A DNA stretch of 64,000 bases, from contig JBEKRC010000002.1 of NCBI GenBank assembly GCA_049997875.1, positions 2,755 through 66,754 of the forward strand, in the 5' to 3' direction. Positions 1 through 64,000 of this stretch are shown in pieces; position 1 is the first letter of the stretch; each line of letters opens with the position of its first letter. The stretch comes from Minisyncoccia bacterium. Its GTDB lineage: Bacteria; Patescibacteriota; Minisyncoccia; UBA6257; 2-01-FULL-56-20. A model generated the notes under the pieces. That model was given only the letters and a program-made list of their open reading frames with translations, ran no database searches and was not told where the DNA came from. A program made the translations under genes and the position numbers.

Positions 1-461
1 CGAGTTCCGGCATTTTGAATTCAGGGCCTTACCCGCCGGTTGTGAACCAAGCGACGCAATATACGATTCATTGGGTTATCGTGAATTACGCCACGGATGC
101 GCAAAACGTGACCGCGTTGGCCTATCTCCAGTCGGGGACTGCGTGCACGGGCGTGATCCAGAGCAACATGACGACGGCGCCATCTTGCAACGCGGCGACC
201 GGCCTTATTTCGTGGACTATCCCTGCGATTCCTGCGACGACCGGCATCGTGGGTCCGCCCGCCGAGGCGATTTTTCAGGTGGCGAACACGCCGGCGGTCA
301 ACCAGGTGAGAAGCGCGGTGACGTTGCTTGGCCCGACCACGCTCCAAGCGACGGATGCGTTCACGAGTTCAACGCTCACGGCCTCCGCGCCCGCAGTTAC
401 GACCGACCTGCCCAACGACAAAACCATCAGTCCGAGCCAGGATCGCCGCGTCACGCAATAA
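1..461 (+). CDS. 3' end of a Thr/Ala-rich putative secreted or surface protein; the 5' end lies outside the window
   Basis: Open frame runs from the window edge to a stop at 459-461. The translation is T/A/S-rich and low-complexity, typical of cell-surface proteins. No family was recognised. Confidence 0.3.
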   Translation, partial: SSGILNSGPYPPVVNQATQYTIHWVIVNYATDAQNVTALAYLQSGTACTGVIQSNMTTAPSCNAATGLISWTIPAIPATTGIVGPPAEAIFQVANTPAVNQVRSAVTLLGPTTLQATDAFTSSTLTASAPAVTTDLPNDKTISPSQDRRVTQ

Positions 462-475
462 CATCACGCGACAAC

Positions 476-1810
476 ATGCCCAAAAACGACCTCATGGAAA
501 AAATCGTCTCGCTCGCGAAGCGCCGCGGGTTCGTGTTCCCCGGCTCGGAGATTTACGGCGGGCTTCGGGGCACATGGGATTACGGACCCCTAGGCGCCCT
601 TTTGAAGAAGAACTTTAAAGACGAATGGTGGCGGGAAATGGTTCAGCTTCGGGACGACATGGTCGGCATTGATGCCGCTATTATGATGAATCCTCGCGCA
701 TGGGAAGCCTCCGGGCACGTTGAAGCGTTTGTTGATCCGCTCGTGGAATGCAAATTGTGTCACCAGCGCTTTCGAGCCGACAAGCCGGACGAATTGCGCG
801 AGCATGAAACTTCGCACAAAAAAGAAAAAATTGAATGGACGGCCCCTCAGAAATTCAACCTGCTCGTGAAGGCTTATTTGGGAGTGCTGGAAAGCAAGGA
901 ATCAGAGATCTACCTTCGCGGAGAAATAACCAACGGCGTCCAAGTGAATTTCAAGAACATCGTGAATTCCACCAGAGTCAAAATTCCTTTTGGGGTTGCT
1001 CAAATCGGCAAGGCGTTTCGCAACGAAATCACCCCGGGAAATTTCATTTTCCGTAGCCGGGAATTCGAGCAAATGGAAGTCCAGTTTTACATAAAGCCGG
1101 ACGAGAAGGAGGGGGAAAAGTGGTTTGAATATTGGAAGCAAAGTAGTATGAAATGGTTTGCGAAAATAGGGTTCAAAAAAACAAACCTCCGTTTCCGCGA
1201 TCATGAACCGGCCGAGCGGGCGCACTATGCCCGCTTGGCAACCGACATTGAATTCAACGCGCCGTGGGGCTGGGACGAGATGATGGGCATTCATCACCGC
1301 GGCGATTGGGATCTCAAGCGGCATCAGGAATACTCAGGGGTGGATATGTCATATACCGATCCCGACACCGGAGGAAAATACATTCCATGGGACATTGAAA
1401 CATCTTCGGGCGTTGATCGGCCGCTTCTTTTCCTCTTGCTTGACGCATATGCCGAAGAAGAAGATAGGGTAATCCTGAAATTGCATCCGCATCTCGCTCC
1501 GTATAAGGCCGCGGTTTTCCCGCTGCTTGCGAACAAGCCGCAGCTTGTGAAGGTTGCACGGAAGATATACGACGATCTTCGCAAGCAATGTATGGTGGCA
1601 TGGGACGACCGCGGTAATATCGGCAAGCGCTACTACGCGCAGGACGAGATCGGAACACCTTTCTGCATCACGGTTGATTTTGATACGTTGGGGGACGGCG
1701 AGGATAAAAAACTCAAAGATACCGTGACGGTGCGCGACCGCGACACGGCGAAGCAGGAGCGGATTGCAATTGATACGCTGGCCGATTTCATCGCGGAGAA
1801 GATTCAATAG
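476..1810 (+). CDS. glyQS: glycine--tRNA ligase (dimeric class II GlyRS)
   Basis: ATG at 476 gives MPKNDLMEKIVSLAKRRGFVFPGSEIYGGL..., matching the characteristic bacterial/archaeal-type GlyRS N-terminus. Length 444 aa. The upstream part of ORF 71..1810 is an in-frame artefact. Confidence 0.9.
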   Translation: MPKNDLMEKIVSLAKRRGFVFPGSEIYGGLRGTWDYGPLGALLKKNFKDEWWREMVQLRDDMVGIDAAIMMNPRAWEASGHVEAFVDPLVECKLCHQRFRADKPDELREHETSHKKEKIEWTAPQKFNLLVKAYLGVLESKESEIYLRGEITNGVQVNFKNIVNSTRVKIPFGVAQIGKAFRNEITPGNFIFRSREFEQMEVQFYIKPDEKEGEKWFEYWKQSSMKWFAKIGFKKTNLRFRDHEPAERAHYARLATDIEFNAPWGWDEMMGIHHRGDWDLKRHQEYSGVDMSYTDPDTGGKYIPWDIETSSGVDRPLLFLLLDAYAEEEDRVILKLHPHLAPYKAAVFPLLANKPQLVKVARKIYDDLRKQCMVAWDDRGNIGKRYYAQDEIGTPFCITVDFDTLGDGEDKKLKDTVTVRDRDTAKQERIAIDTLADFIAEKIQ

Positions 1811-1811
1811 T

Positions 1812-3113
1812 ATGGCCGAGAAGTTTGTGATCAAAGGAGGCAAGCCGCTCTTCGGCGAGATCAAACTCGCCGGCGCGAAGAACGCGGTTTCCAAGATGAT
1901 GGTTGCGTCGCTCCTCACGGACGAGCCATGCATTTTGGAGAACATGCCGCAGATAGGGGACGTGGATATTGTCGTTGAGCTTTTGAAAACGATTGGGAGC
2001 GAAATAGAGATCGTGGGCTCCACGGCGAAGATTGAAACACGCGAGATCAAGAGCAGCCGCGTTCTGGAACTCACGCGGCGGAACAGGATTCCCATCCTTG
2101 CGCTGGGGCCGCTCCTTGTGCGTGCGGGAGAAGCGGAAGTGCCGGTCGTGGGCGGTGACAAAATAGGCGCGCGGCCCGTGGACATCCATCTGGAAGCGCT
2201 CGCGAAATTCGGTGCGCAGCTCGTGATCACAAAGAGCAGTTATCATGCGTGGGCGAAGCACGGGCTCCACGGCGCGGAGATTGAACTTCGGTTCCCGAGC
2301 GTGGGCGCCACGGAAAATACCATCCTCGCGGCGGTGCTTGCAAAAGGAAAGACGGTTATCAAGAATGCGGCGCTGGAGCCGGAGATCGTGGACCTCATAA
2401 AAATGCTCCAGAAGATGGGAGCGATCGTTGAGCTTGCGCCGCCGCGCACGATCACGATTGAGGGCGTGAAGCGTTTGCACGGCGTGACGCACCGGATCAT
2501 ACCGGACAGGAACGAAGCGGTTTCGTTCGCATGCCTTGCGATCGCGACGAACGGAAGGATTCTTGTGAAAGAAGCGCGGCAGGATGAGCTCATCACTTTT
2601 TTGAACGTCGTGCGAAGGCTCGGCGCCCAATATGAAGTGGCGGATGGCGGCATTGCCTTTTGGCGGAAAAATTCATTGAAAGCGCTTTCGGTGCGGACCG
2701 ACGTGCATCCCGGATTTATGACTGATTGGCAACAGCCGCTCTGTGCACTCCTTACGCAGGCAAAGGGCATCTCAACGATCCACGAAACCATTTGGGAAGA
2801 TCGCTTTGCCTATGCGCACGACCTGAACGAAATGGGGGCGAAGATCGTCGTGGGCGCGGAGTGCCCGCAAGGAGAGGAGTGTCGCTTGGCCGGAAAGGGA
2901 TTTTTCCATTACGCGACCGTAGAGGGGCCAACACCGCTTCGGAGCGCGAACCTCACCGTGCACGATTTGCGCTCCGGGATGCTTGACGTCCTCGCTGCGC
3001 TCATCGCCGAGGGCGTTTCCGAGGTGGAAGGCATCCACGAGATAGATCGCGGTTACGAGCATATTGATGGCCGCCTGCGCCAGCTCGGGGCGGACATAAG
3101 GCGCTTGACTTAA
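1812..3113 (+). CDS. murA: UDP-N-acetylglucosamine 1-carboxyvinyltransferase
   Basis: ATG at 1812 gives MAEKFVIKGGKPLFGEIKLAGAKNA..., the EPSP-synthase/MurA fold signature. Length 433 aa. The start is 1 nt after the glyQS stop. Confidence 0.9.
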   Translation: MAEKFVIKGGKPLFGEIKLAGAKNAVSKMMVASLLTDEPCILENMPQIGDVDIVVELLKTIGSEIEIVGSTAKIETREIKSSRVLELTRRNRIPILALGPLLVRAGEAEVPVVGGDKIGARPVDIHLEALAKFGAQLVITKSSYHAWAKHGLHGAEIELRFPSVGATENTILAAVLAKGKTVIKNAALEPEIVDLIKMLQKMGAIVELAPPRTITIEGVKRLHGVTHRIIPDRNEAVSFACLAIATNGRILVKEARQDELITFLNVVRRLGAQYEVADGGIAFWRKNSLKALSVRTDVHPGFMTDWQQPLCALLTQAKGISTIHETIWEDRFAYAHDLNEMGAKIVVGAECPQGEECRLAGKGFFHYATVEGPTPLRSANLTVHDLRSGMLDVLAALIAEGVSEVEGIHEIDRGYEHIDGRLRQLGADIRRLT

Positions 3114-3176
3114 TATCGTAAGTAGGGTATTCTATGGGTGGAAGCAGTAAAATTCATCGCCGATAGGCGGGAGGTA

Positions 3177-3752
3177 ATGTCAATGGGCCGTAAACGGAAG
3201 TCGCTGTTGCTTTTCCTGGTTTCAGTGTTGATTCTTTTGTTGGCCGGTTTCTGGTTGGTGCACCGAATGCGGGCTGAGTCGGTTCGCATTGAAGCTGCAG
3301 CGAAGAAACTTGCGGCGGAACTTACAGAGGAAGAGCGAATCTCCGCCGAAAACAAGGGCTTGGCAAAGAGAATTTTAGACCTCCACAGTGAACATCTTTG
3401 GGGCGAGGACTTTCTCCGAATCTGCCGTAAGAACTCCGGCCTCCCAGCGTTCGAAAAGTTAAAGAAGAAGGTTGAAGAAGGGAGACAACAGGAGTTGGCA
3501 GTGCGGAAGGAGTATGACCAAAACGTTCTAAGGCTCCAAAAACTGGGAGAGACGAATTTAAAGTTTTCCGAGGAACTGGTTCCCGAAGAACCATTCAACT
3601 TCAATCGGGAGCCAAATTTCAACTTCCATCCTCAGATTCCGTCCCCACCTCCGCGCCGACCCGCCGATGCTTTGCCAAGGACCGATCCCTCCCGGGTCGG
3701 TCCTTTTCCTTTTGCTTTACTTTTTGGGTCTCTTCGCGTTAAATTGGTAGGT
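3177..3752 (+). CDS. Membrane-anchored coiled-coil region in frame with and upstream of mreB; either an N-terminal extension or a separate gene lacking a stop
   Basis: GGGAGG Shine-Dalgarno then ATG at 3177. MSMGRKRKSLLLFLVSVLILLLAGFWLV is a TM helix, followed by a charged coiled-coil and a Pro-rich linker. No stop codon occurs before the mreB ATG at 3753. Confidence 0.35.
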
Positions 3753-4760
3753 ATGTTCCGCAAGAAAATCGGCATTGATTTGGGGACGGCGAATACCGTC
3801 GTTTTTGTACCTGGGAAAGGCTTTATTATCAACGAGCCGACGATCGTTGCCTTGACGAAGCCGGACAATTCGGTGCTCGCGGTGGGCAGTGAGGCGAAAG
3901 AAATGATCGGTCGGACGCCAGATGAGATCGTGGCCTACCGACCACTTAAGGATGGCGTGATCGCCGATTATTACATTACGAAGGCGATGCTCACGTATTT
4001 CATTTCAAAAGCCGTGGGCTGGTTCAATCTGGTAAAGCCGGATGTGGTGATTTCCGTGCCTGCGGGCATCACGCAGACCGAGCGGCGCGCGGTGATGAAC
4101 GCGGCGCGCGAAGCGGGTGCGGGGAATGCGTTCATCGTGCGCGAACCGATCCTTGCGGCGTTGGGCGCCGGCATCCCCATCAATGCGCGTTCGGGGAACA
4201 TGATCATCAACGTCGGCGGCGGGACGTCGGAACAAGCGGTGATTGCATTGGGGAGCATCGTGTCATGGAACAGTTTGCGCATCGCAGGGAACAAATTTGA
4301 CCAGGCGATCATGGATTACGTGAAAAAGAAATACGGCCTCGCGATCGGCGAACAAACTGCCGAGAACGTGAAGATTGAGATCGGTTCCGCAATGCCGACG
4401 AAGGAAAAAATGGAATATCAGATCCGCGGGCGGGACCTCGTGACCGGACTTCCGAAGGACATTACGATCAATTCAAACGAGATAGCGGAGGCGCTGAATC
4501 CCTTCCTCATTGAGATCGCGAGCGCCATCCAAAACGTCTTCAACGTGACGCCGCCGGAGCTTGTAGCGGACATTATGGAAAAGGGCATTATTCTTTCGGG
4601 CGGCTCGGTGCAGCTTCACCACATGCCCGAGTTTTTTGAGCGTTTCTTGGGCGTGCAGGCCTACGTGGCCGAGGATCCGCTCTTTTGCGTCGCGAAGGGC
4701 ACCGGCCTCATCCTGAACCACTTGGATACCTATAAGCGTACGCTGCTCAATAAGCGGTAA
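3753..4760 (+). CDS. mreB: rod shape-determining protein MreB (actin-like ATPase)
   Basis: MFRKKIGIDLGTANTVVFVPGKGFIINEPTIVAL... is the canonical MreB N-terminus and phosphate-1 motif. Length 335 aa from ATG 3753, preceded by GGTAGG. Confidence 0.85.
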   Translation: MFRKKIGIDLGTANTVVFVPGKGFIINEPTIVALTKPDNSVLAVGSEAKEMIGRTPDEIVAYRPLKDGVIADYYITKAMLTYFISKAVGWFNLVKPDVVISVPAGITQTERRAVMNAAREAGAGNAFIVREPILAALGAGIPINARSGNMIINVGGGTSEQAVIALGSIVSWNSLRIAGNKFDQAIMDYVKKKYGLAIGEQTAENVKIEIGSAMPTKEKMEYQIRGRDLVTGLPKDITINSNEIAEALNPFLIEIASAIQNVFNVTPPELVADIMEKGIILSGGSVQLHHMPEFFERFLGVQAYVAEDPLFCVAKGTGLILNHLDTYKRTLLNKR

Positions 4761-4765
4761 AAGCG

Positions 4766-5641
4766 ATGAGACGGGTGATCGGGCATGAAAAGATAATCGG
4801 AGATCTTACGCGGCTCGCTCAAAGTGGCGAGCTTTCGCACGGGTATATTTTCTACGGGCTTCCCATGGTCGGGAAGCGCACGGCGGCACTCGCTCTCGCG
4901 CATGGTTTGGAGAAAGGCACATTTGAAGCGCCTTTGGAAAGCGAAGTCCTGCAGGATACCAAGGTGATCGACATGGCATTTGCGAAGCAGCTGGATCCCA
5001 ACCTGAAGGATTCCATCAGTATTGATGCGGTCCGCGAGATCAAACATTTCCTTTGGCAAAAGCCGAATGTGAGCGCAAAGCGCACTCTTATCATTGATGA
5101 TGCGGAATTTTTGACGAATGACGCGCAGAACGCACTTTTGAAAATCACCGAGGAACCGCCGGCGTCCTCGCTTTTGGTTGTTATAACCTCTGATCTGGAA
5201 AGCATTATGCCGACCATCCTTTCGCGGCTGCAGAAGATTTACTTCGGCGCGGTGCCGGAAGCGGCGATTGCGGCATGGATAGAAAAAGAGCAGGGGGTTC
5301 CGAAGGCGAAGGCAGCGTCGCTCGCGAAGCGTGCCCTCGGCAAACCGGGGTTTGCGTGGCGGTTGCTCAACGACGAAGCGTTCCAAAAAAATCTTGCGTT
5401 GGCGGAAATATTTTTGAAAACCGCTCCCGCCGGACGGCGCGATTTCATCAAGAAGTTGCTCACACCCGAGGAGTTCAACTTACGGAAATTCCTGGATGCG
5501 GTTATAATAATTCTTGCGTGGGAGAAGCCGTCCAAAGCGAACGCTGCGCTTTGGCACAAGGCGCTCGCGCTGTATCAAAATATCACCAACTTCGGTTTGA
5601 ATCCGCGTTTGCAGTTGGAAAATCTTGTCGCCCAATCATGA
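4766..5641 (+). CDS. holB: DNA polymerase III delta-prime subunit
   Basis: AAA+ clamp-loader-like sequence. Degenerate Walker A (GLPMVGKRTAALALAH), LIIDDAEFL (DExx box) and TILSRLQKIYF (SRC-like motif). Confidence 0.75.
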   Translation: MRRVIGHEKIIGDLTRLAQSGELSHGYIFYGLPMVGKRTAALALAHGLEKGTFEAPLESEVLQDTKVIDMAFAKQLDPNLKDSISIDAVREIKHFLWQKPNVSAKRTLIIDDAEFLTNDAQNALLKITEEPPASSLLVVITSDLESIMPTILSRLQKIYFGAVPEAAIAAWIEKEQGVPKAKAASLAKRALGKPGFAWRLLNDEAFQKNLALAEIFLKTAPAGRRDFIKKLLTPEEFNLRKFLDAVIIILAWEKPSKANAALWHKALALYQNITNFGLNPRLQLENLVAQS

Positions 5642-6198
5642 CCACAGGAGAACAATTCATCAAAGATCTTGAGGCAGGGCTTTCGGCCGCCGTCCAAAAG
5701 TTGAGGCAGGACTTCGGGCAGATCCGCGGCAACCGGCCGTCGGTGGAACTTGTGCAGGACATCAAAGTAAATCTGTACGATCAAATGCTCTCCGTCCGCG
5801 AGCTCGGCTCGTTAAGCATTCTCCCTCCGCGCACCATTCAGATCACCGTATGGGACCAGAACGCCCTCGGTGCCGTGATGAAGGCGATTGAAAGCGCGCA
5901 CCTCGGACTCTCTACGACGAACAACGGCAATAACATTTTGGCGACGCTTTCGCCCCTTGGCGACGAGCGGCGCGAGGAGCTCACGAAACTCGTGAAAAAG
6001 ACCGCGGAGACGGCGAGAATCCAAATCCGCGCGAGGCGCGACGAAACAATGAAGCGCCTGAGGGACGCGGAGAACGAAAAGGAAATCACCGAAGACGAAG
6101 CGTTCAAATCAAAAGAAAGGGCCCAGAAAGTAGTGGACAAAGCGAACGGGGAGGTGGAGACGCTCGTGAACGGCAAGTTAACCGAACTCGGCGGGTAG
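5638..6198 (+). CDS. frr: ribosome recycling factor
   Basis: ATG at 5638 overlaps the holB TGA. MTTGEQFIKDLEAGLSAAVQKLRQDFGQIRGNRPSVELVQDIKV... is the RRF signature. Length 186 aa. The longer ORF 5275..6198 is an upstream artefact. Confidence 0.9.
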   Translation: MTTGEQFIKDLEAGLSAAVQKLRQDFGQIRGNRPSVELVQDIKVNLYDQMLSVRELGSLSILPPRTIQITVWDQNALGAVMKAIESAHLGLSTTNNGNNILATLSPLGDERREELTKLVKKTAETARIQIRARRDETMKRLRDAENEKEITEDEAFKSKERAQKVVDKANGEVETLVNGKLTELGG

Positions 6199-6236
6199 CT
6201 GCGAGTGGCACAGATTAATTTTTTATTAAAAACTCT

Positions 6237-6264
6237 TTGACTTTTCCCGCTGCGCAGTTACAGT
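6237..6264 (+). promoter_or_regulatory. Candidate sigma70-type promoter for the hicB-like gene
   Basis: TTGACT at 6237-6242, 16-nt spacer, TACAGT at 6259-6264, about 7 nt before the ATG at 6271. Confidence 0.3.
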
Positions 6265-6270
6265 GGGGGA

Positions 6271-6564
6271 ATGAGCCAGCAAATTGATTTTCCTCTTGCG
6301 GTATTTTACGATAGCGATATGAGTGGCGTGCGAAAGGAGTATCGCGGCAAGCAACTTCCCGTTATCATTGGAAAAGATGAGGATGGGTTTTATGTGGTGG
6401 AATGCCCGCTATTTGAGGGCTGTTACAGCCAGGGAAGGACCACGGACGAAGCATTAAAAAATATTCGCGAAGCGATCCTTTTGCTGCTTCGGGAAAAAAA
6501 GAACCGCGACATAGTTTTTGCATACCATCCCAAAGAGGTCGGCTTATGCACCATTGTTTTATGA
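6271..6564 (+). CDS. HicB-like antitoxin (UPF0150 fold)
   Basis: DEDGFYVVECPLFEGCYSQGRTTDEALKNIREAI matches the HicB N-terminal domain pattern. It sits immediately upstream of a HicA-like ORF. Confidence 0.6.
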   Translation: MSQQIDFPLAVFYDSDMSGVRKEYRGKQLPVIIGKDEDGFYVVECPLFEGCYSQGRTTDEALKNIREAILLLLREKKNRDIVFAYHPKEVGLCTIVL

Positions 6565-6567
6565 TTC

Positions 6568-6786
6568 GTGTCCAAGCTGCCGCCTCTCTCGGGAGATGCT
6601 ATCGTTAAAGCACTGAAGAAAACTGGCTATGTCCCAGTGCGGCTGCGCGGAAGTCACCTGCGCCTTGTTTGCTCGGGGAAACGATCCATTACCGTTCCAC
6701 GGCATCCTGTGGTAGGGCGCGGCCTTTTGAGAAAGATTTTGCGCGACGCGGAATTGTCTCCCGCGGAATTTATTGCGCTACTTTAA
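6568..6786 (+). CDS. HicA-like toxin (YcfA family mRNA interferase)
   Basis: Length 72 aa. LRGSHLRL...ITVPRHP..GRGLLRKILRDAEL fits the HicA GSH motif and C-terminal pattern. Confidence 0.65.
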   Translation: MSKLPPLSGDAIVKALKKTGYVPVRLRGSHLRLVCSGKRSITVPRHPVVGRGLLRKILRDAELSPAEFIALL

Positions 6787-6872
6787 AATATTACTTTCAA
6801 TTACATTCGTGGTAGTGTGAACGGGGTGCTCACCGAAGACCAATGTCCTGGTTTGCCTAAAGAACAAAACAA

Positions 6873-7580
6873 ATGTCAGACACTCTTCATAAAGAACTCC
6901 TTCTTGCACTTAAGAAACACGCCGGTCATGGAACTAAGCATTCTGGAAACGTTGCGTACACCGGGAGTTCACACTTTTCATATCACATCTCGAATCCTAT
7001 CCGAAGGGGAATCGCAAGGAACTTCCTCGCCCATCACAAAAACGTTTCCAAGAAAGGAGTTGTCGCATTGCTCAACCGGCTTTATCGCGGTAAATCGCAC
7101 GAAGAAAAGTCAATCGCCGGTATGTTTCTCGGATATTCAAAGGAGCATAGGAAGCAGATTCAGCCGCGATTGCTCGACGAGTGGCTCGATCATTTGGAAG
7201 GATGGGCAGAGGTGGATTCTTTATCCCAGTCAAATTTTGGTGCCGATGAAATGCTGTCGGGCTGGGAAGCGTGGAAGCGGACATTGACCCGATTTTCAAA
7301 AGGCAAAAATATCAACAAACAAAGAGCGTCGTTGGTTCTCCTGACCAAACCAGTGCGTGAATCCCGCGACCGGCGACTTTCAACGCTGGCGTTTAAGAAC
7401 ATCGGGAGACTTCAGCAAGAAAAGGATATCATGATTACTAAGGCCATCTCTTGGTTGTTGAGAAGTCTTATTGAGAATCATAAGAGAGAGGTCATGAACT
7501 ATATTCAAGAAAACAACAGTTTGCTGCCCAAGATCGCTGTCCGCGAAACAAAAAGAAAGTTGATTATGGGGAGAAAATGA
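6873..7580 (+). CDS. DNA alkylation repair enzyme, AlkD/AlkC-like HEAT-repeat glycosylase family
   Basis: Length 235 aa and helical-repeat sequence resemble the DNA alkylation repair enzyme family. Assignment is by overall pattern only. Confidence 0.45.
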   Translation: MSDTLHKELLLALKKHAGHGTKHSGNVAYTGSSHFSYHISNPIRRGIARNFLAHHKNVSKKGVVALLNRLYRGKSHEEKSIAGMFLGYSKEHRKQIQPRLLDEWLDHLEGWAEVDSLSQSNFGADEMLSGWEAWKRTLTRFSKGKNINKQRASLVLLTKPVRESRDRRLSTLAFKNIGRLQQEKDIMITKAISWLLRSLIENHKREVMNYIQENNSLLPKIAVRETKRKLIMGRK

Positions 7581-7715
7581 TTCGCTCCGACATGCGGAGG
7601 ATGCGAGAACCCGTTTCCAGCGATTTACGGAGAACGAAAGGTGAACAGAGCCCCCAGTGGGCAAAAGATAGGTTTAATATTGCGCTAACAGGGCCATTTC
7701 GTTTATATTAATCAT

Positions 7716-8765
7716 ATGCTCATCATTATACTCGTCATCATCGGCCTTTCGCTTCTCATCCTCGGCCACGAAGCCGGCCATTTTTTTGCGGCGAAGGCAT
7801 TCGGCCTGCAGGTGGACGAATTCGGATTTGGTTTTCCGCCGCGGCTCACCTCATGGAAGAAAGGGGAAACGGAATACAGCCTGAACTGGCTGCCGTTCGG
7901 GGGGTTTGTGAAGATTGCGGGCGAGCGCGGCGAATTTGAGATGCTGGAACCAAGCGGCGCTTACGAGGATGCCCCGGATGCGTCACGCTTCCTTTATGCG
8001 CAGCCCATGTGGAAAAAGAGCATCATTGTGCTCGCGGGGGTTTTCGTGAATTTTCTTCTCGGATGGCTTTTCCTTTCGCTCACTCTCATGATTGGGGCGC
8101 CGCAGGCGCTCGTCGTCGGCGGGGTGCAGCCGGATTCGCCCGCGGCGCAGGCGGGCATCATGGCGGGGGACGTGGTGAAAAATTTTACGAGCGCGCAGAG
8201 TTTTATTGATTTCGTCAACATGCACAGGGGAGAAACGACCACGATTGCCGTATTGCGCGGCAACAAAGAAATTGATTTCAGCGTCGTGCCGCGTGTGCAG
8301 ACGGCGCCGGGCCAGGGCGCGGTGGGCGTGGCGCTTGCGGAAGCCGGCACGCCGCGGGAGGGATTTTTTTCCGCGTTCAAGGATGGCCTTGTGGATGCCG
8401 GGATCATTGCGTGGCTCACGCTCCAGGCGTTTTACCAGTTGTTCGTACAGCTTCTTTTCCATGCCTCGCTCTTGCCGGGCGTTGTCGGACCGGTGGGTAT
8501 TTTTGGGCTCGCGGAGGAAACAGGGAAGATCGGCCTTGTGTATTTGCTCCAGCTCTTTGGGGTAATTTCGCTTAATTTGACCGTTGTGAATCTCATCCCG
8601 TTCCCGGCACTTGACGGCGGCAGGTTCCTCATGGCAATTCTTGAGAAAATAAAGGGCTCGGCGATTTCATACCGCACGGAAGCATGGGTGAACAGCCTCG
8701 GCTTCGCCCTGCTCATCGTGCTGATGATCCTTCTTACCATTCGCGACGTCGGCGGTTTGATATAA
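7716..8765 (+). CDS. rseP: RIP metalloprotease RseP (site-2 protease, PDZ-containing)
   Basis: TM N-terminus with HEAGH zinc motif (LILGHEAGHFFAAKAFG), a central PDZ-like region, and a C-terminal LDGG motif (FPALDGGRFLMAILE). Confidence 0.85.
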   Translation: MLIIILVIIGLSLLILGHEAGHFFAAKAFGLQVDEFGFGFPPRLTSWKKGETEYSLNWLPFGGFVKIAGERGEFEMLEPSGAYEDAPDASRFLYAQPMWKKSIIVLAGVFVNFLLGWLFLSLTLMIGAPQALVVGGVQPDSPAAQAGIMAGDVVKNFTSAQSFIDFVNMHRGETTTIAVLRGNKEIDFSVVPRVQTAPGQGAVGVALAEAGTPREGFFSAFKDGLVDAGIIAWLTLQAFYQLFVQLLFHASLLPGVVGPVGIFGLAEETGKIGLVYLLQLFGVISLNLTVVNLIPFPALDGGRFLMAILEKIKGSAISYRTEAWVNSLGFALLIVLMILLTIRDVGGLI

Positions 8766-8767
8766 TC

Positions 8768-9169
8768 GTGGATATAAAAAGGAAATTAACCCCGGAGCAG
8801 TATCGCGTGATGCGCAAGGGCGGCACGGAGGTGCCGTTTAGCGGCAAGTATGTGCACGAACACGCGAAAGGGATGTACAAGTGCGCAGCGTGCGGCGCGG
8901 AGCTTTTTTCTTCCGATATGAAGTTTGACTCCGGCACCGGCTGGCCGAGCTTCACTGAGCCGGCAAATTTGGAGCATATTGAACTGCGTCCCGACACGAG
9001 TCACGGCATGCACCGCACGGAAGTGATTTGCAGGAATTGCGGCGCGCACCTGGGGCACGTTTTTGACGACGGGCCCAAAGAGAGAGGCGGCAAGCGGTAT
9101 TGCATCAATTCAGTGTGCCTGGAATTGGAGAAGGAGAAAGACGATGATCCTCGCGGGGAACGAGATTAA
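8768..9169 (+). CDS. msrB: peptide-methionine (R)-S-oxide reductase
   Basis: GTG start 3 nt after the rseP stop. LTPEQYRVMRKGGTEVPFSGKY...CAACGAELF...GWPSF...RTEVICRNCGAHLGHVFDDGP shows the SelR/MsrB motifs and two CxxC pairs. Confidence 0.85.
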   Translation: MDIKRKLTPEQYRVMRKGGTEVPFSGKYVHEHAKGMYKCAACGAELFSSDMKFDSGTGWPSFTEPANLEHIELRPDTSHGMHRTEVICRNCGAHLGHVFDDGPKERGGKRYCINSVCLELEKEKDDDPRGERD

Positions 9170-9201
9170 AAAATCATTAAAGACTTCTTGATCTTTTTGG
9201 C

Positions 9202-9582
9202 TTGAGAGTTACGATGAAAGCCATTATGGAAAAAATTCCTGATGGCATGTTGAATTCGGAAGCCGAGCGATATTTCAGTACTCTTCTGGAACAGTTAAAT
9301 GGGAAATTTGATCATCTTCTTGAGATCGTGTTTTCTTTGGATAGCGTTGTGGGCGGACTCAAAATTCGCATAGAGCGATTAGAGGAACGGGTAACGATGC
9401 TTGAAACGAATGCAGCTTGGTCGGAAATGCAGCGGAAAGAGACAGAGAGAGAGCTGAATAAAATAAAAGGGATGGTGCAATTTTGCGTCCGCCGAGCTGA
9501 CTTTTCCGCATTGCAGCAAAGGGTAGCAGATATTGATCAGAGATTTCTAAAATTCAATAACAGTGGAATAATGAAAGAGTGA
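9202..9582 (+). CDS. hypothetical coiled-coil protein
   Basis: 126 aa with heptad-like charged sequence. No family recognised. Confidence 0.35.
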   Translation: MRVTMKAIMEKIPDGMLNSEAERYFSTLLEQLNGKFDHLLEIVFSLDSVVGGLKIRIERLEERVTMLETNAAWSEMQRKETERELNKIKGMVQFCVRRADFSALQQRVADIDQRFLKFNNSGIMKE

Positions 9583-10763
9583 TCCAGCGCGGGGTTGCCT
9601 CTTTCGGGCTTGATTACGGCCGTTGTCCGCCGTGGCTTTTTGAGCGGATGGTGAAACTGGGCCGCGAGATGGCGTACGTGCTCATTGCGGAGTACGGGCC
9701 GGACGAGTTCATCAAGCGAATTGCGGATCCGGTATGGTTCCAGTCGCTTGGCACGGTGCTCGCGTTTGATTGGAATGCGTCGGGGCTCACCACAATTCTT
9801 ACCGCGGCGCTCAAAGAGGCCATCCGTGGCCACGAAAGGGACTGGGGTGTGTTCATTTGCGGCGGGAAGGGGAAGACATCGCGGAAGACGCCGGAGGAAA
9901 TCGCGCAATGGGGCGAACGCCTCGCGCTTCCCGCAGCCGCGGCAAATAATCTTGTTTACAACTCAAAAATGAGCGCGAAGGTGGACAGCGCGCTCGTGCA
10001 GGATGGTTTCCAACTGTATCATCATTCGTTCTTTTTCTCTCGTCGCGGTGCGTGGGCGGTCGTGCAGCAGGGGATGAACAAAGAAAAACGTTCGGCGCGC
10101 CGCTATCATTGGTTCTCGGAAAATATAAACGATCTGGTCTCCGAGCCGCATTCGGGCATCTCATCGCCCGTCGTGCTGAACCGGGTCTTGGATCTTACGG
10201 CAAAACGCAGCGCCGCGGCGCGGCAAATCTCCACTGAGCTCGTGCAGGCCGGCTACGCGACACTCATGAAAGACATCAAGCTCCTGCGTAAGTATTCCTC
10301 GCCGCTTTCACAGATGGCAAAGTTTGAGAATAGAGCGGGGGAGCAGCTTACCTTAATGAACCTTGCAACGCGCGAGTTCAAATCCCATCCGGTGGTGCAC
10401 GAGAATTTTGCGCAGAGCAAATATCTGGAAAAGATTCTGGCAAAGGTGGTGGACCGGAAACCCGCAAATTATGAAAAACTGATTGCCATTCCCGGCGTGG
10501 GACCGAAGACGGTCCGGGCGCTCGCGCTCGTGGGCGAGGTGATCTACGGGGCAAAGCCATCCTACGAAGACCCCGCACGCTACAGTTTTGCGCACGGGGG
10601 CAAGGACGCGACGCCATATCCCGTGGACCGAAATACCTACGACCAGACGATTGCCATCTTAAGTTCGGCGGTGCAAAAGACGAAATTGTTGCCGGACGAG
10701 AAAAGAAGGGCAATTGGCCGGCTTTGGCAAAGCTCGCAAATGACGCCGCGATCCATGCTATAA
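9579..10763 (+). CDS. DUF763-family protein with helix-hairpin-helix motif
   Basis: GTG start overlaps the previous stop. GLDYGRCPPWLFERMVKLGREM...WFQSLGTVLAFDWNASGLTT resembles the conserved N-terminus of DUF763 proteins, which are mostly archaeal. IPGVGPKTVRALAL is an HhH motif. Confidence 0.55.
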   Translation: MIQRGVASFGLDYGRCPPWLFERMVKLGREMAYVLIAEYGPDEFIKRIADPVWFQSLGTVLAFDWNASGLTTILTAALKEAIRGHERDWGVFICGGKGKTSRKTPEEIAQWGERLALPAAAANNLVYNSKMSAKVDSALVQDGFQLYHHSFFFSRRGAWAVVQQGMNKEKRSARRYHWFSENINDLVSEPHSGISSPVVLNRVLDLTAKRSAAARQISTELVQAGYATLMKDIKLLRKYSSPLSQMAKFENRAGEQLTLMNLATREFKSHPVVHENFAQSKYLEKILAKVVDRKPANYEKLIAIPGVGPKTVRALALVGEVIYGAKPSYEDPARYSFAHGGKDATPYPVDRNTYDQTIAILSSAVQKTKLLPDEKRRAIGRLWQSSQMTPRSML

Positions 10764-10772
10764 TAAAAGCAT

Positions 10773-11054
10773 ATGGACACCTTGATCCACGCCGACATTT
10801 TCTTTTTTGTGACGACGATCGCGGTCGTAATTGTGGGAGCGGTACTCGCCGTGGCGCTTATTTGTCTTGTAAAAATCCTTTCGGACATCAAAAAGATTAC
10901 CAAACAAGTGCATGAAGAGACGACATTATTCCGCGAGGATCTGCACGATTTGCGCACACAGGTGCGGCACGACGGATTCAGGTTGCAGCATTTTATTGAC
11001 TTCGTAACGCGACTTGTGCACCGAAAGAAAACTTCAAGGTCGAAAAAGGGATAA
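10773..11054 (+). CDS. hypothetical small membrane protein
   Basis: One TM helix (FFFVTTIAVVIVGAVLAVALICLV) plus a charged tail. Confidence 0.35.
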   Translation: MDTLIHADIFFFVTTIAVVIVGAVLAVALICLVKILSDIKKITKQVHEETTLFREDLHDLRTQVRHDGFRLQHFIDFVTRLVHRKKTSRSKKG

Positions 11055-11061
11055 AAAAATT

Positions 11062-11442
11062 ATGAAAAAAAAGACGAAAAGAATCGCAACGGAAGCAGGT
11101 GCGGGCATATTGACCGCCGCGGCGCTTGCAGCCGCAGGCGCCTATTTGCTTTCCAGCAAGCGGCAACGGGCGAAGATGAAAGCATGGGCAGTGAAAGCGC
11201 GGCACGAAGTCGCGAAGAACGTCCGGACGGCGCGGCGGATGGGAGAGAGGGAATATAAACGCGTTGTAGACCGCGCGACCAAGCACTACGGTTCGCTCCA
11301 CGATGTGAATGCGAGGGAGGTGGTGAGAGTAGCGCAGGACATGAAGGCGGAATGGAGCCGGCTCCAGAAGAACGCAAAAGTGCTTATGAAGATTGCGCGA
11401 GGGAAGAGATCGTCGCGGAAGGCGCGTCGCAGGAAGAAATAA
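11062..11442 (+). CDS. hypothetical small basic protein
   Basis: ATG at 11062 in an A-rich context. MKKKTKRIATEAGAGILTAAALAAAGAYLL..., with a Lys/Arg-rich C-tail. Confidence 0.35.
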   Translation: MKKKTKRIATEAGAGILTAAALAAAGAYLLSSKRQRAKMKAWAVKARHEVAKNVRTARRMGEREYKRVVDRATKHYGSLHDVNAREVVRVAQDMKAEWSRLQKNAKVLMKIARGKRSSRKARRRKK

Positions 11443-11461
11443 GGAAATAAACGTATAAGCG

Positions 11462-11497
11462 ATGAACCGCTCCGGCTCACGTGGCGGAGCGGTTCAT
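11462..11497. terminator. Bidirectional stem-loop between convergent genes
   Basis: ATGAACCGCTCCG / CGGAGCGGTTCAT form a perfect 13-bp inverted repeat with a 10-nt loop. It lies between the stops at 11442 (+) and 11497 (-). Confidence 0.6.
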
Positions 11498-12735
11498 TAT
11501 TCGTATCGCAGCGCCTCTATAGGGCTCTTTTTTGATGCCTGGCGGGCGGGATAGATGCCGAAGACGAGCCCGATGCCGGAGGAGACGCCAAGCCCGAGCG
11601 CGACAGCCGTCCAGGGGAGAACAAATTGCCAGTTAAGTGCGTAGACTTTGCTCAAAATGAGCGCAACCCCAAAGGAAACCAGTCCACCGAGCACGATGCC
11701 GATCACGCCGCCGATGGCCGTAAGAATGACCGCTTCCAAAAGAAATTGTGAAAGGATGTTGTTGTCGGTGGCGCCCAATGCTTTCCGCAAGCCGATTTCG
11801 CGCGTGCGCTCGGTGACGGAGACGAGCATGATGTTCATGATGCCGATGCCGCCCACGACAAGGGAAACCGCGGCGACCGAAGCGAGAAAGAGCGTAAGGA
11901 CGTTCAGGATCGTGCTCACGGTCTGCATGGCGCTCTCCTGGGTTTGAATGTAGAAGTCGTCTTTGGAAGGATCAATGATGCCGTGATCGTTGCGGAGCGT
12001 CGCCGTGATATCGTCCGCGGTCGCGTTCACCGTGCTATTACTGTCCGCTTCCACGGTGATGCGGTTGAAATAGTTAATGCCGAAGATGTACGTCTGCGCC
12101 GTCGTGTACGGTACAAAAACGGCTTCATCAAAATTAAGGAACGAAAGCTGCCCGGTGCTTTTGAGGACGCCGACCACGCGGAAGGTGGTATTGTTGATGC
12201 GCACTTTTTGGCCGACCGCCGAGCTGCCGTCAAACAGTTTCTGCTCCACCGTTTTCCCGATCACGGCGACGTTTGATAAACTGGCCACGTCATCCGCGGT
12301 GAACATCTCTCCTTCGTCGGCCGTGATGTTGTAAATGTCGCCAAAAAGCTCCGTCGTGCCCAAGAGGGTTGCCTGGTACGTGTTCGTCTGCCACGAAACC
12401 GCTTCGCTGCCGAAGACGATGGGCATCACGGTCGCCGCGTGGGGAACGTTGGCTTTGTTTTCAAGAGCCGCGAGGTCGCTCTTCTTCAGCGAATCGGTGA
12501 ACATGGAGAGAAAATCAGTCGGGCTCGTGGGCTGCCGGCCCGGGACGATCGCGATCACGCGCGAGCCGATGCTCTGGATCTGCCCGAGGATCAGCCCCTG
12601 CGCGCCCTGCCCAAGGGACATCACGATGATGATGGCCGTGATGCCGATCACGATGCCCAAAATGGTGAGGAACGAACGCGAGCGGTTCGTGGCAAGGCCG
12701 GTCGTGGCTGTTTTAGCGAGCTGGCTGATTTTCAT
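11497..12735 (-). CDS. ABC transporter permease, MacB/FtsX family
   Basis: N-terminal TM helix, large periplasmic domain, and a C-terminal FtsX-like 3-TM bundle (LVSVTERTREIGLRKALGA...). Confidence 0.85.
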   Translation of the reverse strand: MKISQLAKTATTGLATNRSRSFLTILGIVIGITAIIIVMSLGQGAQGLILGQIQSIGSRVIAIVPGRQPTSPTDFLSMFTDSLKKSDLAALENKANVPHAATVMPIVFGSEAVSWQTNTYQATLLGTTELFGDIYNITADEGEMFTADDVASLSNVAVIGKTVEQKLFDGSSAVGQKVRINNTTFRVVGVLKSTGQLSFLNFDEAVFVPYTTAQTYIFGINYFNRITVEADSNSTVNATADDITATLRNDHGIIDPSKDDFYIQTQESAMQTVSTILNVLTLFLASVAAVSLVVGGIGIMNIMLVSVTERTREIGLRKALGATDNNILSQFLLEAVILTAIGGVIGIVLGGLVSFGVALILSKVYALNWQFVLPWTAVALGLGVSSGIGLVFGIYPARQASKKSPIEALRYE

Positions 12736-12741
12736 GGCGGT

Positions 12742-13461
12742 TTATTTTTCAAATATATCGGTCGCGTGGCGGCGCTTTGCGACTTTTTCGTTGGAATCAA
12801 TGCGTCCGTCCAGAATGGTGAGGATCCGCTCCGCATGTTCCGCGGTGTGCGTTTCATGCGTGATCAAAATGATCGTGTGTCCCTGCTCTTCGTTCAGCCG
12901 CTGGATCGTTCGCATCACCGCTTGCCCTGATTTGGAATCAAGGTTGCCGGTCGGCTCGTCCGCAAAAATAACCTGAGGAGAGAGGATGAGCGCGCGGGCG
13001 ATCGCCACCCGCTGCCGTTCGCCGCCGGAGAGCTGATAGGATTGGTGGTGCATCCGATGCGTAAGCCCTACGGTCTCAATGGCTTTCATCGCCATATCGT
13101 TCCACTGCGCCTCCGGGATGTCCGAATAGAGCAGGGGAAGCTTGACGTTCTCTAAAACGGTTGAGCGCGCAAGCAGATTGAACGCCTGGAAGATGAACCC
13201 CATTTTGTGGTTGCGGATGTGCGCAAGTTCATCTTCGGAATATTCCGACATTTCTTTTCCGTCAAAGACATACGTGCCGCTCGTGTAGCGGTCAAGAAAA
13301 CCGAGAATGTGGAGCAGCGTGGATTTGCCGGAGCCGGACGGCCCCATGATCGCCACGAATTCGCCCGCGTTCACGGAGAGTGAAACGTCCTCCACGGCAA
13401 CGGTTTCTGCGCCTTCGCTGCCATAGACCTTGCGGAGCGATTTCGCCTCAATAAGTGCCAT
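12742..13461 (-). CDS. ABC transporter ATP-binding protein (MacB/LolD-type)
   Basis: Walker A (GPSGSGKST), ABC signature (LSGGERQRVAIARAL), Walker B (IFADEPTGNLD). Confidence 0.9.
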   Translation of the reverse strand: MALIEAKSLRKVYGSEGAETVAVEDVSLSVNAGEFVAIMGPSGSGKSTLLHILGFLDRYTSGTYVFDGKEMSEYSEDELAHIRNHKMGFIFQAFNLLARSTVLENVKLPLLYSDIPEAQWNDMAMKAIETVGLTHRMHHQSYQLSGGERQRVAIARALILSPQVIFADEPTGNLDSKSGQAVMRTIQRLNEEQGHTIILITHETHTAEHAERILTILDGRIDSNEKVAKRRHATDIFEK

Positions 13462-13475
13462 AGGACGGCATTGTG

Positions 13476-15044
13476 CTATGAGGACGAGGAGCGAGCGACG
13501 ACCTCTCCTTCTTCCAATCCCGACATGATTTCTATGTTGCCGTTCTGGTCGCGGATGCCCGTCGTCACGCTGCGCGTCTCAAGCGGCGTTTTCGCGCCAT
13601 GATAGGCCTGCACGGCGTAGGTGCCGTCCGCGTTCGTCGTCACGTAGCGCTGGGGGATATAGATGACGTTCTCGTGCGTCGCGGTCGTGATGTCCAGATT
13701 TGCCGTCATGCCCGGTTTTACATCGGAGCCGAGGTTATCAAATTGGAACGTCGTTTTATAGGTCGGAACGCCTTCAACGAGCGTTTCGCCCGGATCAATA
13801 TAGGTAACTTTGCCGGAGAAAGTTTTTCCTTGGAAGGCGTCCAAGGTCATGGACACAACGTCGCCCACGCTTACTTTGCCGATATCGGCTTCCGCGATCT
13901 GCGCGTTAACTTCCAGCCCTTGGTCGGAAATGAGAGAAACAAGAACGGCGCCGGGCGTCGCAATCTCGCCAACCTTCGCGTTTTGCACCGTGATCACGCC
14001 GGAAACGGGCGCGACGAGCGACGCCTTCCCGATGCTTACTTGGATGCTTTGCGCGCTCGCCTGCGCCTGTTCCACTTGCGCCTTTTGCGCGTCAATGTCG
14101 TTTTGCGTGGACCCGGCGAGCGTGAGGGCAAGCTGCGCCTGGAGCTGCTGCACGCTGATCTTTTCCGAGGCGATGCCCTGTATCGCCGTATTTATTTCCG
14201 TCGCGCCGGCGTTCGTTTCGTTCAATCCCGCGGTCACGTCCGTTTTATAGGTTGCCGTGGTTGAGACGGGAATGTTCGTGACGTTCGTAAGCCCCGCCGA
14301 GACCTCATTGAGGAAATTTTGGATGATCGTCAGATGACTCGCGGCGTCCGCAAGCGCCGTATCAAGCGTTGTGGAAGGGGAAGAATCGCTTATGCCCGCA
14401 AGCTCAGTAGCCCATACATTGAGTTCGGTGCTCGCCTGCAGGCGGCCAAAGTTTATGTCGTTTAAAAGCTGCGAATCGGTGATGGGAAAGACCCACTGCG
14501 GATTGTTGCCTTCCGGATTGGAGAAAAAAGAAGCCAGCTGATTCCGTACCGCGTCGTTGGACTTCGCGTAAGCGTCCGCAAGCAACGTGTTCACGCCCGC
14601 ATAGGTGTTCGCGAGGGTTTGTTCCGCTTCGGCAAGCTGCGTTTGCGAGATCGTTATGTCTTCCGGGCGGGAGCCGGCTTCAAGCGATTGCAATTTCGCG
14701 GCCTGGGTATCCACATTGGCCTGCGCTTGGGCAAGCTGTGATTGGAGGTCGCTCGTGTCCAATCGCACGATGACCCCGCCCGCATTCACATGGGAACCAA
14801 CGTCGGCGCTGACCGAGGCGATTATGCCGCCATTTTCAAAGGCAAGATCAACATCGTGCACCGGCGCGGTGTTCCCCGTGACGCTCACGATCTGCGTGAC
14901 CGTGCCGCGCGCGGCCGTCGCGAATTGATAGGGGGATGCCGTTGGCGCGAACCAAAAATGATACACGCCCCACGCAACAAGAAGGATGGCGGCGGCCAGA
15001 AGGATTTTTTTCGTTACGCTCAAACGAGCAAAGAATGCTTTCAT
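13476..15044 (-). CDS. HlyD/MacA-family periplasmic adaptor (membrane fusion protein)
   Basis: N-terminal TM helix, a split lipoyl-like domain, and a long Ala/Gln-rich alpha-hairpin. It is adjacent to the MacB-like ATPase and permease. Confidence 0.8.
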   Translation of the reverse strand: MKAFFARLSVTKKILLAAAILLVAWGVYHFWFAPTASPYQFATAARGTVTQIVSVTGNTAPVHDVDLAFENGGIIASVSADVGSHVNAGGVIVRLDTSDLQSQLAQAQANVDTQAAKLQSLEAGSRPEDITISQTQLAEAEQTLANTYAGVNTLLADAYAKSNDAVRNQLASFFSNPEGNNPQWVFPITDSQLLNDINFGRLQASTELNVWATELAGISDSSPSTTLDTALADAASHLTIIQNFLNEVSAGLTNVTNIPVSTTATYKTDVTAGLNETNAGATEINTAIQGIASEKISVQQLQAQLALTLAGSTQNDIDAQKAQVEQAQASAQSIQVSIGKASLVAPVSGVITVQNAKVGEIATPGAVLVSLISDQGLEVNAQIAEADIGKVSVGDVVSMTLDAFQGKTFSGKVTYIDPGETLVEGVPTYKTTFQFDNLGSDVKPGMTANLDITTATHENVIYIPQRYVTTNADGTYAVQAYHGAKTPLETRSVTTGIRDQNGNIEIMSGLEEGEVVARSSSS

Positions 15045-15093
15045 GGTCTTATTATACTATATAAGTATGGCGTTGTCTTATACACAGTCCGAT

Positions 15094-15124
15094 TTGACAT
15101 CGTATAGTTAAGTATGTTAATAAT
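15094..15124 (+). promoter_or_regulatory. Candidate promoter upstream of the ABC-2 ATPase gene
   Basis: TTGACA at 15094-15099, with TAATAAT about 18 nt downstream. The region is AT-rich and divergent. Confidence 0.3.
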
Positions 15125-15144
15125 TATGTATATAAACAACTTAC

Positions 15145-15948
15145 ATGGAAAACATAATAGAGGTACATAATTTAGTCAAGCGGTTCGGCGAGTTTACGGC
15201 AGTGGACGACATTTCGTTTAATGTAGAGAAGGGGCAGATTTTCGCCTTTCTGGGGCCGAATGGGGCAGGGAAGTCCACCACCATTAAGATGCTCACCACG
15301 CTTCTGCATCCCACGAGCGGTTCAATCACGCTTGCCGGCCACAGCCCAACGAAGGATCCCGAAGAAGTGCGGCACTCGTTCGGGATCGTGTTCCAGGACC
15401 CAAGCCTGGACGACGAACTTACGGCAAAGGAAAACATGGAATTCCATGGGGTCCTGTATAATGTCCCTGCGAAATTGCGCAAAGAGCGCGTTCTGCAACT
15501 CATGAAGTTCGTAGAATTGTGGGACCGGCGCGACAGCCTGGTTAAGGAATTTTCCGGCGGCATGAAGCGGCGGCTGGAAATCGCGCGCGGCCTTTTGCAC
15601 CATCCGAAAGTGATATTTTTGGACGAGCCGACGCTCGGCCTTGATCCGCAGACGCGCAACCATATGTGGACCTATCTGCAGGAGTTGAACAAAACGGAAG
15701 GCATCACGGTATTCTTCACGACGCACTACATGGAGGAGGCGGCGCGCATAGCCCAGCGGATCGCGATCATTGATCACGGCAAGATCGTCGCCGCGGGAGA
15801 CGCGCAGGAGCTCATGAAGCAGACGGGAACCGGTTCGCTCGAGGATGCATTCCTCAAGTTGACGGGCAACGTGATCCGCGAAGAAGAATCAAGCGCGGTT
15901 GACCGGTTGCGTTCGCGCGCCCGCAGATGGGGCGGCGGACGGCGCTAG
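15145..15948 (+). CDS. ABC-2 type exporter ATP-binding protein (DrrA-like)
   Basis: GPNGAGKSTT, FSGGMKRRLEIARGL, IFLDEPTLGLD. Confidence 0.85.
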   Translation: MENIIEVHNLVKRFGEFTAVDDISFNVEKGQIFAFLGPNGAGKSTTIKMLTTLLHPTSGSITLAGHSPTKDPEEVRHSFGIVFQDPSLDDELTAKENMEFHGVLYNVPAKLRKERVLQLMKFVELWDRRDSLVKEFSGGMKRRLEIARGLLHHPKVIFLDEPTLGLDPQTRNHMWTYLQELNKTEGITVFFTTHYMEEAARIAQRIAIIDHGKIVAAGDAQELMKQTGTGSLEDAFLKLTGNVIREEESSAVDRLRSRARRWGGGRR

Positions 15949-15976
15949 CAAATTTTGCAAGAAAACAAAAAAAATC

Positions 15977-16723
15977 ATGAAAACCATCTATATAATGTGG
16001 CTCCGCGAGCTGAAGCGGTACTTCCGTTCAAGGTCCCGGATGATCGGCTCGCTTGGCCAGCCGATTCTTTTTCTGCTCGCGCTCGGGTACGGCCTGGGTT
16101 CCGTTTTCCAAGCGGCGGGGCAGGGGAATTATTTCCAGTTTTTGGTACCGGGCATCGTCGGCATGAGCATTATTTTCACTGCGATCTTTTCCGGCATCCA
16201 GCTCATTTGGGACCGGCAGTTCGGATTTTTGAAGGAGACGCTTGTCGCACCGGTATCGCGGCTCAATATTATGATCGGGCGCACGCTCGGCGGTGCGACC
16301 GTCGCGACGTTCCAGGGGATCATCGTTTTCTTGATTTCCACAGTGTTCGGTTTCCGTCCCGATAATTGGTGGCTTCTGCCCGTCGCCATCGTTTTTATGC
16401 TTCTCGTCGCGCTCCTCTTTACCGCGCTCGGCACCGGCATCGCGTCGCTCCTTGAAGACATGCAGGGTTTCCAGCTCATCATGAACTTCCTCGTCATGCC
16501 GTTATTCTTCCTGTCCGGCGCGCTTTTTCCGCTCTCCGGCCTGCCCGCCGTCCTTTCCGGCCTTACGATCATAGACCCGCTTTCGTATGGCATTGATTCC
16601 TTCCGTGCGCTTCTTGTGAACACCACGCATTTCGGCCTCGGCGTTGACTTCGTCGTGCTTGCGGTTGTCACGACAGTGTTTCTGGTGGCAGGGAGCTATC
16701 TGTTCTCAAAGATTGAAGTATAA
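15977..16723 (+). CDS. ABC-2 type exporter permease
   Basis: ATG at 15977. Six predicted TM helices (MKTIYIMWLRELKRYFRS...), the typical ABC-2 partner of the upstream ATPase. The longer ORF from 15899 overlaps the ATPase gene. Confidence 0.8.
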   Translation: MKTIYIMWLRELKRYFRSRSRMIGSLGQPILFLLALGYGLGSVFQAAGQGNYFQFLVPGIVGMSIIFTAIFSGIQLIWDRQFGFLKETLVAPVSRLNIMIGRTLGGATVATFQGIIVFLISTVFGFRPDNWWLLPVAIVFMLLVALLFTALGTGIASLLEDMQGFQLIMNFLVMPLFFLSGALFPLSGLPAVLSGLTIIDPLSYGIDSFRALLVNTTHFGLGVDFVVLAVVTTVFLVAGSYLFSKIEV

Positions 16724-16742
16724 AGGGTATAATAGAGAGGTC

Positions 16743-17459
16743 ATGAAAGTGGAGTGGAACAAAGTGACGTGGTATTCCAAGATCATCGCGATTGTTCTTT
16801 TCGTGGCGCTTCCCTTCATTGGATTTTATTACGGTATCCGGTACGGGATGATCCTCCAGGGAACGCGCGATAGCGCGGCGCTCACAAGACAGAATGCCAC
16901 TACGAGCGTGACGAGCTACTACGAAAACGTCTCCGCGTGGCAGGTTGGCGATAGGAGTGACGCGGGATTTTCCATCGCGTATCCGATTGACTTTGATACG
17001 AACGATAGTTATGCAACGACGCCGTCCATTGACTGGCGATTTGGCGTGGACGAGTCGCAGCCGGGCGTTCTTGCGTTCACGCTTATGATCCCGCGGGCTT
17101 TTGAACCGCAGACGAACTTTGCCGATGCGAAACTCACTGTGGGATACAGCGCGAACGGCGTTGCGGTTGCGCAGTGCCTTATGCCGGGTCCGGCATCCGG
17201 CCCTTCAAGTGCAACCTCGAGCGCTATGATAAACGGCGTCGCCTTCACCGTGTTCCATGCCACTGATGCGGGCGCAGGCAATTATTATGAGACCACGAGC
17301 TACCGGACGGTCCAGGCAGGGAAGTGCTGGGCGGTGGAATATACCATTCATTCGTCACAGATCGCGAACTATCCGCCGCAGTACGGCCTCCAGCCGTTTG
17401 ACAAGGCCAAGCTCACCGATCTTTTGGACCGCATTGTGGGCACGTTCCGTTTCCAATAA
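16743..17459 (+). CDS. hypothetical membrane-anchored exported protein
   Basis: ATG at 16743. One N-terminal TM helix and a beta-rich soluble region. No family recognised. Confidence 0.4.
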   Translation: MKVEWNKVTWYSKIIAIVLFVALPFIGFYYGIRYGMILQGTRDSAALTRQNATTSVTSYYENVSAWQVGDRSDAGFSIAYPIDFDTNDSYATTPSIDWRFGVDESQPGVLAFTLMIPRAFEPQTNFADAKLTVGYSANGVAVAQCLMPGPASGPSSATSSAMINGVAFTVFHATDAGAGNYYETTSYRTVQAGKCWAVEYTIHSSQIANYPPQYGLQPFDKAKLTDLLDRIVGTFRFQ

Positions 17460-17465
17460 AACATT

Positions 17466-18149
17466 ATGAGAAAAGCAAGCGCCGTTGTTCTTGTTGCCAT
17501 TATGCTCCTCGTCGTCCTTGTGGGCATCGGGCGGTTTTTCACCTATTCGGGTCCCGCTGCGCCGAACGGGCCGGAGCCAGGCAATAATACGCAGAACGGC
17601 CTGCCCCAAACGCAAGTGGTCACCTATATGCCTGCGACGCCCGCGAGTTCAACGCCGATGCAAGAAGGTTCCTGCTGGACGAGTTCCATCGCGGCGCCTT
17701 TCCGGAGGGATGCGTGGCGGTGCGCGGTGGGGAATTCCATAAGCGATCCCTGTTTCCAAATCCCCGGAAGCACAAACCTTCTCTGCGGCGCGAACCCGGC
17801 AATCCCCGATGCCACTTCTTCGTTCGTTTTGAAGCTCACGAAATCACTCCCTGCGCCGGACACTATGCAAGGTTCCGCCCCCGCGGACTGGGCGTGGCTT
17901 ATAAAACTTGCGGACGGGACGGTGTGCTCTCCCTTCACCGGTACGCTCCCCATCGCGCAGGGCGGCGTTTCTGCAAGCTACGGTTGCGCTCCGAAGATCC
18001 CCGGCGGCGAAGGGCTTCTGATTTTCAACGATTTGAATACCAGCACAAGCGAGTGGACGGCGGAGGTGGGAACGCTCGCCGCCGTTACCTCCGGCTTGCC
18101 GGCCGTGGTGGGAGAGACGACGGTGCCGGTGGACACGGTATGGCAGTAA
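17466..18149 (+). CDS. hypothetical secreted Cys-containing protein
   Basis: N-terminal signal/TM helix with several spaced cysteines. No family recognised. Confidence 0.4.
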   Translation: MRKASAVVLVAIMLLVVLVGIGRFFTYSGPAAPNGPEPGNNTQNGLPQTQVVTYMPATPASSTPMQEGSCWTSSIAAPFRRDAWRCAVGNSISDPCFQIPGSTNLLCGANPAIPDATSSFVLKLTKSLPAPDTMQGSAPADWAWLIKLADGTVCSPFTGTLPIAQGGVSASYGCAPKIPGGEGLLIFNDLNTSTSEWTAEVGTLAAVTSGLPAVVGETTVPVDTVWQ

Positions 18150-18162
18150 CGCTGATTCCTTG

Positions 18163-18456
18163 TTAAAGCATATTCAACGCTCTCCATATGTCATTTTCGC
18201 CAATACCGTAATCCAGCAGCTGCTTGAAAATTCTCTGATTGTGTTGTTTCCCCAAGCTCTTTTGAATAGTCGTTACGAAACCCCTCGTATCAGAGGGGTC
18301 TGGAAATTTTGGGTCGCGAATAACGCCGTGCGAGCCCCTTCCCCACGAGTTGCTAAAATCCAGTCCTAATTTTCGCGCGGCTTTTTCCCAGTCATTCTGT
18401 CGTATCTTTCCTATACCCTGCCATAAATCCTTACGTTCAATTCTTTCTTCAGCCAT
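18163..18456 (-). CDS. HicA-like toxin
   Basis: ...NSWGRGSHGVIRDPKFP......TIQKSLGKQ..IFKQL fits the HicA pattern (GSH, then a Lys-rich C-terminus). Confidence 0.5.
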   Translation of the reverse strand: MAEERIERKDLWQGIGKIRQNDWEKAARKLGLDFSNSWGRGSHGVIRDPKFPDPSDTRGFVTTIQKSLGKQHNQRIFKQLLDYGIGENDIWRALNML

Positions 18457-18474
18457 AACACCGTAATTTCAATG

Positions 18475-18819
18475 CTATGCGAATACCCTTTCTTCTTCCA
18501 CGGCAACTGGCTCTCCGATGTTTTTTAACAAGCTGTCTTTTGAAAGATACGGAGGAATACCAAACGCAGCAAAGACGGCATCTTTTATCTGCGAGTTAAT
18601 TTCTTCATCTGTTGTTTTCGGGTCGGTTCCGCCAGTAATAATACCCTTAATGTTTTCACACTCCGCTATCCACCCCTCGTTATTTTTTTGAACTTTGAAT
18701 CGCAAACTGCCGCCCATTTTCTGTATCTCGTTTCGCATACCTTGCACACGATAATTCCGCTCCGCTTCAATAGGGAAGTTAAAAAGTTTCGCTAAATTGT
18801 ATTGAGCTTTACGAAGCAT
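18475..18819 (-). CDS. HicB-like antitoxin (UPF0150 fold)
   Basis: FKVQKNNEGWIAECENIKGIITGGTDPKTTDEEINSQIKDAV matches the HicB N-domain pattern. It is upstream of the HicA-like gene on the same strand. Confidence 0.45.
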   Translation of the reverse strand: MLRKAQYNLAKLFNFPIEAERNYRVQGMRNEIQKMGGSLRFKVQKNNEGWIAECENIKGIITGGTDPKTTDEEINSQIKDAVFAAFGIPPYLSKDSLLKNIGEPVAVEEERVFA

Positions 18820-18989
18820 TGTACTTCCAAGTAATTATAGCAGTTTGCTTGCGTGCTTGCTGTGGAAAACTATACCGCCGTAGTCCCACCTCTATTTGGG
18901 TCATCTGGGGCTACATTGTACATTTTATAAATTTATACGTCAACAAACTTTACCCTTACCCTATCCCGCCAACCGTATTTTCTTTTCCG

Positions 18990-20012
18990 TCACAGAACGA
19001 ATCCTCCCGTGAGCTGATGGTTGAGAATGATGCAGATTCCGGCAAGGGCGATAACCATAACGCCTCCCAGGATCAGATCGGGATGTTGAGTCCGTATCTT
19101 GATAAAAATGTTAAGCGCGAGCGCCAGGACGAAAATGCCCATAAGAGCAAGATAGAGATAATTCACCGTCTGACGGGGATTCGCGAAGGCCTGCTGAACC
19201 GGATTGCTTTCCTCGGCTGGTTTCGGAGCTGCCGCGTTTGCCCCGGACGATGTTTGCGCCGCGGGAGCGACGGCCGCGGGAGCCGTTCCCGTCTCTGAGC
19301 CTTTTATCGCAACGAACGTTTGATTTGTATTCGCTGACATTGCCGTTTCCGACGCGATGACAACCGGTGCCGTTGGGGACGGCACCGGATACGCTGTGGC
19401 ATTCGGCGGCGCTTGAGCGGACGCCACGGCAATCGGCGCGGCGGCAGGGGTTCCAAAAAGCTCTACGACGTATATCGCCGGATTGCCGTCAAGCTCTCCC
19501 TGCGCGGTCGCCATGCCGATTTGAGTGAAATTGCCGTTCAGGATGTTCGCGCGGTGCTCCGGCGAGTTCATCCACGCGTTCGTCACGTCCTCAGAATCCG
19601 AAAAATTGATGGCGAGGTTCTCACCGGCATAGCTGAAATTGTAGCCGACGTTCGCGAACCAATACCACGGCGTTTTGCCGGCGGGACTCGTGTGGGCGAA
19701 GTAATCATTGGCAACCATGTCATTCGCTTTTTCCTGCGCCGCCGCCTGGAGAAGGGGACTCACCTGCAATGCCGGGAGATCATCCGCCGTCCTTTGGCTG
19801 TTCGTCTCGTCCGCCAAGGCGCTTACGAGGATGATGCCGAAAAGGCTGGAGCGCGGCGCGATGAAGGACGTTCCTAAGATGAACGCCAATTCGCCGACGA
19901 GCGCCACAAGGCATGCGAACGCGATGATTTTCCGGCGGAGGATGTGCGGACGGTGATCGTTCCCCTCGTGCGGAATGAAGTGTTTTTTTAACGTTCGCAC
20001 TAATCTATTCAT
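18990..20012 (-). CDS. CAP/SCP/PR1-domain protein with N- and C-terminal TM segments
   Basis: DYFAHTSP...GENLA...WMNSPEHRANIL are the CAP superfamily signatures. It has a Pro/Ala-rich linker and a C-terminal hydrophobic anchor. Confidence 0.7.
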   Translation of the reverse strand: MNRLVRTLKKHFIPHEGNDHRPHILRRKIIAFACLVALVGELAFILGTSFIAPRSSLFGIILVSALADETNSQRTADDLPALQVSPLLQAAAQEKANDMVANDYFAHTSPAGKTPWYWFANVGYNFSYAGENLAINFSDSEDVTNAWMNSPEHRANILNGNFTQIGMATAQGELDGNPAIYVVELFGTPAAAPIAVASAQAPPNATAYPVPSPTAPVVIASETAMSANTNQTFVAIKGSETGTAPAAVAPAAQTSSGANAAAPKPAEESNPVQQAFANPRQTVNYLYLALMGIFVLALALNIFIKIRTQHPDLILGGVMVIALAGICIILNHQLTGGFVL

Positions 20013-20128
20013 GTTTTTATTATACTATACGGATGTCCGTCTGTCCATCGATCGCTCGCCGGCCCCCCCCCAACTTGATATTAGCCAGGCTTCCCTCTAC
20101 AATACTTCATATAAAATATAATCAAATC

Positions 20129-20965
20129 ATGAATAAAAAAGTTGTGGGCGTAGTGGGTTACGGATATGTCGGTAAGGCAGTTTCAAATTTCTTCAAAAAT
20201 CATTACGAAGTGCGGGCATACGATCCATTGGCAAAATCAGCCGACGATCCGTTGATCTCGTTTTCTAATGAAAAAAAGATCCTTGATGGTTGCGACCTGA
20301 TTGTAATTTGCGTACCCACTCCGATGAGAGAGGATGGGACATGCGATACGTCAATGGTTGAAGATTCAATCGCAAGCTTTAATGCTCCATTATTCCTCAT
20401 TAAGAGCACGATCGCCCCGGGCACTACCAAGCGTCTTATTGACTCCAATCCGGATAAAGGCATTGCGTTCAGTCCCGAATACCTCGGCGAGGGAAACTAT
20501 GCGGTTCCTTTTTGGAAAGGATACCCGGATCCCACCGATATGAAGAAGCATACCTTTGTGATTCTCGGTGGCAAGAAAGAGGCCACGCACAAGATCCTTC
20601 AGTTCTTTAAAAGGGTCACAGGGGCAGAAGTGCGTTATTTTCAAACCGACAGCACCACGGCTGAATTGTGCAAATATATGGAAAATGCATTTCTCGCAAC
20701 CAAGGTAACTTTCTGCAATGAGTTCTACGATATCGCCGGCGCATTCGGCGTTGACTACGACGAGCTTCGCGAATTATGGCTTTTGGACGAGAGGATAGGC
20801 AGATCGCACAGTACGGTGTTTGAAAATTCCCGAGGATTCAGCGGAAAGTGCCTCCCCAAAGATGTCAGCGCGATCTTTGAAAGCGCCCTCAAAAAAAACT
20901 ATACTCCGGAATTACTCAAGGCCGTTCTCAAGATCAACAAGAAGCATCAAAACAAAAATTCCTAA
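20129..20965 (+). CDS. UDP-glucose/GDP-mannose dehydrogenase family protein, C-terminally truncated
   Basis: ATG at 20129. VVGVVGYGYVGKAV (Rossmann fold), FSGKCLPKD (catalytic Cys in the central domain), and an end at ...LKINKKHQ. The C-terminal UDP-binding domain of about 100 aa is absent (278 aa, versus about 390-440 expected). Confidence 0.65.
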   Translation: MNKKVVGVVGYGYVGKAVSNFFKNHYEVRAYDPLAKSADDPLISFSNEKKILDGCDLIVICVPTPMREDGTCDTSMVEDSIASFNAPLFLIKSTIAPGTTKRLIDSNPDKGIAFSPEYLGEGNYAVPFWKGYPDPTDMKKHTFVILGGKKEATHKILQFFKRVTGAEVRYFQTDSTTAELCKYMENAFLATKVTFCNEFYDIAGAFGVDYDELRELWLLDERIGRSHSTVFENSRGFSGKCLPKDVSAIFESALKKNYTPELLKAVLKINKKHQNKNS

Positions 20966-20968
20966 CAC

Positions 20969-22075
20969 ATGCCCGCTTTTTTCAAAACGCATATAACCCA
21001 TATCATGCTTGTCGTGGCAGGGATGCTTGTCGGCGCCGTGCTGGTCGCGGGGTTTGTATGGCATCAGCACCCGAAGCCGGAGATCTCTCCGCAGTCCACG
21101 TCTACGGCTGGCGCAGTGGCGACTTCAACTGCGACGACGACCGGGCAAGTGACGAACACCGCAACGGCCGCGAAGACAATAAATATCACCGTCAACGCCA
21201 CGGGCAAGATCGGAAGCGTGAAAGTGTCAACCGGGAAAACGGTATCCGCGGGCGAAGTCCTCTTTACTGTGGATCGCACCGATCTTAATTCGGATCTCGC
21301 AACCGCGAAACAAACCCTTGCAAGCGCACAGGCGAAGCTCGTATCGCTTGAGAAAACCGCTTCCTCAACCGCATCCACAACAAGTTTGAGCGACCAGAAC
21401 GCCCTAAGCGAAGCGCAGAATGCCGTCCGCACCGCGGCACGCAATGCCTACATTGCTGCAAATAATGCGGTAAATAACACGGCTTCAGAACTCATATCGT
21501 CTTCAGGGCTTGATTTTCCCATCCCCGATTCGCAGCTTGCCATCAATCTCGCTTCGCAAATGGCTACGATACAGGGTTTTTTACCGGCATGGGAAAACCA
21601 AGTAATGGCTTCTTCGTTCAATACCGCGACGAATACTCTTGCCATTGCGGCACAAGCTATGTCCAACCTCCAAATAATCACTCCATTTTTGAGTGATCTG
21701 TTTGGCGCGCTCGCGCAGGCAGTCAATCTCTCCTCCTCCGCCATGGCATCGGACAAAACGATGGTCAGTGCCGCGCAGCTCCAGGTAAGCAACGCATTGT
21801 CTGCGGTAACCGCTGCAGAGACAAGCGAGAAAAATGCGAGGGCCGTTATTGCCGCCGATGCAAAACAGCAGCAGTCGGCGCAAAACACTTCTACAACGAG
21901 CGCCATTGCGGCCGAGCAGGCAGCCGTCGCCTCCGCACAGTCCCAAGTGAATTTGATACAGGCCAGCACAACAGAGAGCGTGCAAGCGCCGGTCGGGGGT
22001 ACCGTAGTCAAGATTTCCGTGAAGGTGGGCAGCACGGTCAATCCGCAGACCATCCTCGCCGTCATATCAACATAA
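20969..22075 (+). CDS. HlyD-like adaptor paralog, truncated (TM + lipoyl halves + helical hairpin only)
   Basis: Architecture parallels the N-terminal two-thirds of the 13476..15044 protein. It ends right after the second lipoyl half (VGGTVVKISVKVGSTVNPQTILAVI) and has no beta-barrel or MP domains. Confidence 0.5.
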   Translation: MPAFFKTHITHIMLVVAGMLVGAVLVAGFVWHQHPKPEISPQSTSTAGAVATSTATTTGQVTNTATAAKTINITVNATGKIGSVKVSTGKTVSAGEVLFTVDRTDLNSDLATAKQTLASAQAKLVSLEKTASSTASTTSLSDQNALSEAQNAVRTAARNAYIAANNAVNNTASELISSSGLDFPIPDSQLAINLASQMATIQGFLPAWENQVMASSFNTATNTLAIAAQAMSNLQIITPFLSDLFGALAQAVNLSSSAMASDKTMVSAAQLQVSNALSAVTAAETSEKNARAVIAADAKQQQSAQNTSTTSAIAAEQAAVASAQSQVNLIQASTTESVQAPVGGTVVKISVKVGSTVNPQTILAVIST

Positions 22076-22084
22076 AGCTTTATC

Positions 22085-23023
22085 ATGGATAAAACACTCT
22101 CAATTATCGTTCCCGTCCATAACGAACAGGACGCACTTGTGACGCTCCATGAGGAGATTCAAGCTGCGGTAATTCAGCTGAAGCGCCCATATGAAATAAT
22201 TTATGTTAACGACGGCAGCACCGACCAATCGCTCGCCGTATTAAAGAATCTTAAAGGGGCGACAATAATTGATCTCAATCGCCGTTACGGCCAAGCCACG
22301 GCTCTTGATGCCGGGTTCAAGGCCGCAGAGGGAGATATAATAATTTCACTTGATGGCGATGGGCAGAACGACCCGAAGGAAATCCCATTGCTTCTTGCCG
22401 AGCTTGCCAGGGGCAGTTACGATGTGGTCGCCGGTTGGCGCAAATCGCGCAAGGACAGAAGCTCTATCCGTATTTTGACCCGCATCGGCCGCTGGTTCCG
22501 CAAGCTATTCATCGGGCATATTGTCCACGACTCCGGTTGCACGTTTCGTGTCTACACTCGAAAAGCGGCGAAATCGCTTGATATTCAGGGCGAGATGCAT
22601 CGCTACATCGTAACGCTTCTGAGGTGGAAGGGATATCGCATCGGAGAAGTTGTCGTTACCGATCGTCCGCGTGCCAGCGGTACCAGCAAGTATGGCGCTT
22701 CCAAGGCCTTGCGCGGATTTATCGACCTTGTCTACATTTGGTTCATCTATAAGTATTCTCAGCGGCCGTTACATCTCTTCGGTTACTTGAGCTTCGGCGC
22801 GTTTCTGATCGGTTTCTTATCGCTTCTTTGGACCTTATATGGCAAGCTCGTTTTTGGCTTAAGCCTCAATCGCAACGGATGGTTCTTTATAAGCTTCTTT
22901 TTCTTACTGGCGGGCATCCTTCTTTTTAGCTTCGGCATCATCATAGACCTCCTTATTCGCATTCAACTTACTACCTCGCCGCATGAGAAGCGCTACTACG
23001 TGCGGGAGGTAGTTAAAACATGA
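22085..23023 (+). CDS. GT2 polyprenyl-phosphate glycosyltransferase (Dpm1/ArnC/GtrB-like)
   Basis: SIIVPVHNE...YVNDGSTD...DGDGQND motifs (DXD) and two C-terminal TM helices, as in the Dpm1/ArnC family. Confidence 0.8.
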   Translation: MDKTLSIIVPVHNEQDALVTLHEEIQAAVIQLKRPYEIIYVNDGSTDQSLAVLKNLKGATIIDLNRRYGQATALDAGFKAAEGDIIISLDGDGQNDPKEIPLLLAELARGSYDVVAGWRKSRKDRSSIRILTRIGRWFRKLFIGHIVHDSGCTFRVYTRKAAKSLDIQGEMHRYIVTLLRWKGYRIGEVVVTDRPRASGTSKYGASKALRGFIDLVYIWFIYKYSQRPLHLFGYLSFGAFLIGFLSLLWTLYGKLVFGLSLNRNGWFFISFFFLLAGILLFSFGIIIDLLIRIQLTTSPHEKRYYVREVVKT

Positions 23024-23595
23024 TTGAGAAAATAAAAGAAGATATAACAAATCGAATCTCTTTAATTCAGAGAGGCGATTTTAATATTGACGATGTTCGG
23101 CTGCTATTTATTGATTTAAGAGCCAGTATCGATTCTTTAGAAAAAAATGTAAAATCACCCATAAAGGACTCGCAAATTTATGACATTTTTGATTTTGTCG
23201 CACATCCAAACAGCAGAGAAAAAGGCAAGACCTTCAAGGTGTCGGAGACGGTTGTGGAACAATTTGTAACAAGCATTACGCAGGGAGGTTCGGTAAATAT
23301 CCAGCTTTTAGACTTGAGAATCACGGAGAGCCTCAAATCCATTTTAGAGATGCTTGATATACCTTACAACCAAGGATTGCTCGAGAAGCAAGAAATCGAT
23401 TTACTATCCTACGTTTATCATCTGATAGATGGGGTCGTGCTTAATATCAAGAACAATTATATCGAATCGGCCCAGATAGTCTACGGTCCTGCGGATAACC
23501 ATACCTACATCGAATTTAAAGTGAAGCCATTCAACAACAAAATCGGTGAACAAACCATTTCCGGTAGTCCAACAATGCGTTTCAGGTTACTTTAA
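23020..23595 (+). CDS. hypothetical protein, translationally coupled to the GT2 gene
   Basis: ATGA start/stop overlap at 23020-23023. 191 aa with no recognisable family and lower GC than the flanks. Confidence 0.4.
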   Translation: MIEKIKEDITNRISLIQRGDFNIDDVRLLFIDLRASIDSLEKNVKSPIKDSQIYDIFDFVAHPNSREKGKTFKVSETVVEQFVTSITQGGSVNIQLLDLRITESLKSILEMLDIPYNQGLLEKQEIDLLSYVYHLIDGVVLNIKNNYIESAQIVYGPADNHTYIEFKVKPFNNKIGEQTISGSPTMRFRLL

Positions 23596-23599
23596 TTTT

Positions 23600-24712
23600 A
23601 TGAAGCGGATTCTGGTTCTCAACTACGAATTTCCGCCACTCGGCGGGGGAGCGAGCCCGGTATCGTACGAACTTGCAAAACGTCTCTCGGAAACGGGAGA
23701 TTTTGATATTGATGTCGTGACGATGCGTTATAAAGGGCTGCCCGCATATGAAGAGGTAAATCCGCATATGCGGGTTCATCGCGTGAGATGTTGGCGAAGC
23801 AAAAAAGAAATCTGTCATCCATGGGAACAGGCGACTTATCTTGTTTCAGGCTACTTCAAGTGCAGAGAGTTATTGAGGAAAAATACCTACGACATCTGCC
23901 ACTGCCATTTTATTATCCCGACAGGCGTTCTCGCGTTCCGACTGAAGCAGAAATTCGGCTTGGAGTATGTCATTACCGCGCATGGAAGCGACGTGCCGGG
24001 CTTTAATACCGATAGGTTCAAGTTCCTGCATACGCTTACCGGACCGCCTTTGCGCAAAATTGCGCGTAATGCAAAGACAATCATCTCACCGTCCAATTAT
24101 CTCAAAGGGTTGATAGCGAAGAGCATAGATAAAGACCTTGCCGGTAAAATAATCGTTATTCCTAACGGCATTGATACGGAAAAATTCAAGCCACAAGAGA
24201 AAAAGAATTATATCTTCTCATCGGGCAGGCTCTTACGGCGCAAAGGCTTCCAGTACCTTATTAAAGCTGTCTCTGATGAGAATTTAGGTTGGGAAGTGCA
24301 TATAGCTGGGGATGGACCTATGATGGGGGAGTTAAAGAAATTAGCTGAAAAATCGAAGACGAAGATAGTTTTTCATGGGTGGATAGATAACACCACTGAA
24401 GAATATAAGGATTTACTTGAACAATCAGCTATTTTCGTCCTCGCGTCAAACAAAGAAAGTTTCGGAATGGTAATCGCCGAAGCAATGAGTGCTGGGTGCA
24501 TGGTTATTACGGCTGATGCCGCTGGTTCTTCTGAAACAGTTGGCGAGAGTGGTATTCTTTTTGTATCTCATAGTATCAATGGATTAAAAACTGCCCTCAT
24601 GGTTATCAATGAGCCGTCTAAAATAGAACTTTGGGGCAACTCTGCACGAAAAAGAGCTGTAAAAGTATATGCGTACAATCGAATTATGAATGAATATATT
24701 CATACGCTGTAA
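23600..24712 (+). CDS. GT4-family glycosyltransferase
   Basis: ATG at 23600. ILVLNYEFPPLGGGAS at the N-terminus, and the C-terminal EX7E region (SNKESFGMVIAEAMSAGCMVI). Confidence 0.8.
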   Translation: MKRILVLNYEFPPLGGGASPVSYELAKRLSETGDFDIDVVTMRYKGLPAYEEVNPHMRVHRVRCWRSKKEICHPWEQATYLVSGYFKCRELLRKNTYDICHCHFIIPTGVLAFRLKQKFGLEYVITAHGSDVPGFNTDRFKFLHTLTGPPLRKIARNAKTIISPSNYLKGLIAKSIDKDLAGKIIVIPNGIDTEKFKPQEKKNYIFSSGRLLRRKGFQYLIKAVSDENLGWEVHIAGDGPMMGELKKLAEKSKTKIVFHGWIDNTTEEYKDLLEQSAIFVLASNKESFGMVIAEAMSAGCMVITADAAGSSETVGESGILFVSHSINGLKTALMVINEPSKIELWGNSARKRAVKVYAYNRIMNEYIHTL

Positions 24713-24727
24713 ACATTTGTAGTTAAA

Positions 24728-25750
24728 ATGAAAACAATTCTCCATATAACTAAGGGCAAATACGGAGGTCTCGATTTTATCTCCAAAGATATTTTTGAGT
24801 ATTTAAAACTTCATTTTGAACAAAAGATTTTTTATTTTTACGACGATGGGGATCATATATATAAAGATTTTCAGAAAGAAAAAATCTCAATTGTAGAGTA
24901 TAAAGAGGAAGTGATGTTTGCCAATTTCATAAATCGTTTCAAAGATTTTTATGATGCCGATGTGATACATGTTCATCATACCAAATTTTGGATTTTATTC
25001 TCGCCATTAATTTTCTTCTCGAAGAAAGTTATTTTTTCCTTCCATATGAGTTTCGGTTCAGGAGTTAAAAAAAATGTATTAGAAAAATTTACAATTAGAC
25101 TTATTGTATCCTACTGTACTCTATTTTCCTCTAAATTAATATTTCTAACGGATGGGCAAAAACGAGAGATACTCAAGCACTCTTTTTTTGGTAGACTACT
25201 TGAAAAAAAATCAATTGTAATTCCAAATTTTATTAAACCAGAACATATCTTAAACTTTAAGCATGCCAGCGATTTTACTGTTTTATATGTCGGAAGATAC
25301 ACATTCACCAAAGGTTTTGAAGATTTTCTGAGTTTAGTTAAAAAGACGCCTGAAGTTAATTTTCTTTGTTTAGGAGATTCAGATTTTAAGCCTCACCTGC
25401 CGAACCTTACTAACTATGGAATAGTAGAACATTCAACCATTAATACATATTACGATAAGGCGACCATATTTTTTCTACCCTCTTATACAGAGGCCTTCCC
25501 CCTAACTATTTTGGAAGCGATGGCAAGAGGATTGGTAGTTGTAATATCAGATTTACCGGGAATGAAGGATATTGTAAAAGAAAGGAACGGTTATCTGTTC
25601 GAGACCGGTGATGTTTTAAAAATGAAAGAAATTTTAATGTTTTTAAAAAAGAATCCAACAATGATAAAGAAAATTAGTGAAAATAACTTAAATGATGTAT
25701 CAAAATTTTCTTCAGATTTAATTCTTAAAAGGTATTTGCATGTATACTAA
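24728..25750 (+). CDS. GT4-family glycosyltransferase (AT-rich island)
   Basis: EAFPLTILEAMARGLVVV near the C-terminus is a GT4 signature. About 27% GC. Confidence 0.6.
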   Translation: MKTILHITKGKYGGLDFISKDIFEYLKLHFEQKIFYFYDDGDHIYKDFQKEKISIVEYKEEVMFANFINRFKDFYDADVIHVHHTKFWILFSPLIFFSKKVIFSFHMSFGSGVKKNVLEKFTIRLIVSYCTLFSSKLIFLTDGQKREILKHSFFGRLLEKKSIVIPNFIKPEHILNFKHASDFTVLYVGRYTFTKGFEDFLSLVKKTPEVNFLCLGDSDFKPHLPNLTNYGIVEHSTINTYYDKATIFFLPSYTEAFPLTILEAMARGLVVVISDLPGMKDIVKERNGYLFETGDVLKMKEILMFLKKNPTMIKKISENNLNDVSKFSSDLILKRYLHVY

Positions 25751-26906
25751 TAACTCAAATAAAAAGAAAATCCTTTTTGTCATAAAAACTTTAGAGTTTG
25801 GCGGTGGAGCAGAAAAAGTTCTTATGACAGTGGCTGATAAACTCAGTACCTATCATGATACTTCTATTTTGACATTTCGTGAGACTAATAGGGAATATTC
25901 TACCCAAGTATCAAGACTCAACCTCGGAGAGAAGAATACATCACGCAATTTTTTAGTTAATTTTTTGAAATGTTTTAGTCGAGCAAGAAAGATCAAGAAT
26001 ATATCACAGGATAATAAAATCGATATAGTTATTGCCGCAATGAAAGAGGCAAACTTCCCTTCGCTCCTAAGTAGCCTCATTTTCTTTAATAGAGCACGAA
26101 TTGTTATATGGATTCACAATGATCCCCAAATAGAATATGGTTTTTTTAGCAAGTTAGTTGCTAAAATACTTTATCCATTTGCATCGAACATGGTTTTCCT
26201 TACTAAGGAATCAAGCTTGTTTTTTAAAAATGATTTAAAGACCATAATTATTCCAAATCCGATTCCAATTGATGAAATAAAACGCTTGACAAGTGAACAG
26301 ATAGACAATCCATTCGAAAAGGCTATCCTAGAATCTGGAAATATATTAATGAATGTAGGCCGATTAGTGCCTCAAAAAAATCACTTGCTTTTGCTAGAAA
26401 TCTTTCATAAAGTTTCTGAATTAGATCCTAATACGAAACTTATTATTCTTGGACAAGGACCTTTGAAGAAAGATATTGAAAAGAAGATTAAGCAATTAAA
26501 CTTAGAAGACAGAGTGTTTTTATTTGGTCTAAAGAATAATATTTTTAAATATTTAATCCACGCAAAATTATTTATTTTGACTTCAAGCTTTGAAGGGTTT
26601 TCTAATGTAATACTTGAAGCAATGGCATTAGGGATACCTGTTATCAGTAACGATTGTTCCGCTGGACCTTCAGAAATTTTAGGCAATACAGCAAAACACT
26701 TACACACCGAAGATAAATTTCTTTTAGATCAATTTGGAATTCGAATCCCTAGTGATAATTTTCAAGAATTTGTGAAGGCAATTATTTTCATGCTCACACA
26801 CGCTGATATCATGAAGAAGTATGAGGATCTTTCTCGAACACGAGCCAAAGATTTTGACATTGAGAAAATAATTCCGCAATGGAGAGCCCTCATTGATTTA
26901 ATATAG
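25740..26906 (+). CDS. GT4-family glycosyltransferase (AT-rich island)
   Basis: KILFVIKTLEFGGGAEKV...SSFEGFSNVILEAMALGIPVIS are GT4 motifs. Confidence 0.75.
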   Translation: MYTNNSNKKKILFVIKTLEFGGGAEKVLMTVADKLSTYHDTSILTFRETNREYSTQVSRLNLGEKNTSRNFLVNFLKCFSRARKIKNISQDNKIDIVIAAMKEANFPSLLSSLIFFNRARIVIWIHNDPQIEYGFFSKLVAKILYPFASNMVFLTKESSLFFKNDLKTIIIPNPIPIDEIKRLTSEQIDNPFEKAILESGNILMNVGRLVPQKNHLLLLEIFHKVSELDPNTKLIILGQGPLKKDIEKKIKQLNLEDRVFLFGLKNNIFKYLIHAKLFILTSSFEGFSNVILEAMALGIPVISNDCSAGPSEILGNTAKHLHTEDKFLLDQFGIRIPSDNFQEFVKAIIFMLTHADIMKKYEDLSRTRAKDFDIEKIIPQWRALIDLI

Positions 26907-28158
26907 GTCTGATTTTTCTTCTGAAATACCACTCATATACTATCAATACCGATACATAACCAATTACAGTTGCTATTGCGGCACCATACATCCCAATGTG
27001 CGGAACTAGAAGAAAATCAAGTCCTAAATTCAATACTATTTGCATTATAAGAACAATCTGAGTAAATTGATATTTCTTGAGGGCATTAAAAATTGCAATG
27101 TAAAAGACAGTATAAGTGGCAAATATGCTTGCAATTAATAAAATGTCCAAAATTTGTGGCGCTTGCAAATAACCGTTCTTATAAAATAGCGGAATTAGTT
27201 TGTTTAAAACGATCATAGATAAACCTATAAGCAGAAGAGAAATGAAAAACAAAGTAGGCCGTTTCTTATTAAGATATTTCGAAATGTTTTCGGGATTATT
27301 TATATTTGCGCTGATATGCGTCAAAAAATAAGAATAGATGATATAGGTAGCGGTTATGGTTCCTTTAAAAATTTGATAAGCAAGATTATAGGTTGCGATG
27401 TCGCTGAAAGATGAATATATTCTCAGCGCTAGATTGTCTCCCCAGTTAACAAAAAAAGCTGCTGAGAGGCCAAAAACTTGCCATTTAGTAAAATGATAAA
27501 AAAGGAGAGTGATCTCTTTCTCAAAATGGAGAGGTAAAATCGAACGTCTATCAATGATGAAGAAATATACAACTAACAATAAGAGCGCAGAGAGCATGTA
27601 ACTTATAAAAACAGTTTCAATGTCAAGTACGTGTAATATATATAATCCAAATAAAATTAATATATTAAAAAGATTGAAGATTAATTCAAATAAAGCACTT
27701 GTCTTTTTTTTGTTTATTGCCAAAAAATAAGTAACAATATTTGTTTTTAAGGATAAACCAACAAATGCTAAGAATATATAGATTAAGTTATTTACTCTAA
27801 TTCCAATAAATTCAGCTAATTGATTTTTAAATAGAAAAGATAAGATTGAGAAAATTATTAATGAGCCGATAAAAAAGATTAATTGTGCCGAAAAAGTTTT
27901 GTTAATCTTTCCAGAAGCGAGACGTTCCTCATTCGAATAAATAATAAATGGAGCTTGTGTCGGACTTATCAATAAGGCAATAAAAAATAGGTTTACCATA
28001 AGCGCTAGCGAAAATGATGCAAATTCCCTAGGATCAATAAGCTTCGCTATCAAAAGTGGTAGCAGCAGACCCATTCCTTGTCCGATAACACTTATTAGTG
28101 CAAAGTGAAAAAAATCTCTCAATTCTATTACTTTTTTGAGAGCAAAATTATTTATCAT
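26890..28158 (-). CDS. Wzx-like polysaccharide flippase (MOP superfamily)
   Basis: About 12 TM helices in an MOP/Wzx-like topology. AT-rich. The 3' end overlaps the convergent GT4 gene by 17 nt. Confidence 0.6.
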   Translation of the reverse strand: MINNFALKKVIELRDFFHFALISVIGQGMGLLLPLLIAKLIDPREFASFSLALMVNLFFIALLISPTQAPFIIYSNEERLASGKINKTFSAQLIFFIGSLIIFSILSFLFKNQLAEFIGIRVNNLIYIFLAFVGLSLKTNIVTYFLAINKKKTSALFELIFNLFNILILFGLYILHVLDIETVFISYMLSALLLLVVYFFIIDRRSILPLHFEKEITLLFYHFTKWQVFGLSAAFFVNWGDNLALRIYSSFSDIATYNLAYQIFKGTITATYIIYSYFLTHISANINNPENISKYLNKKRPTLFFISLLLIGLSMIVLNKLIPLFYKNGYLQAPQILDILLIASIFATYTVFYIAIFNALKKYQFTQIVLIMQIVLNLGLDFLLVPHIGMYGAAIATVIGYVSVLIVYEWYFRRKIRPILNQ

Positions 28159-28166
28159 ATTTTTTA

Positions 28167-30173
28167 CTATAAAACCCCTTTTGATTCCAATTCGCTTGTG
28201 TTGTAATGATACAGATACACGTCCGTTCCTGGAATTGAAAAGTTTTGAAAATTTTGCATAATAAATTCCAAAGTATTAGTTTGAATATCTCCAGCGGTAT
28301 AATTCTCCCAAGTGACCCAGCCGCTTTTTGTACTTTTTATTTCATTGAGAAATTGTTGTTCACCGGCTTCACTATAGTCTTTTTGTCCAAATCTGTAGAC
28401 CGTGACATTTGAACCTAAACCCCTAAGATAATAGTATCTTTCATATTGAATAAATAATACATCTTGCCGGGGATTAAAATCTGCAATCAAAATTGAATAA
28501 GCCCTTGCATAATTTGCATAATAATAAACTCCGTTACCGTAAATGACATTGAGATTGAGATAAAACGTACAAAGAGAAGCTGCTATTATTGCGCTGTAAA
28601 ATATATATCTTAAAGACTTTTGTTCAAAAAGTTGACAAAAATAATAACAGGAAATAGAAATTAATATTATGACTAGACTGACAAAAGGTGCTGTATAAGC
28701 TGCATTCGCGAATCGGTCAGTAAAAAATATAACGGAAATCAGTACGATAGAGGTAATAATGTAAAGAAATATAAAGAAATAATTTTTTATTTTGGAAAAT
28801 AACATTTCATATAGAAAATATAAAGAGGTAATTAAAAAACTCACAACACCAAGTGGATAAGTAAATAAGTAATTAAAGTAGGTATAATTATAAGGATAAT
28901 TCCTTACCCCAGTTATATTTAAAAAATCAAAAGCCTTATCTATGGATTTGATTTGAACAAATAATGCTGTAAAAGCTAATAATCCAAATCCTATTAAAAG
29001 TAGTAAATAAAAAAATAATTTTTTATTCTTCACAAATAGCAGATATAAACAATAAATTAATATGCCCGGAATATAAATTAAGGTTAAGTCGTGTAAGTTA
29101 AAGGAAACTAAAAATAAAAATATAGTACCAAAAATCAATAATATCAATTTTCTTTTAGATTCTATTCTTTTTTCCGAGAATATGGTCTGATTTATAAGAT
29201 AAAAAATTAAAAATAATGTCAATAAGATTATTGGAATAAGCAATGCATACATTCTTGTATATCTTTCATAGAAAATAATAGTAGGCGAAAAAATTGATAG
29301 AGTTAGCGCAAGAAAACTCGCTTGTCTACTTTTTTGGGAAAACTTTATAATCGGAAAAATAATTAAAGAAAATAATATCCCAAAAATGACCGAGACTAGC
29401 CTTGATGAAAATTCACTTACACCAAATAGTCTATAACTTATGCTCAGGAGCACAGTATGAACTTCTGCCCGAATATAATCGGCATATTGGTCTTGTTGTC
29501 CAAGAGGTGTATACTCGCTTGATTTATTTTGAAGCCAATCCCATTTATAAAAATTTCCAACTTGTTCAAAATTCCACCCGCTATCCATGGTTTGAAATTC
29601 ATCATTCATAAAATTATTTTTTCCAAGTTGAAAGAACAGCATACTACATCCCAGAATAATTATTAAAGATGAAATAAGAAGAGAATTCTTTTTATTCCAA
29701 AATTTCTTTGAGACTGTTTTTTCAGCCAATTCTTTTTTTTCTGGTTCATTTTTAGCTTTCAAAGCATCTAACTTCTCACGATTTAAAAAGATTGTTACCA
29801 ATCCAGTAGTAAAACTTGTAAGTATGAATATAGGTAAATTATTTTCTATGAATTCAGAATAGTTTATAGAAAATAAACTTAAGAAATGAAGTACAAAAAG
29901 AAAAATGATACTTATGAGGAATAAGTACTGTAAGAATTTACTCAAAAGGATTTTAGATCTTGAAAAAGGTTCTTTAAATAACCAATTTATTAGTCCTACA
30001 TAGGCACATATAAAAATAAAGATTTCTAATACATTTCGTTCAATGTTTCCTCCGATATAAAGATTGGTAAAGTAAACAAGTATACTAATCAGACATATCG
30101 ACAGGCAAAATGGAGTAAGAAATTCATTTCTTACTAAATCTAACCCGACATAAACCCTTTCTTTAATGGACAT
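28167..30173 (-). CDS. GT-C family glycosyltransferase (ArnT/PMT-like), AT-rich
   Basis: 668-aa polytopic membrane protein. An acidic DE-containing first-loop motif (NDEFQTMDSGWN) resembles GT39/GT83 enzymes. Confidence 0.5.
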   Translation of the reverse strand: MSIKERVYVGLDLVRNEFLTPFCLSICLISILVYFTNLYIGGNIERNVLEIFIFICAYVGLINWLFKEPFSRSKILLSKFLQYLFLISIIFLFVLHFLSLFSINYSEFIENNLPIFILTSFTTGLVTIFLNREKLDALKAKNEPEKKELAEKTVSKKFWNKKNSLLISSLIIILGCSMLFFQLGKNNFMNDEFQTMDSGWNFEQVGNFYKWDWLQNKSSEYTPLGQQDQYADYIRAEVHTVLLSISYRLFGVSEFSSRLVSVIFGILFSLIIFPIIKFSQKSRQASFLALTLSIFSPTIIFYERYTRMYALLIPIILLTLFLIFYLINQTIFSEKRIESKRKLILLIFGTIFLFLVSFNLHDLTLIYIPGILIYCLYLLFVKNKKLFFYLLLLIGFGLLAFTALFVQIKSIDKAFDFLNITGVRNYPYNYTYFNYLFTYPLGVVSFLITSLYFLYEMLFSKIKNYFFIFLYIITSIVLISVIFFTDRFANAAYTAPFVSLVIILISISCYYFCQLFEQKSLRYIFYSAIIAASLCTFYLNLNVIYGNGVYYYANYARAYSILIADFNPRQDVLFIQYERYYYLRGLGSNVTVYRFGQKDYSEAGEQQFLNEIKSTKSGWVTWENYTAGDIQTNTLEFIMQNFQNFSIPGTDVYLYHYNTSELESKGVL

Positions 30174-31233
30174 TAATTTTAATTGAGGTCAGGGTGGTAG
30201 TTGCAAAACTTTCTAGGGGTATCTTTAACTTTGTTCCGCTAAATTTGAACGATACATTCGTAAGATTGGCTTGAGCGTCATTTTCAAAATCTACTTGTGA
30301 TGTACATCCCTCAAAATATGTCGCTACTCCATGTGTAGCTTTTCCAAAAGTAAGATTTTTATTTCCATAATCTATCCAAATAGTACTGGTACCTATGGAT
30401 GTTCGGCCCGCAAGATTACCATCTACATATAATTGTATATACCCACCAGTGGTTGAGGGTTCATATACTGCCAAAGCAGAATGTTCTGTATTGAAGAAAA
30501 TTGGGGTAACAGGGTAACTCACAGAATAGAATGAACCTTTTGAATTATCCATTCTTCCTACTTGGAAACTAACGCCGTCTTTATTCTGTAAGAGTTCCCA
30601 ATTATAGTGCCCGACTATTTCTTGGAAATTATCAATGTTGTCTTGTGGTCGCCACTCGGCATACACCGTGAACGGGCCATTATCGAACTTTTTCGAAGAA
30701 CTGGGGAGTTGAAGCTGGCTCGTGCCGTCGAAGACTTCGCAGTCGTCAAAATGGAATGCGTTGCCAGTTAAATCTGAAGGAGTTGAGGTTGCGAAGTCCC
30801 ACGCATAATCCCATCTAACACTCGTGGGGTCGAAGTTTATTTGTGGGGGGATTATTGAGATGCCTTGCCCGCCGCTCACGCTCACTGTGACATTAGCGTT
30901 TTTAAGCACCACATTGGGGTTAAAGACGGTATTGATGATTCCGCTAAACTCGCGATAGGTACTGCCGTCAGTCGCCGTCATCGAGCCCGAGAGGTTGCGG
31001 GAGGGCTCAAGGTAGAAGGCTTTACTGGCGTCTGTATCGCCCAGAGTGCCGACATTGATTGTATAGGTCGCTGAGTAGCCAAAAGGCAGAAAGTTGATAT
31101 AAAGCACATAAAGCAGGAAGGCGAGCGGGATGGCGTACGCGGCAAAAGTGAGCCAAAACTCTGGTGTGCGCCAGCGCCCCTCAATCCAGGTCCCAATTTG
31201 TCTTATCTTATACATGGCCTTATTTTTATACAT
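30163..31233 (-). CDS. hypothetical membrane-anchored exported protein, possibly lectin/LamG-like beta-sandwich
   Basis: N-terminal TM helix and a beta-rich soluble domain. Overlaps the downstream GT-C gene by 11 nt, suggesting an operon. The fold call is a guess. Confidence 0.35.
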   Translation of the reverse strand: MYKNKAMYKIRQIGTWIEGRWRTPEFWLTFAAYAIPLAFLLYVLYINFLPFGYSATYTINVGTLGDTDASKAFYLEPSRNLSGSMTATDGSTYREFSGIINTVFNPNVVLKNANVTVSVSGGQGISIIPPQINFDPTSVRWDYAWDFATSTPSDLTGNAFHFDDCEVFDGTSQLQLPSSSKKFDNGPFTVYAEWRPQDNIDNFQEIVGHYNWELLQNKDGVSFQVGRMDNSKGSFYSVSYPVTPIFFNTEHSALAVYEPSTTGGYIQLYVDGNLAGRTSIGTSTIWIDYGNKNLTFGKATHGVATYFEGCTSQVDFENDAQANLTNVSFKFSGTKLKIPLESFATTTLTSIKINVH

Positions 31234-31280
31234 AGCCCTATTTATAGGCGTACTATGCTAACAAATCAAGTGCCTGACGA

Positions 31281-32840
31281 TTAGAACCGGTAGACCCAAA
31301 TTTGCGAATAGGCGTTGGTATTTTCATAAAAAACTTCTTTGAGATCGGTTTTTATGAACTGGAGTATGTCTTGCGACATGCGTCCGTCGGCCGCCATATA
31401 ATCAAAAATGATAAATCCGTGGCGGGAAGCTGTGAGCGACTGGAGTCCTTGTAGATTTTTGATAACTTGAGCCCCGACATATGATTCCTTACTGTTTGAT
31501 ATTGAAGGCTGTCCGGGCAATCCAAGATAGTTGTATGCAATCCAGTATCCCGGCTCGTTCAAGAATATCTCATTAAACTGGGGCATGCTTGATATTACGA
31601 TATCGCCGTTTTGCACATGCGTTTCGATGTAGGCGTAGGTGCCGTTCCAGTCCGGTTGTGGCGTATAGGCATAATGAGGCCTGGGACCTAACGTAGAAGG
31701 ATTGTCTGATTCCAAGAAGTAATAAGATGTCGGATGCCAGACTCCGCCTCCTATAAAAAGAAAGACCGCAACGAACGCTGTCCACAAGGATATCTTCTGC
31801 CAGTCCCTTTTGAAGTAGCGAGCTGCTTGCGAGACCCCAACCGCTCCGAGAATAAGAAGCACCGGCGTTACAGCGAACAAATATCGATATTGGACGATAT
31901 CGGTAAAGAACGAGAGGGGGATAAGATAGGCGATAAACGCCGCAAGCAGGAACCAGATCTGCTTTCTGTAATGAGCCCCAGCATCAAATAGGGCGAATAC
32001 CGCAAACGGTACAAAAAGCCAGTAGGTACGCAGATAAAAGTTAAGGTAATAAGGAAGCTCGTAGCTCGGGCGGATGCCTTTTATCAATGAGACGAGGGCC
32101 GGAAACAACCCGGCAAACCAGAGAGCGAATCCTCCCAGCACAAGAGCCGCCGCCAGACCCATGAGACCCCACCGCAAAGATTTTTTGCGAATTATCCTAT
32201 CTAATGCGAACCATATAAAAAATAAAACCGGCAATACATATCCAAGGCCGCTTGCCAGGATAGCCAGAATAGTCGCCGCGGCGGCGGAAACGGCATACCA
32301 AAATCTGGGCCCTTTGCCGTAGAGCGCTTTGTAGAAGAGATAGAGCGAAAGCCAGAGGAATAATTCAAATAAGGTATACCAACGCGCCTGACGCGACCAT
32401 GCTATCTGCCAATAAGAGAACGCCGTCAGAAAGGAAGCTGCAATTCCAATGCCCGGAGAAAACAAGTCGGATACGATACGATAGACCGCTAAGATAAAAG
32501 CGATGCCCGCCAATACGGCCAGCAAGCGGTAGTCGAAAGCGTTGGCGCCGAATAAATGTGCGAGCCATGCATCGGGGTAGCAATATAACGGGCAGTAATA
32601 TAATTGACCCGAATTTAGGACGGTTGATCCGTGTTCAAGGACAGAAAGAACCGCGTTGACGGTATATCCCTCGTCCATCCAGTACGATTGTTTTGATAGA
32701 TTATAGAAACGCAACAGGACTCCGGCTGCCAAGATAAGGATAAGCAGGAGGCCGAAAAGCGCCGTTTTACCAGGTCTGAGGCGGGAGTTTGGCTCCGCCG
32801 GGGGGTCAGCCGGGGGGGGTATTGACTTCATATATACCAT
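31281..32840 (-). CDS. GT-C family glycosyltransferase (ArnT/PMT-like, GT83/GT39)
   Basis: YWMDEGYT first-loop motif typical of ArnT-like undecaprenyl-phosphate-sugar-dependent transferases. 519 aa, polytopic. Confidence 0.7.
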   Translation of the reverse strand: MVYMKSIPPPADPPAEPNSRLRPGKTALFGLLLILILAAGVLLRFYNLSKQSYWMDEGYTVNAVLSVLEHGSTVLNSGQLYYCPLYCYPDAWLAHLFGANAFDYRLLAVLAGIAFILAVYRIVSDLFSPGIGIAASFLTAFSYWQIAWSRQARWYTLFELFLWLSLYLFYKALYGKGPRFWYAVSAAAATILAILASGLGYVLPVLFFIWFALDRIIRKKSLRWGLMGLAAALVLGGFALWFAGLFPALVSLIKGIRPSYELPYYLNFYLRTYWLFVPFAVFALFDAGAHYRKQIWFLLAAFIAYLIPLSFFTDIVQYRYLFAVTPVLLILGAVGVSQAARYFKRDWQKISLWTAFVAVFLFIGGGVWHPTSYYFLESDNPSTLGPRPHYAYTPQPDWNGTYAYIETHVQNGDIVISSMPQFNEIFLNEPGYWIAYNYLGLPGQPSISNSKESYVGAQVIKNLQGLQSLTASRHGFIIFDYMAADGRMSQDILQFIKTDLKEVFYENTNAYSQIWVYRF

Positions 32841-32907
32841 AATAGTACACTTACGGTAGGTTTCGGAATAGAAGATTAAAGGTCTAGTGCTTAAATATTA
32901 AAAAAAT

Positions 32908-33456
32908 ATGATTCATAAAAATTTAATCAAAACAGGGATTGTTCTCGCGGGGCTAACCGTTTTCTCGATAGTTGGCTTTGGTATCGCTTTCGGTTACGGC
33001 GGAGGCGGAATGACCGTAACTACTGGCGGTGGCGGGGGACCGGCTTACGTGCCGCCCGTTACTCCTACGGTTACCACTCCTGCGACTGGCGGCGGACAGG
33101 TTCTCGGCGCGGCGGCGTTTAACTTCACCATGACGCTTTCGCTCGGCTCGCGGAATGGCGACGTGACCGCATTGCAAACCCTGCTTACGGAACAAGGTTT
33201 CTACACCGGTCCCATCACCGGCTACTTCGGACCCTTGACGCAAGCGGCGGTCAAAGCGTTCCAGCAGAAGTATGGCATGTCTGCTACCGGCCTCGTCGGA
33301 TCGCTCACGAGGGCGCAGCTCAACGGCCTGAACGGCGGGCGAGTGCTCGGAGCAAGCACGACCGGGGCGGCAGCGCTACAAGCGCAAATAGCGGCACTGC
33401 AGGCGCAATTGGTCATTCTCTTGCAACAACTCGCGGCGATGCTCCAGGGCAGGTAA
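32908..33456 (+). CDS. peptidoglycan-binding domain (PG_binding_1) protein, membrane-anchored
   Basis: N-terminal TM helix and Gly-rich linker. GDVTALQTLLTEQGFYTGPITGYFGPLTQAAVKAFQQKYG is the PG_binding_1 signature. Coiled-coil tail. Confidence 0.7.
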   Translation: MIHKNLIKTGIVLAGLTVFSIVGFGIAFGYGGGGMTVTTGGGGGPAYVPPVTPTVTTPATGGGQVLGAAAFNFTMTLSLGSRNGDVTALQTLLTEQGFYTGPITGYFGPLTQAAVKAFQQKYGMSATGLVGSLTRAQLNGLNGGRVLGASTTGAAALQAQIAALQAQLVILLQQLAAMLQGR

Positions 33457-33497
33457 CGCACTAAGTCCGTACGTTTTTCTTTGAGGCTGCGTTGCGC

Positions 33498-33503
33498 TAT
33501 AAT
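33498..33503 (+). promoter_or_regulatory. TATAAT -10 element immediately upstream of ATG 33510; a leaderless transcript is possible
   Basis: Perfect TATAAT at 33498-33503, 7 nt before ATG 33510. The -35 is weak. Confidence 0.25.
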
Positions 33504-33509
33504 CACGGT

Positions 33510-34877
33510 ATGGATGCCATGCAGGGCATTTTGAATGCGGTGAGCGAGGTGTTTTGGTATGCGTGGTGGCTATGGGTTCCCCTCTTGTTGTTCCCGCTCT
33601 TTGAGTCCACGTGGCTTTTCTGGCGGCAGCAGGTTTTCAAGCACGAACTGGAATTCGTGCATATGGAGATCCGCATTCCGCGCGAGGTCACGAAGAGCCC
33701 GAGGGCGATGGAGCAGGTGCTCATGACCGTTCACAACCTCCGCAATGCGCCGGCAGACCCGGAGGAAAAATGGTGGGACGGCGAGGTCACGCGCTGGTAC
33801 GCGCTGGAGATAGTAAGCTTCGGCGGAGAGATCCACCTGTACGTACGCGCGTGGAGAAAGCAGAAGGAGATCATCCAGGCGGCATTCTTTGCCAATTATC
33901 CCGACGTGGAGATCGTGGAAACGGATGATTATATTGACCGGCTGCCTGCGAGCGTGGGGGAAATGTATAAAAGCGGCTACGACCTTTGGGGGTCCGAATT
34001 CATCCTTGAGCGCGAACCCGCCTACCCTATTAGGAGCTATATGGATTTTGAATCGCCGGACGAGGAAAAGCAGTTTGATCCCATGTCCACCTTCCTTGAG
34101 GTTCTCGGCAAGGTGAAGCGCGAAGAGATGTTGTGCATTCAGTATCTCATCAGGCCGGCGAGCATGAAATGGAGAGATAAGTATCAGCCTTTGGTTGAGG
34201 CATTACGCACGAGGCACCAGAAGATTGGGGGGGCGGGAGGAGCGAAGCCCACCATCGGAATGGAATTTCCGCACATCCTTCCGACGTTCCCCGTGAAACA
34301 GAGCGGAGGAGACGAGGATGCGCTGCGCGTCATTGGGAGGGCGATCATGACGCGGACGCCGGGCGAAACCGACGTCTTGAAGGCCGTGGAAGAGAACCTT
34401 TCCCTCCCGCCGTTTGAGACCCTCATCCGATTCGTCTATCTCTCGCCAAAGGAACTGTATTTTGACACGCTCCCGCGGCGCGGATTGCGCGGCGCATTCA
34501 ACCAATATGCCGCCGCCGACCTTAACTGGTTTGAGCGGAACGAGCGAATCAGCACGAGGGTGAAGATATGGGATTTTCCATTCTTTTTTCCGCATGCGCG
34601 CCTTGATTGCAGAAAGAGCCGCGTGCTTGCGGACTATCGCGCGCGGGAAATCCCGCCGGAGACCTCAGTGGGAAAAATTATCCGCTCCAAATTTTTGCAT
34701 TGGGAGCATTCCCGCATGTTTCTCTTGAGCGTGCGATCGCTTGCGACGCTCTTCCATCCGCCGACCTACCAGGTGCTCACGGCGCCGCACATCAAGCGGG
34801 TGGAGAGCAGGAAGACAGGCGCGCCGGCGGGCCTTGCGATCTACGGCGGGGAAGAGGAAATGGAAAAGTTCAAATAA
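33510..34877 (+). CDS. hypothetical membrane protein (first gene of the ATPase / Cys-rich array cluster)
   Basis: ATG at 33510 (MDAMQGIL...). An N-terminal hydrophobic segment is followed by a large soluble domain. No family recognised. A TTG at 33492 gives an alternative start. Confidence 0.45.
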   Translation: MDAMQGILNAVSEVFWYAWWLWVPLLLFPLFESTWLFWRQQVFKHELEFVHMEIRIPREVTKSPRAMEQVLMTVHNLRNAPADPEEKWWDGEVTRWYALEIVSFGGEIHLYVRAWRKQKEIIQAAFFANYPDVEIVETDDYIDRLPASVGEMYKSGYDLWGSEFILEREPAYPIRSYMDFESPDEEKQFDPMSTFLEVLGKVKREEMLCIQYLIRPASMKWRDKYQPLVEALRTRHQKIGGAGGAKPTIGMEFPHILPTFPVKQSGGDEDALRVIGRAIMTRTPGETDVLKAVEENLSLPPFETLIRFVYLSPKELYFDTLPRRGLRGAFNQYAAADLNWFERNERISTRVKIWDFPFFFPHARLDCRKSRVLADYRAREIPPETSVGKIIRSKFLHWEHSRMFLLSVRSLATLFHPPTYQVLTAPHIKRVESRKTGAPAGLAIYGGEEEMEKFK

Positions 34878-35452
34878 TGGAGATTATTACAATTATCAAG
34901 TGGATCTGCATTGTGATTGTGATACTGCTCGCCGTGGGCTTTGTCTTTGCGTTTTTTGTGGGCTGGTTCTACCACCCGTTCATGGCCGTGCTCGCCGTTG
35001 TCAAGTGGATTTGCATCGTGATTACGATACTGCTCGCCGGGGGCTTCGTCTTCGCGTTGTATAAGGGTTGGTCTTACCATCCACGTTATGAATTGGAAAA
35101 GCGGAAAGCGAAGAAAATATTCACCCTGCGTGATGCGGTGACGAAGGAACACTGGGAATCCATCGTGAGGAAATTCTCGCTGGGAACGCCGGAGGCCGCG
35201 CGGGCGGCCGTCATTGAGGCGGACGCGCTCGCGGATACGGTGCTCAAAAGCATGGAGATTCCGGGAACGCATCTTGCCGACCGGTTGTCCAACCTGGAGC
35301 CGGAGGAGGTTGCGTCGCTTGACCGGGTATGGCGGGCGCACCGCACGCGGAACGATCTCGTGCACACGCCGGGATTTGCACTGACCGCCAAGGAGGCGCA
35401 AAAGACGCTTGAGGACTACGAGGCTTTTCTCAAAGATCTGGGAGTGCTATAA
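34877..35452 (+). CDS. hypothetical membrane protein with internally duplicated TM segment
   Basis: ATG overlaps the upstream TAA (TAATG). Two near-identical TM repeats (IIKWICIVIVILLAVGFVFAFFVGWFYHP / VVKWICIVITILLAGGFVFALYKGWSYHP), then a soluble helical domain. Confidence 0.45.
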   Translation: MEIITIIKWICIVIVILLAVGFVFAFFVGWFYHPFMAVLAVVKWICIVITILLAGGFVFALYKGWSYHPRYELEKRKAKKIFTLRDAVTKEHWESIVRKFSLGTPEAARAAVIEADALADTVLKSMEIPGTHLADRLSNLEPEEVASLDRVWRAHRTRNDLVHTPGFALTAKEAQKTLEDYEAFLKDLGVL

Positions 35453-35459
35453 CGAAGCC

Positions 35460-36941
35460 ATGCCAAGAGCGGGGAAAATACAGATCATCAGGTACGCGCC
35501 GCCGCCGCCGGAGCTGCCGATTTACGGGCAGGTGGATCCGGCGGAGGTTTCTTTCTTTGGCCGCACGAACTACGTAGCGCAGCTTGAGGAGAAAAAGTTC
35601 GTTTTCGGCATCAAGCGGTACGACCGGCGCCGCCATCTTTACATTGTGGGAAAAAGCGGCGTGGGGAAATCAAAGTTGCTTGAACTTCTCATCCGCCAGG
35701 ACATTGCTTACGGCCACGGAATATGCCTCATGGATCCGCACGGCGACGTGATTGATGCGGTCATTGATTTTGTCCCGGAGAATCGGATTAACGACGTGGT
35801 GATCATAGATCCTACCGATTTAAGTTATCCGGCTTCGTTCAACCCCCTGCAGAACGTGGACCCCAGCTTCAAGCACCAGCTTGCGCAAGGGTTGATTGAG
35901 GTGATGGAGAAACAATTCGGCGCGAACTGGACGCCGCGCCTTGAGCACGTTTTCCGTTTCAGCGTGCTCGCGCTCCTTGATTACCCGCACGCCACGATGC
36001 GGGGGATGATCTCCATGCTCACGGACCGCAACTACCGCCAGAAGGTGGTGGAATATATTGAAGACGACATGGTGAAGCGCTTCTGGGCCATTGAGTTCGC
36101 CGACTGGTCGGAAAAATTTGATACGGACGCGATCATCCCGCTCGTGAACAAGCTCGGACAGTTCCTCTCCGACCCTTTGCTTCGGAACATTTTCGGCCAG
36201 AAGGAGAATAAGATAAATCTGGAGGAGTTGATGGAACAGAAAAAATTGATTTTCATCAATCTTTCCAAGGGCCGCCTCGGCGAGGAGAACTCAAGCTTTT
36301 TGGGCGCGATGTTCATCACGAAGATCAAACAGGCCGGCATGGCGCGCGCTTCCATACCCGAAAAGGACCGGCATGATTTTTATCTCTACGTGGATGAGTT
36401 TCACAATTTCGTTACGGAAACTTTTGAGAATATTCTTACCGAAGCGCGGAAGTACGCATTATGCCTTACGATCGCGCATCAGTACATGGGCCAGCTTATC
36501 CAGCGCGTGCAGGCGGCGGTCTTGGGCAACGTCGGAAGCCTCATCATCTTCCGCGTCGGCGGCGAGGATGCGGTTCACTTGAAGCCCGAGATGGCGCCGA
36601 TCTTTGACGTGAAAGACATGATCAACCTCGGCACGCAGGAGTTTTTCATCAAGATGACGATTGACGGCGAGAGCTACGATCCCTTTTCGGCGGAAACGCT
36701 CAAAGTGCTCCCTGCGCCCCACCGCTCGTTCCGGAAAGAAATCGTGGAACAGTCCCGGAAGAAGTACACCATCCCCGCCGACGCCGCAAAGAAGCTTATT
36801 CAGGAAGAGGAGGCCACGATCCTTCGGAGCGCACAGGAAAAAGCCATTATTGAAGGCAAGGCGAGAGGCGGCGGGGCGGCGGGCGCGGCGGGCGCGGCGA
36901 AAGAAGAGGCAGTAGACAAGACCCCCGAACCACTGATATAA
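35460..36941 (+). CDS. FtsK/HerA-superfamily P-loop ATPase (VirD4/TraD/VirB4-like 'T4SS DNA-binding domain' type)
   Basis: ATG at 35460. Walker A (GKSGVGKS), then LMDPHGD, then Walker B-like (DFYLYVDEFHNF). Paralogous to 48311..50311. No N-terminal TM segment. Confidence 0.7.
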   Translation: MPRAGKIQIIRYAPPPPELPIYGQVDPAEVSFFGRTNYVAQLEEKKFVFGIKRYDRRRHLYIVGKSGVGKSKLLELLIRQDIAYGHGICLMDPHGDVIDAVIDFVPENRINDVVIIDPTDLSYPASFNPLQNVDPSFKHQLAQGLIEVMEKQFGANWTPRLEHVFRFSVLALLDYPHATMRGMISMLTDRNYRQKVVEYIEDDMVKRFWAIEFADWSEKFDTDAIIPLVNKLGQFLSDPLLRNIFGQKENKINLEELMEQKKLIFINLSKGRLGEENSSFLGAMFITKIKQAGMARASIPEKDRHDFYLYVDEFHNFVTETFENILTEARKYALCLTIAHQYMGQLIQRVQAAVLGNVGSLIIFRVGGEDAVHLKPEMAPIFDVKDMINLGTQEFFIKMTIDGESYDPFSAETLKVLPAPHRSFRKEIVEQSRKKYTIPADAAKKLIQEEEATILRSAQEKAIIEGKARGGGAAGAAGAAKEEAVDKTPEPLI

Positions 36942-36948
36942 TATAGGC

Positions 36949-37128
36949 ATGTTCGTGCACCCGGTCCTTTTTGTCGTCGGCATTCTATTCGTTATTTATC
37001 TCATCGCGGCCGATGTTCATATGCATCGGCGCATCAAACATTTGGAAAAGACCGTAAGGAAGCTTGAGGGCATGAACAGCGTGGAACGTCCAAAGCATCG
37101 CTGGGAGGGAAAGGAAGATCTTTCATAG
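36949..37128 (+). CDS. hypothetical small membrane protein (59 aa)
   Basis: ATG at 36949. MFVHPVLFVVGILFVIYLIAADVH is a single TM helix, followed by a basic tail. Falls below the ORF-track cutoff. Confidence 0.25.
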   Translation: MFVHPVLFVVGILFVIYLIAADVHMHRRIKHLEKTVRKLEGMNSVERPKHRWEGKEDLS

Positions 37129-37146
37129 CGCGCCCAACGCCGCCCA

Positions 37147-38922
37147 ATGCCCGCCCTGACCCGCACGTGTCAAAACTGCAAATCCTCGTTCGCGATTGAG
37201 TCCGAGGATTTTGATTTCTATAAAAGAATAGCCGTCCCGCCGCCGACCTTCTGCCCGACGTGTCAGATACAGCGGCGGTTCTGCTTCAGGAATGAGCGGT
37301 CGTTCTATAAACGCAAAGAATCGTTGCGAGGGGAAGAGATTATTTCTTCCGTCTCTGCCGAAAAACCTTATAAGGTCTATGCGCAAAAAGATTGGTGGAG
37401 CGATGCGTGGGATCCGATGGTATATGGGCGGGAATATGATTTCAAAAAGCCGTTCTCGGCGCAATTCCGGGAATTGATGCGGGAGGTCCCGTGGCCAGCG
37501 CTCACGAACTGGAACGCAACGAACAGCGAGTATTGCAATTACACCACAGATAACAAAAACTGTTATCTTCTGATCGGTTCCGATTTCAACGAGGACTGCT
37601 CGTACGGTTACATGAACTTTCACTCCAAAGACAGCCTCGACCAACACTGGGTGGAGAAAGTTGAACTATCGTACGAGTGCATTGACGTGAATAATTGCTT
37701 TAAAGTGAGCTTTTGCCAAAACATACGTGACTGTACGGAATCGGTGTTTCTGTTTGATTGTACGAATTGTCATCATTGCGTGGGATGCGTGGGGCTTCGC
37801 AACAAGTCACATCACATTTTTAATGAGCCGTACGCGAGAGAGGAATTTGAAAAGAAATTCGCAGAACTTCGCCTTTCCACCCGTTCGGGCCTGGAAAAAA
37901 CCGGGAAAATATTCGCCGGCCTTAGATCAAAGTTCCCCCACAAATTTGCGGACATTTATAAATCGGTGAATTGCACGGGCGACAAAATACAGAACTCAAA
38001 GAACTGCCATGCGTGTTTTGACCTCCTGAACGAAGTGGAGGATTCAAAGAACGTGATCATTTCGGCGGTTTGCAAGGATGTGCATTGTGCGGATCATGTC
38101 GGGTGGGGAGGGGAACTTGTCTACGATTCAATCGTAGTGTTCTCCGGCGTAAAAAATGTCAGATTCTCGGCATTCATAAGGTCCTCTCAGGATATAACCT
38201 ATTCCATTTCATGTTCTTCCTCTTCCGATCTGTTCGGCTGTGTCGGGCTGAAGAATAAGCAGTATTGCATCCTGAACAAGCAATATTCCAAGGAGGCCTA
38301 TGGAACGCTCGTATCAAAGATCTTGAAGCATATGGATGAAATGCCCTATGTGGATTCCAACGGAGCGGTATATCGATTTGGGGAATTTTTTCCACCCGAA
38401 CTGTCACCCTTTGCTTACAACGAATCCATCGCCCAAGAATATTTTCCGCTCACAAAAAGCGAAGTGATGCGGCACAAGCTCGCCTGGCGGGAGGACGATG
38501 AAAAGCAGCACCATGTTTCCAAGATGGTGGAGGAACTTCCCGATGGCATCGCGGAAGTAACAGACGCGATTTTGGACGATATTATTGAGTGTGCGCACAA
38601 AGGGCAATGTGCGGACCAATGCACATCGGCTTTCCGGATCATTCCATCCGAGCTGCAGTTCCATAAGAGGTTGAATTTGCCTCTGTCCCGTCTTTGCCCG
38701 AATTGCCGATATTATGAACGGTTGCGGATGAGGAACCCAATGAAACTTTGGCATCGTGCCTGTGCATGCACGGGGACAGTTTCCTCAAATGGAGCATACG
38801 AGAACACGGTGTCGCATCAGCACGGGTCAAACAAGTGCCCCAATGAATTTGAAACCTCCTATGCCCCCGAGCGCTCCGAGATCGTTTACTGCGAGCAGTG
38901 CTATCAGGCGGAGGTCGCTTGA
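37147..38922 (+). CDS. Cys-rich tandem-paralog protein 1 (double zinc-ribbon-flanked CxxC-repeat protein)
   Basis: 591 aa with no signal peptide. N-terminal CQNC...FYKRIAVPPPTFCPTCQIQRR, central CxxCxGC repeats (FDCTNCHHCVGCVGLRNK; SCSSSSDLFGCVGLKNKQYCILNKQYSKEAY), and C-terminal LPLSRLCPNCRYYERLRMRNP...CPNEFETSYAPERSEIVYCEQCYQAEV. Confidence 0.8.
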   Translation: MPALTRTCQNCKSSFAIESEDFDFYKRIAVPPPTFCPTCQIQRRFCFRNERSFYKRKESLRGEEIISSVSAEKPYKVYAQKDWWSDAWDPMVYGREYDFKKPFSAQFRELMREVPWPALTNWNATNSEYCNYTTDNKNCYLLIGSDFNEDCSYGYMNFHSKDSLDQHWVEKVELSYECIDVNNCFKVSFCQNIRDCTESVFLFDCTNCHHCVGCVGLRNKSHHIFNEPYAREEFEKKFAELRLSTRSGLEKTGKIFAGLRSKFPHKFADIYKSVNCTGDKIQNSKNCHACFDLLNEVEDSKNVIISAVCKDVHCADHVGWGGELVYDSIVVFSGVKNVRFSAFIRSSQDITYSISCSSSSDLFGCVGLKNKQYCILNKQYSKEAYGTLVSKILKHMDEMPYVDSNGAVYRFGEFFPPELSPFAYNESIAQEYFPLTKSEVMRHKLAWREDDEKQHHVSKMVEELPDGIAEVTDAILDDIIECAHKGQCADQCTSAFRIIPSELQFHKRLNLPLSRLCPNCRYYERLRMRNPMKLWHRACACTGTVSSNGAYENTVSHQHGSNKCPNEFETSYAPERSEIVYCEQCYQAEVA

Positions 38923-38960
38923 AGTAGGCGGGGCCACATTAAAAAATCATTAAAAACTAT

Positions 38961-38989
38961 TTGACGTAGGATGCGGCGTTGCTATAATT
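38961..38989 (+). promoter_or_regulatory. Near-consensus sigma70 promoter
   Basis: TTGACG (38961-38966), 17-nt spacer, TATAAT (38984-38989). Confidence 0.55.
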
Positions 38990-38995
38990 AAGGAA

Positions 38996-39052
38996 ATCTT
39001 TGGGATTACCCACCGATCCCCGCCCCTTCACGGGGCGGGGTGACGATTTTTT
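38996..39052 (+). ncRNA. Candidate small RNA (about 55 nt), antisense to the 3' end of the MazF-like toxin gene
   Basis: The consensus promoter is followed within about 25 nt by an intrinsic terminator. It has a 9-bp GC stem (CCCCGCCCC-ttcac-GGGGCGGGG, 39018-39040) and a T6 tract (39047-39052). No plausible CDS lies between them. Confidence 0.4.
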
Positions 39053-39449
39053 GAGGATCATAAAATATAAGAAAAGCATCAATTATCTTTTGAAAGTTGC
39101 CCATGCTCAGCATGCCGACTTTTTGCGTAAGGCGTTTTGCGTCAAAAATTCTGATCTGACTGAGGATTGCCATACGTTTCTTCTCGCCATGTTGTATAGG
39201 AACATACCAGCTGCCAGTTTTTTGTTGTGTGGTGAGCGGAATTCCAAGAAAGGAATTGGCACTGAATTTTTTGAATACGAGAACCGGGCGCGTAAACCGC
39301 TTTCCCTTGCCGTAGATTTCTACGCCGATGTTCATGCCAATGCTGCACCACCAGATTTCTCCCTCCTTGAAGAGTTTTTGTGATGACAGGGTTTGTAATA
39401 TCACCGTCCTATGCCACCAGCCGAGAAGTGCGAGAAAATATTGTAGCAT
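39006..39449 (-). CDS. MazF/PemK-family toxin-like protein (orphan, opposite strand within the array)
   Basis: GEIWWCSIGMNIGVEIYGKGKRFTRPVLVFKK...GIPLTTQQK...LSQIRIFDAKRL follows the MazF/PemK/Kid pattern (G-D/E-I-W; R-P-x-L-V; conserved T; C-terminal RL). No antitoxin-sized ORF is adjacent. Confidence 0.55.
   Translation of the reverse strand: MLQYFLALLGWWHRTVILQTLSSQKLFKEGEIWWCSIGMNIGVEIYGKGKRFTRPVLVFKKFSANSFLGIPLTTQQKTGSWYVPIQHGEKKRMAILSQIRIFDAKRLTQKVGMLSMGNFQKIIDAFLIFYDPQKIVTPPREGAGIGG
39018..39052 (+). terminator. Rho-independent terminator (+ strand)
   Basis: Perfect 9-bp G/C stem, 5-nt loop, and a TTTTTT tail after a 6-nt spacer. Confidence 0.65.
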
Positions 39450-39521
39450 CTCGCCACCTTACCACACCGCCCATTAAAACTTTGTTAAATTTCCGACCTA
39501 CGAGCGTGTTATACTGTCTAT

Positions 39522-41300
39522 GTGGTGAACGAGACCAGAATTTGTCAGAACTGCAAACAGCGGTTTGCGATTGAATCGGGGGACTCCGCGTTTTACGAGA
39601 AGATGCAGGTGCCGCCGCCGACGTTTTGCCCGGACTGCCGGTTGCAACGGCGGATGGCGTTCCGCAATGAACGCACGCTCTACAAGCGGAAGTGTGAAGC
39701 CCCCGGGCACTCGGAGGAGGTAATCTCTGTCTTTTCGGCGGACAATCCGCAGCGGGTGTACGACCAGGAGGCGTGGTGGAGCGATTCCTGGGATCCCATG
39801 GCCTACGGGCGGGAACCCGATTTTGTGAAGCCGCTCATTCCGCAGATCATGGATTTATGGAAAGAGGTGCCGGACATCGCCCTCATGAACAACAACTGCG
39901 TGAACAGCGAGTATTGCAGCATCACCGAGGAGAACAAGAACTGCTATCTCGTGATCGGAGGGGATTTCAACGAAAACTCCTCTTATTCCTCGTTTATTTT
40001 CCACTGCAAGGAGACGCTTGATTGCCACTGGGTTTCCAAGAGCGAATTTTGTTACGAGAGCCTTGACTGCATCTCCTGCTCGCGGCTTTTCTTCAGCCAA
40101 TTCTGCGAAGGATGCTACGAGAGTGCGTTCCTCTTCAATTGCAAAAACTGCCACGATTGCTTCGGATGCACCAATTTGAACAACAAATCATACTGCATCT
40201 GGAACGTTCAGTATTCAAAAGAAGATTACGAAACTAAGATAAAGGAATTTGATCTGGGGAGTTCCGCCGCCATTTTCCAATTCAGGGAAAGAGCGAAAAA
40301 GGAGCAGCTTTTATATCCTCGGCGATTTGCGCGCGTGCTCCGGTCGGTCAATGCTACCGGCGACAATATTGAAGGCGGAAAAAACTGCAAGCGATCGTTT
40401 GAAATTTTTGATGGAGCCGAAGATTGCGCCTATCTATGGCTCATCTATTCGAAGGTGCGGGATTGTTACGACACCGATCATTCCGGCTTGAGCTCCGAAT
40501 TGTGCTGCGATTCGTCAACCATATATCCGGGGAGCCGCATTCTTTTCTCACGTTTCATCCGTTCCTGCAAGGATACGTATTACAGCTATAACTGCCACAA
40601 CTGCTCGGATATTTTTGGCTGCGTCGGACTTCGGAATAAAAAATACTGCGTTCTCAATAAACAATATTCGGAGAAGGAATATAGAACGCTGGTGCCAAAA
40701 CTCGTCGCACACATGAACAGCGCGCCGTACATCGATACCAAGGGAAGAATCTATAAATACGGCGAATTTTTCCCCGTTGAACTTTCGCCCTTTGCCTATA
40801 ACGAAACGGTTTCCCAAGAGCTTTTCCCGTTGACCAAGGGAGAAGCTGCAGCGCGCGGATATCAATGGCGCGAGCCAGAGAAAAGAGACCGCGATATAGC
40901 CAATGCGGTTTCCGGCGTGCCAGATCATATTAAAGATACCGACGATTCTATTCTTTCAAAGATCATAAAATGTGCTCATGCTGATTCCCATTGCTCGCAT
41001 CAATGCACGAAAGCATTCCGGCCGATCGCATCAGAACTTCAATTTTACAAACATGTAAAAATCGCCTTCCCTCGGTTATGTCCCAACTGCCGCCACTATG
41101 AGCGGATCGTAAAGAGGAACCCATTGAAGCTTTGGCATAGGAAGTGCATGTGTGGGGGAACACAATCAAAAAACTATGCAAACGCAGCGCCGCATTTTCA
41201 CAAGAACAATCCGTGCGGAAACGAATTTGAGACGACCTATGCCCCCGACCGGCCGGAGATCGTCTACTGCGAGCAATGTTACCAGGCAGAGGTCGTATAA
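39522..41300 (+). CDS. Cys-rich tandem-paralog protein 2
   Basis: GTG start. 592 aa with the same three-part architecture (N-ribbon CQNC..CPDCRLQRR; central CxxC repeats; C-ribbon CPNCRHYER...YCEQCYQAEVV). Conserved WWSDSWDP and GEFFPVELSPFAYNET blocks. Confidence 0.8.
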   Translation: MVNETRICQNCKQRFAIESGDSAFYEKMQVPPPTFCPDCRLQRRMAFRNERTLYKRKCEAPGHSEEVISVFSADNPQRVYDQEAWWSDSWDPMAYGREPDFVKPLIPQIMDLWKEVPDIALMNNNCVNSEYCSITEENKNCYLVIGGDFNENSSYSSFIFHCKETLDCHWVSKSEFCYESLDCISCSRLFFSQFCEGCYESAFLFNCKNCHDCFGCTNLNNKSYCIWNVQYSKEDYETKIKEFDLGSSAAIFQFRERAKKEQLLYPRRFARVLRSVNATGDNIEGGKNCKRSFEIFDGAEDCAYLWLIYSKVRDCYDTDHSGLSSELCCDSSTIYPGSRILFSRFIRSCKDTYYSYNCHNCSDIFGCVGLRNKKYCVLNKQYSEKEYRTLVPKLVAHMNSAPYIDTKGRIYKYGEFFPVELSPFAYNETVSQELFPLTKGEAAARGYQWREPEKRDRDIANAVSGVPDHIKDTDDSILSKIIKCAHADSHCSHQCTKAFRPIASELQFYKHVKIAFPRLCPNCRHYERIVKRNPLKLWHRKCMCGGTQSKNYANAAPHFHKNNPCGNEFETTYAPDRPEIVYCEQCYQAEVV

Positions 41301-41307
41301 TTGAAGC

Positions 41308-42954
41308 ATGACGGCCACGTGCACCTCGTGCGGCAAGGAGATTCAAGGAGTCGCGGAAGACACCGCATTTCTTGAGAGATTCGGCGTCTCGCATCCCGGG
41401 GAATGCGCGTTTTGCCTATGGCGACGACTGCTTGCGTTCTGGGTCTTCGGCAAATTCAGAAAGACGAAGTCCGCGCTCTCCGGCAAGACGATCATCACCA
41501 CGTTCGGAGAGGAGGTAAAATTCCCGCTCTACGACCGTACCGAATGGGTTTCGGATGCGTGGGACCCGCTCGCCTACGGGCAGGAATACGATCCAAGTCG
41601 TTCGTTCTTTGCGCAATTCAAAGAACTGCAGGATCGCGTGCCGCACCCGCAGCAATCAGGAACGAACAATCTTCGCTCCGATTGGTGCGACGACGTGTGG
41701 AGTTCAAAGGATTGTTATCTCATCCGATCGCTCCTGGGGTGCGAGAATTTGTATTACGGCTACCGTGACCTCCGCTGCAAGAACTCCGTTGACCTTGTTT
41801 TCTGCTTTGACGTGGAATCGTCGTATGACTGCGCGTACTGTTTCAAGGATTACAAAGTGCGGCATGCCTTTGATGCGCGGGACAGCATGGAAAGCGCATT
41901 CCTCTACGATTGTCGGAATGTGCAGAATTGCTTTATGTGCTGGAACCTTCGCAACAAGCGGTATCACATCTTGAACAAGCCCTACTCAAAAGAGGCGTAT
42001 TTTGAGGAATTGAAGAAATACGATCTGCGTTCGCGGAAAAGCGTTGATGCGTTGAAAACGGAGTTCGCGCAGATCCTCGCAAAAGAAGCAGTCCATCGGG
42101 TGAATTACAACGTGAAAACGGTCAGTTCCCTCGGCAATTTCCTTGAAGAATGCAAGAACTGTTATGATTGCTATTTCATCCAATTTGCCGAGAACAACCG
42201 GCACATGTTCCGCGGGCTCTACATGAAGGACTCCATCTATGGCGTTGGTACGATCGTAGAAAAAGGTTTGTATTCGGTCGTGGACAATGAGTGCTACGAC
42301 ACCATCGCCACCATGCATTGCGACAAATGCCGCTATTCCGCCTATTTGGATTTCTGCGAAGAATGCGAGTATTGCTTCGGGTGCGTGAGTTTGCGGAAGA
42401 AGAAATATTGCATTTTGAACAAGCAGTACTCCGAAGCGGAGTATCGCGCGTTATTACCGAAGATAAAAGAATCGATGGTGAAAATAGGGGAGTGGGGCAA
42501 ATTTTTCCCCTATGCTATGGCGTACGGCGGCTATAATTTTTCCCACGCGAACGCCTTCTTTCCCTCTATGAAGAAAGAGGTTGAAAAGATAGGCGGGATT
42601 TGGGAAGAGGTGCGCGAAACTGCAGCCGCCGACGGCATCTCGGGCAGCGCATTGCCCGATCGCATTGACGACGTATCGGACGATATGCCGCAGAAGCAGA
42701 TCATTTGTCCCAGAACCGGTTGGCGATTCAATATCGCTCCCGGTGAACTCGCGTTCTACAAGTCACACGGTATTCCACTGCCGCAATATCATTTTGATGT
42801 CCGCATTCTGGAGCTTTTCAAACCACTCACATGGATACGGCCGTTCGTCGCGAACTGCGTTTTCTGCAAGAAAGAAACCACACACTATTATCCACCCGAA
42901 GCCGGATATCAAAAGATAGCATGTGAGGATTGCTATATTAAGGAGGTATCATAA
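41308..42954 (+). CDS. Cys-rich tandem-paralog protein 3 (most diverged; terminal ribbons partly degenerate)
   Basis: 548 aa. N-terminus CTSC...CAFC, C-terminus CPRTGWRF...CVFCKK...CEDCY. The central CxxC repeat blocks are conserved (CRNVQNCFMCWNLRNKRYHILNKPYSKEAY). Confidence 0.75.
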   Translation: MTATCTSCGKEIQGVAEDTAFLERFGVSHPGECAFCLWRRLLAFWVFGKFRKTKSALSGKTIITTFGEEVKFPLYDRTEWVSDAWDPLAYGQEYDPSRSFFAQFKELQDRVPHPQQSGTNNLRSDWCDDVWSSKDCYLIRSLLGCENLYYGYRDLRCKNSVDLVFCFDVESSYDCAYCFKDYKVRHAFDARDSMESAFLYDCRNVQNCFMCWNLRNKRYHILNKPYSKEAYFEELKKYDLRSRKSVDALKTEFAQILAKEAVHRVNYNVKTVSSLGNFLEECKNCYDCYFIQFAENNRHMFRGLYMKDSIYGVGTIVEKGLYSVVDNECYDTIATMHCDKCRYSAYLDFCEECEYCFGCVSLRKKKYCILNKQYSEAEYRALLPKIKESMVKIGEWGKFFPYAMAYGGYNFSHANAFFPSMKKEVEKIGGIWEEVRETAAADGISGSALPDRIDDVSDDMPQKQIICPRTGWRFNIAPGELAFYKSHGIPLPQYHFDVRILELFKPLTWIRPFVANCVFCKKETTHYYPPEAGYQKIACEDCYIKEVS

Positions 42955-42959
42955 AGGCA

Positions 42960-44666
42960 ATGAACGCGGAAACCAGAGCCTGCCAAAACTGCAAACAGCA
43001 ATTCGCCGTTGATCCGGAGGATTTCCAGTTCTACGGGAAGGTTAATGTTCCGCCGCCGACCTTTTGCCCGGACTGCCGTTTTGAGCGGCGGCTTTTGTTT
43101 TGGAACGCGATCAATCTTTATAAACGACCCTGCGATTTATGCAAGAGATTCAACGTTTCGGTGTACGCGCCCGACGCCCCCTACACCGTGTACTGTCCCT
43201 TGTGCTGGTGGAGCGACAAGTGGGATCCGCTCACGTACGGACGGGAGTACGATTTCAGACGTCCCTTTTTTGAACAGCTCAACGAGCTGTGGCACGCGGC
43301 GCCGTTGTGCGGCTTGTCCATGGATCTTCCTTCAGCGAGATCCTCGCCGTATAACCACGACGCTGGCTATCTGAAAAATTGCTATTTTCTTTTTCACGCC
43401 GATACGTGCGAGGATTGCGCCTACGGCTATTTCTTGGGCAAATGCCGGATGCTTTTTGATTGCACGGCCATATTGCAGAGCGAATATGGATACGATGCTA
43501 TGCACTCATACAAGACAAATAGGTGCATCGGATCGCGGGACCAGCTCTCGGAGTCGTTGGAGTGTCTCTTCTGCCGCGATTGTCAGGGCTGCCAGAATTG
43601 TTTCGCCTCCGCGAACCTGAAGGGCCAGAAATATTACGCGTGGAACAAACCGCTTTCCAAACAAGAATATCTTGCGGAAATCGGTAAGTATGATTTGGGA
43701 TCCTACCGCGTTTACCGATCGCTCCAAGAAAAAGCGGCAGAGCACTGGAAAACGCAAATTCCGAAATCGGAATACAACGAATTCGTGAAAAATTGCACCG
43801 GCTCAAACGTGTTCTTTTCAAAAAACGCCAAGGATTGCATTGAGGTATCCGAGGTGGAAGATGGCCGGTATTGCTATCGCATGTTCGAGCCGACCAATAA
43901 GGATTGCTACGATATTTCCATGTGGGGCAATAACCTTTCGCTGTCGTACGACAGCTGCGTGGTGGGGGAGAATTCCACGCAGCTCCGGTTTACCCACGAA
44001 TCCGGCCTCAATCTTACCGATGCGGAATATTGCCGATTGTCCACGGGCGGCTCCCACCACTTCGGTTGCGTTTCGATCAAAAAAGGGGAATACCGGATTT
44101 TCAACAAGGTGTATTCCGCGAAAGAGTACGACGAACTTACAAAAAGGATTCGGAAACACATGGATGACATGCCATATACGGATGCGCGGGGCAATGTCTA
44201 TCGCTATGGCGAATTTTTTCCGCCGGAAATGTCGCCTTTTGCGTATAATGAAACGCTGGCACAGAATTTCTTTCCGCTCACGAGGGAGCAAGTCGCCGCG
44301 AAGAAATACGCATGGCGAGATCTTGAGGTAAAAGATATGGAAGCGACCATATCGGCTGCCGACCTCCCCGATCACACGAAAGATGTTACTGATGGAATTC
44401 TCAAGGAAATCATAAAATGTGCAACCTGCAGCCGCTCCTATCGGATCATAGAAATGGAACTGGCATTCCTTCGGCAGATGAATCTGCCTTTGCCGCGCCG
44501 TTGCCCCTTCTGCCGGATAAACGAGAAGTTGAATATCTGGGTGAAGACCAATGAACGCAACCGGCGCGTATGTGCGGAGTGCGGCGCCGCCATGGAGTCA
44601 AAGTATCGGGAAGACGAAGCGCCGGCGGTATATTGCCGGAAGTGTTATTTGCAAAAGATAATGTAG
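42960..44666 (+). CDS. Cys-rich tandem-paralog protein 4
   Basis: 568 aa. CQNCKQQFAVDPEDFQFYGKVNVPPPTFCPDCRFERR...; C-terminus LPLPRRCPFCRINEKL...CAECG...YCRKCYLQKIM. Confidence 0.8.
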   Translation: MNAETRACQNCKQQFAVDPEDFQFYGKVNVPPPTFCPDCRFERRLLFWNAINLYKRPCDLCKRFNVSVYAPDAPYTVYCPLCWWSDKWDPLTYGREYDFRRPFFEQLNELWHAAPLCGLSMDLPSARSSPYNHDAGYLKNCYFLFHADTCEDCAYGYFLGKCRMLFDCTAILQSEYGYDAMHSYKTNRCIGSRDQLSESLECLFCRDCQGCQNCFASANLKGQKYYAWNKPLSKQEYLAEIGKYDLGSYRVYRSLQEKAAEHWKTQIPKSEYNEFVKNCTGSNVFFSKNAKDCIEVSEVEDGRYCYRMFEPTNKDCYDISMWGNNLSLSYDSCVVGENSTQLRFTHESGLNLTDAEYCRLSTGGSHHFGCVSIKKGEYRIFNKVYSAKEYDELTKRIRKHMDDMPYTDARGNVYRYGEFFPPEMSPFAYNETLAQNFFPLTREQVAAKKYAWRDLEVKDMEATISAADLPDHTKDVTDGILKEIIKCATCSRSYRIIEMELAFLRQMNLPLPRRCPFCRINEKLNIWVKTNERNRRVCAECGAAMESKYREDEAPAVYCRKCYLQKIM

Positions 44667-44740
44667 AATTTTTTAATGTTTCTTGTCGGTTTTAAGGGGC
44701 TATCCTTTCTATTGCTTGGTTGCCTGGCAAAAGGAGTAAA

Positions 44741-44752
44741 ATGGAGGGGTAA
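44741..44752 (+). other. Three-codon mini-ORF (ATG GAG GGG TAA) with its own AAGGAG SD, immediately upstream of paralog 5
   Basis: AAGGAG is 6 nt upstream of ATG 44741, the stop is at 44750-44752, then a GGAGGGG-like SD precedes ATG 44757. Confidence 0.2.
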
Positions 44753-44756
44753 GGGC

Positions 44757-46481
44757 ATGGTTGCCGAGGCCAAAACCTGTGGGGCGTGCAAGGGGGAGTT
44801 CGCGCTTGAACCGGAGGATCTTGCATTCTACGGGAAGTTCGGCGTGCAGGCGCCGAAGATGTGCCCGCGGTGCCGCGCGCAGCGGAGGATGGCGTTCCGA
44901 AACGAGCGGGTGTTCTACAAACGAAAATGTGATAAGTGCGGGCGCGAGGTGGTTTCCATGTACAGTCCGAACAAACCGTACATAGTGTATTGTTACGAAT
45001 GCTGGTTCGCAGACGATTGGGATGCATTGAGCTACGGGACGGAGTACGATCCCGCGCGGCCGTTCATGGAACAGTTCCGCGAACTTTGGGAAAAGGTGCC
45101 GAAGGTGGCGCTCGTCTACATGCGGAGCGTGCGTTCGGAATACGTGAACATCTCGGCGGACAACAAGGATTGCTATATGCTTGTGGAGTCATCCAACAAC
45201 GAGGGATGTGTCCATTGTTATTGGATCCAGCAGTGCCGCGATCTCGTGGATGTTTCGTTCTCGCACCAGACGGAGCTTTCGTATGAATGCGACGATTGCT
45301 TCAATTGTTACGGACTGCAATATTCAAAAGGATGCCACGATTGCCGCAATAGTTATTTCTTGTTTGATTGCGTGGGATGCTCGGACTGCATCGGTTGCGC
45401 GAACCTCCGCAGCAAGCAGTACCATATTTGGAACGAGCCGCATTCCAAAGAGGAATACGAAGAGTTCCTCGCGGAGATGAAACTTGATACGCACGCCGGG
45501 GTTGAAGCGACGCACAGAAAGTTTGAGGAATTCTTGAACGCCCAGCCGCACAAATTCGCGGAGATCCTGAACGCGCCGGGCTGCACGGGGAATTACATCA
45601 AGAATGCCAAGAACTGCCGGCAGGTCTTCCATTGCTACGACGCGGAGGATGCGAAATACGGCATCCATGTGTGGCGCGACGCAAAGGACTGCATGGATGT
45701 GGATACGGCGGGCCGCGGTGCTCGTCTGATCTACAACTCCATCAATTCGGGCATTGAGGTTTCAAACTATATCGCCTGTGCGCAGTGCTGGACGTGTTCG
45801 TTCATGCAATATTCTTATTCCTGTTTCAATTGCAATCACTGTTTCGGTTGCGCGGGACTCCGGAAAAAGGACCGCTGCGTTCTGAATCGCGAATACGATA
45901 AGGCGTCGTACGAGCGGCTGCGCAGCGCCATCGTCGCCGAAATGAAGTCAAAAGGGGAATACGGCGAATTCTTTCCGGTCGCGATCAATACGTTCGGCTA
46001 CAACGAGAGCGCAGCACAGGAACAGTTCCCGCTCACGAAGGCGGAAGCGCTCGCGCAGGGATACAAATGGGAGGACGCCCATCGCGGAACCTTTGGGAAG
46101 GGAACCATCACGTGGGACAAGGTTCCCGATCACTATGACGGCTTTGATCCCACGCGGCATGTCTTTACGTGTGCGAATTGCAAACGGAATTATCTCATAA
46201 TCCCAAACGAAGCAATGTTCTATAAGAAGCTTGCGATCCCCGTGCCGCGCCTGTGTCCCGATTGCCGCCACACGCGCCGCTTCGCCGCCCGCGGGCCGAA
46301 CCGCGTTTCACGACAGCACTGCGAATGCGCGGGCGCGTCATCGGCCAACAAACGGTACCGCAACACGCGAGCTCATGCCCACGCGGACGCTCCATGCCCC
46401 AACGAATTTTGGACGAGCTATGCTGCGAACGACGAGCGGATCGTCTACTGCGAAGAGTGCTATAACGCAGAGGTGGCGTAG
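44757..46481 (+). CDS. Cys-rich tandem-paralog protein 5
   Basis: ATG at 44757 after GGAGGGG. 574 aa. MVAEAKTCGACKGEF...CPRCRAQRR, and a C-terminus CPDCRHTRRF...CPNEFWTSYAANDERIVYCEECYNAEVA. Confidence 0.8.
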   Translation: MVAEAKTCGACKGEFALEPEDLAFYGKFGVQAPKMCPRCRAQRRMAFRNERVFYKRKCDKCGREVVSMYSPNKPYIVYCYECWFADDWDALSYGTEYDPARPFMEQFRELWEKVPKVALVYMRSVRSEYVNISADNKDCYMLVESSNNEGCVHCYWIQQCRDLVDVSFSHQTELSYECDDCFNCYGLQYSKGCHDCRNSYFLFDCVGCSDCIGCANLRSKQYHIWNEPHSKEEYEEFLAEMKLDTHAGVEATHRKFEEFLNAQPHKFAEILNAPGCTGNYIKNAKNCRQVFHCYDAEDAKYGIHVWRDAKDCMDVDTAGRGARLIYNSINSGIEVSNYIACAQCWTCSFMQYSYSCFNCNHCFGCAGLRKKDRCVLNREYDKASYERLRSAIVAEMKSKGEYGEFFPVAINTFGYNESAAQEQFPLTKAEALAQGYKWEDAHRGTFGKGTITWDKVPDHYDGFDPTRHVFTCANCKRNYLIIPNEAMFYKKLAIPVPRLCPDCRHTRRFAARGPNRVSRQHCECAGASSANKRYRNTRAHAHADAPCPNEFWTSYAANDERIVYCEECYNAEVA

Positions 46482-46488
46482 CGAAGAC

Positions 46489-48264
46489 ATGGGACCCGAA
46501 ACGAAAACCTGCCAAAATTGCAAACAGTCGTTCGTCATTGACCCGGAGGATTTTCGGTTCTACGAAAAGATCGGCGTGCCGCCGCCCACCTGGTGCCCCG
46601 AGTGCCGGATGATACGGCGGATGGTGTGGAGAAATGAGCGCTCGTGGCATCGGAGAAGATGTGATGCGACGGGAAAGAACATACTCTCCATGTTTGCGCC
46701 CGATATGCCGTACAAAGTTTACGAACAGACGTTCTGGAAAAGTGATGCGTGGGATCCGCTCTCCTACGGTCGCGACTATGATTTTTCGAAACCGTTCTTC
46801 ACGCAGTTTCAGGAATTGCTCGTTGCCGTTCCTCATCCCAATCTCATCCAGAAAAATGCGGTGAATAGTGAATATTCCAACTATACCGTCAATGTCAAAA
46901 ATTGTTATTTCTTCGGAGGGGCTGCCACCGCCGAAGACAGTGGATACGGCTTCCCGCCGAACGTTCGGATCCGGGAATGCTTTGATGTTCACACGATGGG
47001 GGATGCGGAATCCTGTTATGATTCCGTTGATATTGAACAGTCGCAGGGGTTACGATTTTCGCAAAGTTGCGTCGGGTGCAGCAATTCGTATTTTCTTTAT
47101 GATTGCCGGAATTGCACCGATTGTTTTGGTTGCGTCGGGTTGCGCAACAAACAGTTTTATATATTCAATGAGGCACATTCCCGGGAGGAATATGCCAAAA
47201 GGCTCACTTCATTTATGCCAGGGACTTTCTCTGGCATCGCAGCCGCCCGTGAAAAGTTCAATGAGCTGAAGCTCGGATTCCCGAGGAAATACGCCGCAAT
47301 CCTGAAATCGGAGCGGGTGACCGGCGACGACATTGTGAATGCGCGCGATTGTACCTACTGCTTTGACGCAAAGAGAGAGGTGCAAAATTGCAAGTATTCG
47401 TTCCGTGTCCTTGATAACACAAAAGATGGCTATGATGGTCTCACGGCATGGGACGGTACAGAACTATTCTATGAAGTGATGAGCGTCACGGGGCAGCGGG
47501 TTATTGGCTCGGCCTGTATCTGGGGAGGATTTGACGTGATTCATTCTTACAATTGCTTTGATTGCAATAATGTCGTGGGGTGCATCGGATTGCACAACAA
47601 GTCGTACTGTATTTTCAACAAACAATACGGCGAGGGAGAGTATAAGGAACTTTCGCCGCGGATTCTCGCTCAGATGGATGAAGTACCCTATGTTGATCAA
47701 CGAGGAAGATCATACGGGCACGGCGACTTCTTCCCGCCAGATCTTGTGCCGTTTGCCTACAATGAAACCTTGGCACAAGATTATTTTCCAAAGACGAAAG
47801 AGGAAGCAGTTGCGATGGGATTTCGGTGGCGCGAGACCGAAGATAAAAAATATCAGATTACCATGAAGGTTGAAAAACTTCCAGATGACATTCATGCAGT
47901 TTCAGATTCCATACTCAATGAGGTGATTGAGTGCGCGCACGAGGACAAGTGCAACGATCACTGCGCGAAAGCGTTTCGCATTGTGCCGCAAGAACTCCAA
48001 TTTCTTAGAAAGATGAACGTACCCTTGCCGCGATTGTGTCCATCGTGTCGACAGATGGAACGGCTCCGACTTAAAAATCCGCTTCGGCTGTGGCATCGAC
48101 GCTGTGAGTGCAATGGTTCTCAATCTGCGAATGGGAGATATAGAAATGTCGCCGCGCACTCCCACGGTAAAAGTTTGTGTCCGACGGAATTTGAAACACC
48201 GTATGCGCCTGACCGTTCAGAGATTGTCTACTGCGAGCGGTGCTACAACGCGGAAGTGGTGTAG
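46489..48264 (+). CDS. Cys-rich tandem-paralog protein 6
   Basis: ATG at 46489. 591 aa. MGPETKTCQNCKQSFVIDPEDFRFYEKIGVPPPTWCPECRMIRR, and a C-terminus LPRLCPSCRQMERLRLKNP...CPTEFETPYAPDRSEIVYCERCYNAEVV. Confidence 0.8.
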   Translation: MGPETKTCQNCKQSFVIDPEDFRFYEKIGVPPPTWCPECRMIRRMVWRNERSWHRRRCDATGKNILSMFAPDMPYKVYEQTFWKSDAWDPLSYGRDYDFSKPFFTQFQELLVAVPHPNLIQKNAVNSEYSNYTVNVKNCYFFGGAATAEDSGYGFPPNVRIRECFDVHTMGDAESCYDSVDIEQSQGLRFSQSCVGCSNSYFLYDCRNCTDCFGCVGLRNKQFYIFNEAHSREEYAKRLTSFMPGTFSGIAAAREKFNELKLGFPRKYAAILKSERVTGDDIVNARDCTYCFDAKREVQNCKYSFRVLDNTKDGYDGLTAWDGTELFYEVMSVTGQRVIGSACIWGGFDVIHSYNCFDCNNVVGCIGLHNKSYCIFNKQYGEGEYKELSPRILAQMDEVPYVDQRGRSYGHGDFFPPDLVPFAYNETLAQDYFPKTKEEAVAMGFRWRETEDKKYQITMKVEKLPDDIHAVSDSILNEVIECAHEDKCNDHCAKAFRIVPQELQFLRKMNVPLPRLCPSCRQMERLRLKNPLRLWHRRCECNGSQSANGRYRNVAAHSHGKSLCPTEFETPYAPDRSEIVYCERCYNAEVV

Positions 48265-48310
48265 TAACGCTGGCAGAATCGCCAAAATCGTGGTATCATA
48301 AGAGCAGAAT

Positions 48311-50311
48311 ATGGAGGAAGTTCCCGAAAAAAACGTCATTTATTTCGCACGAACCGATTTTCGCAATCAAGACCGGCTTTTTGGTATCAAGCGGAGCGAT
48401 CGGCGCCAGCACATGTATGTCATAGGAAAAACCGGCACCGGCAAAAGCGCGCTCCTCAACAACATGGCCGTGCAGGACATCGCGAACGGCGAGGGGCTTT
48501 GCGTGGTGGACCCGCACGGCGAGCTCGTGGAGGGACTCATGAAAAGGATTCCGGAGGAAAGGATGAAAGATGTCATCTATTTCAATCCGGCAGATACGGA
48601 TTTTCACATCGGCTTCAACGTATTGGAGCTGCCCGATCCGAAGTACAAGCACCTTGTGGCATCGGGGCTCATGGGAATTTTCACGAAGATCTGGGCAGGC
48701 GTCTGGTCGCCGCGCATGGAATACATTTTGAATAATTGCGTGCTCGCGCTCCTGGACACTCCGGGTTCCACGCTCCTCGGCATCCCTCGGCTTCTGACCG
48801 ACAAAGATTACCGGCAGAAGATTATCACGAACATAAAGGACCCTGTTGTGAAAGCCTTCTGGATCCATGAATTTGAAGGATGGCAGGACCGGTTCAGGAA
48901 CGAGGCCATCGCGCCGATCCAAAACAAGGTAGGCCAATTTCTTTCCACCTCTCTCGTGCGCAACATCGTCGGCCAATCAAAGAGCACTGTGGACATTTTT
49001 GACGTGATGAACGAGGGAAAAATCTTCCTCGTAAACGTTTCCAAGGGCCGCATCGGGGAAGACAACTCTGCGCTCCTGGGCGCGATGCTTATCACGAAAA
49101 TCCAGCTTTCGGCAATGGAGCGCGTGCGCGTCCCCGAGGACGAACGCGTGGACTTTTATCTTTATGTGGACGAGTTCCAGAACTTCGCCACGGATTCTTT
49201 CGCGGGCATCCTTTCCGAAGCGCGGAAGTACCGCCTGGATCTTATTCTTGCGCACCAATATATCGGCCAGCTCGTCACCGATACGTCCACAAGGGTGCGC
49301 GACGCGATCTTTGGCAACGTGGGAACGATGGTCACGTTCCGGGTGGGTGCTACCGATGCGGAGTTCCTGGAGAACGAGTTCACGCCCGAGTTCGTGATAG
49401 AAGACATCGTGAATCTTCCGAATTATTCCATCTATCTGAAGCTTATGGTGGATGGCGTGACCGCGCGCCCATTTTCCGCAATCACGCTCCCGCCGCTTCA
49501 GGTGAAAACCTCCGCGATGGTGGAATCCGAAATCATTAGGATGTCACAGAAGCGCTACGCCCGGCCGCGCGAGATCGTAGAGGAAGAAATCAATCGCTGG
49601 AGCGGCGTGATGGGACCGCCTGCGGCTACCAGTGCGGAAAAGAAAGGCGGAGATGCGACGAGGTACGAAGCCATATGTTCTTCATGCGGCAAGATGACGA
49701 CGCTGCCGTTTGAGCCGACGCCGGGCCGGCCGGTGTATTGCCGCGATTGTCTGAAAAAAATTGAGGCCGGCGAGCTCCAGCCGGTACGGGTGCCGCGCGC
49801 GTCAGTCGCGCGCGCGAGGCCGCAGAAAAAATACGCAGATGATTTGAGTTATCTCGGCATTGAGTTCCCGGAGCAGGGAGCGCCGGCCGAGCCGCAGTCC
49901 ACGGCAAGAAGGGCGCCCACGCCGGTGCGCCCCATGGGTTCCATGGACGGAAGGGAAAGGACAGGGGTAGGGGTAGGAGCGCCAATTTCCGGTTCCGAGC
50001 CAAAAGCGGTTATGCCAACCTCCGTACCGGTCACTGCGCCAACCGCGCCGCCATCCGCCGAGCCATCGGAGCGGACGCTTTCGCTGTCCGAATTGAAATC
50101 GGCGGATCGGAAACCGAAGCTGAAGAAATTGCAACAACATGAGGTGATCAACATTTCCGAACTTCGGGAGGCAATCAAGGCATCATTGAGCGCGGATATC
50201 GGTGCGGGTCCCGCGCAGGCCGCCGAGGTGGAAAAAAGCGACAGCGCCGACGCCGATAAGCAGGATGGCGAAGAAGACAACAGCGACGCGGAGCATGTGC
50301 GCCGCATTTGA
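48311..50311 (+). CDS. FtsK/HerA-superfamily P-loop ATPase, paralog 2, with C-terminal zinc ribbon and an acidic low-complexity tail
   Basis: GKTGTGKS Walker A, VVDPHGE, DFYLYVDEFQNF. The C-terminus carries CSSCGKMTTLPFEPTPGRPVYCRDCL, then a Pro/Ala/Glu-rich tail. Confidence 0.7.
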   Translation: MEEVPEKNVIYFARTDFRNQDRLFGIKRSDRRQHMYVIGKTGTGKSALLNNMAVQDIANGEGLCVVDPHGELVEGLMKRIPEERMKDVIYFNPADTDFHIGFNVLELPDPKYKHLVASGLMGIFTKIWAGVWSPRMEYILNNCVLALLDTPGSTLLGIPRLLTDKDYRQKIITNIKDPVVKAFWIHEFEGWQDRFRNEAIAPIQNKVGQFLSTSLVRNIVGQSKSTVDIFDVMNEGKIFLVNVSKGRIGEDNSALLGAMLITKIQLSAMERVRVPEDERVDFYLYVDEFQNFATDSFAGILSEARKYRLDLILAHQYIGQLVTDTSTRVRDAIFGNVGTMVTFRVGATDAEFLENEFTPEFVIEDIVNLPNYSIYLKLMVDGVTARPFSAITLPPLQVKTSAMVESEIIRMSQKRYARPREIVEEEINRWSGVMGPPAATSAEKKGGDATRYEAICSSCGKMTTLPFEPTPGRPVYCRDCLKKIEAGELQPVRVPRASVARARPQKKYADDLSYLGIEFPEQGAPAEPQSTARRAPTPVRPMGSMDGRERTGVGVGAPISGSEPKAVMPTSVPVTAPTAPPSAEPSERTLSLSELKSADRKPKLKKLQQHEVINISELREAIKASLSADIGAGPAQAAEVEKSDSADADKQDGEEDNSDAEHVRRI

Positions 50312-50444
50312 CTTTTTATGAGCACCGGAGCATACTGGAAGAAATGAAGCATTTTGCCCCAAAGTTTTACTTCTGGTTTAGCACGCAACCTCTCTCGAAG
50401 AAGGGGCACTTTGTTTAATCGTTAACGCGCAATATCCCAACAAA

Positions 50445-50475
50445 CAACCTCTTCTTCGGAAGAGGTTGTTTCGTT
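50445..50475 (+). terminator. Stem-loop with a T-rich tail downstream of ATPase 2
   Basis: AACCTCTTC-ttcg-GAAGAGGTT is a perfect 9-bp stem (50446-50467), followed by GTTTCGTTT. Confidence 0.45.
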
Positions 50476-50530
50476 TAACATCTATCTTCCGAAAGGTTCG
50501 TTGTCATAAATATAAATCAGGAGGAATGTC

Positions 50531-50791
50531 GTGAACAAGCCAGAGATTCTGGAAACAGCAAGGAAGTGGGCAAGCGAAATACCAAACGAGAGGCGACCAT
50601 CGGCACTCAGCCTTCTACGAGCGTTCTCCCCCGTATCAGCGGAAAAAAAGGCTCACGCGATGCAAGGTAACGGATTGCCCCTTCCGGGATGCATCACGGG
50701 AACGGCGACCCCAGAGAGAGATATTCAAAAGTTTTGTGCTGCAGCCCTTAGGATTCTTGAGGGCGACAACAGTAGTGGCGGTGGTCCATGA
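50531..50791 (+). CDS. hypothetical protein (86 aa)
   Basis: AGGAGG is 8 nt upstream of GTG 50531. No family recognised. Confidence 0.4.
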   Translation: MNKPEILETARKWASEIPNERRPSALSLLRAFSPVSAEKKAHAMQGNGLPLPGCITGTATPERDIQKFCAAALRILEGDNSSGGGP

Positions 50792-50802
50792 GGAACATTC
50801 GG

Positions 50803-50857
50803 CCCCTGGCGCATGCAAGTGCAAGATCGCACGACGCGCCAGGGGAGTTTTATTTAT
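50803..50857 (+). terminator. Candidate intrinsic terminator
   Basis: CCCCTGGCGC (50803-50812) pairs with GCGCCAGGGG (50836-50845), the loop has an inner GTGC/GCAC pairing, and a TTTTATTTAT tail follows. Confidence 0.4.
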
Positions 50858-50860
50858 GGG

Positions 50861-50868
50861 TGTATAAT
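50861..50868 (+). promoter_or_regulatory. Extended -10 (TGTATAAT) upstream of the ATP-cone gene
   Basis: TGTATAAT at 50861-50868, about 34 nt before ATG 50902. Confidence 0.35.
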
Positions 50869-50901
50869 AGTGGTAAAAGGTCGAAAACATAGACCACTTA
50901 C

Positions 50902-51192
50902 ATGGCGAAACAGGTCATTAAAAAGGGCGGGAAGCGCGAGCCGTTTCGGGCCGAAAAGTTGAAGAAGTCCGTCCGCATGGCGTGTAAGGATGCTCACGTG
51001 GGGGCGGTGTGCGCGAAGAGAGTAGTGACGAAAGTTGCCGGTCCCGTGTTGCGCTTTGCGGCGAAACGGAAAACGGTCAAGGTCGCTACGTTGCGGAAGA
51101 AAGTGCTCGCGGGGTTGCGAAAGGTGGAACCGAAAGCGGCGAAGGCATGGCTGCGGTACGAACGCCGACATCGGGCTCGCAGGCGCCGCTGA
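50902..51192 (+). CDS. stand-alone ATP-cone domain protein
   Basis: MAKQVIKKGGKREPFRAEKLKKSVRMA... matches the ATP-cone consensus (VIKRDGxxEPFDxxKI) seen at NrdR/NrdA N-termini. 96 aa with an Arg-rich tail. Confidence 0.5.
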   Translation: MAKQVIKKGGKREPFRAEKLKKSVRMACKDAHVGAVCAKRVVTKVAGPVLRFAAKRKTVKVATLRKKVLAGLRKVEPKAAKAWLRYERRHRARRRR

Positions 51193-51216
51193 TGCAAGGG
51201 TTGGCGATGCGTGCAC

Positions 51217-51247
51217 CAAAAAACGGCGCCCATGCGCCGTCTTTTGA
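51217..51247. terminator. Bidirectional terminator between convergent genes
   Basis: A-run, then the stem ACGGCGC-ccat-GCGCCGT, then CTTTTGA, lying between the stops at 51192 (+) and 51283 (-). Confidence 0.55.
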
Positions 51248-51282
51248 TGGGACTTTTATTGTCCAACCTGCTCCCAAACCGG

Positions 51283-51789
51283 TCACTGGACCCACTTCGG
51301 AGGATGCTCGCGATCTTCCACTTTGTCTTTTAGTCCAGATTTGGGAGAATCCTCATTTGGCAATTCAGATCTGATCCTGTGCAGTTCTTCAACGACTTCT
51401 TCAAATTCCTTACTCCCGGCTTCGTCTCCCTCACCTTTCTTCGTTGGTTTGGCATCAAGCTCGGTGAATTTCTGGTATGCGTGAACCAAGTCAATGGCTC
51501 TCGCGATAAGATCTTTAGGGTTGACACCCTCGGTTTTCTTTAAAGTGAGGTCTTTGATGATCTCATCGTGCAATTCGGGTGGCAGCGCGGAGAAAATCTC
51601 AAAGAGACGTTTGTATTTTACAAGAACGTTATTTTCGTCCTCCAGTGCTTTCGGAACCGTGAATTCGTTTTGTGCCTGGCTGAGGGGGACAAGCCGGCCG
51701 CGCCTCACCGCATTACCTTTGCGTTCTTCTGCTCTGCTTTCTTCAAGCCCTCTTTCCCACAGTTCCGACTCACCGCTTTCTGTGGACAT
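51283..51789 (-). CDS. hypothetical acidic protein
   Basis: ATG at 51789 (MSTESGESELW...), 169 aa. The longer ORF reaching 51933 overlaps the upstream ABC gene. Confidence 0.4.
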   Translation of the reverse strand: MSTESGESELWERGLEESRAEERKGNAVRRGRLVPLSQAQNEFTVPKALEDENNVLVKYKRLFEIFSALPPELHDEIIKDLTLKKTEGVNPKDLIARAIDLVHAYQKFTELDAKPTKKGEGDEAGSKEFEEVVEELHRIRSELPNEDSPKSGLKDKVEDREHPPKWVQ

Positions 51790-51799
51790 TTCTTTATGA

Positions 51800-53605
51800 T
51801 TATAACACAGATTTCTCTTCTCCTTTATCCTCGCGGAATCCGCCGGCCTGGATACTCCACAATTTTTGATAAAGGCCGCCCTGCGTGAGAAGGTCGCGAT
51901 GGTTGCCGTGGGCGACGATCTTCCCGTTCTCAATGACCATAATGCGGTCCATCTTCATGATGGTGGAAAGGCGGTGGGCGATTACCATGACGGTCTTTCC
52001 TTTCATGAGCGTTTGGAGAGCGTCCTGAATCAGGGCTTCGGATTCGGAGTCCAAACTTGACGTGGCTTCGTCCAAGACGAGGATGGGCGCGTTTTTGAGG
52101 ATCGCACGGGCGATAGCCACTCTTTGGCGTTCGCCGCCGGAGAGCTTCACGCCCCGTTCTCCCACAAAGGTTTGATATCCTTCAGGCAGCGCCATGATGA
52201 ATTCATGACAGTGCGCCTTTTTCGCCGCCGCGATCACTTCGCCGTCGCTCGCACCACGCCTGCCGTAGCGGATGTTTTCCATAAGCGTTCGGTGGAAAAG
52301 GATCGGCTCCTGCGGTACGAAGGCGATCGCGTCGCGCAAGCTGTCCTGCGTGACGGCGACAATGTTCTGCCCGTCTATTTCAATCTCGCCTTCTTGTATG
52401 TCATAGAGCCGCAGAAGCAATTTGGTGATGGTTGTTTTGCCGGCGCCCGAGGGTCCCACGAGCGCGATTTTTTCACCGCTTGCGACAAGGAGGTCAAAAT
52501 CCTGCAGTACCGGGCGGTTTTCGTAAAAATAGAAATTAACATGCTTGAACGCAATCTCCGCGCGACTTACGTTGAGCGGCATCGCATTCGGGCGGTCCTG
52601 GATCTCGTGAGGCGTTTTGAGGATTTCCACCATCTCTACCGCATCCGCAAAGGCGTCGTAGAAACGGCGCAGGTCCCTGTTCATTCCGGTAAGCTGGTCA
52701 AAAAGGCCCAGAAGGTAGCTTTGGATCAATACGAAATCGCCAACGGTGATGAGCTGTCGCTCGTAGAAGATCACGGCGCCATAGAGGAGCCCGATATTGA
52801 TCCCTGTCATAAGAATGCCTTGTATGGACCAGATGAGTTCGTCGGCGTTCCAGGAGCGCATCACCGTCTTGCGCCAAAATACCACGACGCTCTCAAAAAG
52901 GCCGAGCTCGTGCGCGCTGCCCGAGAAGAGCGCTATGGTATTTTGGTTTGAGATTGCGTCCGCAAGCGCCCCCACCATTTTGCTGTCCGCTTCGGAGCGT
53001 GCTACGCGGAGCGGCTGCCGCAGGCGCGCGACAAAAAGCTGGAAGAGGACGAAACAGATGACCCAGATGCCGAGCGCGATGCCAAGCGTGTGATTGCGGA
53101 TAAAGAGGACGGTTACGACGCCGACCACGAAAATTGCGGCAGGAAAGAACGTGATCATAATGCTGTCCATCATTGTTTCAAATGAGGCGGCGAACTTGCT
53201 TACCCTGCGCGTAAGGGTGCCGCTGAAACGGGAGATGAAAAAGTGATATGAGTGTTTGATAAGATAATCAAACGCGGATGAATAGAGGGAGGCCATCACG
53301 CCCGAGTCAAGATAATTGAGGCCGTAGATCTGCGCGCGGCGCATGAGCCAGCCACCAAGAGAAACGGCGGCGATCACGCCTACAAGGACGAGCAGGTGAT
53401 GTGCCGCACTTGGCGCGCCATTGTAAACGACGAGGATGTTGAAAAGTTGGCGCAGATAGAGAGGTGAGATAAGACCCGCCGCCTGGATACCGATCGAGCC
53501 GAGAAACACCAACCAAAAAAGCCATAGGTGCTTGCGCACCTCGCGGATGTATGCGCCGAACACATCGTGTGCCCGTACGTCGGGTTTTTCGGGGACGTTC
53601 GCCAT
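51800..53605 (-). CDS. ABC exporter, fused TMD-NBD (MsbA/type I exporter-like)
   Basis: Six N-terminal TM helices. GPSGAGKTT, LSGGERQRVAIARA and ILVLDEATSSLD lie in the C-terminal half. Confidence 0.85.
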   Translation of the reverse strand: MANVPEKPDVRAHDVFGAYIREVRKHLWLFWLVFLGSIGIQAAGLISPLYLRQLFNILVVYNGAPSAAHHLLVLVGVIAAVSLGGWLMRRAQIYGLNYLDSGVMASLYSSAFDYLIKHSYHFFISRFSGTLTRRVSKFAASFETMMDSIMITFFPAAIFVVGVVTVLFIRNHTLGIALGIWVICFVLFQLFVARLRQPLRVARSEADSKMVGALADAISNQNTIALFSGSAHELGLFESVVVFWRKTVMRSWNADELIWSIQGILMTGINIGLLYGAVIFYERQLITVGDFVLIQSYLLGLFDQLTGMNRDLRRFYDAFADAVEMVEILKTPHEIQDRPNAMPLNVSRAEIAFKHVNFYFYENRPVLQDFDLLVASGEKIALVGPSGAGKTTITKLLLRLYDIQEGEIEIDGQNIVAVTQDSLRDAIAFVPQEPILFHRTLMENIRYGRRGASDGEVIAAAKKAHCHEFIMALPEGYQTFVGERGVKLSGGERQRVAIARAILKNAPILVLDEATSSLDSESEALIQDALQTLMKGKTVMVIAHRLSTIMKMDRIMVIENGKIVAHGNHRDLLTQGGLYQKLWSIQAGGFREDKGEEKSVL

Positions 53606-53614
53606 AAGAAAATA

Positions 53615-54529
53615 CTAAAGCACGGAGCGGAGAAGCGCCATCCGGACGTAGACGCCGTTCTTGGTCTGCCGGAAATATGCCGCTCGCACATCGTCATCCA
53701 CTTCCTTTGCGATTTCGTTCACGCGGGGCAGGGGATGCATGATGATCGCTTCCTTCTTGAGCACCGAAAGTACCCTGCTATCAATGGTGTACGAGTTTTT
53801 CACCCTGTCGTATTCCGCCTCCGAAGAAAATCGTTCTTTTTGCACCCGCGTGACCGAAAGCACATCGGTCTTCCCCGCGATCGCTTTGATATCAGCTGAT
53901 TCTTCCACCGGGATCTTGCGCTCTTTGAGATATGCGACATATTCGTCGGGAAGCCGCAGCTGCGGCGGCGTGACGCAGTACACGCGCACATTGCGGAAGA
54001 GGGGGAGAAGATACACGGTGGAGTGAACCGTGCGGCTGTAGCGCAGGTCGCCGACGAAGGTGATCACAAGGTCGTCCAATCTTCCGAGTTCCTTCTGCAC
54101 GGTATAGAGGTCGAGGAGCGCCTGCGTGGGGTGTTCCTTGCTGCCGTCGCCCGCGTTTATGACCGGCACGGGCGAGGTGGATGCCATCCGTTCTGCGGCG
54201 CCCGCTTCGGGATGGCGGACGATGATTGCGTTTGCATAGCCGCCGACCACGCGCGCCGTATCCTCCAGCGTTTCGCCTTTCTTTGCGGAAGAAAATTCAC
54301 TCGCGCTTTCGGCGGAGATGACGTTGCCGCCGAGCTTGTACATCGCGGTCTCAAACGAGAACCGGGTGCGCGTGCTCGGTTCGTAGAATATGGTAGCGGC
54401 AATTTTTCCGGCACATTCTACGGAGAGCTTCCCTTCCTTGTCCCGCTTTTCCATTTCTCCTGCGGTCCGGAAGAGTTTCTCAAGGAGCGATCTATCAAGG
54501 AATTGTTTTGCGCTTAAAATATGCTTCAT
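53615..54529 (-). CDS. pyrB: aspartate carbamoyltransferase catalytic subunit
   Basis: STRTR, HPTQ and HPLP motifs. 304 aa. Confidence 0.9.
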   Translation of the reverse strand: MKHILSAKQFLDRSLLEKLFRTAGEMEKRDKEGKLSVECAGKIAATIFYEPSTRTRFSFETAMYKLGGNVISAESASEFSSAKKGETLEDTARVVGGYANAIIVRHPEAGAAERMASTSPVPVINAGDGSKEHPTQALLDLYTVQKELGRLDDLVITFVGDLRYSRTVHSTVYLLPLFRNVRVYCVTPPQLRLPDEYVAYLKERKIPVEESADIKAIAGKTDVLSVTRVQKERFSSEAEYDRVKNSYTIDSRVLSVLKKEAIIMHPLPRVNEIAKEVDDDVRAAYFRQTKNGVYVRMALLRSVL

Positions 54530-55785
54530 TAAAAGTTATTATATACCTTTCCGCCGACGATGCTGTGGATGACGCTTCCGGGAAACGTAATGCCCTCAAA
54601 CGGCGACCAGCCGCACTTTGTTTTCAGATCTTCCCGTCGGACCGTCATGGGGCGGTCGGGATCTATGACGGTAAACGAGCCGTAATAGCCCTCCTTGATT
54701 ACGCCGAATCCGTTTCCGTATTTCTTCGGGAGGTAGGGATTTACAAAATTGCCAGGATTGAACGCGGAAATGCGCGCGATATCGCACGGCGCGAATCCGT
54801 GTTCGCGCATGAGCCACGTCGTGAAGGGGCCGTACGTATCAAGATGCGGCATGCCGGAAGTGCCTTTCATTTTTTCTTCTCTTGTGTGCGGTGCGTGGTC
54901 GGTCGCAAGAAAATCAATGCCGCCCGTGCGTAGAAGCTCAATGAGCGCTTTTCTATCTGCGGGATTCGTGCGCAGGGCCGGGTTTACCTGGAGCCAACGC
55001 CGCTTTTCGTCGCTCACCGACGCGGCGTCAAAGTAAAGATGGTGCGGCGCGATCTCGCAGGTCACCGGCACGCCGCGCTGCTTAGCCTCAATAATTTTCC
55101 GTACGGCGGAAAGCGTGGATGCATGGCATATTTTCCCTTTCAGCTCGTATTTTTGAATGAGGGTGAGCGCGAAGTCAACAGCGATGACCTCCGTTTCGGG
55201 CGGGCGGCGCAGTTCGTGGGTAGATTCATGCTCGTGCGCCTTGAGCGCCACGGGATCTTCGCAGTGGAAGCTTATATTTTGGCCGCGATAGTGTGCGAGG
55301 GACGCCGTGAGCTCCTCTTGCGACGTAAAAAAGAGATCTCCCACCGAGGGTCCCATGAAGACCTTGTAAGGAACGGGGAACGAAAGCGGTTTCGTCTTCG
55401 GTCCGATGCCGCCATAGAGGATGACGGGCACGAGCGATCGCCCGGCAATCTTTTCTTTCTCACGGTAACGTTCATCCGTTATGGGTGCCATGGGATTGTT
55501 CGGCATTTCGGCGAAGAACGTGACGCCGCCGCGGATCGCCGCCTCCGATGCCGTTCGGAACGTCTCTTTGTATGATTGCGTGCCGCCCGCGTCCTCGCGC
55601 GCATGCACGTGGATGTCGCCGAAGCCGGGAAAGATAAAACAGCCTGCCGTGTCTATTTCTGATTTGGATGGACCCTGTGCGCGGCTCACATGCTCAATAA
55701 GCCCCGTTTCCCGGTTTATTTCCACCCGTCCTTCAAACTCACCGTCATGATTGATGAATTTTCCTTCTAGGATGAGTGTGCTCAT
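54529..55785 (-). CDS. pyrC: dihydroorotase
   Basis: Amidohydrolase HxH (DIHVHARE), with conserved metal-binding His and Asp residues (HASTL..., ATDHAPH). Confidence 0.85.
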   Translation of the reverse strand: MSTLILEGKFINHDGEFEGRVEINRETGLIEHVSRAQGPSKSEIDTAGCFIFPGFGDIHVHAREDAGGTQSYKETFRTASEAAIRGGVTFFAEMPNNPMAPITDERYREKEKIAGRSLVPVILYGGIGPKTKPLSFPVPYKVFMGPSVGDLFFTSQEELTASLAHYRGQNISFHCEDPVALKAHEHESTHELRRPPETEVIAVDFALTLIQKYELKGKICHASTLSAVRKIIEAKQRGVPVTCEIAPHHLYFDAASVSDEKRRWLQVNPALRTNPADRKALIELLRTGGIDFLATDHAPHTREEKMKGTSGMPHLDTYGPFTTWLMREHGFAPCDIARISAFNPGNFVNPYLPKKYGNGFGVIKEGYYGSFTVIDPDRPMTVRREDLKTKCGWSPFEGITFPGSVIHSIVGGKVYNNF

Positions 55786-55795
55786 ATATTTATTC

Positions 55796-56881
55796 TCATG
55801 TGTTTTTTGTGCCTACTGCCTCTTCAATAGACGAGAAGCCGTCCCGTTCAAGAAGTTTTACAAGGCCCTTTTTAATCTTCTTTACAAGCCCCGGCCCTTC
55901 ATACACAAGACCGGTATAAATCTCAACCAGAGAGGCGCCCGCCCGTATTTTCTCGTACGCATCTTCCGCCGAAAAAATGCCGCCGGCACCCACAAGCGGG
56001 ATAGTCCCGCGCGATCTTTTATAAAGATAGCGGATGATTTCGTTTGAGCGTTCCCGAAGCGGGCGCCCGCTCAATCCGCCCGCGCCCATCGCGGCCACTT
56101 TTGCTCCGGACGTTCCGAGATCGACGCGGGCAATGGTGGTATTCGTCGCGATGATGCCGCTTGTACCGGTTTCGCGGACGATGTCCACAACATCGTTCAG
56201 TTGTCCTTCGGTGAGATCCGGCGCGATCTTCAAAAGGATCGGTTTCTGATTTTTCGCATCGCGGTTGAGTCTTTGCAATGCCTTCAAAAGTTTCGTGAGC
56301 GCGTCTTTTTCCTGCAATGCGCGAAGGCCCGGCGTATTGGGAGAACTGACATTCACTGCGACGTAGTCGGCGAGGGGGGAGAGCGTGCGGAAACATGTTT
56401 CGTAGTCGTCCACCGCGTTTTCGTTTGGCGTGGTTTTGTTCTTGCCGATGTTCACGCCAAGCACGCAGTCCCGTCTTCCCGCGTGCGCCATAAGATTATT
56501 TTTCGCCGCTTCGGCGCCATTCCCGTTGAATCCCATCCGGTTGATGATCGCCTCGTCTTTTGGGAGCCGGAAAAGGCGCGGCTTGGGATTGCCCGGCTGG
56601 GGCCGCGGCGTGATAGTGCCTACTTCCACGAATCCAAAGCCGAGCGCGGAGAGGACGGGAGTGATCTCTGCATTCTTATCAAATCCCGCCGCAAGGCCGA
56701 CCGGGTTTTTGAATGATAGGCCGAACGCATGTACGCGGAGCCGCTCGTCCTCAAATGCGTAGAGCGATCTCACTATTTCGCGGAAAGGGGAATATTTGAG
56801 CACTCTTCCGAGCGCGTGGGTTCTCTCGTGTGCCACCTCGGCATCCGGCAAAAAAAGGAACGGCCTTACAAGCTTATACAT
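55796..56881 (-). CDS. pyrD: dihydroorotate dehydrogenase (class 2, quinone-dependent type)
   Basis: The N-terminal extension and GFDKN, NVSSPNTPGLR and a catalytic Ser-containing loop indicate a family 2 DHODH. Confidence 0.85.
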   Translation of the reverse strand: MYKLVRPFLFLPDAEVAHERTHALGRVLKYSPFREIVRSLYAFEDERLRVHAFGLSFKNPVGLAAGFDKNAEITPVLSALGFGFVEVGTITPRPQPGNPKPRLFRLPKDEAIINRMGFNGNGAEAAKNNLMAHAGRRDCVLGVNIGKNKTTPNENAVDDYETCFRTLSPLADYVAVNVSSPNTPGLRALQEKDALTKLLKALQRLNRDAKNQKPILLKIAPDLTEGQLNDVVDIVRETGTSGIIATNTTIARVDLGTSGAKVAAMGAGGLSGRPLRERSNEIIRYLYKRSRGTIPLVGAGGIFSAEDAYEKIRAGASLVEIYTGLVYEGPGLVKKIKKGLVKLLERDGFSSIEEAVGTKNT

Positions 56882-56895
56882 GGGGCAAGTGGATG

Positions 56896-57687
56896 TTATC
56901 GGAACGCGTTGATGGCATCCTTTAGTTGTCTGGCCTCCCGTGCGGGATCCTTTGCAAAGATGATGCCGCGGGAAGAGTTTACGATCATGCCTTTCTTCTT
57001 GGCGCTCAAGCCTGCCCGTACCATCTTCTCAATATCGCCGCCCTGGGTGCCCACGCCGGGTACGAGGAAGGTCATGTCGCCCATGAGCTTTCGGAGCGTC
57101 ACCATCTCTTCTGGATAGGTCGCGCCGACGACGAGCAGGCAATTCCCGTTTTCGTTCCATTCGTCCCGTACCTTTTCCGCGATGATTTGCCACAACGGTT
57201 TCCCACCGACCGTGAGGTCTTGCACCTCGCGTGCGCCAGGATTGGAGGTACGGCAAAGGATGATACAGCCCTTTTCCTTTCGCGCAAGGAACGGCGCGAG
57301 CGGTTCTTTTCCAAGATAGGGAGAGAGCGTAACAGCATCAAAGCCGAACCAGTCAAAGAGCTCCCTTGCGTACTGTTTATTGGTGTTTACGGTGTCTCCG
57401 CGCTTTGCGTCGCAGATCATAATTATGTCGGGGTAGGTCTTTTGGATATATTCCATAGTGAGCTTCAGCGCGTGCATTCCCTCCTCGCCGCGAGATTCGT
57501 AAAATGCGATGTTCGGCTTGTAGGCGGCGACATCCTGATGGGTGAGATCAACGATATGTTTATTGAACGCAAACTGCGGGAATTTTTCCTTACGGAAGGA
57601 GGCGGGGATTTGCTCAAAATCGGAATCCAACCCGACGCAGACAAGCGATTGCGCCGCATCCGCGCGAAGGTTGTACTTTTTGATCAC
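56896..57687 (-). CDS. pyrF: orotidine 5'-phosphate decarboxylase (type 2)
   Basis: LVCVGLD...DAKRGD..NT motifs. 263 aa. Confidence 0.85.
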   Translation of the reverse strand: MIKKYNLRADAAQSLVCVGLDSDFEQIPASFRKEKFPQFAFNKHIVDLTHQDVAAYKPNIAFYESRGEEGMHALKLTMEYIQKTYPDIIMICDAKRGDTVNTNKQYARELFDWFGFDAVTLSPYLGKEPLAPFLARKEKGCIILCRTSNPGAREVQDLTVGGKPLWQIIAEKVRDEWNENGNCLLVVGATYPEEMVTLRKLMGDMTFLVPGVGTQGGDIEKMVRAGLSAKKKGMIVNSSRGIIFAKDPAREARQLKDAINAFR

Positions 57688-58376
57688 AGTTTTAGTGGCC
57701 GCTCGCCGTATGTTGCAAAATATTCTTCTAACTCTTTCCTCACGATTTCGCCTGGTTGCAGTTTTTCAAACAACTTCGGCAGAAATTCCGTTGCGTTCGT
57801 GAGGGCATAATAGGGAATATCCTTTTCCTTGAGTACCTGTGCGACCGTGGTTCCGTCGTCGCGCCTCTCGCTGCGATTGGTAAGCGCAAGGGTGGCGATA
57901 ATGTTGACTTTTGCTTCAAGAAGAATATCAACCGTAGTGAGCAGAGACCCTCCTGTGGTAACGGCATCCTCCAAAACTATCGTTTTTCCTCTCGGGAGGC
58001 CGAGAAAGTGTTGGTCCTTTACGGCGCCATGCTCTTTCGGTTTACCGCGTCCCATGGCAAGCACATAGGGACGGCTTGTATAATCCGGCTGTTTTTTTGC
58101 CCATTTGTTTTGCGTGAGGACGCCGAGTTTTGTGGCTCCTTCCGGGACACCGTAAAAACAATCGGGTGAAAGCCCGAGGTCTTCCACGAAGGCGATCACG
58201 TAGTCGGTGAGCTCGTCAATGGAGCGCACGTCTTCGGCGACCGTCCGCCAGTTCGCATACCAGGGACAAAGCCGCCCCGACTTCATTTTCATCAGTTTCT
58301 CGGAAAAACCGACCACGCCATGATCCAGCATGAACGCTTCAAATGCGTTTTGGTCAAAGTGGTGCTTAGAACCCAT
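57684..58376 (-). CDS. pyrE: orotate phosphoribosyltransferase
   Basis: PRTase motif VLEDAVTTGGS. 230 aa. Overlaps pyrF by 4 nt. Confidence 0.85.
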   Translation of the reverse strand: MGSKHHFDQNAFEAFMLDHGVVGFSEKLMKMKSGRLCPWYANWRTVAEDVRSIDELTDYVIAFVEDLGLSPDCFYGVPEGATKLGVLTQNKWAKKQPDYTSRPYVLAMGRGKPKEHGAVKDQHFLGLPRGKTIVLEDAVTTGGSLLTTVDILLEAKVNIIATLALTNRSERRDDGTTVAQVLKEKDIPYYALTNATEFLPKLFEKLQPGEIVRKELEEYFATYGERPLKL

Positions 58377-58488
58377 TAACGTAAGTATACAAAATTGGCT
58401 TGATATAAGTTAGCGATATGCAGTATGATGCAGCCAGCAGCCTCCGATGCTTGTTGTGATAAAAGAGGCGCTGGAAGGAAGGTGAACC

Positions 58489-58728
58489 ATGAGTGATTTA
58501 CGAGCTCTACGCTATCCTGTCGCGGCAGAGGATCGGCTACCGGAAGGGAAACCTTCCGCGCATGACCAGAAAGTCTTCCGGAAAGTTGGCCGTCTGATCG
58601 CTGCCGGGTGGAAACTTCTCGGTAGTTTTTACACCGGCTACGGCCACTATGCTATCCGCCTGTCTATGGCGAAAGGCGGCAGGGCAGAGGAGTTTTTCAC
58701 CGATCTGCCATTTGGGAGGGAGCTATGA
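58489..58728 (+). CDS. hypothetical small protein
   Basis: 79 aa with no family recognised. A 29-codon hydrophobic mini-ORF (MKLFKVVGLVIVLVFILALAFLGGSGIKG) follows with an ATGA overlap at 58725-58728. Confidence 0.25.
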   Translation: MSDLRALRYPVAAEDRLPEGKPSAHDQKVFRKVGRLIAAGWKLLGSFYTGYGHYAIRLSMAKGGRAEEFFTDLPFGREL

Positions 58729-58884
58729 AGCTTTTCAAAGTTGTCGGATTAGTCATCGTGTTGGTTTTTATCTTAGCTCTGGCGTTTTTGGGAGGATCTG
58801 GCATCAAGGGATGAGTAAAGGAGAACACCCCAAAACGTCCCATCCACCAGTGCCCGCCGCCTAACTCACGTGCGGGCACTTCGC

Positions 58885-61800
58885 TTATCTATACTTAATG
58901 CTGTTTTTCCTCCCAAGATATTCCTGCCAGGAGCGGATCGCGACGTCGCGGAGACCGTAGGTGACGCGGGCGCGGACGAAAGCCCGCGCAAGCTGAAGAT
59001 CGGTGAAAAGGGGAATGTTGGTATCCACGGCGGCGCGGCGGATGAGGTAGCCATCGGTCCGCCGCAGGCGCGATTCCTTGGAATGGTTGGCATGATTTTC
59101 ATGATTGCTCACGTTTACGACAAAGGCAATCTTTTTTTTCTGGATAAGCGCAAGTGCGTTCGGATTCTTTCCTTCGCTTACCTTGTATATCCGCGCGGCG
59201 CGGATGTCGTGACGATTGAGAAATTCTGCGGTGCCCTGGGTGGCATACAAGGTGAAACCGTTCGTGGCGAGCGCCTCTGCCGATTCCAGAAATTCCCTCT
59301 TATTGGACCCTCCGCCGAGCGAGACGAATGCGCTCTTCGCCTCATTCAGGGGCATGCTTGCCGCTATGGAGGTAAGCAGGGCGCTTTCAAGGTCACGGCC
59401 GAAGCAGGCGACTTCTCCGGTGGACGCCATTTCCACATGGAGCACCGGATCGGAACCCGGGAGTCGGCCGAAGGAAAATTGCGGCGATTTTACAACGGCG
59501 TAGTCGGGATAGCGGAGCGAGACGGCGCGGGCGTGCCCGTAGAACGCATCCACGATCATGTCGGCAAAATTCACACCGCTTGCCTTGCTGATGAAGGGGA
59601 AGGTGCGGGATGCCCGTGCATTGAGCTCTATCACGTACACTTTGTTGTCTTTCACGAGGCATTGCAGATTGAAGGGCCCCGTGATGCGGAGCGCGCGCGC
59701 GAGTTTCACGGCGACGGTTTGGATCTCGTTCGCGGTCTTTGCGTACACCTTCTGCGGCGGATACACGATGGTAGCGTCGCCGGAGTGCACGCCGGCGTTC
59801 TCAATATGTTCGGCAATCGCGGAAATTTTGATGATGCCGGATTGCGCAACCGCATCAAATTCTATTTCTTTTGCACCAAGGATGAATTTAGAGATCGTTA
59901 CGGGATGTTCGCGGTTCAAAAGGATCGCGCGCTTCACAAATTCCTTGAGTTCCGCCGCGTCGGCACACACACGCATGGCACTCCCGGAGAGCACATACGA
60001 GGGACGTACGAGAACGGGGTAGCCAACTTTTTCGGCAAAGTGTGCGGCTGCTTTTACAGTAGTGAAGGTATCCCATTCCGGCTGGGCGATTCGAAGTGAA
60101 TCAAGCAGTGCCGAAAACTTACTGCGGTCTTCGGCGCGATCAATGTCGTGCGGGTTGGTGCCCATGATCGGCACGCGGAGCGCCGATAATTTCTGGACGA
60201 TGTTATTTGGCGCCTGGCCACCGACCGATACGACGACTCCCGACGCACGTTCAAATTCATAAATGTCCGCCACTGATTCCAAACTTACATTTTCAAAATA
60301 AAGACGGTCGGAAATGTCGTAGTCAGTAGAGACCGTCTCGGGATTGCAGTTCACAATCACGGCCCGCTTATCGTGCTTTTTGAGCGCGAGGGCGGTATGC
60401 ACCGCTGACCAGTCAAACTCTACCGACGAGCCGATGTGATAAGGTCCCGAGCCAAGCACCATAACGCTCTTTTTGCCGAGCGGCGCGACGTCGTTATGGG
60501 AACCGTTATAGGTGAGATAGAGATAGTTCGTCCGCGCGGGAACCTCGCCCGCGAGCGTGTCAATTTGAAAGACCGACGGCACGACGCGGAATCGTTTTCT
60601 CTCGGCGCGGATTTGCATTTCGGTAGCTTCGCGAAGGTGGCCGATGCGCGCATCCGAAAGGCCGCATTGCTTCGCGCGAAGGAGCTTGTCTTTCGTGAGT
60701 CCGCCGGCTTTTATTTCCTTTTCCATCCGGATGATGTTCTGAATGCGATAGAGGAACCAAGGATCAATGCCAGTCAGTTTGTAGATAGTTTTCGGAGAGA
60801 TCCCGGCGCGAAGCCCTGCTGCGATCGCAAAGAGCCGGTGAGGAGTAGGGACCTTGAGGCGTCGCACGAGAGGGACGCTCGCTTCGCCCGGCACTTCATC
60901 CGTCGCGCCCTGGAGGTGGAGGTGAAGCATGCGGACCGCTTTTTGGATGGCCTCTTCAAATGTCCGCCCGATCGCCATCACTTCACCCACCGATTTCATC
61001 GCGCTTGAAATGGTCTCCTCGGCGCGCGCGAACTTGCTGATATCCCAGCGGGGGATCTTCACGACCACGTAATCCAGCGCCGGTTCAAAGAACGATTGCG
61101 TCACTTTCGTGATCTGGTTCGGCACGTCGTGGAGCGCGTGGCCCAGGGCGAGCTTCGCCGCGACGTAGGCGAGGGGATAGCCGGTCGCCTTTGAGGCGAG
61201 CGCGGAAGACCGCGAGAGCCGCGCATTCACTTCAATCACATAGTAATCAAGCGCGCCGTTCGTGGGCTTCGGGTTCAGTGCGAACTGGACGTTGCACTCG
61301 CCGATGATCCCCAAGCTTTTCACGATTTTGATTGATGCCGCGCGCAGTTCGTGATATTCGGTATTTGTGAGCGTCTGGCTCGGCGCGATCACGATGGAGT
61401 CGCCGGTATGGATGCCCAACGGATCCATGTTCTCCATGTTGCAGACCGTGACGCAGTTGTCGTACCTGTCCCGCACCACTTCGTATTCAATTTCTTTGTA
61501 ATGATGCAGATATTTTTCAATGAGCACTTGTGGAGAGAGGGCAAGCGCTCCCGAAACGATGGTGCGAAGTTCTTGGCTGTTTTTCGCGACGCCAGATTTC
61601 TGTCCTCCGAGCGCGAAGGCCGCTCGCACCATGACCGGGAAGCCGACGGCTCTAGCAATTTTCTCCGCCTCGCGAACGCTCACGGCTGCGCCCGATGGCG
61701 GGACGGGAAGACCTATTTTTCTTAAGTGGTGAGCAAATTTCTCGCGGTCTTCCGTAAGGATGATGCTTTTAAGGGGCGAACCCAGTACCTCAATGCCGTA

Positions 61801-62130
61801 TTTTTTGAGGATGCCGCGCTCGCCGAGGCGCACGCCGCAGTTCAGGGCGGTTTGCCCGCCGAAGGCGAGCGCGATGCCCTGTGGGCGCTCCTTCTCAATG
61901 ATTTTTTCCACGAAATAATCCGTGACCGGCAGGAAATATATTTTGTCCGCGAGGAGCGGCGAGGTCTGGATCGTCGCAATGTTGGGATTCACGAGCACGG
62001 TCCGAAGCCCCGCTTCCTTGAACGCTTTCATTGCCTGCGAGCCGGAGTAGTCAAATTCGCCTGCTTCGCCGATCTTGAGCGCGCCGGAGCCGAGCACCAG
62101 GACCTTCTTGATTTTTTGGTGCGGTGTCAT
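58885..62130 (-). CDS. carB: carbamoyl-phosphate synthase large subunit
   Basis: 1081 aa with two ATP-grasp halves and a C-terminal MGS-like domain, a canonical CarB architecture. Confidence 0.95.
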   Translation of the reverse strand: MTPHQKIKKVLVLGSGALKIGEAGEFDYSGSQAMKAFKEAGLRTVLVNPNIATIQTSPLLADKIYFLPVTDYFVEKIIEKERPQGIALAFGGQTALNCGVRLGERGILKKYGIEVLGSPLKSIILTEDREKFAHHLRKIGLPVPPSGAAVSVREAEKIARAVGFPVMVRAAFALGGQKSGVAKNSQELRTIVSGALALSPQVLIEKYLHHYKEIEYEVVRDRYDNCVTVCNMENMDPLGIHTGDSIVIAPSQTLTNTEYHELRAASIKIVKSLGIIGECNVQFALNPKPTNGALDYYVIEVNARLSRSSALASKATGYPLAYVAAKLALGHALHDVPNQITKVTQSFFEPALDYVVVKIPRWDISKFARAEETISSAMKSVGEVMAIGRTFEEAIQKAVRMLHLHLQGATDEVPGEASVPLVRRLKVPTPHRLFAIAAGLRAGISPKTIYKLTGIDPWFLYRIQNIIRMEKEIKAGGLTKDKLLRAKQCGLSDARIGHLREATEMQIRAERKRFRVVPSVFQIDTLAGEVPARTNYLYLTYNGSHNDVAPLGKKSVMVLGSGPYHIGSSVEFDWSAVHTALALKKHDKRAVIVNCNPETVSTDYDISDRLYFENVSLESVADIYEFERASGVVVSVGGQAPNNIVQKLSALRVPIMGTNPHDIDRAEDRSKFSALLDSLRIAQPEWDTFTTVKAAAHFAEKVGYPVLVRPSYVLSGSAMRVCADAAELKEFVKRAILLNREHPVTISKFILGAKEIEFDAVAQSGIIKISAIAEHIENAGVHSGDATIVYPPQKVYAKTANEIQTVAVKLARALRITGPFNLQCLVKDNKVYVIELNARASRTFPFISKASGVNFADMIVDAFYGHARAVSLRYPDYAVVKSPQFSFGRLPGSDPVLHVEMASTGEVACFGRDLESALLTSIAASMPLNEAKSAFVSLGGGSNKREFLESAEALATNGFTLYATQGTAEFLNRHDIRAARIYKVSEGKNPNALALIQKKKIAFVVNVSNHENHANHSKESRLRRTDGYLIRRAAVDTNIPLFTDLQLARAFVRARVTYGLRDVAIRSWQEYLGRKNSIKYR

Positions 62131-63176
62131 GGTTTCGGGACGCGCTTCAGGAAATAATCAAAAATCCAGCCCGTGTCCAAGGGACCCGGGCTTGCCTCCG
62201 GATGGAACTGTACGGACATAAAGGGCAAGCGCTCGTGGATCAGGCCTTCGTTCGTGCGGTCGTTCGCGTTCACGAACCACGGGCGGAAGCCGCGCGGGAT
62301 CCTTTTCACGGCAAAGCCATGATTCTGGGTCGTGAGGTAGGAGCGGTCGGTGCCCACGAGCCGACACGGCTGGTTCTGGCTCCGGTGCCCGAATTTAAGC
62401 TTATAGGTAGTACCGCCGGCCGCAAGCGCCAAAATTTGGTTGCCGAGGCAGATACCCAGCATCGGGACCTTTCTCCGAAGCGCCTCGCGGATGTTTGCGA
62501 TAGTGGCGCGGGCCATCATAGGATCGCCCGGGCCGTTTGAGATCACAATGGCGTCAAAGGCGGGCGCGCCCTTTTTGAAGATAGGATAATTCCACGGCAC
62601 GGTCGTAACCCGCACGCCGCGCGCGAGCAGATTGCGACGGATATTTTCCTTCGTGCCGCAATCAACGAGCGCGATCGTCCGTTTACCGTTGCCTTCACGA
62701 AGGAGTGTCTTTATAGAAACCTCGTCCACGAGGTTCCGGCGGTTCGGATCGTCAAATGGGACGTTTTTTTTGCCGATCAAAATCTTCCCAAGCATCGCGC
62801 CTTCTCCGCGTAACTTTTCTGCAAGCGCACGGGTGTCTTTTATCTCAAGCGCGGGTACCCCTTCGCGCCGAAGCCATTTGCCCAGGGTCATCATGCTTGT
62901 GGGATGCGACGGCGTGTCAACGTACTGTGATACCACGACGCCCGCCACCTGAACCCTTTTTGATTCCCAGTGCGTTCTGTCCGGCACGCCGTAGTTCCCG
63001 AGCAGGGGATAGGTGAAAATAAGGATCTGACCCGCATAGGACGGGTCAGTGAGCGATTCCGGATATCCGACCATGCCGGTCGTAAAAACAATTTCACCGG
63101 CAATGGAGATGGGCTTGCCGAAACTTGCCCCCTCAAAAACTATGCCGTCCTTGAAAACGAGTTTGCCGCGCTTCAT
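62127..63176 (-). CDS. carA: carbamoyl-phosphate synthase small subunit (glutamine amidotransferase)
   Basis: GICLGNQ (catalytic Cys), and a HPEASPGP-type His near the C-terminus. Overlaps the carB start by 4 nt. Confidence 0.95.
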   Translation of the reverse strand: MKRGKLVFKDGIVFEGASFGKPISIAGEIVFTTGMVGYPESLTDPSYAGQILIFTYPLLGNYGVPDRTHWESKRVQVAGVVVSQYVDTPSHPTSMMTLGKWLRREGVPALEIKDTRALAEKLRGEGAMLGKILIGKKNVPFDDPNRRNLVDEVSIKTLLREGNGKRTIALVDCGTKENIRRNLLARGVRVTTVPWNYPIFKKGAPAFDAIVISNGPGDPMMARATIANIREALRRKVPMLGICLGNQILALAAGGTTYKLKFGHRSQNQPCRLVGTDRSYLTTQNHGFAVKRIPRGFRPWFVNANDRTNEGLIHERLPFMSVQFHPEASPGPLDTGWIFDYFLKRVPKP

Positions 63177-63238
63177 ATAGATGGGCCATCAGCCCGTTCG
63201 TACTATTGTAGCAAATGAAGCCAAACGGTACCACCCTA

Positions 63239-64000
63239 TCATGACGCAATATATTTCCCTTCGCACGCACGCGCCGTTTCCCGTACCCGCGTCGTGAAAA
63301 CTGCCTGGGCCTTTTCCTTGTTGGCGTCCTCACCCGCCCATGCATCCATAGCGGGATCTTGTAGGGCGCGGCTGTAGGAAAAAGAAAGTTGCCACGGATA
63401 TTCTCCCGTTTTTGCCATCGCCGCGAGAACTATCGCATTCAGATTCTCGGTTGCTTCGCGAGGGGATTGGCCTCCCGAGAGGAAAACGATGCCGGGAACT
63501 TCGGTCGGGACTGACGCCCTGAACGCACGAAGCGTGGCTTCCGCTACTTCCTGCGGCGTCGCGCGCATGCCCGATTCTTTCCCCGGGAGCGCCATGCTGC
63601 TCTTCAGAATCATGCCCCGGAGGGAGATGCGATACTTTTTGAGCGCGGCAAAGACCGTCGTGAGCGTTCGCGCGATGGTCTCTTCTGATTGGGCGAGGGT
63701 GTGATCGCCGTCAATCAGCACTTCTGGCTCCACGATCGGCACGAGCCCCGCCTCCTCCGAAAGCACGGCATATTGCGCGATGAGGTACGCATTCGTTTCA
63801 AGGCATTCCGCTGTGGGGATCCCGTTTCCGATCTTCATAACTGCGCGCCACTTCGTGAAGCGTGCACCCATTGCCGCGTATTCCTGAAGCCGCTCTGCAA
63901 GTCCGTCCAACCCCTCCGTCACTTTTTCTTCGGGAGAGTTCGGAAGCGTGACCGTCCCCTTGTCCACTTTGATCCCGACCGCGATGCCGCGCTTCGCGAG
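63239..64000 (-). CDS. fba: fructose-bisphosphate aldolase, class I (5' end beyond the window)
   Basis: VPIVEPE, ILKSSM (Schiff-base Lys region) and GIVFLSGGQS are class I FBA signatures. The frame stays open to the window edge. Confidence 0.75.
   Translation of the reverse strand, partial: LAKRGIAVGIKVDKGTVTLPNSPEEKVTEGLDGLAERLQEYAAMGARFTKWRAVMKIGNGIPTAECLETNAYLIAQYAVLSEEAGLVPIVEPEVLIDGDHTLAQSEETIARTLTTVFAALKKYRISLRGMILKSSMALPGKESGMRATPQEVAEATLRAFRASVPTEVPGIVFLSGGQSPREATENLNAIVLAAMAKTGEYPWQLSFSYSRALQDPAMDAWAGEDANKEKAQAVFTTRVRETARACEGKYIAS

Follow-up and report, generated by a model that had tools for sequence, protein, structure and literature searches.

A lineage-wide chromosomal module of Paceibacteria combining type IV secretion-type ATPases with a new family of putative zinc proteins

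[quoted passage not shown] The comparison of genomes suggests that the module is present at a fixed locus in essentially all genomes of the Paceibacteria, a large group of tiny bacteria whose lifestyle is probably symbiotic. As to function, we infer that a translocation motor derived from a T4SS, with the zinc proteins as its clients, is the likeliest.

Eleven + strand genes were found in this region, in the order PG_binding_1, DUF8128, a small protein with two transmembrane (TM) helices, ATPase 1, six Cys-rich paralogs and ATPase 2, all within the coordinates given by the original prediction. The features are as follows:

32908-33456, + strand: PG_binding_1 protein (Pfam PF01471, E 4e-18)
33510-34877, + strand: DUF8128 protein, 455 aa from Met7 (ORF opens at 33492, 461 aa)
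34877-35452, + strand: small membrane protein, 191 aa, two TM helices
35460-36941, + strand: ATPase 1, 493 aa (ORF opens at 35409; Pfam TrwB_AAD_bind 5.9e-9)
36913-36942, + strand: promoter-like site TAGACA-18-TATAAT, extended TG, 11/12 consensus match
37147-38922, + strand: Cys-rich paralog 1, 591 aa, 34 Cys
38961-38988, + strand: promoter-like site TTGACG-16-TATAAT, extended TG, 11/12 consensus match
39006-39449, - strand: PemK/MazF-family toxin (Pfam PF02452, 4.8e-11, 43.3 bits vs 23.1)
39522-41300, + strand: Cys-rich paralog 2, 592 aa, 40 Cys (the modelled copy)
41308-42954, + strand: Cys-rich paralog 3, 548 aa (71%-identical orthologue in locus L053)
42960-44666, + strand: Cys-rich paralog 4, 568 aa, intact N-terminal CxxC-x17-CxxC (C58..C61 and C79..C82)
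44757-46481, + strand: Cys-rich paralog 5, 574 aa (ORF opens at 44676), intact N-terminal CxxC-x17-CxxC
46489-48264, + strand: Cys-rich paralog 6, 591 aa (ORF opens at 46231)
48311-50311, + strand: ATPase 2, 666 aa (Pfam TrwB_AAD_bind 8.9e-12; TraG-D_C)
49661-49759, + strand: predicted zinc finger of ATPase 2, residues 451-483, CSSC...x17...CRDC (PF23477, 2.9e-15)

The region had been described as a tight same-strand cluster, and the eleven genes are indeed co-directional with mostly small gaps. The DUF8128 and small TM protein genes overlap by 1 nt (TAATG, 34875-34879), the latter is separated from ATPase 1 by 7 nt, and neighbouring genes from Cys gene 2 to Cys gene 6 lie 5-9 nt apart; the gap preceding Cys gene 5 becomes 90 nt if the start is 44757 instead of the first ATG at 44676, the N-terminal extension from which is absent in orthologues. 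Tight spacing breaks down at two wider gaps, 205 nt ahead of Cys gene 1 and 600 nt ahead of Cys gene 2. Each is associated with one promoter-like site, the first overlapping the 3′ end of ATPase 1 (36941), at ~205 nt from the downstream Cys gene 1, and the second sitting inside the 600-nt gap. Thus, the cluster may comprise two or three transcription units, the sites being consensus matches alone in a region where the total of such sites is not above chance.

The inserted toxin gene of the original prediction is present, but its position was corrected to the minus strand at 39006-39449, where it is an antisense insertion in the gap before Cys gene 2, outside the module. No antitoxin-sized ORF was found adjacent to it. 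A MazF gene also lies beside a Cys gene in locus L007. The PG_binding_1 gene, likewise counted as part of the cluster, encodes an N-terminal TM or signal-like helix (TM segment at residues 10-28), a Gly-rich linker, the PG-binding domain and a coiled-coil-like C-terminal tail; it merely adjoins the module without being conserved in it, as no PG-binding gene occurs upstream of DUF8128 in any of the 11 related loci examined. Upstream of DUF8128, other genomes have secD/secF together with a sigma-like gene. The GC content of the cluster (0.49-0.56) is the same as that of the remainder of the window, and an island of low GC content is found 3-9 kb upstream of the cluster. Pyrimidine synthesis genes are encoded by this genome.

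As had been claimed, ATPases 1 and 2 are paralogs (44% identical over 432 aa, E 3e-137) that share a Walker A motif (GKSGVGKS/GKTGTGKS), DPHG(D/E) and LYVDEF. Their assignment to the FtsK/HerA superfamily holds at the level of the P-loop clade and could be refined to T4SS-coupling-protein-like rather than generic HerA. ATPases 1 and 2 scored 29.2 and 25.6 bits with Pfam T4SS-DNA_transf (cut-off 20.1), 35.7 and 45.0 bits with PF10412 TrwB_AAD_bind (cut-off 20.5), and 21.5 (just under the 22-bit cut-off) and 26.3 bits with PF12696 TraG-D_C. The best NCBIfam models were the VirD4-like CD1115 family (55 bits, for ATPase 1, vs 250) and SXT_TraD (44 vs 366), and the only PDB sequence matches were TrwB and DotL, TrwB being the best for ATPase 2 (1e-5). 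Judged from their sequences, both ATPases are T4SS coupling-protein-like (TrwB/TraD/VirD4), though far under the curated family cut-offs. Weak NCBIfam matches were also obtained to CedD (6e-8) and CedB (1e-3) of the archaeal Ced/Ted DNA import system (CedA/CedB/CedD), which combines a minimal VirB4/HerA-type ATPase with small membrane proteins and no other T4SS parts; these matches span the P-loop region only, at ~30 bits against a 600-bit cut-off, and Ced/Ted is without a Cys-rich partner family.

Like the T4SS coupling proteins (TrwB, TraD, VirD4, DotL), the two ATPases possess a P-loop motor with Walker A/B, an all-alpha domain and a TraG-D_C region, and ATPase 2 resembles many of them in its long C-terminal tail. 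They differ from coupling proteins in scoring 55 bits against curated cut-offs of 250-650, in the zinc finger of ATPase 2, in a membrane partner whose predicted fold is VirB4-like and not coupling-protein-like, and in the absence of the N-terminal two-helix TM domain. Neither ATPase was found to have a hydrophobic or TM segment, so that DUF8128 and the TM protein would have to provide the membrane anchor. ATPase 1 carries a conserved N-terminal motif, KIQIIRYAPPPPELPIYG, is highly conserved across genomes (median identity 78%, range 70-86%) and has no zinc finger. ATPase 2 has a C-terminal CxxC-x17-CxxC zinc finger that is a member of TIGR04272 (57.6 bits vs a cut-off of 36) and PF23477 (56.1 vs 27), followed by a 182-aa low-complexity tail with an acidic end; this finger occurs in 14/18 ATPase-2-type and 0/23 ATPase-1-type proteins.

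The two membrane proteins regarded as uncharacterised by the original prediction are present, and can now be placed as a DUF8128 protein with a putatively VirB4-like fold and a TM protein with a HEPN-like Rx4H motif. The former has an N-terminal hydrophobic helix and was assigned by a precomputed Pfam PF26449 match on the identical protein P0121; the same family is matched by 119/120 DUF8128 homologues among the matches listed. The only structural matches of its predicted model were VirB4/TrwK, which points to a VirB4 N-terminal-domain-like fold. The match is placed in the N-terminal domain because DUF8128 lacks a P-loop and no match was obtained to structures that comprise the VirB4 C-terminal domain alone; at the sequence level no similarity to VirB4 was detected, and the DUF8128 profile matches no PDB sequence. 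In other genomes, DUF8128 and the ATPase are fused into one protein (loci L001/L005, 790 aa), while here they are separate genes with the TM protein gene in between. Given this fusion elsewhere, DUF8128, the TM protein and ATPase 1 would make up a split VirB4-like membrane motor, with DUF8128 as the predicted detached N-terminal half of a VirB4-like ATPase. VirB4 itself (TrwK of R388) is a single polypeptide, and the ATPase domain here scores higher with coupling-protein models than with VirB4 models: TIGR00929 (VirB4) gave 23 bits against a 643-bit cut-off, on the fused homologue only, and CagE_TrbE_VirB was not matched in the Pfam scan. The predicted architecture is thus that of a split VirB4 whose motor domain is closest to coupling proteins.

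The small TM protein has a pair of nearly identical TM helices, and its helical domain is cytoplasmic. Its conserved motif, AIIEAD...GEHxADRL...AHRxRNxLVH, contains the HEPN-like Rx4H, and RNxLVH is kept in 5/6 aligned homologues; the Pfam matches were weak and single-member, to Hypoth_Ymh (0.051) and HEPN_Swt1 (0.15), both HEPN families. Its position is that of a VirB3-like partner, but no VirB3 family was matched (only DUF4133, E 0.16). The earlier statement that canonical T4SS structural genes and a relaxase are lacking was borne out among the window genes scanned: VirB6 and VirB8 were not found among them, nor were relaxase or mating-pair-formation genes among the cluster genes and 20 flanking genes.

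A T4SS (MPF-FATA-like) with orphan t4cp genes is known from the same phylum, the Patescibacteria. According to passages of a 2025 survey (PMC12102498), Patescibacteria hold 5,713 VirD4-like genes, only 148 of them near virB4, and almost no relaxases, and the VirD4-like genes were suggested to be exapted for another function. The ATPases described here very probably belong to these orphan t4cp genes; in the survey passages retrieved, DUF8128, the two ATPase types and the Cys-rich association are not described.

The six Cys-rich proteins are tandem paralogs, as predicted, aligning end to end at 31-52% identity (33-52% to copy 1, 31-51% to copy 2) with 64 invariant columns and a Cys content of 5.4-7.3%. 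The family comprises >5,000 clusters, is confined to Patescibacteria and was absent from the viral contigs searched; in agreement with the original prediction, profile searches matched no Pfam or otherwise characterised family. In the model of paralog 2, zinc module A (residues 7-56) and module B (55-85) are followed by beta-solenoid half 1 (~136-244), helices, beta-solenoid half 2 (~285-395), an alpha/beta region, module A′ (484-540) and module B′ (539-587). The predicted architecture is a Cys-rich beta-solenoid that has been duplicated, framed by zinc modules that are likewise duplicated; the solenoid was modelled at low confidence (pLDDT 55-70). Modules A/A′ are of treble-clef type, basic (+6, +10), and resemble the zf_Tbcl finger (PF13451) under its cut-offs, with a weak match at residues 5-43 of paralog 6. 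Modules B/B′ are of the same CxxC-x17-CxxC type as the ATPase 2 finger and resemble TIGR04272/PF23477, again under the cut-offs (16.3 vs 27 in Pfam for paralog 4), with the exact spacing in paralogs 4 and 5. Zinc binding has been shown for a CxxC-x17-CxxC domain in Methanosarcina small proteins (PMC12704099). The solenoid model has fold-level likeness, at 3-11% identity, to ice-binding/antifreeze proteins, left-handed beta-helix acyltransferases, bactofilin and curli; unlike the Cys-rich proteins, known beta-solenoid proteins are extracellular or enzymatic and without zinc modules. The fold match to ESX/type VII secretion was weak, and WXG100, EccB, EccC and EccD homologues are absent at the locus.

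The original prediction also regarded these proteins as cargo-like, a description that their features do not support. No signal peptide was found in 201/287 members examined, which have 5-9 residues ahead of the first CxxC, and the remaining members show no consistent hydrophobic extension; the extreme C-terminus is a folded zinc knuckle, not a disordered secretion signal. Overall pI is ~6-7, and solenoid half 1 is acidic. From these sequence features, they look like cytoplasmic zinc proteins with predicted zinc modules. The best match of 173/175 paralogs lies in another genome, which suggests ancient orthologous lineages and not recent diversification.

Co-occurrence of the ATPases with the array, a test set in advance, was conserved in both directions. 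An ATPase was present in 29/78 Cys-anchored loci overall and in 17/35 (49%) of those with full 10-kb flanks, the other 18/35 having none within 10 kb; 58/80 ATPase-1-anchored loci contain a Cys gene. The ATPase is on the strand of the nearest Cys gene in 42/43 cases (median gap 106 bp), and around ATPase 1 the TM gene is the upstream neighbour in 39/53 loci and a Cys gene lies directly downstream in 32/50. Gene order differs among loci (ATP2-Cys-Cys-ATP1; TM-Cys-ATP1), and so does Cys paralog number, from 1 up to 11, with adjacency kept. With a genome size of ~1 Mb and a 20-kb view, the chance expectation of such adjacency is roughly 5%, against the 49% observed. The remaining input to this estimate was ~2 t4cp genes per genome, from the survey passages (PMC12102498). 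The ATPases and Cys arrays therefore stay adjacent and co-directional through many rearrangements. Single Cys-rich copies were also found within housekeeping operons, such as gyrB-ybaB-nusG and alaS...infA-rpsM-rpoA.

Of a novel translocation, competence or defence system, as originally suggested, translocation remains the best reading and defence is unlikely. We tentatively favour, at less than even confidence, a T4SS-derived protein translocation motor whose clients are the zinc proteins. ATPase 2 would act as the receptor, gripping the zinc proteins by its acidic tail or by the shared zinc-finger module, by analogy with coupling proteins that capture substrates or adaptors through the C-terminal tail; the basic A/A′ modules could complement the acidic end of this tail. 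The zinc proteins would then be passed to a membrane-anchored DUF8128/TM/ATPase 1 hexamer that spends ATP on bringing them to the membrane or through it, either as an autonomous system or as a feeder of the patescibacterial T4SS whose genes lie elsewhere. Each ancient, specialised paralog may be a distinct cargo or cargo adaptor. In Dot/Icm, the coupling-protein tail recruits adaptor subunits (the DotM, DotN, IcmS/W, LvgA complex), among which DotN binds zinc. With DotL the third PDB match of the ATPases, the Dot/Icm coupling complex may serve as a functional analogy; no homology of the Cys-rich proteins to DotN or IcmSW was detected in family scans. Several observations disfavour translocation by the proposed motor: the cytoplasmic look of the Cys-rich proteins, with no signal peptide and multiple zinc-ribbon-type modules; the lack of channel components (VirB6/VirB8) in the window; and the finding that roughly one in two Cys loci with complete flanks has no ATPase within 10 kb, with single copies in housekeeping operons. 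The great age and conservation of the paralogs also count against it, since effectors are typically neither. The reading is further weakened by a Southlakia t4cp homologue reported, in the passages seen, as not essential for epibiotic growth (PMC12102498).

Possible, though doubtful, is that the membrane-anchored motors move DNA or RNA (in uptake, export or segregation), with the Cys-rich proteins as cytoplasmic nucleic-acid-binding adaptors that, much like accessory proteins of a relaxosome, offer or accept the polymer, and the TM protein as a HEPN-type RNase. The nearest relatives of the ATPases (TrwB/TraD/VirD4, CedD/CedB, FtsK/HerA) are DNA translocases, each Cys protein has four zinc-ribbon/treble-clef modules, two of them strongly basic, and no signal peptide, and ATPase 2 bears the same finger type. 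ATPase homologues also occur in Bacillus phages (SPO1-like, phage G), where phrog_5156 covers DUF8128 plus the ATPase; no Cys-rich protein was found in the phage records, so the motor can work without one. CPR bacteria are moreover thought to depend on imported nucleic acids, but this genome itself has genes for pyrimidine synthesis. Nucleic-acid binding of both zinc-finger families is only putative, the pI and the acidic solenoid half fit poorly, and the HEPN assignment behind the conserved Rx4H has little strength (E 0.05-0.15, single members). It is also difficult to see why DNA adaptors would be needed as six to eleven large paralogs per locus that diverged long ago.

A reading without mechanistic coupling is, in our view, improbable. 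The Cys-rich proteins would then be cytoplasmic zinc proteins with housekeeping roles of their own (structural, regulatory or metal/redox), and synteny inherited in compact, co-directional genomes would explain their place beside the ATPases. The 18/35 loci without an ATPase would fit this, as would Cys copies, single or tandem, beside gyrB/ybaB/nusG/L11, alaS, infA-rps-rpoA and pgk, the two promoter-like sites dividing the ATPase 1 unit from the arrays, and the synteny of DUF8128 with secDF and the sigma-like gene, for which a functional reason is not obvious. Against it are the persistence of adjacency despite many changes of order and copy number, the co-directionality at short distance, its excess over chance, and the zinc module common to ATPase 2 and the Cys-rich proteins.

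An anti-phage defence or conflict system, with a HerA/FtsK-type ATPase and effectors including MazF and the HEPN-like domain, is very unlikely. The MazF genes at this locus and in L007 and the HEPN-like motif would suit it, but the ATPases match PADLOC mad8 only weakly (39-44 bits, 1e-10 to 1e-12) and HerA models at ~20-25 bits, and PADLOC gave nothing significant for the Cys-rich proteins, DUF8128 or the TM protein. These weak matches, the ~78% identity of ATPase 1 (70-86% across genomes), the conserved position among housekeeping genes and the ancient paralogs make defence unlikely; the Cys-rich family is absent from viral contigs, and the MazF gene, which the loci do not conserve, runs antisense to the cluster. 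A conjugative or integrative element remnant, or cargo with a coupling protein, suggested by best family matches to conjugative coupling proteins (TraD, VirD4-like CD1115) and the upstream low-GC island, is largely refuted by the lack of relaxase, integrase, VirB4/VirB6/VirB8 or tRNA among the genes scanned, the background GC, the ~78% identity kept in many species in a chromosomal housekeeping context, and scores far under equivalog cut-offs.

The preferred reading, a translocation motor acting on the zinc proteins, has a bolder form that we put forward with considerable doubt: a lineage-defining translocation machine that would be a third branch of the VirB4/VirD4 ATPases, with a VirB4-type N-terminal domain and a coupling-protein-type motor. 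Its dedicated client family would be Cys-rich beta-solenoid rods studded with zinc, in 1 to 11 ancient paralogs, and it would move these rods or nucleic acid bound to them across the membrane, possibly to a host cell. If true, such a machine would account for the thousands of orphan patescibacterial t4cp genes. The conserved pairing of two secretion-type ATPases with six ancient copies of a putative zinc protein points to an uncharacterised molecular machine.

The cluster comprises eleven co-directional genes on the plus strand between positions 32908 and 50311, and the genes, the six paralogs and the two related ATPases of the original prediction were all borne out by ORF listing, translation and alignments.

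Genes of the cluster at 32908-50311, in gene order
First gene, plus strand: PG_binding_1 protein, 182 aa (Pfam E 4e-18)
Second gene, plus strand: DUF8128 protein, 455-461 aa (PF26449)
Third gene, plus strand: small membrane protein, 191 aa, two TM helices
Fourth gene, 35460-36941, plus strand: ATPase 1 (the ATG at 35460 is the most likely real start)
Fifth to tenth genes, plus strand: six Cys-rich proteins, 548-592 aa (paralog 2 at 39522-41300)
Eleventh gene, 48311-50311, plus strand: ATPase 2, 666 aa

The stop codon of the DUF8128 gene overlaps the start of the next gene (TAATG at 34875-34879), ATPase 1 starts 7 nt past the preceding stop, and the intergenic gaps from Cys gene 2 to Cys gene 6 are 5-9 nt, with the gap before Cys gene 5 becoming 90 nt if this gene starts at 44757 and not at the first ATG of its ORF (44676). 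Larger gaps of 205 nt and 600 nt lie ahead of Cys genes 1 and 2, and each carries a sigma-70-like site with 11 of 12 matches and an extended TG; such sites are in total no more numerous in the region than in shuffled sequence, so the two, at 36913 and 38961, are candidate promoters. A PemK/MazF toxin gene (39006-39449, minus strand; Pfam 4.8e-11) lies inside the 600-nt gap, antisense between Cys genes 1 and 2, and no antitoxin-sized ORF was found beside it. On a Nomurabacteria contig (L007:3-380), a 41%-identical MazF gene was also found directly upstream of a Cys gene.

The window is ordinary chromosomal DNA. Upstream lie genes for an aminoacyl-tRNA synthetase, a MurA-like enzyme, MreB, holB, an RseP-type protease and a MacB/HlyD pump, followed by a low-GC glycosyltransferase and polysaccharide island, and downstream lie an ABC exporter and pyrimidine-synthesis genes. 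Scans of the window for tRNAs and Rfam families found none, and cluster genes have no extra copies elsewhere in it. The island (24000-31300; GC 0.29-0.34 vs about 0.54 elsewhere), directly upstream of the cluster, encodes a Polysacc_synt flippase-like protein, two PMT_2 glycosyltransferases and a Laminin_G_3 lectin-fold protein, and may be a horizontally acquired surface-glycan locus. The pyrimidine genes (53615-62130, minus strand), encoding pyrB (OTCace), a dihydroorotase-like amidohydrolase, pyrD and carB, are notable because de novo nucleotide synthesis is usually reported as missing from Patescibacteria. The MreB ORF (3138-4760) has about 200 extra N-terminal residues from its first GTG, with the Pfam match at residues 209-533, which is either a long extension or an ORF-calling artefact.

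Co-occurrence of the ATPases and Cys genes in related genomes, set beforehand as a test of the original prediction, was seen from both anchors. In the Cys-anchored set (78 loci from GTDB species representatives), a T4CP-like ATPase is present at 29 of the 78 loci and at 17 of the 35 with full 10-kb flanks; the rough chance expectation is about 5%, calculated for a 20-kb view with about 2 t4cp genes in a genome that we assume to be about 1 Mb. These ATPases are on the strand of the nearest Cys gene in 42 of 43 cases, with a median gap of 106 bp. At least two Cys genes occur in 46/78 loci, with up to nine per locus when ORFs of at least 300 aa are counted and eleven Cys-family ORFs in 21 kb at one locus (L051). 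In the ATPase-1-anchored set (80 metagenome contigs), a Cys gene is present at 58 of the 80 loci and lies within 1.5 kb downstream of ATPase 1 in 32 of 50, and the TM-protein gene is directly upstream of ATPase 1 in 39 of 53 informative loci, usually with DUF8128 before it. Every locus of this set of at least 14 kb has a Cys gene except L118 and L131, the latter carrying an ATPase-2-type gene. The genes stay adjacent although they occur in several orders (ATP1-Cys(n)-ATP2, ATP2-Cys-Cys-ATP1 and TM-Cys-ATP1), which speaks for selection on co-expression. On the other side, roughly half of the Cys loci that are fully visible lack a nearby ATPase, and some Cys copies are found in housekeeping operons (gyrB-Cys-ybaB-nusG-L11, and alaS-...-four Cys genes-infA-rpsM-rpsK-rpsD-rpoA), which argues against strict coupling. 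A 378-aa protein with no family match directly precedes a four-gene Cys array without nearby ATPases at two loci (L082:3557-4693 and L083:1940-3076), and may be another recurring partner.

The two ATPases share 44% identity over 432 residues (E 3e-137), and both possess Walker A, DPHG(D/E) and hhhhDE Walker B motifs. Both pass the Pfam cut-offs for TrwB_AAD_bind and T4SS-DNA_transf, and ATPase 2 also that for TraG-D_C, while in NCBIfam their matches are confined to TraD and VirD4-like models and, more weakly, VirB4, CedD and CedB, all scoring far under the curated cut-offs (e.g. 55 bits vs 250). They are therefore relatives of coupling proteins that belong to no curated family. Their sole PDB sequence matches are TrwB (1e-5) and DotL (0.12). 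Compared with a T4CP, they are T4SS-ATPase-like but lack a TM domain, the defining feature of a T4CP, score below threshold and have no relaxase or MPF neighbours among the genes scanned; compared with VirB4, the ATPases show no sequence match and the genes here are split. They look like a separate branch with a VirB4-type N-terminal domain and a T4CP-type motor.

In related genomes the ATPases split into two old types. The ATPase 1 type (about 485-510 aa; 70-86% identical to the window copy, median 78%) has a zinc finger in none of 23 proteins and a conserved N-terminal ‘RVQIIKYAPPPPELPVFGKV’. The ATPase 2 type (median identity 61% to the window copy) has a CxxC-x17-CxxC finger in 14 of 18 proteins, followed by a tail of 120-340 aa that often ends in ‘(K/R)E(V/I)PEDVL(R/K)K(I/V)LE’, and two of the four fingerless exceptions are of the fused DUF8128-ATPase type. 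By its profile scores (TIGR04272, 57.6 bits vs 36; PF23477, E 2.9e-15), the finger of the window ATPase 2 is a clear member of the CxxC-x17-CxxC family, for which zinc binding has been demonstrated experimentally in small proteins of Methanosarcina (PMC12704099).

Two uncharacterised membrane proteins had been placed upstream of ATPase 1 in the original prediction; the membrane character of the 191-aa protein was confirmed, and the 455-aa protein is now assigned to Pfam DUF8128 (PF26449), a match precomputed for an identical protein, deposited under Minisyncoccia bacterium, and for 119 of the 120 homologues listed. At locus L001, from another genome, a small gene is followed by one for a 790-aa fusion protein in which DUF8128 stands N-terminally of a T4CP-like ATPase, and BLASTP of DUF8128 against the N-terminal half of this fused protein gave weak collinear similarity (E 0.025). 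A PHROG profile of unassigned function (phrog_5156, 824 positions) spans both DUF8128 (E 1e-5) and the ATPases (E 1e-56). In Foldseek, TrwK/VirB4 chains make up all of the first 13 matches of DUF8128 (E 5e-6 to 1.4e-3), with the next at E 0.02. Since DUF8128 has no P-loop and no structure of the VirB4 C-terminal domain only was matched, we infer that it is the N-terminal domain of VirB4 that is matched. The link between DUF8128 and the fused L001 protein is drawn from Pfam, PHROG and structural results, and the L001 fusion, phrog_5156 and the Foldseek matches together argue for DUF8128 as the N-terminal part of a VirB4-like protein. There is a resemblance between the DUF8128 C-terminus (‘HIKRVESRKTGAPAGLAIYG’), the ATPase 1 N-terminus (‘KIQIIRYAPPPPELPIYG’) and the linker in the fusion (‘VKWLKSKEAPPPADLP’), which fits gene fission. 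ATPase homologues, 23-29% identical, also occur in large Bacillus phages (JN638751.1, phage G gp156; SPO1-like CP-51, JL, Shanette, SP8, Goe2 and others); given also the span of phrog_5156, phages of monoderm hosts therefore have the fused motor, without the Cys-rich family.

The 191-aa protein and its homologues have one or two TM helices, with a single one in homologues at other loci; in the window, the TM segment is almost exactly duplicated in tandem (34877-35060: IIKWICIVIVILLAVGFVFAFFVGWFYHP and VVKWICIVITILLAGGFVFALYKGWSYHP). Its cytoplasmic domain has a conserved ‘AIIEAD...GEHxADRL...W.AHRxRNxLVHxPGF’, of which RNxLVH is compatible with the HEPN Rx4-6H signature. Matches of the family to HEPN models are weak and come from two single members (Hypoth_Ymh 0.051, HEPN_Swt1 0.15), so this assignment is tentative. 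The PG-binding gene, counted into the system in the original prediction, is absent from the conserved module in related loci and was rejected as a member; it is not kept upstream of DUF8128, where eight loci (L040, L052, L053, L056, L058, L063, L078 and L080) have, as judged from the sequences by eye, secD/secF-like genes, a conserved sigma-like gene for 342-356 aa, or both. The window has the PG-binding gene and the glycosyltransferase island at this place, which implies local rearrangement.

The six Cys-rich paralogs align over their full length with 64 invariant columns, are 31-52% identical to the two reference copies (33-52% to copy 1, 31-51% to copy 2), contain 5.4-7.3% Cys and have no TM segment in any copy. 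As first proposed, they match no family in Pfam, NCBIfam, PADLOC or PHROGs, giving only sub-threshold zinc-finger matches and one weak match to phrog_15341, a family of unknown function. Named homologues are all from Patescibacteria, mostly from Paceibacteria lineages (e.g. Liptonbacteria, Staskawiczbacteria and Nomurabacteria). One search returned at least 5,759 significant proteins, none with a Pfam domain but for one zf_Tbcl match, and an exhaustive profile search gave 5,129 clusters at 50% identity (2,209 at E <= 1e-30), with lengths nearly all of 500-615 aa. If the genome is, as we presume, about 1 Mb, the family makes up more than 1% of it. A phage origin was ruled out: tblastn against 50,697 phage records gave no match, and an IMG/VR scan one marginal match at a contig end. 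The best match lies in a different genome, not in the gene's own array, for 173 of 175 genes from other genomes, identity within a locus reaches 53% at most (median 40%), and each window paralog likewise has closer relatives elsewhere (paralog 3 is 71% identical to a gene of locus L053); the paralogs are old.

The AF2 model of paralog 2 (pLDDT 80.7, pTM 0.81) is confident at both ends and over residues 340-480, and weak (55-70) over 125-340. Profile-profile comparison of sub-alignments revealed three homologous pairs: zinc module A at the N-terminus (7-56) and A' (484-540; probability 99%, E 3e-18), modules B (55-85) and B' (539-587; 86%), and the first (136-244) and second (285-395) halves of a beta-solenoid (99.8%, E 1e-27). 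Module A resembles zf_Tbcl (PF13451) at a sub-threshold level, and modules B and B' follow the CxxC-x17-CxxC pattern, which paralogs 4 and 5 keep intact at the N-terminus and which has decayed in the others; judged by this pattern, they are of the same type as the ATPase 2 finger. The solenoid CxxC motifs are spaced 12 residues apart (C183, C195, C207, then C213 in paralog 2). Modules A (+6) and A' (+10) are basic, while the whole protein has a pI of 6-7. In 201 of 287 family members, the first CxxC comes after only 5-9 residues; where the N-terminus is longer, the extra part is an unconserved ORF extension, so the family has no signal peptide. For the same reason, and because orthologues also have 5-9 residues there, a lipoprotein signal in paralog 5 (‘FLLLGC’ lipobox, ORF start 44676) was rejected. 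A subfamily with no member in the window (L043, L055, L060, L026 and L156) carries a conserved N-terminal helix of 24-32 residues, ‘M(S/P)KTPQFDKALDEILKxLxPHxRTC’, before the first zinc knuckle.

A conserved partnership is thus established between a split, membrane-anchored VirB4/T4CP-type motor, a finger-bearing second motor and a zinc/Cys-rich family without signal peptide, and the module is chromosomal, core-like and Patescibacteria-specific. We infer that the zinc proteins are clients of the motors. Protein translocation, one of the original options, is the mechanism we tentatively prefer: ATPase 2 would recruit the zinc proteins via its tail or finger, and a DUF8128/TM/ATPase 1 hexamer would move them to or across the membrane, either alone or through a T4SS encoded elsewhere in these bacteria. 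Nearly as likely is a nucleic-acid machine, in which the zinc proteins would be DNA or RNA adaptors and the HEPN-like protein an RNase. That the genes have independent functions and merely inherited synteny would suit the ATPase-less Cys loci and the housekeeping-operon copies, but adjacency persists despite the varied gene order, and we consider it improbable. A defence system, also among the original options, was rejected on the PADLOC scan, the cross-genome conservation of ATPase 1 and the age of the paralogs, and is very unlikely. Least credible of all is a mobile-element remnant, which was rejected on native GC content and on finding no tRNA, integrase or relaxase among the genes scanned.

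A large part of bacterial diversity falls within the Patescibacteria (CPR), whose lineage-specific genes mostly lack a known function. Our literature searches on DUF8128 and on Cys-rich, zinc or beta-helix families in Patescibacteria turned up no paper that describes either. Passages of a 2025 survey report 5,713 VirD4-like genes in Patescibacteria, almost none beside a T4SS or relaxase, leave their role open and suggest exaptation of the orphan t4cp genes; those matched by term search describe neither this gene context nor the Cys-rich family (PMC12102498). For orphan ATPases as described in these passages, the locus gives a concrete conserved context of a VirB4-like partner at the membrane (DUF8128), a small TM protein, a second, finger-bearing ATPase type and a very large, unannotated family of zinc and Cys-rich proteins with a beta-solenoid. 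If the client relationship is shown, this could be a new kind of translocation system. As a translocation system, the module would represent a new secretion-type apparatus and a candidate for how episymbionts deal with their hosts, and it would fill in a branch so far missing from the evolution of T4SS ATPases.

Follow-up and report, generated by a model that had tools for sequence, protein, structure and literature searches.

T4CPs have accessory or adaptor subunits, among them the zinc-binding DotN in the Legionella DotL complex and TraM, which acts with TraD. The gene for such a subunit neighbors that of a VirD4-family ATPase; the subunit, itself not an ATPase, docks on its partner and helps it select substrates. 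Here, we describe a Cys-rich protein family encoded in a similar position, and one of the T4CP adaptors is likewise Cys-rich and zinc-binding; the likeness is a functional analogy only, and kinship to DotN or TraM in sequence or fold is not expected. DotN and TraM belong to complete T4SSs, whereas the ATPases of Patescibacteria mostly lie far from virB4: 5713 VirD4-like T4CPs were found in 2918 genomes, 148 of them near virB4 (PMC12102498). The authors of that survey state that exaptation of T4CPs in Patescibacteria “cannot be ruled out”, and the only T4CP homolog put to a genetic test, that of a Saccharimonadia species, proved non-essential (PMC12102498).

By sequence, the nearest described domains are zf_Tbcl (PF13451) and zf_Tbcl_2 (PF23477; TIGR04272), which cover fingers of 35–50 aa. 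All three terminal modules of our family share with these domains a CxxC knuckle and a second CxxC at the start of a helix, but add a FY-x-K...P-x-P...CPxCR-x3-R...RN extension and, in the long forms, inserted extra Cys/His ligands. The ~420-aa centre of the family lies outside both domains. Insect antifreeze proteins bind ice through a Thr-rich face; they are small, and are secreted and held by disulfide bonds. Their β-helices (spruce budworm CfAFP, 1M8N; Tenebrio TmAFP, 1EZG) show 5–14% identity to the family, which does not imply homology and, unlike these proteins, the paralogs described below lack a signal peptide and have zinc-finger caps.

A six-paralog array and its flanking genes

We analyzed a window of 64,000 nucleotides from a Minisyncoccia bacterium (contig JBEKRC010000002.1), one of the ultra-small Patescibacteria. 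Six same-strand (+) paralog ORFs of 548–592 aa fill positions 37147–48264, within a cassette ordered DUF8128-like protein, membrane protein, ATPase, n family copies, ATPase with zinc finger:

33492..34877, + strand: DUF8128-like protein, 461 aa, hydrophobic N-terminus; first gene of the cassette
34877..35452, + strand: small membrane protein, 191 aa; hydropathy shows two strongly hydrophobic segments
35460..36941, + strand: ATPase 1, soluble VirD4/TraD/TrwB-like (T4CP-like) P-loop ATPase, short type, ~493 aa
37147..38922, + strand: paralog 1, 591 aa, 34 Cys, canonical long type; scores 897 bits against the family HMM
39522..41300, + strand: paralog 2, 592 aa, 40 Cys, GTG start
41308..42954, + strand: paralog 3, 548 aa, 30 Cys; divergent conserved subfamily, zinc-less C-module
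42960..44666, + strand: paralog 4, 568 aa, 35 Cys; short type, extra ribbon C58/C61/C79/C82, canonical CxxC-x17-CxxC end
44757..46481, + strand: paralog 5, 574 aa, 42 Cys; extra ribbon and long terminal finger
46489..48264, + strand: paralog 6, 591 aa, 32 Cys, canonical long type
48311..50311, + strand: ATPase 2, T4CP-like, 666 aa; C-terminal CxxC-x17-CxxC finger (aa 451–483), low-complexity tail

Paralogs 5 and 6 have raw ORFs that open further upstream, at 44676 and 46231, respectively. We set the start of paralog 5 at 44757 on the basis of the alignment, ortholog lengths and a Shine-Dalgarno-like GGAGG ~8 nt upstream of the ATG, and that of paralog 6 at 46489 on the basis of the alignment and its position 7 nt past the paralog 5 stop. 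Gaps between successive paralogs are 599, 7, 5, 90 and 7 nt, and a promoter-like TAGACA-18-TATAAT, a consensus match only, precedes paralog 1 at 36913–36942. The other paralogs share 33–52% pairwise identity with paralog 1; the six diverged anciently. Cysteines make up 5.4–7.3% of each protein (34, 40, 30, 35, 42 and 32 in paralogs 1–6), so that the 40–45 per protein given in a first-pass annotation of this DNA was too high, while the absence of a signal peptide that it claimed was borne out in all six paralogs, since hydropathy showed neither a signal-peptide-like nor a TM-like hydrophobic stretch in them.

The chief clue to function, the flanking ATPases, is missing from that annotation. The raw ORF of ATPase 1 starts earlier, at 35409, and its Pfam matches are TrwB_AAD_bind (35.7 bits), T4SS-DNA_transf, DUF87 and TraG-D_C, with no TM segment found by hydropathy. 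ATPase 2 matches TrwB_AAD_bind (45 bits), zf_Tbcl_2 (56 bits, above cutoff) and TIGR04272 (57.6 bits). The standalone DUF8128-like sequence gave no Pfam hit; its ortholog cluster aligns to the N-terminal 60–360 aa of 790-aa DUF8128+T4CP fusions, and PF26449 is detected on the fused form. The small membrane protein, whose start overlaps the DUF8128-like stop (TAATG), also gave no Pfam hit. Unlike the DotL/TraD systems, the window encodes soluble ATPases with separate DUF8128-like and membrane proteins.

Terminal fingers, central solenoid and subfamilies

Independent AlphaFold models of paralog 2 (pLDDT 85.2, pTM 0.87) and paralog 5 (pLDDT 86.7, pTM 0.88) have the same topology and establish the fold class: each protein is predicted to be a rigid two-part β-solenoid with three treble-clef fingers, and aromatic and acidic loops wrapped round it. 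The parts of paralog 2 are:

39522..39695, + strand: N-module, aa 1–58; treble-clef finger C8/C11/C36/C39, then Arg-rich helix (R40, R44, N49)
39879..40211, + strand: solenoid half A, aa ~120–230; 12-residue Cys ladder, ends C207-x2-C210-x2-C213-x2-C216, N228
40314..40667, + strand: solenoid half B, aa ~265–382; ends C367, C376, N379, Y382
40761..40829, + strand: GEFFPxELSPFAYNET...P loop, aa 414–436
40965..41147, + strand: C-module, aa 482–542; treble-clef finger C484/C495/C520/C523, Arg helix (R524, R528)
41145..41300, + strand: terminal finger, aa 542–592; C542/C565/C583/C586; long forms insert a C544/H558/H560 site

Profile–profile comparison upheld the claimed homology of the N- and C-modules (hhalign probability 99.2%, E 6.8e-20, 49 columns) and the claimed internal duplication of the core (half A against half B, 99.8%, E 1.3e-27, 104 columns); both similarities are far above chance. 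The two CxxCxxCxGC...NK.YC.xN..YSKEEY blocks lie at 207–236 and 358–387, a spacing of 151 aa rather than the ~140 aa first reported. Both peptides quoted in the first-pass annotation map to paralog 2 (aa 24–58 and 508–544), and the two end modules it described stand; it did not distinguish the third, terminal finger.

The end modules are treble-clef fingers weakly matching zf_Tbcl and zf_Tbcl_2, and not the classical zinc ribbons originally described. Nine of the 52 members tested matched zf_Tbcl (PF13451; best E 6.9e-6) and 12 matched zf_Tbcl_2 (PF23477/TIGR04272; best E 7e-4). Within the window, the paralog 6 N-terminus matches PF13451 at E 0.0039 and the paralog 4 terminal finger weakly matches zf_Tbcl_2/TIGR04272, with all six paralogs under the curated Pfam cutoffs (17.5 vs 24 bits, 16.3 vs 27 bits). 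Already-named domains were found in part for the termini (zf_Tbcl, zf_Tbcl_2), but not for the ~420-aa centre.

Four-Cys sets are complete in the N-module of 169/176 members, the C-module of 150/176 and the terminal finger of 174/176, the last carrying the extra C/H/H site in 111/176. The N-module of the paralog 2 model comprises a β-hairpin knuckle and a helix beginning at CPxC. Long forms have additional H486/C491 in the C-module, where R524 is 100% and E505 99% conserved among 508 diverse members, and some subfamilies carry one or two further Cys/His sites. The earlier view of cytoplasmic, zinc-binding proteins is plausible, given CxxC pairs conserved at 97–99%, the lack of a signal peptide, and zinc binding by a related domain. 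[quoted passage not shown]

Half A is periodic, with autocorrelation peaks at 12, 24 and 36 residues (alignment columns), and is modelled with moderate confidence only in both predictions (pLDDT 55–65 in paralog 2, mostly 64–84 in paralog 5). The GEFFP loop is predicted to be ordered and non-regular (pLDDT ≥90, paralog 2 model), and its G414, P418, Y426 and N427 are 97–99% conserved in the 508 diverse members. The WWSD and GEFFP blocks, initially called invariant, are strongly conserved across the family but degenerate in paralog 3.

Paralog 3 retains the N-module and terminal finger. The cysteine loss ascribed to it is real, with three of four C-module ligands replaced (T/H/V at reference positions 495, 520 and 523) and Cys58 also gone, but it does not mark a decaying copy. 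Its orthologs in other genomes are 71% (locus L046, 13518–15200), 53% and 48–49% identical, against 30–33% for its own window neighbors, and the same T/H/V substitutions occur in at least 8 other loci. Since the orthologs are closer than the neighbors and share the substitutions, paralog 3 represents a conserved subfamily. The gene order paralog 3 then paralog 4 is found again in L046 and L041. The paralog 2 subfamily, elsewhere often a singleton, is the best conserved (external orthologs 57–65% identical); orthologs of paralogs 4 and 5 are 50–55% and 61–62% identical, respectively.

Linkage of the family to ATPases

The family comprises 4337 clusters at 50% identity, is centred on Patescibacteria and is essentially absent from viral contigs. 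Its members are always annotated “hypothetical” in databases, paralog 2 being identical to MGC9599111.1 (“hypothetical protein [Minisyncoccia bacterium]”), and no Pfam or NCBIfam model spanning the whole protein was found. The family is unnamed though very widespread; the architecture claimed as novel is indeed undescribed, but thousands of homologs were already deposited as “hypothetical protein”.

The family arrays share operons with a VirD4/TraD-like ATPase subfamily that is itself highly conserved, and the linkage is reciprocal. A T4CP-like ATPase is the commonest immediate neighbor of the family (21/78 loci; runner-up 5), although common ancestry of the sampled genomes partly inflates this and the following linkage counts. 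Family–ATPase gaps are often <100 bp, on the same strand in all cases but one. The ATPase becomes more frequent as the arrays grow: it is present in 5/34 one-copy loci, 14/31 loci with two or three copies and 9/13 with four or more, and 29 of the 34 single-copy loci, L002 for example, have no ATPase within 10 kb. Searching in reverse, from the ATPase alone, recovered the family in 42/80 loci, on the same strand every time; the family is present in 27/33 loci of at least 8 kb whose ATPase orthologs are ≥68% identical, and in 0/19 loci of 43–50% homologs.

The order [ATPase with finger], family, [short ATPase] occurs in at least 15 metagenome loci, and the order DUF8128-like, ATPase, family is also seen again in metagenome loci. 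DUF8128-like genes lie upstream of the family in 11 loci, an ORF cluster homologous to the small membrane protein is present in 6, and the ATPase linkage recurs in another class, Gracilibacteria (L086, L090). The terminal finger of the family is homologous to the tail finger of ATPase 2 (hhalign 96.5%, E 1e-9). Orthologs of ATPase 1 in other lineages are 66–87% identical, as expected of a housekeeping machine and not of a mobile-element gene. Outside Patescibacteria, members occur in single copy without the ATPase, as fusions to GNAT or IMPase-like enzymes, which points to some ATPase-independent role for the family.

Candidate functions of the family

We tentatively propose that the family provides zinc-stabilised scaffolds or adaptors acting with the flanking VirD4/TraD-like ATPases, a reading that is quite possible while falling short of probable. 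The paralogs would be non-enzymatic and work together with hexameric ATPases that would come with DUF8128-like and small membrane proteins of their own. As adaptors, different paralogs may stand in for one another or assemble into hetero-oligomers; docked on the ATPase, they would present the nucleic acid or protein that is its substrate. Likely contact surfaces would be the terminal finger common to the family and the ATPase, together with the invariant Arg helices. We infer both a physical paralog–ATPase interaction and the adaptor role. Against this reading, the paralogs are near-neutral (pI 6.2–7.0), which disfavors general nucleic-acid binding.

It is unlikely that the family is an autonomous nucleic-acid-binding housekeeping factor, adjacent to the ATPase through a shared substrate only. 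Arg-rich treble clefs at the rod ends would then bind DNA or RNA, in the nucleoid, DNA uptake or RNA handling. R524 is invariant, and R40, R44 and R528 are 92–96% conserved even in CPEE/CPDE variants that lack zinc ligands; singletons sit among DNA/RNA genes (between gyrB and ybaB in L002, near RNase T and RNase H in L001, near der and RNase III in L084); and T4CP, FtsK and HerA ATPases are in many cases DNA translocases. Less likely again is effector cargo, recognised by the T4CP and exported by the epibiotic cell to its host or surface without a signal peptide, the Cys ladders forming extracellular disulfides like those of the insect antifreeze β-helices. Tandem paralog arrays beside coupling-protein genes look like effector loci, and the Bartonella bep effector genes adjoin virD4. 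The paralogs lack signal peptides, the structures nearest to theirs are curli and Cys-rich helices that are extracellular and disulfide-bonded, and Patescibacteria possess cell-wall-anchored disulfide-forming enzymes (bioRxiv 10.1101/335083). Yet orthologs are 45–71% identical across deep lineages, making the subfamilies ancient, whereas effectors evolve fast; treble clefs of the CxxC...CxxC kind typically mark zinc sites inside cells; non-Patescibacteria members lack an ATPase and have cytosolic enzymes as fusion partners; and T4CP genes are near a T4SS in only 148/5713 cases (PMC12102498), with no virB4 among the window ORFs scanned.

More doubtful still is an unrecognised enzyme in the conserved centre, such as an acyl- or group-transferase on a left-handed β-helix, with structural zinc fingers. 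The conserved acidic and aromatic loops could form its active site, a point against the scaffold reading. Unlike the left-handed β-helix acyltransferases and γ-carbonic anhydrases (LpxA, GlmU, PglB, Cam), the family has a period of 12, not 18, with no sign of their trimeric active sites and no Hexapep Pfam match at E ≤1. The least probable role for the cysteines is redox or metal chemistry, the proteins then carrying Fe-S (CxxCxxCxxC), storing or buffering zinc, or acting with DnaK/DnaJ as a redox-switch holdase. Each protein has 30–42 Cys, the C207–C216 run is intact in 111/176 members, and the cassette lies between dnaK and dnaJ in a Nomurabacteria-like clade (L018, L026, L039, L064). But 37% of members lack the complete run, the homologous half B has none, and the run departs from the CxxCxxCxxxCP of ferredoxins; Pfam matches at E ≤1 include neither Fer4 nor radical-SAM. 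The dnaK/dnaJ synteny is confined to that one clade, which also shares cysS and an AI-2E transporter, and is therefore counted as one event, and strict length and loop conservation suggests a specific shape, not a metal sponge.

On the favored reading of zinc-stabilised scaffolds or adaptors, the “orphan” T4CP-like ATPases of Patescibacteria gain a candidate partner in this Cys-rich family.

The paralog array and its relatives

Six open reading frames on the + strand fill window positions 37147-48264, so the tandem array reported by the first-pass annotation is real. Each encodes a cysteine-rich protein of an unnamed family, and together they occupy 10.4 kb of the 64 kb (locus tags of the window genes run from ABSE18_01875 onward in this Minisyncoccia MAG).

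37147-38922, + strand: paralog 1, 591 aa, 34 Cys
39522-41300, + strand: paralog 2 (GTG start), 592 aa, 40 Cys
41308-42954, + strand: paralog 3, 548 aa, 30 Cys
42960-44666, + strand: paralog 4, 568 aa, 35 Cys
44757-46481, + strand: paralog 5, 574 aa, 42 Cys
46489-48264, + strand: paralog 6, 591 aa, 32 Cys

Successive genes are separated by 599, 7, 5, 90 and 7 nt, and the other five proteins are 33–52% identical to paralog 1. Cysteines number 30–42 per protein (5.4–7.3%), rather than the 40–45 first estimated. For paralogs 5 and 6 the raw ORFs begin upstream of the assigned starts. Paralog 5 was given its start at 44757 from the alignment, the length of its orthologs and a preceding GGAGG site, and paralog 6 at 46489 from the alignment and its position 7 nt past the paralog 5 stop. 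An in-frame upstream ATG of paralog 5 (44676-44756) would add 27 hydrophobic residues with a lipobox-like LLGC end; the GGAGG site and the short orthologs argue against this start, which was rejected. A PemK/MazF-like toxin gene (39006-39449, − strand, 147 aa, Pfam E 4.8e-11) lies on the opposite strand within the 599 nt that separate paralogs 1 and 2, with no space for a neighboring antitoxin ORF, and at a Gracilibacteria locus (L086) a ParE toxin pair (13431-13996) is inserted between the family genes and an ATPase.

We counted family copies within ±10 kb at each genome locus. One, two and three copies were found at 33, 17 and 16 loci, and four, five, six and nine copies at 6, 4, 4 and 1 loci, with 97/98 adjacent pairs on one strand. 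The arrays are old. Window paralogs 2-6, not paralog 1, have relatives in other genomes that are clearly closer than their array-mates. Paralog 3, which had been read as a decaying or neofunctionalized copy, is 71% identical to a protein at L046 (13518-15200), 53% to one at L048 and 48–49% to those at L067 and L036, versus 30–33% to its window neighbors. Its replacement of three C-terminal module cysteines by T, H and V recurs exactly in at least eight other loci, and the gene order paralog 3 to paralog 4 is seen again in L046 and L041. The ortholog identity, the common substitution pattern and the recurring order argue against decay and for a conserved, zinc-poorer subfamily.

A word-indexed search returned at least 5759 relatives. 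The best 120 of these are 54–65% identical and include Liptonbacteria, Staskawiczbacteria, Nomurabacteria, Paceibacterota and Minisyncoccia; those with a named source all belong to Patescibacteria lineages and are annotated 'hypothetical protein'. An exhaustive HMM search restricted to the central region matched 4337 clusters (50% identity) with E<=1e-3, of which 1893 reach E<=1e-30. The best 150 clusters are nearly all 430–610 aa proteins with the center at about residues 65–475, or shorter N-truncated records, the clear exception being P0231, a 731-aa fusion to a GNAT acetyltransferase. Using one representative genome per species, at least 585 family matches were found. Gracilibacteria and Peregrinibacteria contain a second branch, and a small one is found in clearly non-Patescibacteria genomes, which encode flagellar FliH/FliI, pyruvate:ferredoxin oxidoreductase, thiolase and DsbD. 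Outside Patescibacteria the gene is single-copy and sometimes enzyme-fused, either to a GNAT acetyltransferase (in 8 clusters, of which one is labelled Bdellovibrionales; for example L084 10001-12196, 731 aa, between der and guaB with flagellar genes on the contig) or to an IMPase/HisN-like phosphatase (L088 3687-6185, 832 aa, adjoining a spermine-synthase-like gene). A polyamine link, raised by this neighbor, a deoxyhypusine synthase at L089 and the GNAT fusion, was discarded, as it concerns two or three loci only. A scan of viral contigs was essentially negative, with one marginal partial match at a contig end, which argues against a phage or mobile-element family. A TrmB-family regulator adjoins the family gene at loci from different branches (L086 9097-9861, L090 9060-9884 and L001 12886-13650), lying divergent and directly upstream in L086 and L090, and is possibly a dedicated regulator.

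The remaining window is ordinary chromosome, encoding a class II aminoacyl-tRNA synthetase, a murA-like gene, mreB, holB, frr, rseP, MacB/HlyD, a CAP-domain protein, glycosyltransferases, an ABC exporter and pyrB/pyrC/pyrD/carB; no tRNA or Rfam matches were found in it. A low-GC island at about 24000-30000 (29–34% GC versus 50–57% elsewhere) holds GT4 glycosyltransferases, a Wzx-like polysaccharide flippase and a PMT_2 glycosyltransferase, and is probably a horizontally acquired surface-glycan cluster. The de novo pyrimidine genes at 53615-62130 on the − strand (pyrB, a dihydroorotase-like amidohydrolase, pyrD and carB) are notable because nucleotide biosynthesis is absent in many Patescibacteria.

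Treble-clef end modules and a duplicated solenoid core

Whether these proteins belong to a named family depends on the region compared. The ends partly match zf_Tbcl and zf_Tbcl_2, and the whole protein has nothing above the Pfam or NCBIfam cutoffs, which none of the six paralogs reaches. The best window score against zf_Tbcl (PF13451) is that of paralog 6 (17.5 bits, E 0.0039, aa 5-43; gathering cutoff 24); at E<=0.05 this model matches 9/52 family members, with a best E of 6.9e-6, and PF13451 matches are precomputed for a few database members. The terminal part of paralog 4 reaches 16.3 bits against zf_Tbcl_2 (PF23477, E about 0.01, cutoff 27) and 15.1 bits against TIGR04272 (CxxC-x17-CxxC, E about 0.01, cutoff 36), and PF23477 matches 12/52 members at E<=0.05. 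One NCBI family record is titled 'zinc-ribbon domain containing protein'. On this sequence evidence the family reads as a distant relative of PF13451, and not a called member, and its ends appear to work like zf_Tbcl/zf_Tbcl_2 fingers, distantly related and below curated cutoffs. Among the PADLOC defense HMMs there was no meaningful family match (one at 15 bits, E 0.005, with no stretch passing alone). Searchable literature, including that on DUF8128, PF13451 and Cys-rich Parcubacteria/CPR proteins, yielded no description of the family; CPR-C4 and the CAP-domain family are unrelated to this one.

Profile-profile comparison based on a 52-sequence family alignment confirmed that the N- and C-terminal modules are homologous to each other (probability 99.2%, E 6.8e-20, 49 columns). 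Candidate metal sites were counted in 176 full-length members from 79 genome loci, with residue numbers following paralog 2.

C8/C11/C36/C39: site A, four ligands complete in 169/176
C58/C61/C81/C84: site B, optional ribbon (paralogs 4 and 5), complete in 88/176
C207-x2-C210-x2-C213-x2-C216: run closing solenoid half A, complete in 111/176
C484/C495/C520/C523: site C, complete in 150/176
C542/C565/C583/C586: site D, complete in 174/176
C544/H558/H560: extra site within the D insert, complete in 111/176

The site A pairs C8/C11 and C36/C39 are each 96–97% conserved. Paralog 4 ends in C538-x2-C541-x17-C559-x2-C562, that is, with CxxC-x17-CxxC spacing, and in long forms the first pair of this terminal finger becomes C542/C565 with an insert. 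H558/H560 looks like part of an extra metal site because the pair co-varies with C544; a HUH-nuclease reading was rejected, the middle residue being F, Q, A or S and the pair missing in 35%. The end modules had been described as zinc ribbons, and the models show a treble clef and not a classical ribbon. The N-module places strands at residues 4-7 and 14-17 and a helix from residue 37, and the C-module has an identical layout, each CxxC...CPxC module being modelled as a β-hairpin knuckle followed by a helix beginning at the second Cys pair. Small Methanosarcina proteins consisting of a CxxC-x17-CxxC domain bind zinc, as measured by ICP-MS (PMC12704099).

The core is an internal duplication, as had been proposed, with residues 120-260 matching 261-400 (probability 99.8%, E 1.3e-27, 104 columns); the repeat blocks lie 151 aa apart, not about 140. 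The WWSD and GEFFP blocks, earlier called invariant, are degenerate in paralog 3. AlphaFold2 models of paralog 2 (pLDDT 85.2, pTM 0.87) and, in an independent run with a broader alignment, paralog 5 (pLDDT 86.7, pTM 0.88) agree in topology and place two runs of short strands between the end modules. Confidence is very high for half B (pLDDT 90-98 in the paralog 2 model) and moderate for half A (55-65 for paralog 2; for paralog 5 mostly 64-84). In half A, autocorrelation along the columns of the family alignment has maxima at 12, 24 and 36 residues, and when rows of 12 are set out by eye the cysteines return at coil positions 3, 9 and 12. In 508 diverse members P117, N379 and R524 are 100% conserved, and Q108, N228, G280, Y382, G414, N427, C484 and E505 99%; N228 and N379 occupy equivalent positions closing each solenoid half. 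The roughly 420-aa center has no match in any library scanned. The strand runs and the 12-residue periodicity support the initial guess of a β-solenoid. No solved homolog is apparent, since Foldseek against the PDB gave no match at E<=0.001 and an HMM search of PDB sequences was likewise empty (the best match of the 52-sequence family profile, influenza M1 at E 0.19, is spurious). The ryegrass ice-binding protein can be named beside this Cys-laddered solenoid, and Cys-rich antifreeze and hexapeptide β-helices resemble the core in shape only; the family shows neither the hexapeptide-repeat signature (Pfam Hexapep) nor an 18-residue coil.

Linkage to coupling-protein-like ATPases

Two ATPases flank the array, and two further genes lie upstream.

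33492..34877, + strand: DUF8128-like protein, 461 aa
34877..35452, + strand: small membrane protein, 191 aa
35460-36941, + strand: ATPase 1, P-loop ATPase of the VirD4/TraD/TrwB family
48311-50311, + strand: ATPase 2, P-loop ATPase of the VirD4/TraD/TrwB family

ATPases 1 and 2 score 35.7 and 45 bits against TrwB_AAD_bind (cutoff 20.5), 29.2 and 25.6 bits against T4SS-DNA_transf (cutoff 20.1), and 21.5 (just under the cutoff of 22) and 26.3 bits against TraG-D_C. Judged by these domains, both would be coupling proteins, with a predicted P-loop NTPase and all-alpha domain; their NCBIfam equivalog scores are far under cutoff, and mad8/HerA models of PADLOC matched them weakly. The C-terminal CxxC-x17-CxxC finger of ATPase 2 passes zf_Tbcl_2 (56 bits) and TIGR04272 (57.6 bits), and the zf_Tbcl_2 finger profile of the ATPase tail matches the terminal-finger profile of the family (96.5%, E 1e-9, 33 columns). 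Neither ATPase has a TM segment, and no VirB4-like or relaxase Pfam match was found among the window ORFs scanned. The DUF8128-like and small membrane proteins may provide the membrane anchor in trans. Ortholog-cluster members of the DUF8128-like protein match the DUF8128 region at the N-terminus of fused, 790-aa ATPases. The start of the membrane-protein gene overlaps the preceding stop (TAATG, 34875-34879), and 7 nt separate it from ATPase 1 (35452-35460), which suggests that the three genes are translationally coupled.

We surveyed this linkage in both directions. Among the 79 genome loci found through the family, 28 contain an ATPase, which is the commonest immediate neighbor (21/78 loci; the runner-up in 5), usually lies <100 bp away and is on the same strand in all copies but one. 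Its presence grows with the array, from 5/34 loci with one copy to 14/31 with two or three and 9/13 with four or more. Conversely, an alignment of only the short ATPase was used to search metagenome contigs, and the family was present in 42/80 ATPase loci, on the same strand every time. For close orthologs (>=68% identical, >=8 kb of sequence) this rose to 27/33, versus 0/19 for an internal control of 43–50% homologs. Three arrangements recur: an ATPase with finger of about 700 aa, one to three family genes and an ATPase of about 500 aa; DUF8128-like, ATPase and family; and a fused DUF8128-ATPase adjoining the family, one of these in a Gracilibacteria genome. In a Nomurabacteria-like clade (L018, L026, L039 and L064) dnaK and dnaJ flank the whole ATPase-family-ATPase cassette, and cysS and an AI-2E transporter follow downstream; these dnaK/dnaJ and cysS neighborhoods were dismissed as a functional clue, the synteny being restricted to a single clade. 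In L039 and L064 the dnaJ ORF is short (217–219 aa) and directly upstream of the family gene.

Short-ATPase orthologs are 66–87% identical to ATPase 1, a range that spans named candidate lineages such as Nomurabacteria, Staskawiczbacteria and Parcubacteria (loci include L011, L046, L052, L036 and L041). The short ATPase is better conserved than the Cys-rich family, which is unusual in a conjugation-type gene. In a 2025 survey, 2918 Patescibacteria genomes contained 5713 VirD4-like coupling proteins, about two per genome and nearly all distant from a secretion system; only 148 lay near virB4, relaxases were very few, and the role of the coupling proteins was left open (PMC12102498).

Proposed role of the family

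The family is large, strongly constrained and cytoplasmic-looking. It combines three treble-clef modules, with near-universal ligand sets, and a duplicated Cys-laddered solenoid; at operon level it is reciprocally linked to a highly conserved ATPase pair, with one member of which it has a finger domain in common. We tentatively favor a role as zinc-stabilized scaffold or adaptor of the ATPase assembly. The proteins would be rigid scaffolds; docked on the assembly as alternative or hetero-oligomeric adaptors, they would present its substrate. Caution is due because singleton and non-Patescibacteria members lack the ATPase, and because the family pI is near neutral.

Other roles were weighed against the same data. 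An autonomous nucleic-acid-binding factor is unlikely. In its favor, the Arg residues after each CPxC are conserved over 508 diverse members (R40 94%, R44 92%, R528 96%), and at least in GNAT-fused P0231, CPEE/CPDE replaces CPxC and the Arg helices are retained. That the proteins are themselves exported cargo or effectors of the neighboring ATPases seems a little less probable still. None of the six paralogs contains a hydrophobic stretch resembling a signal peptide or TM helix; for signal peptides this agrees with the first-pass annotation.

We consider an unrecognized enzyme improbable. Lowest in our estimation is a redox, Fe-S, metal-store or chaperone role: the motif is CxxCxxCxxC (complete in 111/176 members) and not the ferredoxin-type CxxCxxCxxxCP motif, and no Fer4-family Pfam match occurs in the paralogs at E<=1.

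Under the scaffold and adaptor reading, the cassette resembles coupling proteins paired with accessory subunits, DotN and TraM being examples. Those systems are defined by a membrane-anchored ATPase, a T4SS and a relaxase, whereas the cassette lacks all three. The family and cassette are built from known parts, and no description of the cassette was found in searchable literature. It is possible, though we put it forward as speculation, that the family, ATPase 1, the finger-tailed ATPase, the DUF8128-like protein and the membrane proteins constitute an undescribed T4SS-independent machine. Ancient paralogous zinc-finger rods would then be interchangeable adaptors of a membrane-associated hexameric translocase, common in Paceibacteria (Minisyncoccia), with matching linkage at two Gracilibacteria-type loci.

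Patescibacteria form a large part of bacterial diversity and are mostly uncultured, with minimal genomes; here six copies belong to an unnamed family with thousands of relatives and no solved homolog. A cysteine-laddered β-solenoid with treble-clef zinc-finger caps would be a new natural design. The linkage, reciprocal and strand-consistent, delimits a testable cassette and gives one subfamily of orphan coupling ATPases a specific candidate partner. If the proposed machine exists, it would explain thousands of 'orphan' coupling-protein genes kept by tiny genomes.

Follow-up and report, generated by a model that had tools for sequence, protein, structure and literature searches.

A short stretch of the plus strand of the 64,000-nt sequence analysed here (the window) almost certainly contains a genuine RNA gene. 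Judged by comparison with related loci, it is a conserved, structured and independently promoted gene that is convergent with the gene of a PemK/MazF toxin and abuts or overlaps its 3' end. We consider that this small RNA (sRNA) is probably the RNA antitoxin of the convergent toxin; that the two genes form a module, an RNA antitoxin of about 58 nt together with a PemK/MazF toxin, acting by antisense pairing of a type I-like kind, is a proposal on which we are evenly divided. MazF and PemK toxins are the textbook case of restraint by a protein partner. A whole branch of the family appears instead to be paired with a structured RNA gene whose position against the toxin stop codon is fixed almost to the nucleotide, and this branch spans many lineages of Patescibacteria, metagenome-assembled genomes labelled Rickettsiales, Alphaproteobacteria and Bdellovibrionales (labels that may be unreliable), and plasmids of Campylobacter, Helicobacter and Nitratiruptor. 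The features of the locus in the window are as follows.

38961..38966 (+): -35 hexamer TTGACG, read from the sequence; TTGAC stands at the equivalent position in related loci
38980..38988 (+): extended -10 TGcTATAAT, with TG at 38980-81 and TATAAT at 38983-38988; 16-nt spacer
38995..39052 (+): predicted sRNA, about 58 nt; start placed at the -10 plus 7, 3' end placed at the U-run
39001..39012 (+): hairpin P1, UGGG-AUUA-CCCA, from folding and the comparative alignment; absent from the original prediction
39013..39017 (+): conserved linker CCGAU; G in 41/42 and A in 36/42 sequences
39018..39040 (+): hairpin P2, a perfect 9-bp GC stem (CCCCGCCCC at 39018-39026, GGGGCGGGG at 39032-39040) with loop UUCAC
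39041..39052 (+): 3' flank UGACGA, then U6, the probable transcript end; G in 39/42, A in 42/42 and A in 41/42 sequences
39006..39449 (-): toxin gene, 147 aa, PemK/MazF family (Pfam PF02452, E = 4.8e-11; MazF fold)
39456..39464 (-): candidate extended -10 TGgTAAGGT of the toxin gene, ending 7 nt before the A of the ATG

Promoter and predicted RNA

The consensus promoter claimed by the original prediction is there, its hexamers TTGACG and TATAAT matching the sigma70 consensus at 11 of 12 positions in a motif scan, with a spacer of 16 nt where 17 had been given. The site had also been ranked among the best sigma70 matches of the window, and it does belong there: just three sites reach 11/12 across both strands of the 64 kb. 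Simple arithmetic gives about one such match per window by chance, and the promoter match by itself is therefore not evidence; in our reading of the sequences, it is conservation across genomes that rules chance out.

An sRNA gene of about 55 nt with its own promoter had been proposed, and it is borne out by a predicted transcript of about 58 nt whose promoter, hairpins and U-run are conserved beside toxin homologues in dozens of genomes. The predicted RNA consists of a short A/U leader, P1, the linker CCGAU, P2, UGACGA and U6, the G and A of the linker lying opposite the GA of the UGA found 3' of P2. When folded, a 62-nt stretch forms both hairpins with an energy of -28 kcal/mol (z = -2.9), and two covariance models built for the family, R1 and R2, match positions 38992-39048 (+) with 69.7 and 65.8 bits, respectively, as their sole match in the window. 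The window fold also pairs the 5' leader with the 3' tail in a closing helix, which was set aside as relatives, judged by eye, do not have it.

P2 and the T-run had been described as an intrinsic terminator in the plus orientation only. The perfect 9-bp stem and the T6 tract (39047-39052) exist as described, and the complementary strand has indeed no U-run after the hairpin, but the tract starts 6 nt (UGACGA) beyond the stem, for which reason our terminator scan made no call there. This spacing differs from that of one class of relatives (variant 2, below), where the U-run follows within 2-3 nt, and from that of others, where a second hairpin and a U-run follow. We infer that the transcript of the window terminates at U6; a further hairpin with a T-run, at 39102-39124, was tried as an alternative 3' end and rejected because it is not conserved in one of the related loci (L011). 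In comparative terms P2 appears as a conserved structural element and more than a terminator. Many relatives carry a separate terminator hairpin 3' of P2.

Conservation and covariation across toxin loci

The comparison set comprised 80 genome loci with homologues of the 147-aa toxin, of which 516 kb were scanned with the covariance models. Twenty of the 80 loci, with toxins 36-73% identical to that of the window, have the core TTGGGNNNNCCCACCGAT (RNA sense) at the 3' end of the toxin gene, and these 20 share, in the RNA sense, one order of elements: TTGAC, 16 to 18 nt, TAnnnT, about 8 nt, P1, ACCGAU, a variable P2, UGA, and a U-run or a GC hairpin with a U-run. The P2 stem is 6 to 13 bp long among the relatives. 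Model R1 gave 41 matches with E < 0.01 and model R2 gave 48 (the E-values are rough, the model calibration having been shortened), and the RNA was found in 44/80 loci; every match of either model lies on the strand opposite the toxin, just 3' of the toxin gene.

Covariation was evaluated on two alignments. In the first, of 22 sequences trimmed by hand, changes on both sides are seen at 10 of 11 P2 helix pairs (two flanking pairs included), and the covariation score is 0.40 against 0.10 for shuffles, none of 500 shuffles reaching 0.40 and slid partners giving at most 0.11. With 42 sequences, in an alignment that was fitted to the covariance model and thus favours the structure of the model, the score is 0.55 against 0.15 (again 0/500 shuffles reach 0.55; slid partners at most 0.13) and 93.5% of cells pair. 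Double compensatory changes occur at eight of nine P2 pairs in these 42 sequences; three pairs of P1 are invariant or nearly so, and the innermost one covaries (GC 33, CG 6, AU 1). As G.U pairs outnumber A.C pairs by 26 to 7, the promoter strand is the structured strand.

The promoter is conserved along with the fold. Of 81 toxin genes, 60 are followed within 170 nt of the stop codon by a site that matches at 10/12 or more in the RNA orientation, compared with 11/81 on the opposite strand and 11/337 in random regions. Most often the -10 lies 56-65 nt from the toxin stop, so that the 3' end of the RNA normally meets the stop codon. Outside the toxin ORF, the near-invariant nucleotides are UUGG, CCAC, G, GA and A (alignment positions U9, U10, G11, C62, A63, G68, A111 and A115). 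P2 is extended by G.A (41/42), A.G (33/42, with C-G in six) and U.U (32/42), and this extension adjoins a 3-nt (A/U)CC bulge and P1. Ten contigs with an identical toxin protein are 100% identical over the 241 bp that include promoter and RNA (38880-39120) and are hence uninformative on conservation; in one genome with a toxin of just 73% identity, part of this interval is still 96% identical.

Variant RNAs and a search without the toxin

Most of the 36 loci without a model match show, by eye and by pattern, the same layout with other P1 and linker sequences; the variant classes were likewise assigned by pattern and eye. The RNA of variant 2 reads AUGGC-UUCG-GCC, UCCGA, P2 and GAUUUUU; compensatory changes were found by RNAalifold in 9/11 of its pairs, and the CCGA...GA flank is also present in this sequence-divergent class. 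Variant 3 reads UUGCC-N4-GGCA. One locus (L024) holds two toxin paralogues, each with its own RNA. Two RNA units in tandem occur only in L075, L076 and L090, most loci having a single copy.

In a scan blind to the toxin, metagenome contigs were searched for an 18-base RNA core, and 20 stretches were returned. Six matches, in five stretches, have a promoter, a P2 and a high model score, and a convergent toxin homologue is present at 6/6. The other 14 of the 20 metagenome pattern matches were discarded as chance occurrences in GC-rich coding DNA, with promoter, P2 hairpin and toxin homologue all absent; in viral contigs, a 14-base core returned 85 stretches, the best scoring 23.7 bits and none convincing, which we also regard as chance matches. 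As far as the sequences sampled go, RNA and toxin go together one to one.

The convergent PemK/MazF toxin

The plus-strand RNA faces what had been called an orphan MazF/PemK-like toxin. Pfam and fold both place the protein in the PemK/MazF family, and a protein antitoxin gene was not found beside it, a gap of 72 nt to the divergent gene leaving no room for one upstream. A search of the 80 loci for a conserved small ORF upstream of the toxins found none, and the PADLOC defence models gave no match to the toxin. The AlphaFold model of the toxin (mean pLDDT 80) has its best matches in MazF of S. aureus, B. subtilis, M. tuberculosis and E. coli, with a TM-score on the target of up to 0.76 in the fold search. 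The 50 best fold matches listed, together with the best solved sequence relatives, are of the MazF/EndoA/PemK type, with no ToxN among them. The model has an extra N-terminal helix (residues 2-20). The invariant RP and T motifs align with the catalytic R25 and T48 of B. subtilis MazF and, with a MazF fold and the catalytic Arg and Thr aligned, the toxin looks active.

Overlap of the RNA with the toxin 3' end had been predicted and is seen in the window, where the TAA stop of the toxin (39008-39006) is the complement of P1 loop bases 39006-39008. The ORF extends 47 nt into the RNA gene, its last approximately 15 codons overlap the transcript from about 38995 to 39052, and residues from about 131 to 147 are encoded by the complement of the sRNA gene. 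A terminator scan found no terminator on the toxin strand before the RNA gene. At the other end of the toxin gene, motif and spacing of the candidate -10 are kept in the closest relatives, and its position suggests a leaderless toxin mRNA. Pairing of the linker (CCACC/CCUCC) with a toxin ribosome-binding site was considered and rejected: the sequence AAGGUGG is better read as the extended -10 of a leaderless mRNA, and the 5' regions vary by clade.

Apparent conservation of the toxin C-terminus

Some toxin homologues align with the C-terminal tail of the window protein (..HPAS..EAGIGG), some of them as far as GGKSQ, and most end about 15 residues earlier. GGKSQ corresponds to window nucleotides read through the TAA stop (TAA TCC CAA as against GGKSQ), and since nucleotides are conserved past the toxin stop, the conservation is one of DNA and not of protein. 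The RNA gene thus accounts for the false impression of a conserved C-terminal 'tail' that some toxin annotations give.

Alternative explanations

The recurrence of the tail motif in several homologues could be taken to mean that the conserved stretch codes for protein, either as a C-terminal tail of the toxin or as a mirror antitoxin ORF of 127 aa on the plus strand (39000-39383), which opens with TTG 5 nt past the predicted transcription start. We regard this as highly improbable and have rejected both forms of it on the compensatory changes, the P2 lengths and the early closure of the frame: substitutions compensate pairwise, the length of P2, 15 to 34 nt, varies in steps that are not multiples of 3, and the plus-strand frame is closed after 12 codons in L018 and after 25 in L014. 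Moreover, most homologues terminate at about 133 aa, ahead of the tail, nucleotide conservation runs beyond the stop codon, the tail has a pLDDT of 44-61 in the toxin model, and neither tail nor mirror ORF has a Pfam match. An accidental promoter-like match lying beside the terminator of the upstream plus-strand gene (37147-38922) would fit with the expected frequency of 11/12 sites, with promoter-like and terminator-like sites being no commoner in the region than in shuffles, and with the hairpin being 96 nt past the stop of that gene. The comparative data refute it, and scarcely any credence is left to it: it is the toxin and not the upstream gene that the element accompanies, almost all of the 80 loci have different neighbours, covariation and promoter enrichment are strong, and the interval that is identical in the ten same-toxin contigs is still 96% identical, in part, where the toxin has fallen to 73%. 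It is unlikely, if less remote than these two readings, that the RNA is real and no antitoxin at all, being a 3'-end or terminator module or a transcription-interference device that insulates the toxin gene from its neighbours, or else a target or cofactor of the RNase. P2 with the U-run does resemble a terminator, the RNA is always at a gene end and the toxin strand lacks a terminator of its own; but a plain terminator needs neither a near-consensus promoter (conserved in 60/81) nor P1 nor a linker, and would not track one toxin family one to one. Something must neutralise an RNase toxin whose catalytic residues are conserved and which has no other antidote, and the precedent of the Campylobacter plasmid described below indicates an RNA antitoxin.

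Granting an antitoxin role, the RNA could act on the toxin mRNA or on the toxin itself. Antisense pairing as the main mechanism is, in our estimate, a matter of equal weight for and against. Type I-like control is nevertheless the reading we prefer, because only it explains the universal convergent and abutting geometry, and because the one studied relative has been classed so. Against it stands the near-invariance of UUGG, CCAC, G, GA and A, as antisense control needs no sequence conservation and these nucleotides fit recognition by a protein better; also, the loops of P1 and P2 are of the stable tetraloop type and poor for kissing, the commonest geometry gives complementarity to the toxin 3' UTR only and not to the coding part, and the Campylobacter RNA is not detectably homologous by covariance model. 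The invariance of unpaired nucleotides hints that a protein, possibly the toxin, recognises the RNA as well. This leads to a type III-like alternative, tentative in our view, in which the folded RNA would be an antitoxin that binds the MazF-fold toxin dimer directly, as inhibitor or pseudo-substrate, with convergence serving linkage only; that direct binding is the main mechanism seems to us possible yet doubtful. The near-invariant unpaired nucleotides, the G.A/A.G/U.U extension of P2 beside P1 and the CCGA...GA flanks, found in variant 2 as well, speak for it, and under k-turn rules a CCGA...GA flank with a bulge is a k-turn-like signature of the protein-binding type. MazF takes single-stranded RNA in its dimer groove, and 4MDX is among the best fold matches of the toxin model; type III toxins are of the Kid/MazF fold; RNA units are in tandem in L076, L090 and L075; and the seemingly leaderless toxin mRNA of the window clade offers no 5' UTR for RNA control. 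Direct binding gives no obvious reason for the strict convergent, abutting geometry of all loci examined, and the RNA is mostly single-copy and neither upstream nor co-oriented as in ToxIN-type systems. The two modes could operate together. A hybrid of types I and III, in which the RNA, its two hairpins angled by the k-turn-like CC-GA...GA junction, would bind the MazF dimer and maybe act as antisense too, is likewise a speculative proposal, under which a classic type II toxin family would have a type III-like antitoxin that is single-copy and convergently encoded; if true, such hybrid logic would be common to candidate-phyla bacteria, Rickettsiales-like and Bdellovibrio-like genomes and Campylobacterota plasmids.

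Proposed antisense mechanism

Under the preferred type I-like reading, the strong promoter would hold the RNA in excess of a weakly expressed and probably leaderless toxin mRNA. The RNA gene adjoins or runs into the toxin stop codon, with no terminator on the toxin strand at that point, and from this geometry any toxin transcript must have a 3' end exactly complementary to the RNA. The RNA would pair with this 3' end in the manner of 3'-overlapping type I systems, and pairing would lead to double-strand cleavage and 3' decay of the toxin mRNA. In the window, pairing would also block translation from finishing the last approximately 15 codons, and no active toxin would accumulate. On loss of the module or of its expression, the RNA would decay and the toxin would be made.

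Comparison with known systems

The closest known relative is found on pVir of Campylobacter jejuni. The sRNA CJpv3 of this plasmid, of 77 nt (31119 to 31043), lies on the strand opposite to a toxin gene, has a mapped transcription start and was detected by Northern blot (Dugar et al. 2013 PLoS Genet, Table S12). A type I system composed of the antisense sRNA antitoxin cjrA and the proteic toxin cjpT has been described on pVir of C. jejuni 81-176 (Shen 2016 Mol Microbiol 101:909, as cited in PMC10470494 and PMC7826846). We recovered the PemK/MazF toxin gene of pVir (30634-31038) by tblastn with E = 6e-13; in pairwise comparison its product and the window toxin share 42% identity across 88 aa (E = 1e-21), and no annotated protein antitoxin adjoins it. 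Probably, cjrA is CJpv3 and cjpT the PemK gene of pVir. CJpv3 starts 7 nt past a TATAAT, has a GC hairpin at its end and runs to 5 nt past the stop codon of the toxin gene; the system thus resembles that of the window in having a homologous toxin and a convergent sRNA at the toxin 3' end. They differ in that CJpv3 has three hairpins and 77 nt and is without the UUGGG..CCCACCGAU core; model R2 gave no match at the CJpv3 site, only the layout being common to both RNAs. The host differs too, cjrA/cjpT being on the plasmid of a cultivated pathogen and the window element on a chromosome of the candidate phyla radiation (CPR). Searching plasmids by tblastn, we found PemK/MazF genes on those of Campylobacter, Helicobacter and Nitratiruptor, and Helicobacter suis and Nitratiruptor plasmids have the same arrangement of toxin and RNA.

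In the type I systems txpA/RatA and bsrG/SR4 of B. subtilis, the genes are convergent and a strong promoter drives an RNA complementary to the toxin mRNA at its 3' end. The window locus is alike in its convergent RNA, strong promoter and complementarity to the toxin mRNA 3' end: the genes are complementary and abutting or overlapping (48/48 model matches are convergent and abutting), and the RNA has its own predicted promoter and terminator. The toxins of the two B. subtilis systems are small membrane peptides and the overlaps 75-120 nt, whereas the 147-aa toxin of the window is predicted to be a soluble MazF-fold RNase and not the small hydrophobic membrane toxin typical of type I. Unlike those antitoxins, the window RNA has deeply conserved unpaired nucleotides.

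With the type III systems ToxIN, CptIN and TenpIN the locus has in common an RNA that, in our proposal, neutralises an endoribonuclease of Kid/MazF-like fold, and a few of the relatives studied here have two tandem RNA units. Type III toxins reportedly share the Kid/MazF fold, as the ToxIN structure paper is said to have described. The type III antitoxin is a repeat array, upstream of the toxin, co-oriented with it and processed by it, whereas the RNA gene of the window, like that of most loci, stands singly downstream of the toxin, convergent with it and under a promoter of its own, and the window toxin matches Pfam PemK only. With MazEF and PemIK, the locus shares toxin family, fold and the conserved catalytic Arg and Thr; it differs in having no MazE or PemI gene and in the extra N-terminal helix of its toxin.

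A structured RNA linked to pemK genes is likewise represented in Rfam by the pemK RNA motif (RF02913, listed as cis-regulatory; Weinberg et al. 2017). RF02913 gave no match at E <= 10 over 38850-39550, nor at the gathering score in the window or in 20 related loci. This motif is reportedly located upstream of pemK in Firmicutes. Rfam as a whole, applied to the window at the gathering score and to 38850-39550 at E <= 10, returned only noise, and on the 20 related loci it returned only tRNAs and RNase P RNA, located elsewhere. A tRNA or tmRNA fragment or an attachment site was also considered and dismissed, ARAGORN finding nothing in the window.

Our literature search found no paper describing this RNA in CPR bacteria. 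Within the literature searched, what is new is the breadth of the family in candidate-phyla and small-genome lineages, the consensus and structure of the RNA, and the explanation of the pseudo-tail of the toxin. An RNA consensus and structure that are absent from Rfam are supplied here, annotations of 'orphan' MazF in these genomes appear incomplete, and the system is suited to a clean experiment in which a true MazF would be neutralised by RNA pairing, by RNA binding, or by both. A PemK/MazF toxin with a convergent sRNA antitoxin is already known from one plasmid example; the window element is a new and distant member, and with it a single obscure Campylobacter case becomes a broad family.

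A possible k-turn-like junction in the RNA

The predicted RNA carries what appears, from its base sequence, to be a k-turn-like signature (window 39009-39043, plus strand; columns 60-111 of A4, the alignment of the family RNAs), in which the C-G pair closing hairpin P1 would be followed by a 3-nt (A/U)CC bulge, then G.A, A.G and U.U, and finally by hairpin P2. Since the strand without the bulge runs out into an unpaired 3' tail, such a k-turn would be of an unusual kind, made of three strands. The CCGA...GA flank is common to variant 2, the sequence-divergent RNA of the same layout that occurs in loci without a covariance-model match.

The 18-base RNA core used in the toxin-blind metagenome scan, ATCGGTTTGGGAAATCCCACCGAT, also occurs inside a different palindrome in three related contigs (L094, L100 and L102). 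This palindrome has no toxin homologue beside it, is not matched by the RNA model at E <= 0.001, and is unrelated to the RNA family.

The C-terminal tail of the toxin

The conserved motif ..HPAS..EAGIGG, found at the end of the window toxin and of several homologues, is the translated complement of the sRNA gene:
39006-39056, minus strand: toxin tail, residues ~131-147

In the homologue alignment most toxins end ahead of this tail, some continue it as far as GGKSQ, and in the predicted structure model the tail is the low-confidence part. A spurious 34-aa ORF is also called at this site by gene finders.

Genomic surroundings of the module

At least five Cys-rich paralogues, each about 550-600 aa long and with CxxC ends, form an array, and the toxin-RNA module is located between the first and the second of them. 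Pfam gives no family for these proteins except a weak treble-clef zinc finger. The array is flanked by two coupling ATPases, and the whole region (35409-50311) may represent an island that is mobile or has to do with secretion:
35409-36941: VirD4/TrwB-like coupling ATPase
37147-38922: Cys-rich paralogue 1
39522-41300: Cys-rich paralogue 2
41308-42954: Cys-rich paralogue 3
42960-44666: Cys-rich paralogue 4
44676-46481: Cys-rich paralogue 5
48311-50311: VirD4/TrwB-like coupling ATPase

At several window genes the promoter apparently ends 6-7 nt ahead of the start codon, a spacing that suggests leaderless mRNAs:
36913-36949, plus strand: 11/12 promoter match, ahead of ATG 36949 of a 59-aa ORF
39456-39464, minus strand: candidate toxin promoter element TGgTAAGGT, before ATG 39449, kept within the toxin's clade
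39503-39524, plus strand: TATACT, ahead of GTG 39522

Elsewhere, GC content drops sharply to 29-34% at ~24000-31000, against about 54% in the rest of the window. Among the genes of this stretch are those for a polysaccharide-synthesis protein, PMT_2 glycosyltransferases and a Laminin_G_3 protein, and the stretch is probably a surface-glycan island gained by horizontal transfer. The window (1-64000) contains no tRNA genes and no Rfam families at gathering score.

Variation of the module among related loci

In three relatives the toxin gene is damaged while the RNA gene is intact, and either the toxin could have decayed with the antitoxin kept or UGA could be recoded:
L015, 3241-3243: in-frame TGA where the toxin has the invariant Trp81
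L089, 3118-3120: in-frame TGA in the toxin gene
L026, ~3233-3309: frameshift in the toxin gene

Two further relatives, L047 (966-2150) and L072 (2926-4428), have a toxin frame that runs on without a stop for more than 1 kb and enters the neighbouring gene, DNA polymerase III delta'-like in one and NeuB-like in the other; chance loss of the stop codon, gene fusion or an assembly artefact could each account for these long frames.

In one locus (L024) the complete toxin-RNA module is present twice, at a distance of about 1.1 kb, and a few loci have two tandem RNA units behind a single toxin:
L024, 2218-2271 and 3335-3390, minus strand: RNAs of the two modules
L076, 3372-3490, minus strand: tandem RNA units
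L090, 405-554, minus strand: tandem RNA units
L075, 3311-3439, minus strand: tandem RNA units

Such tandem units behind one toxin recall the repeat arrays of type III systems.
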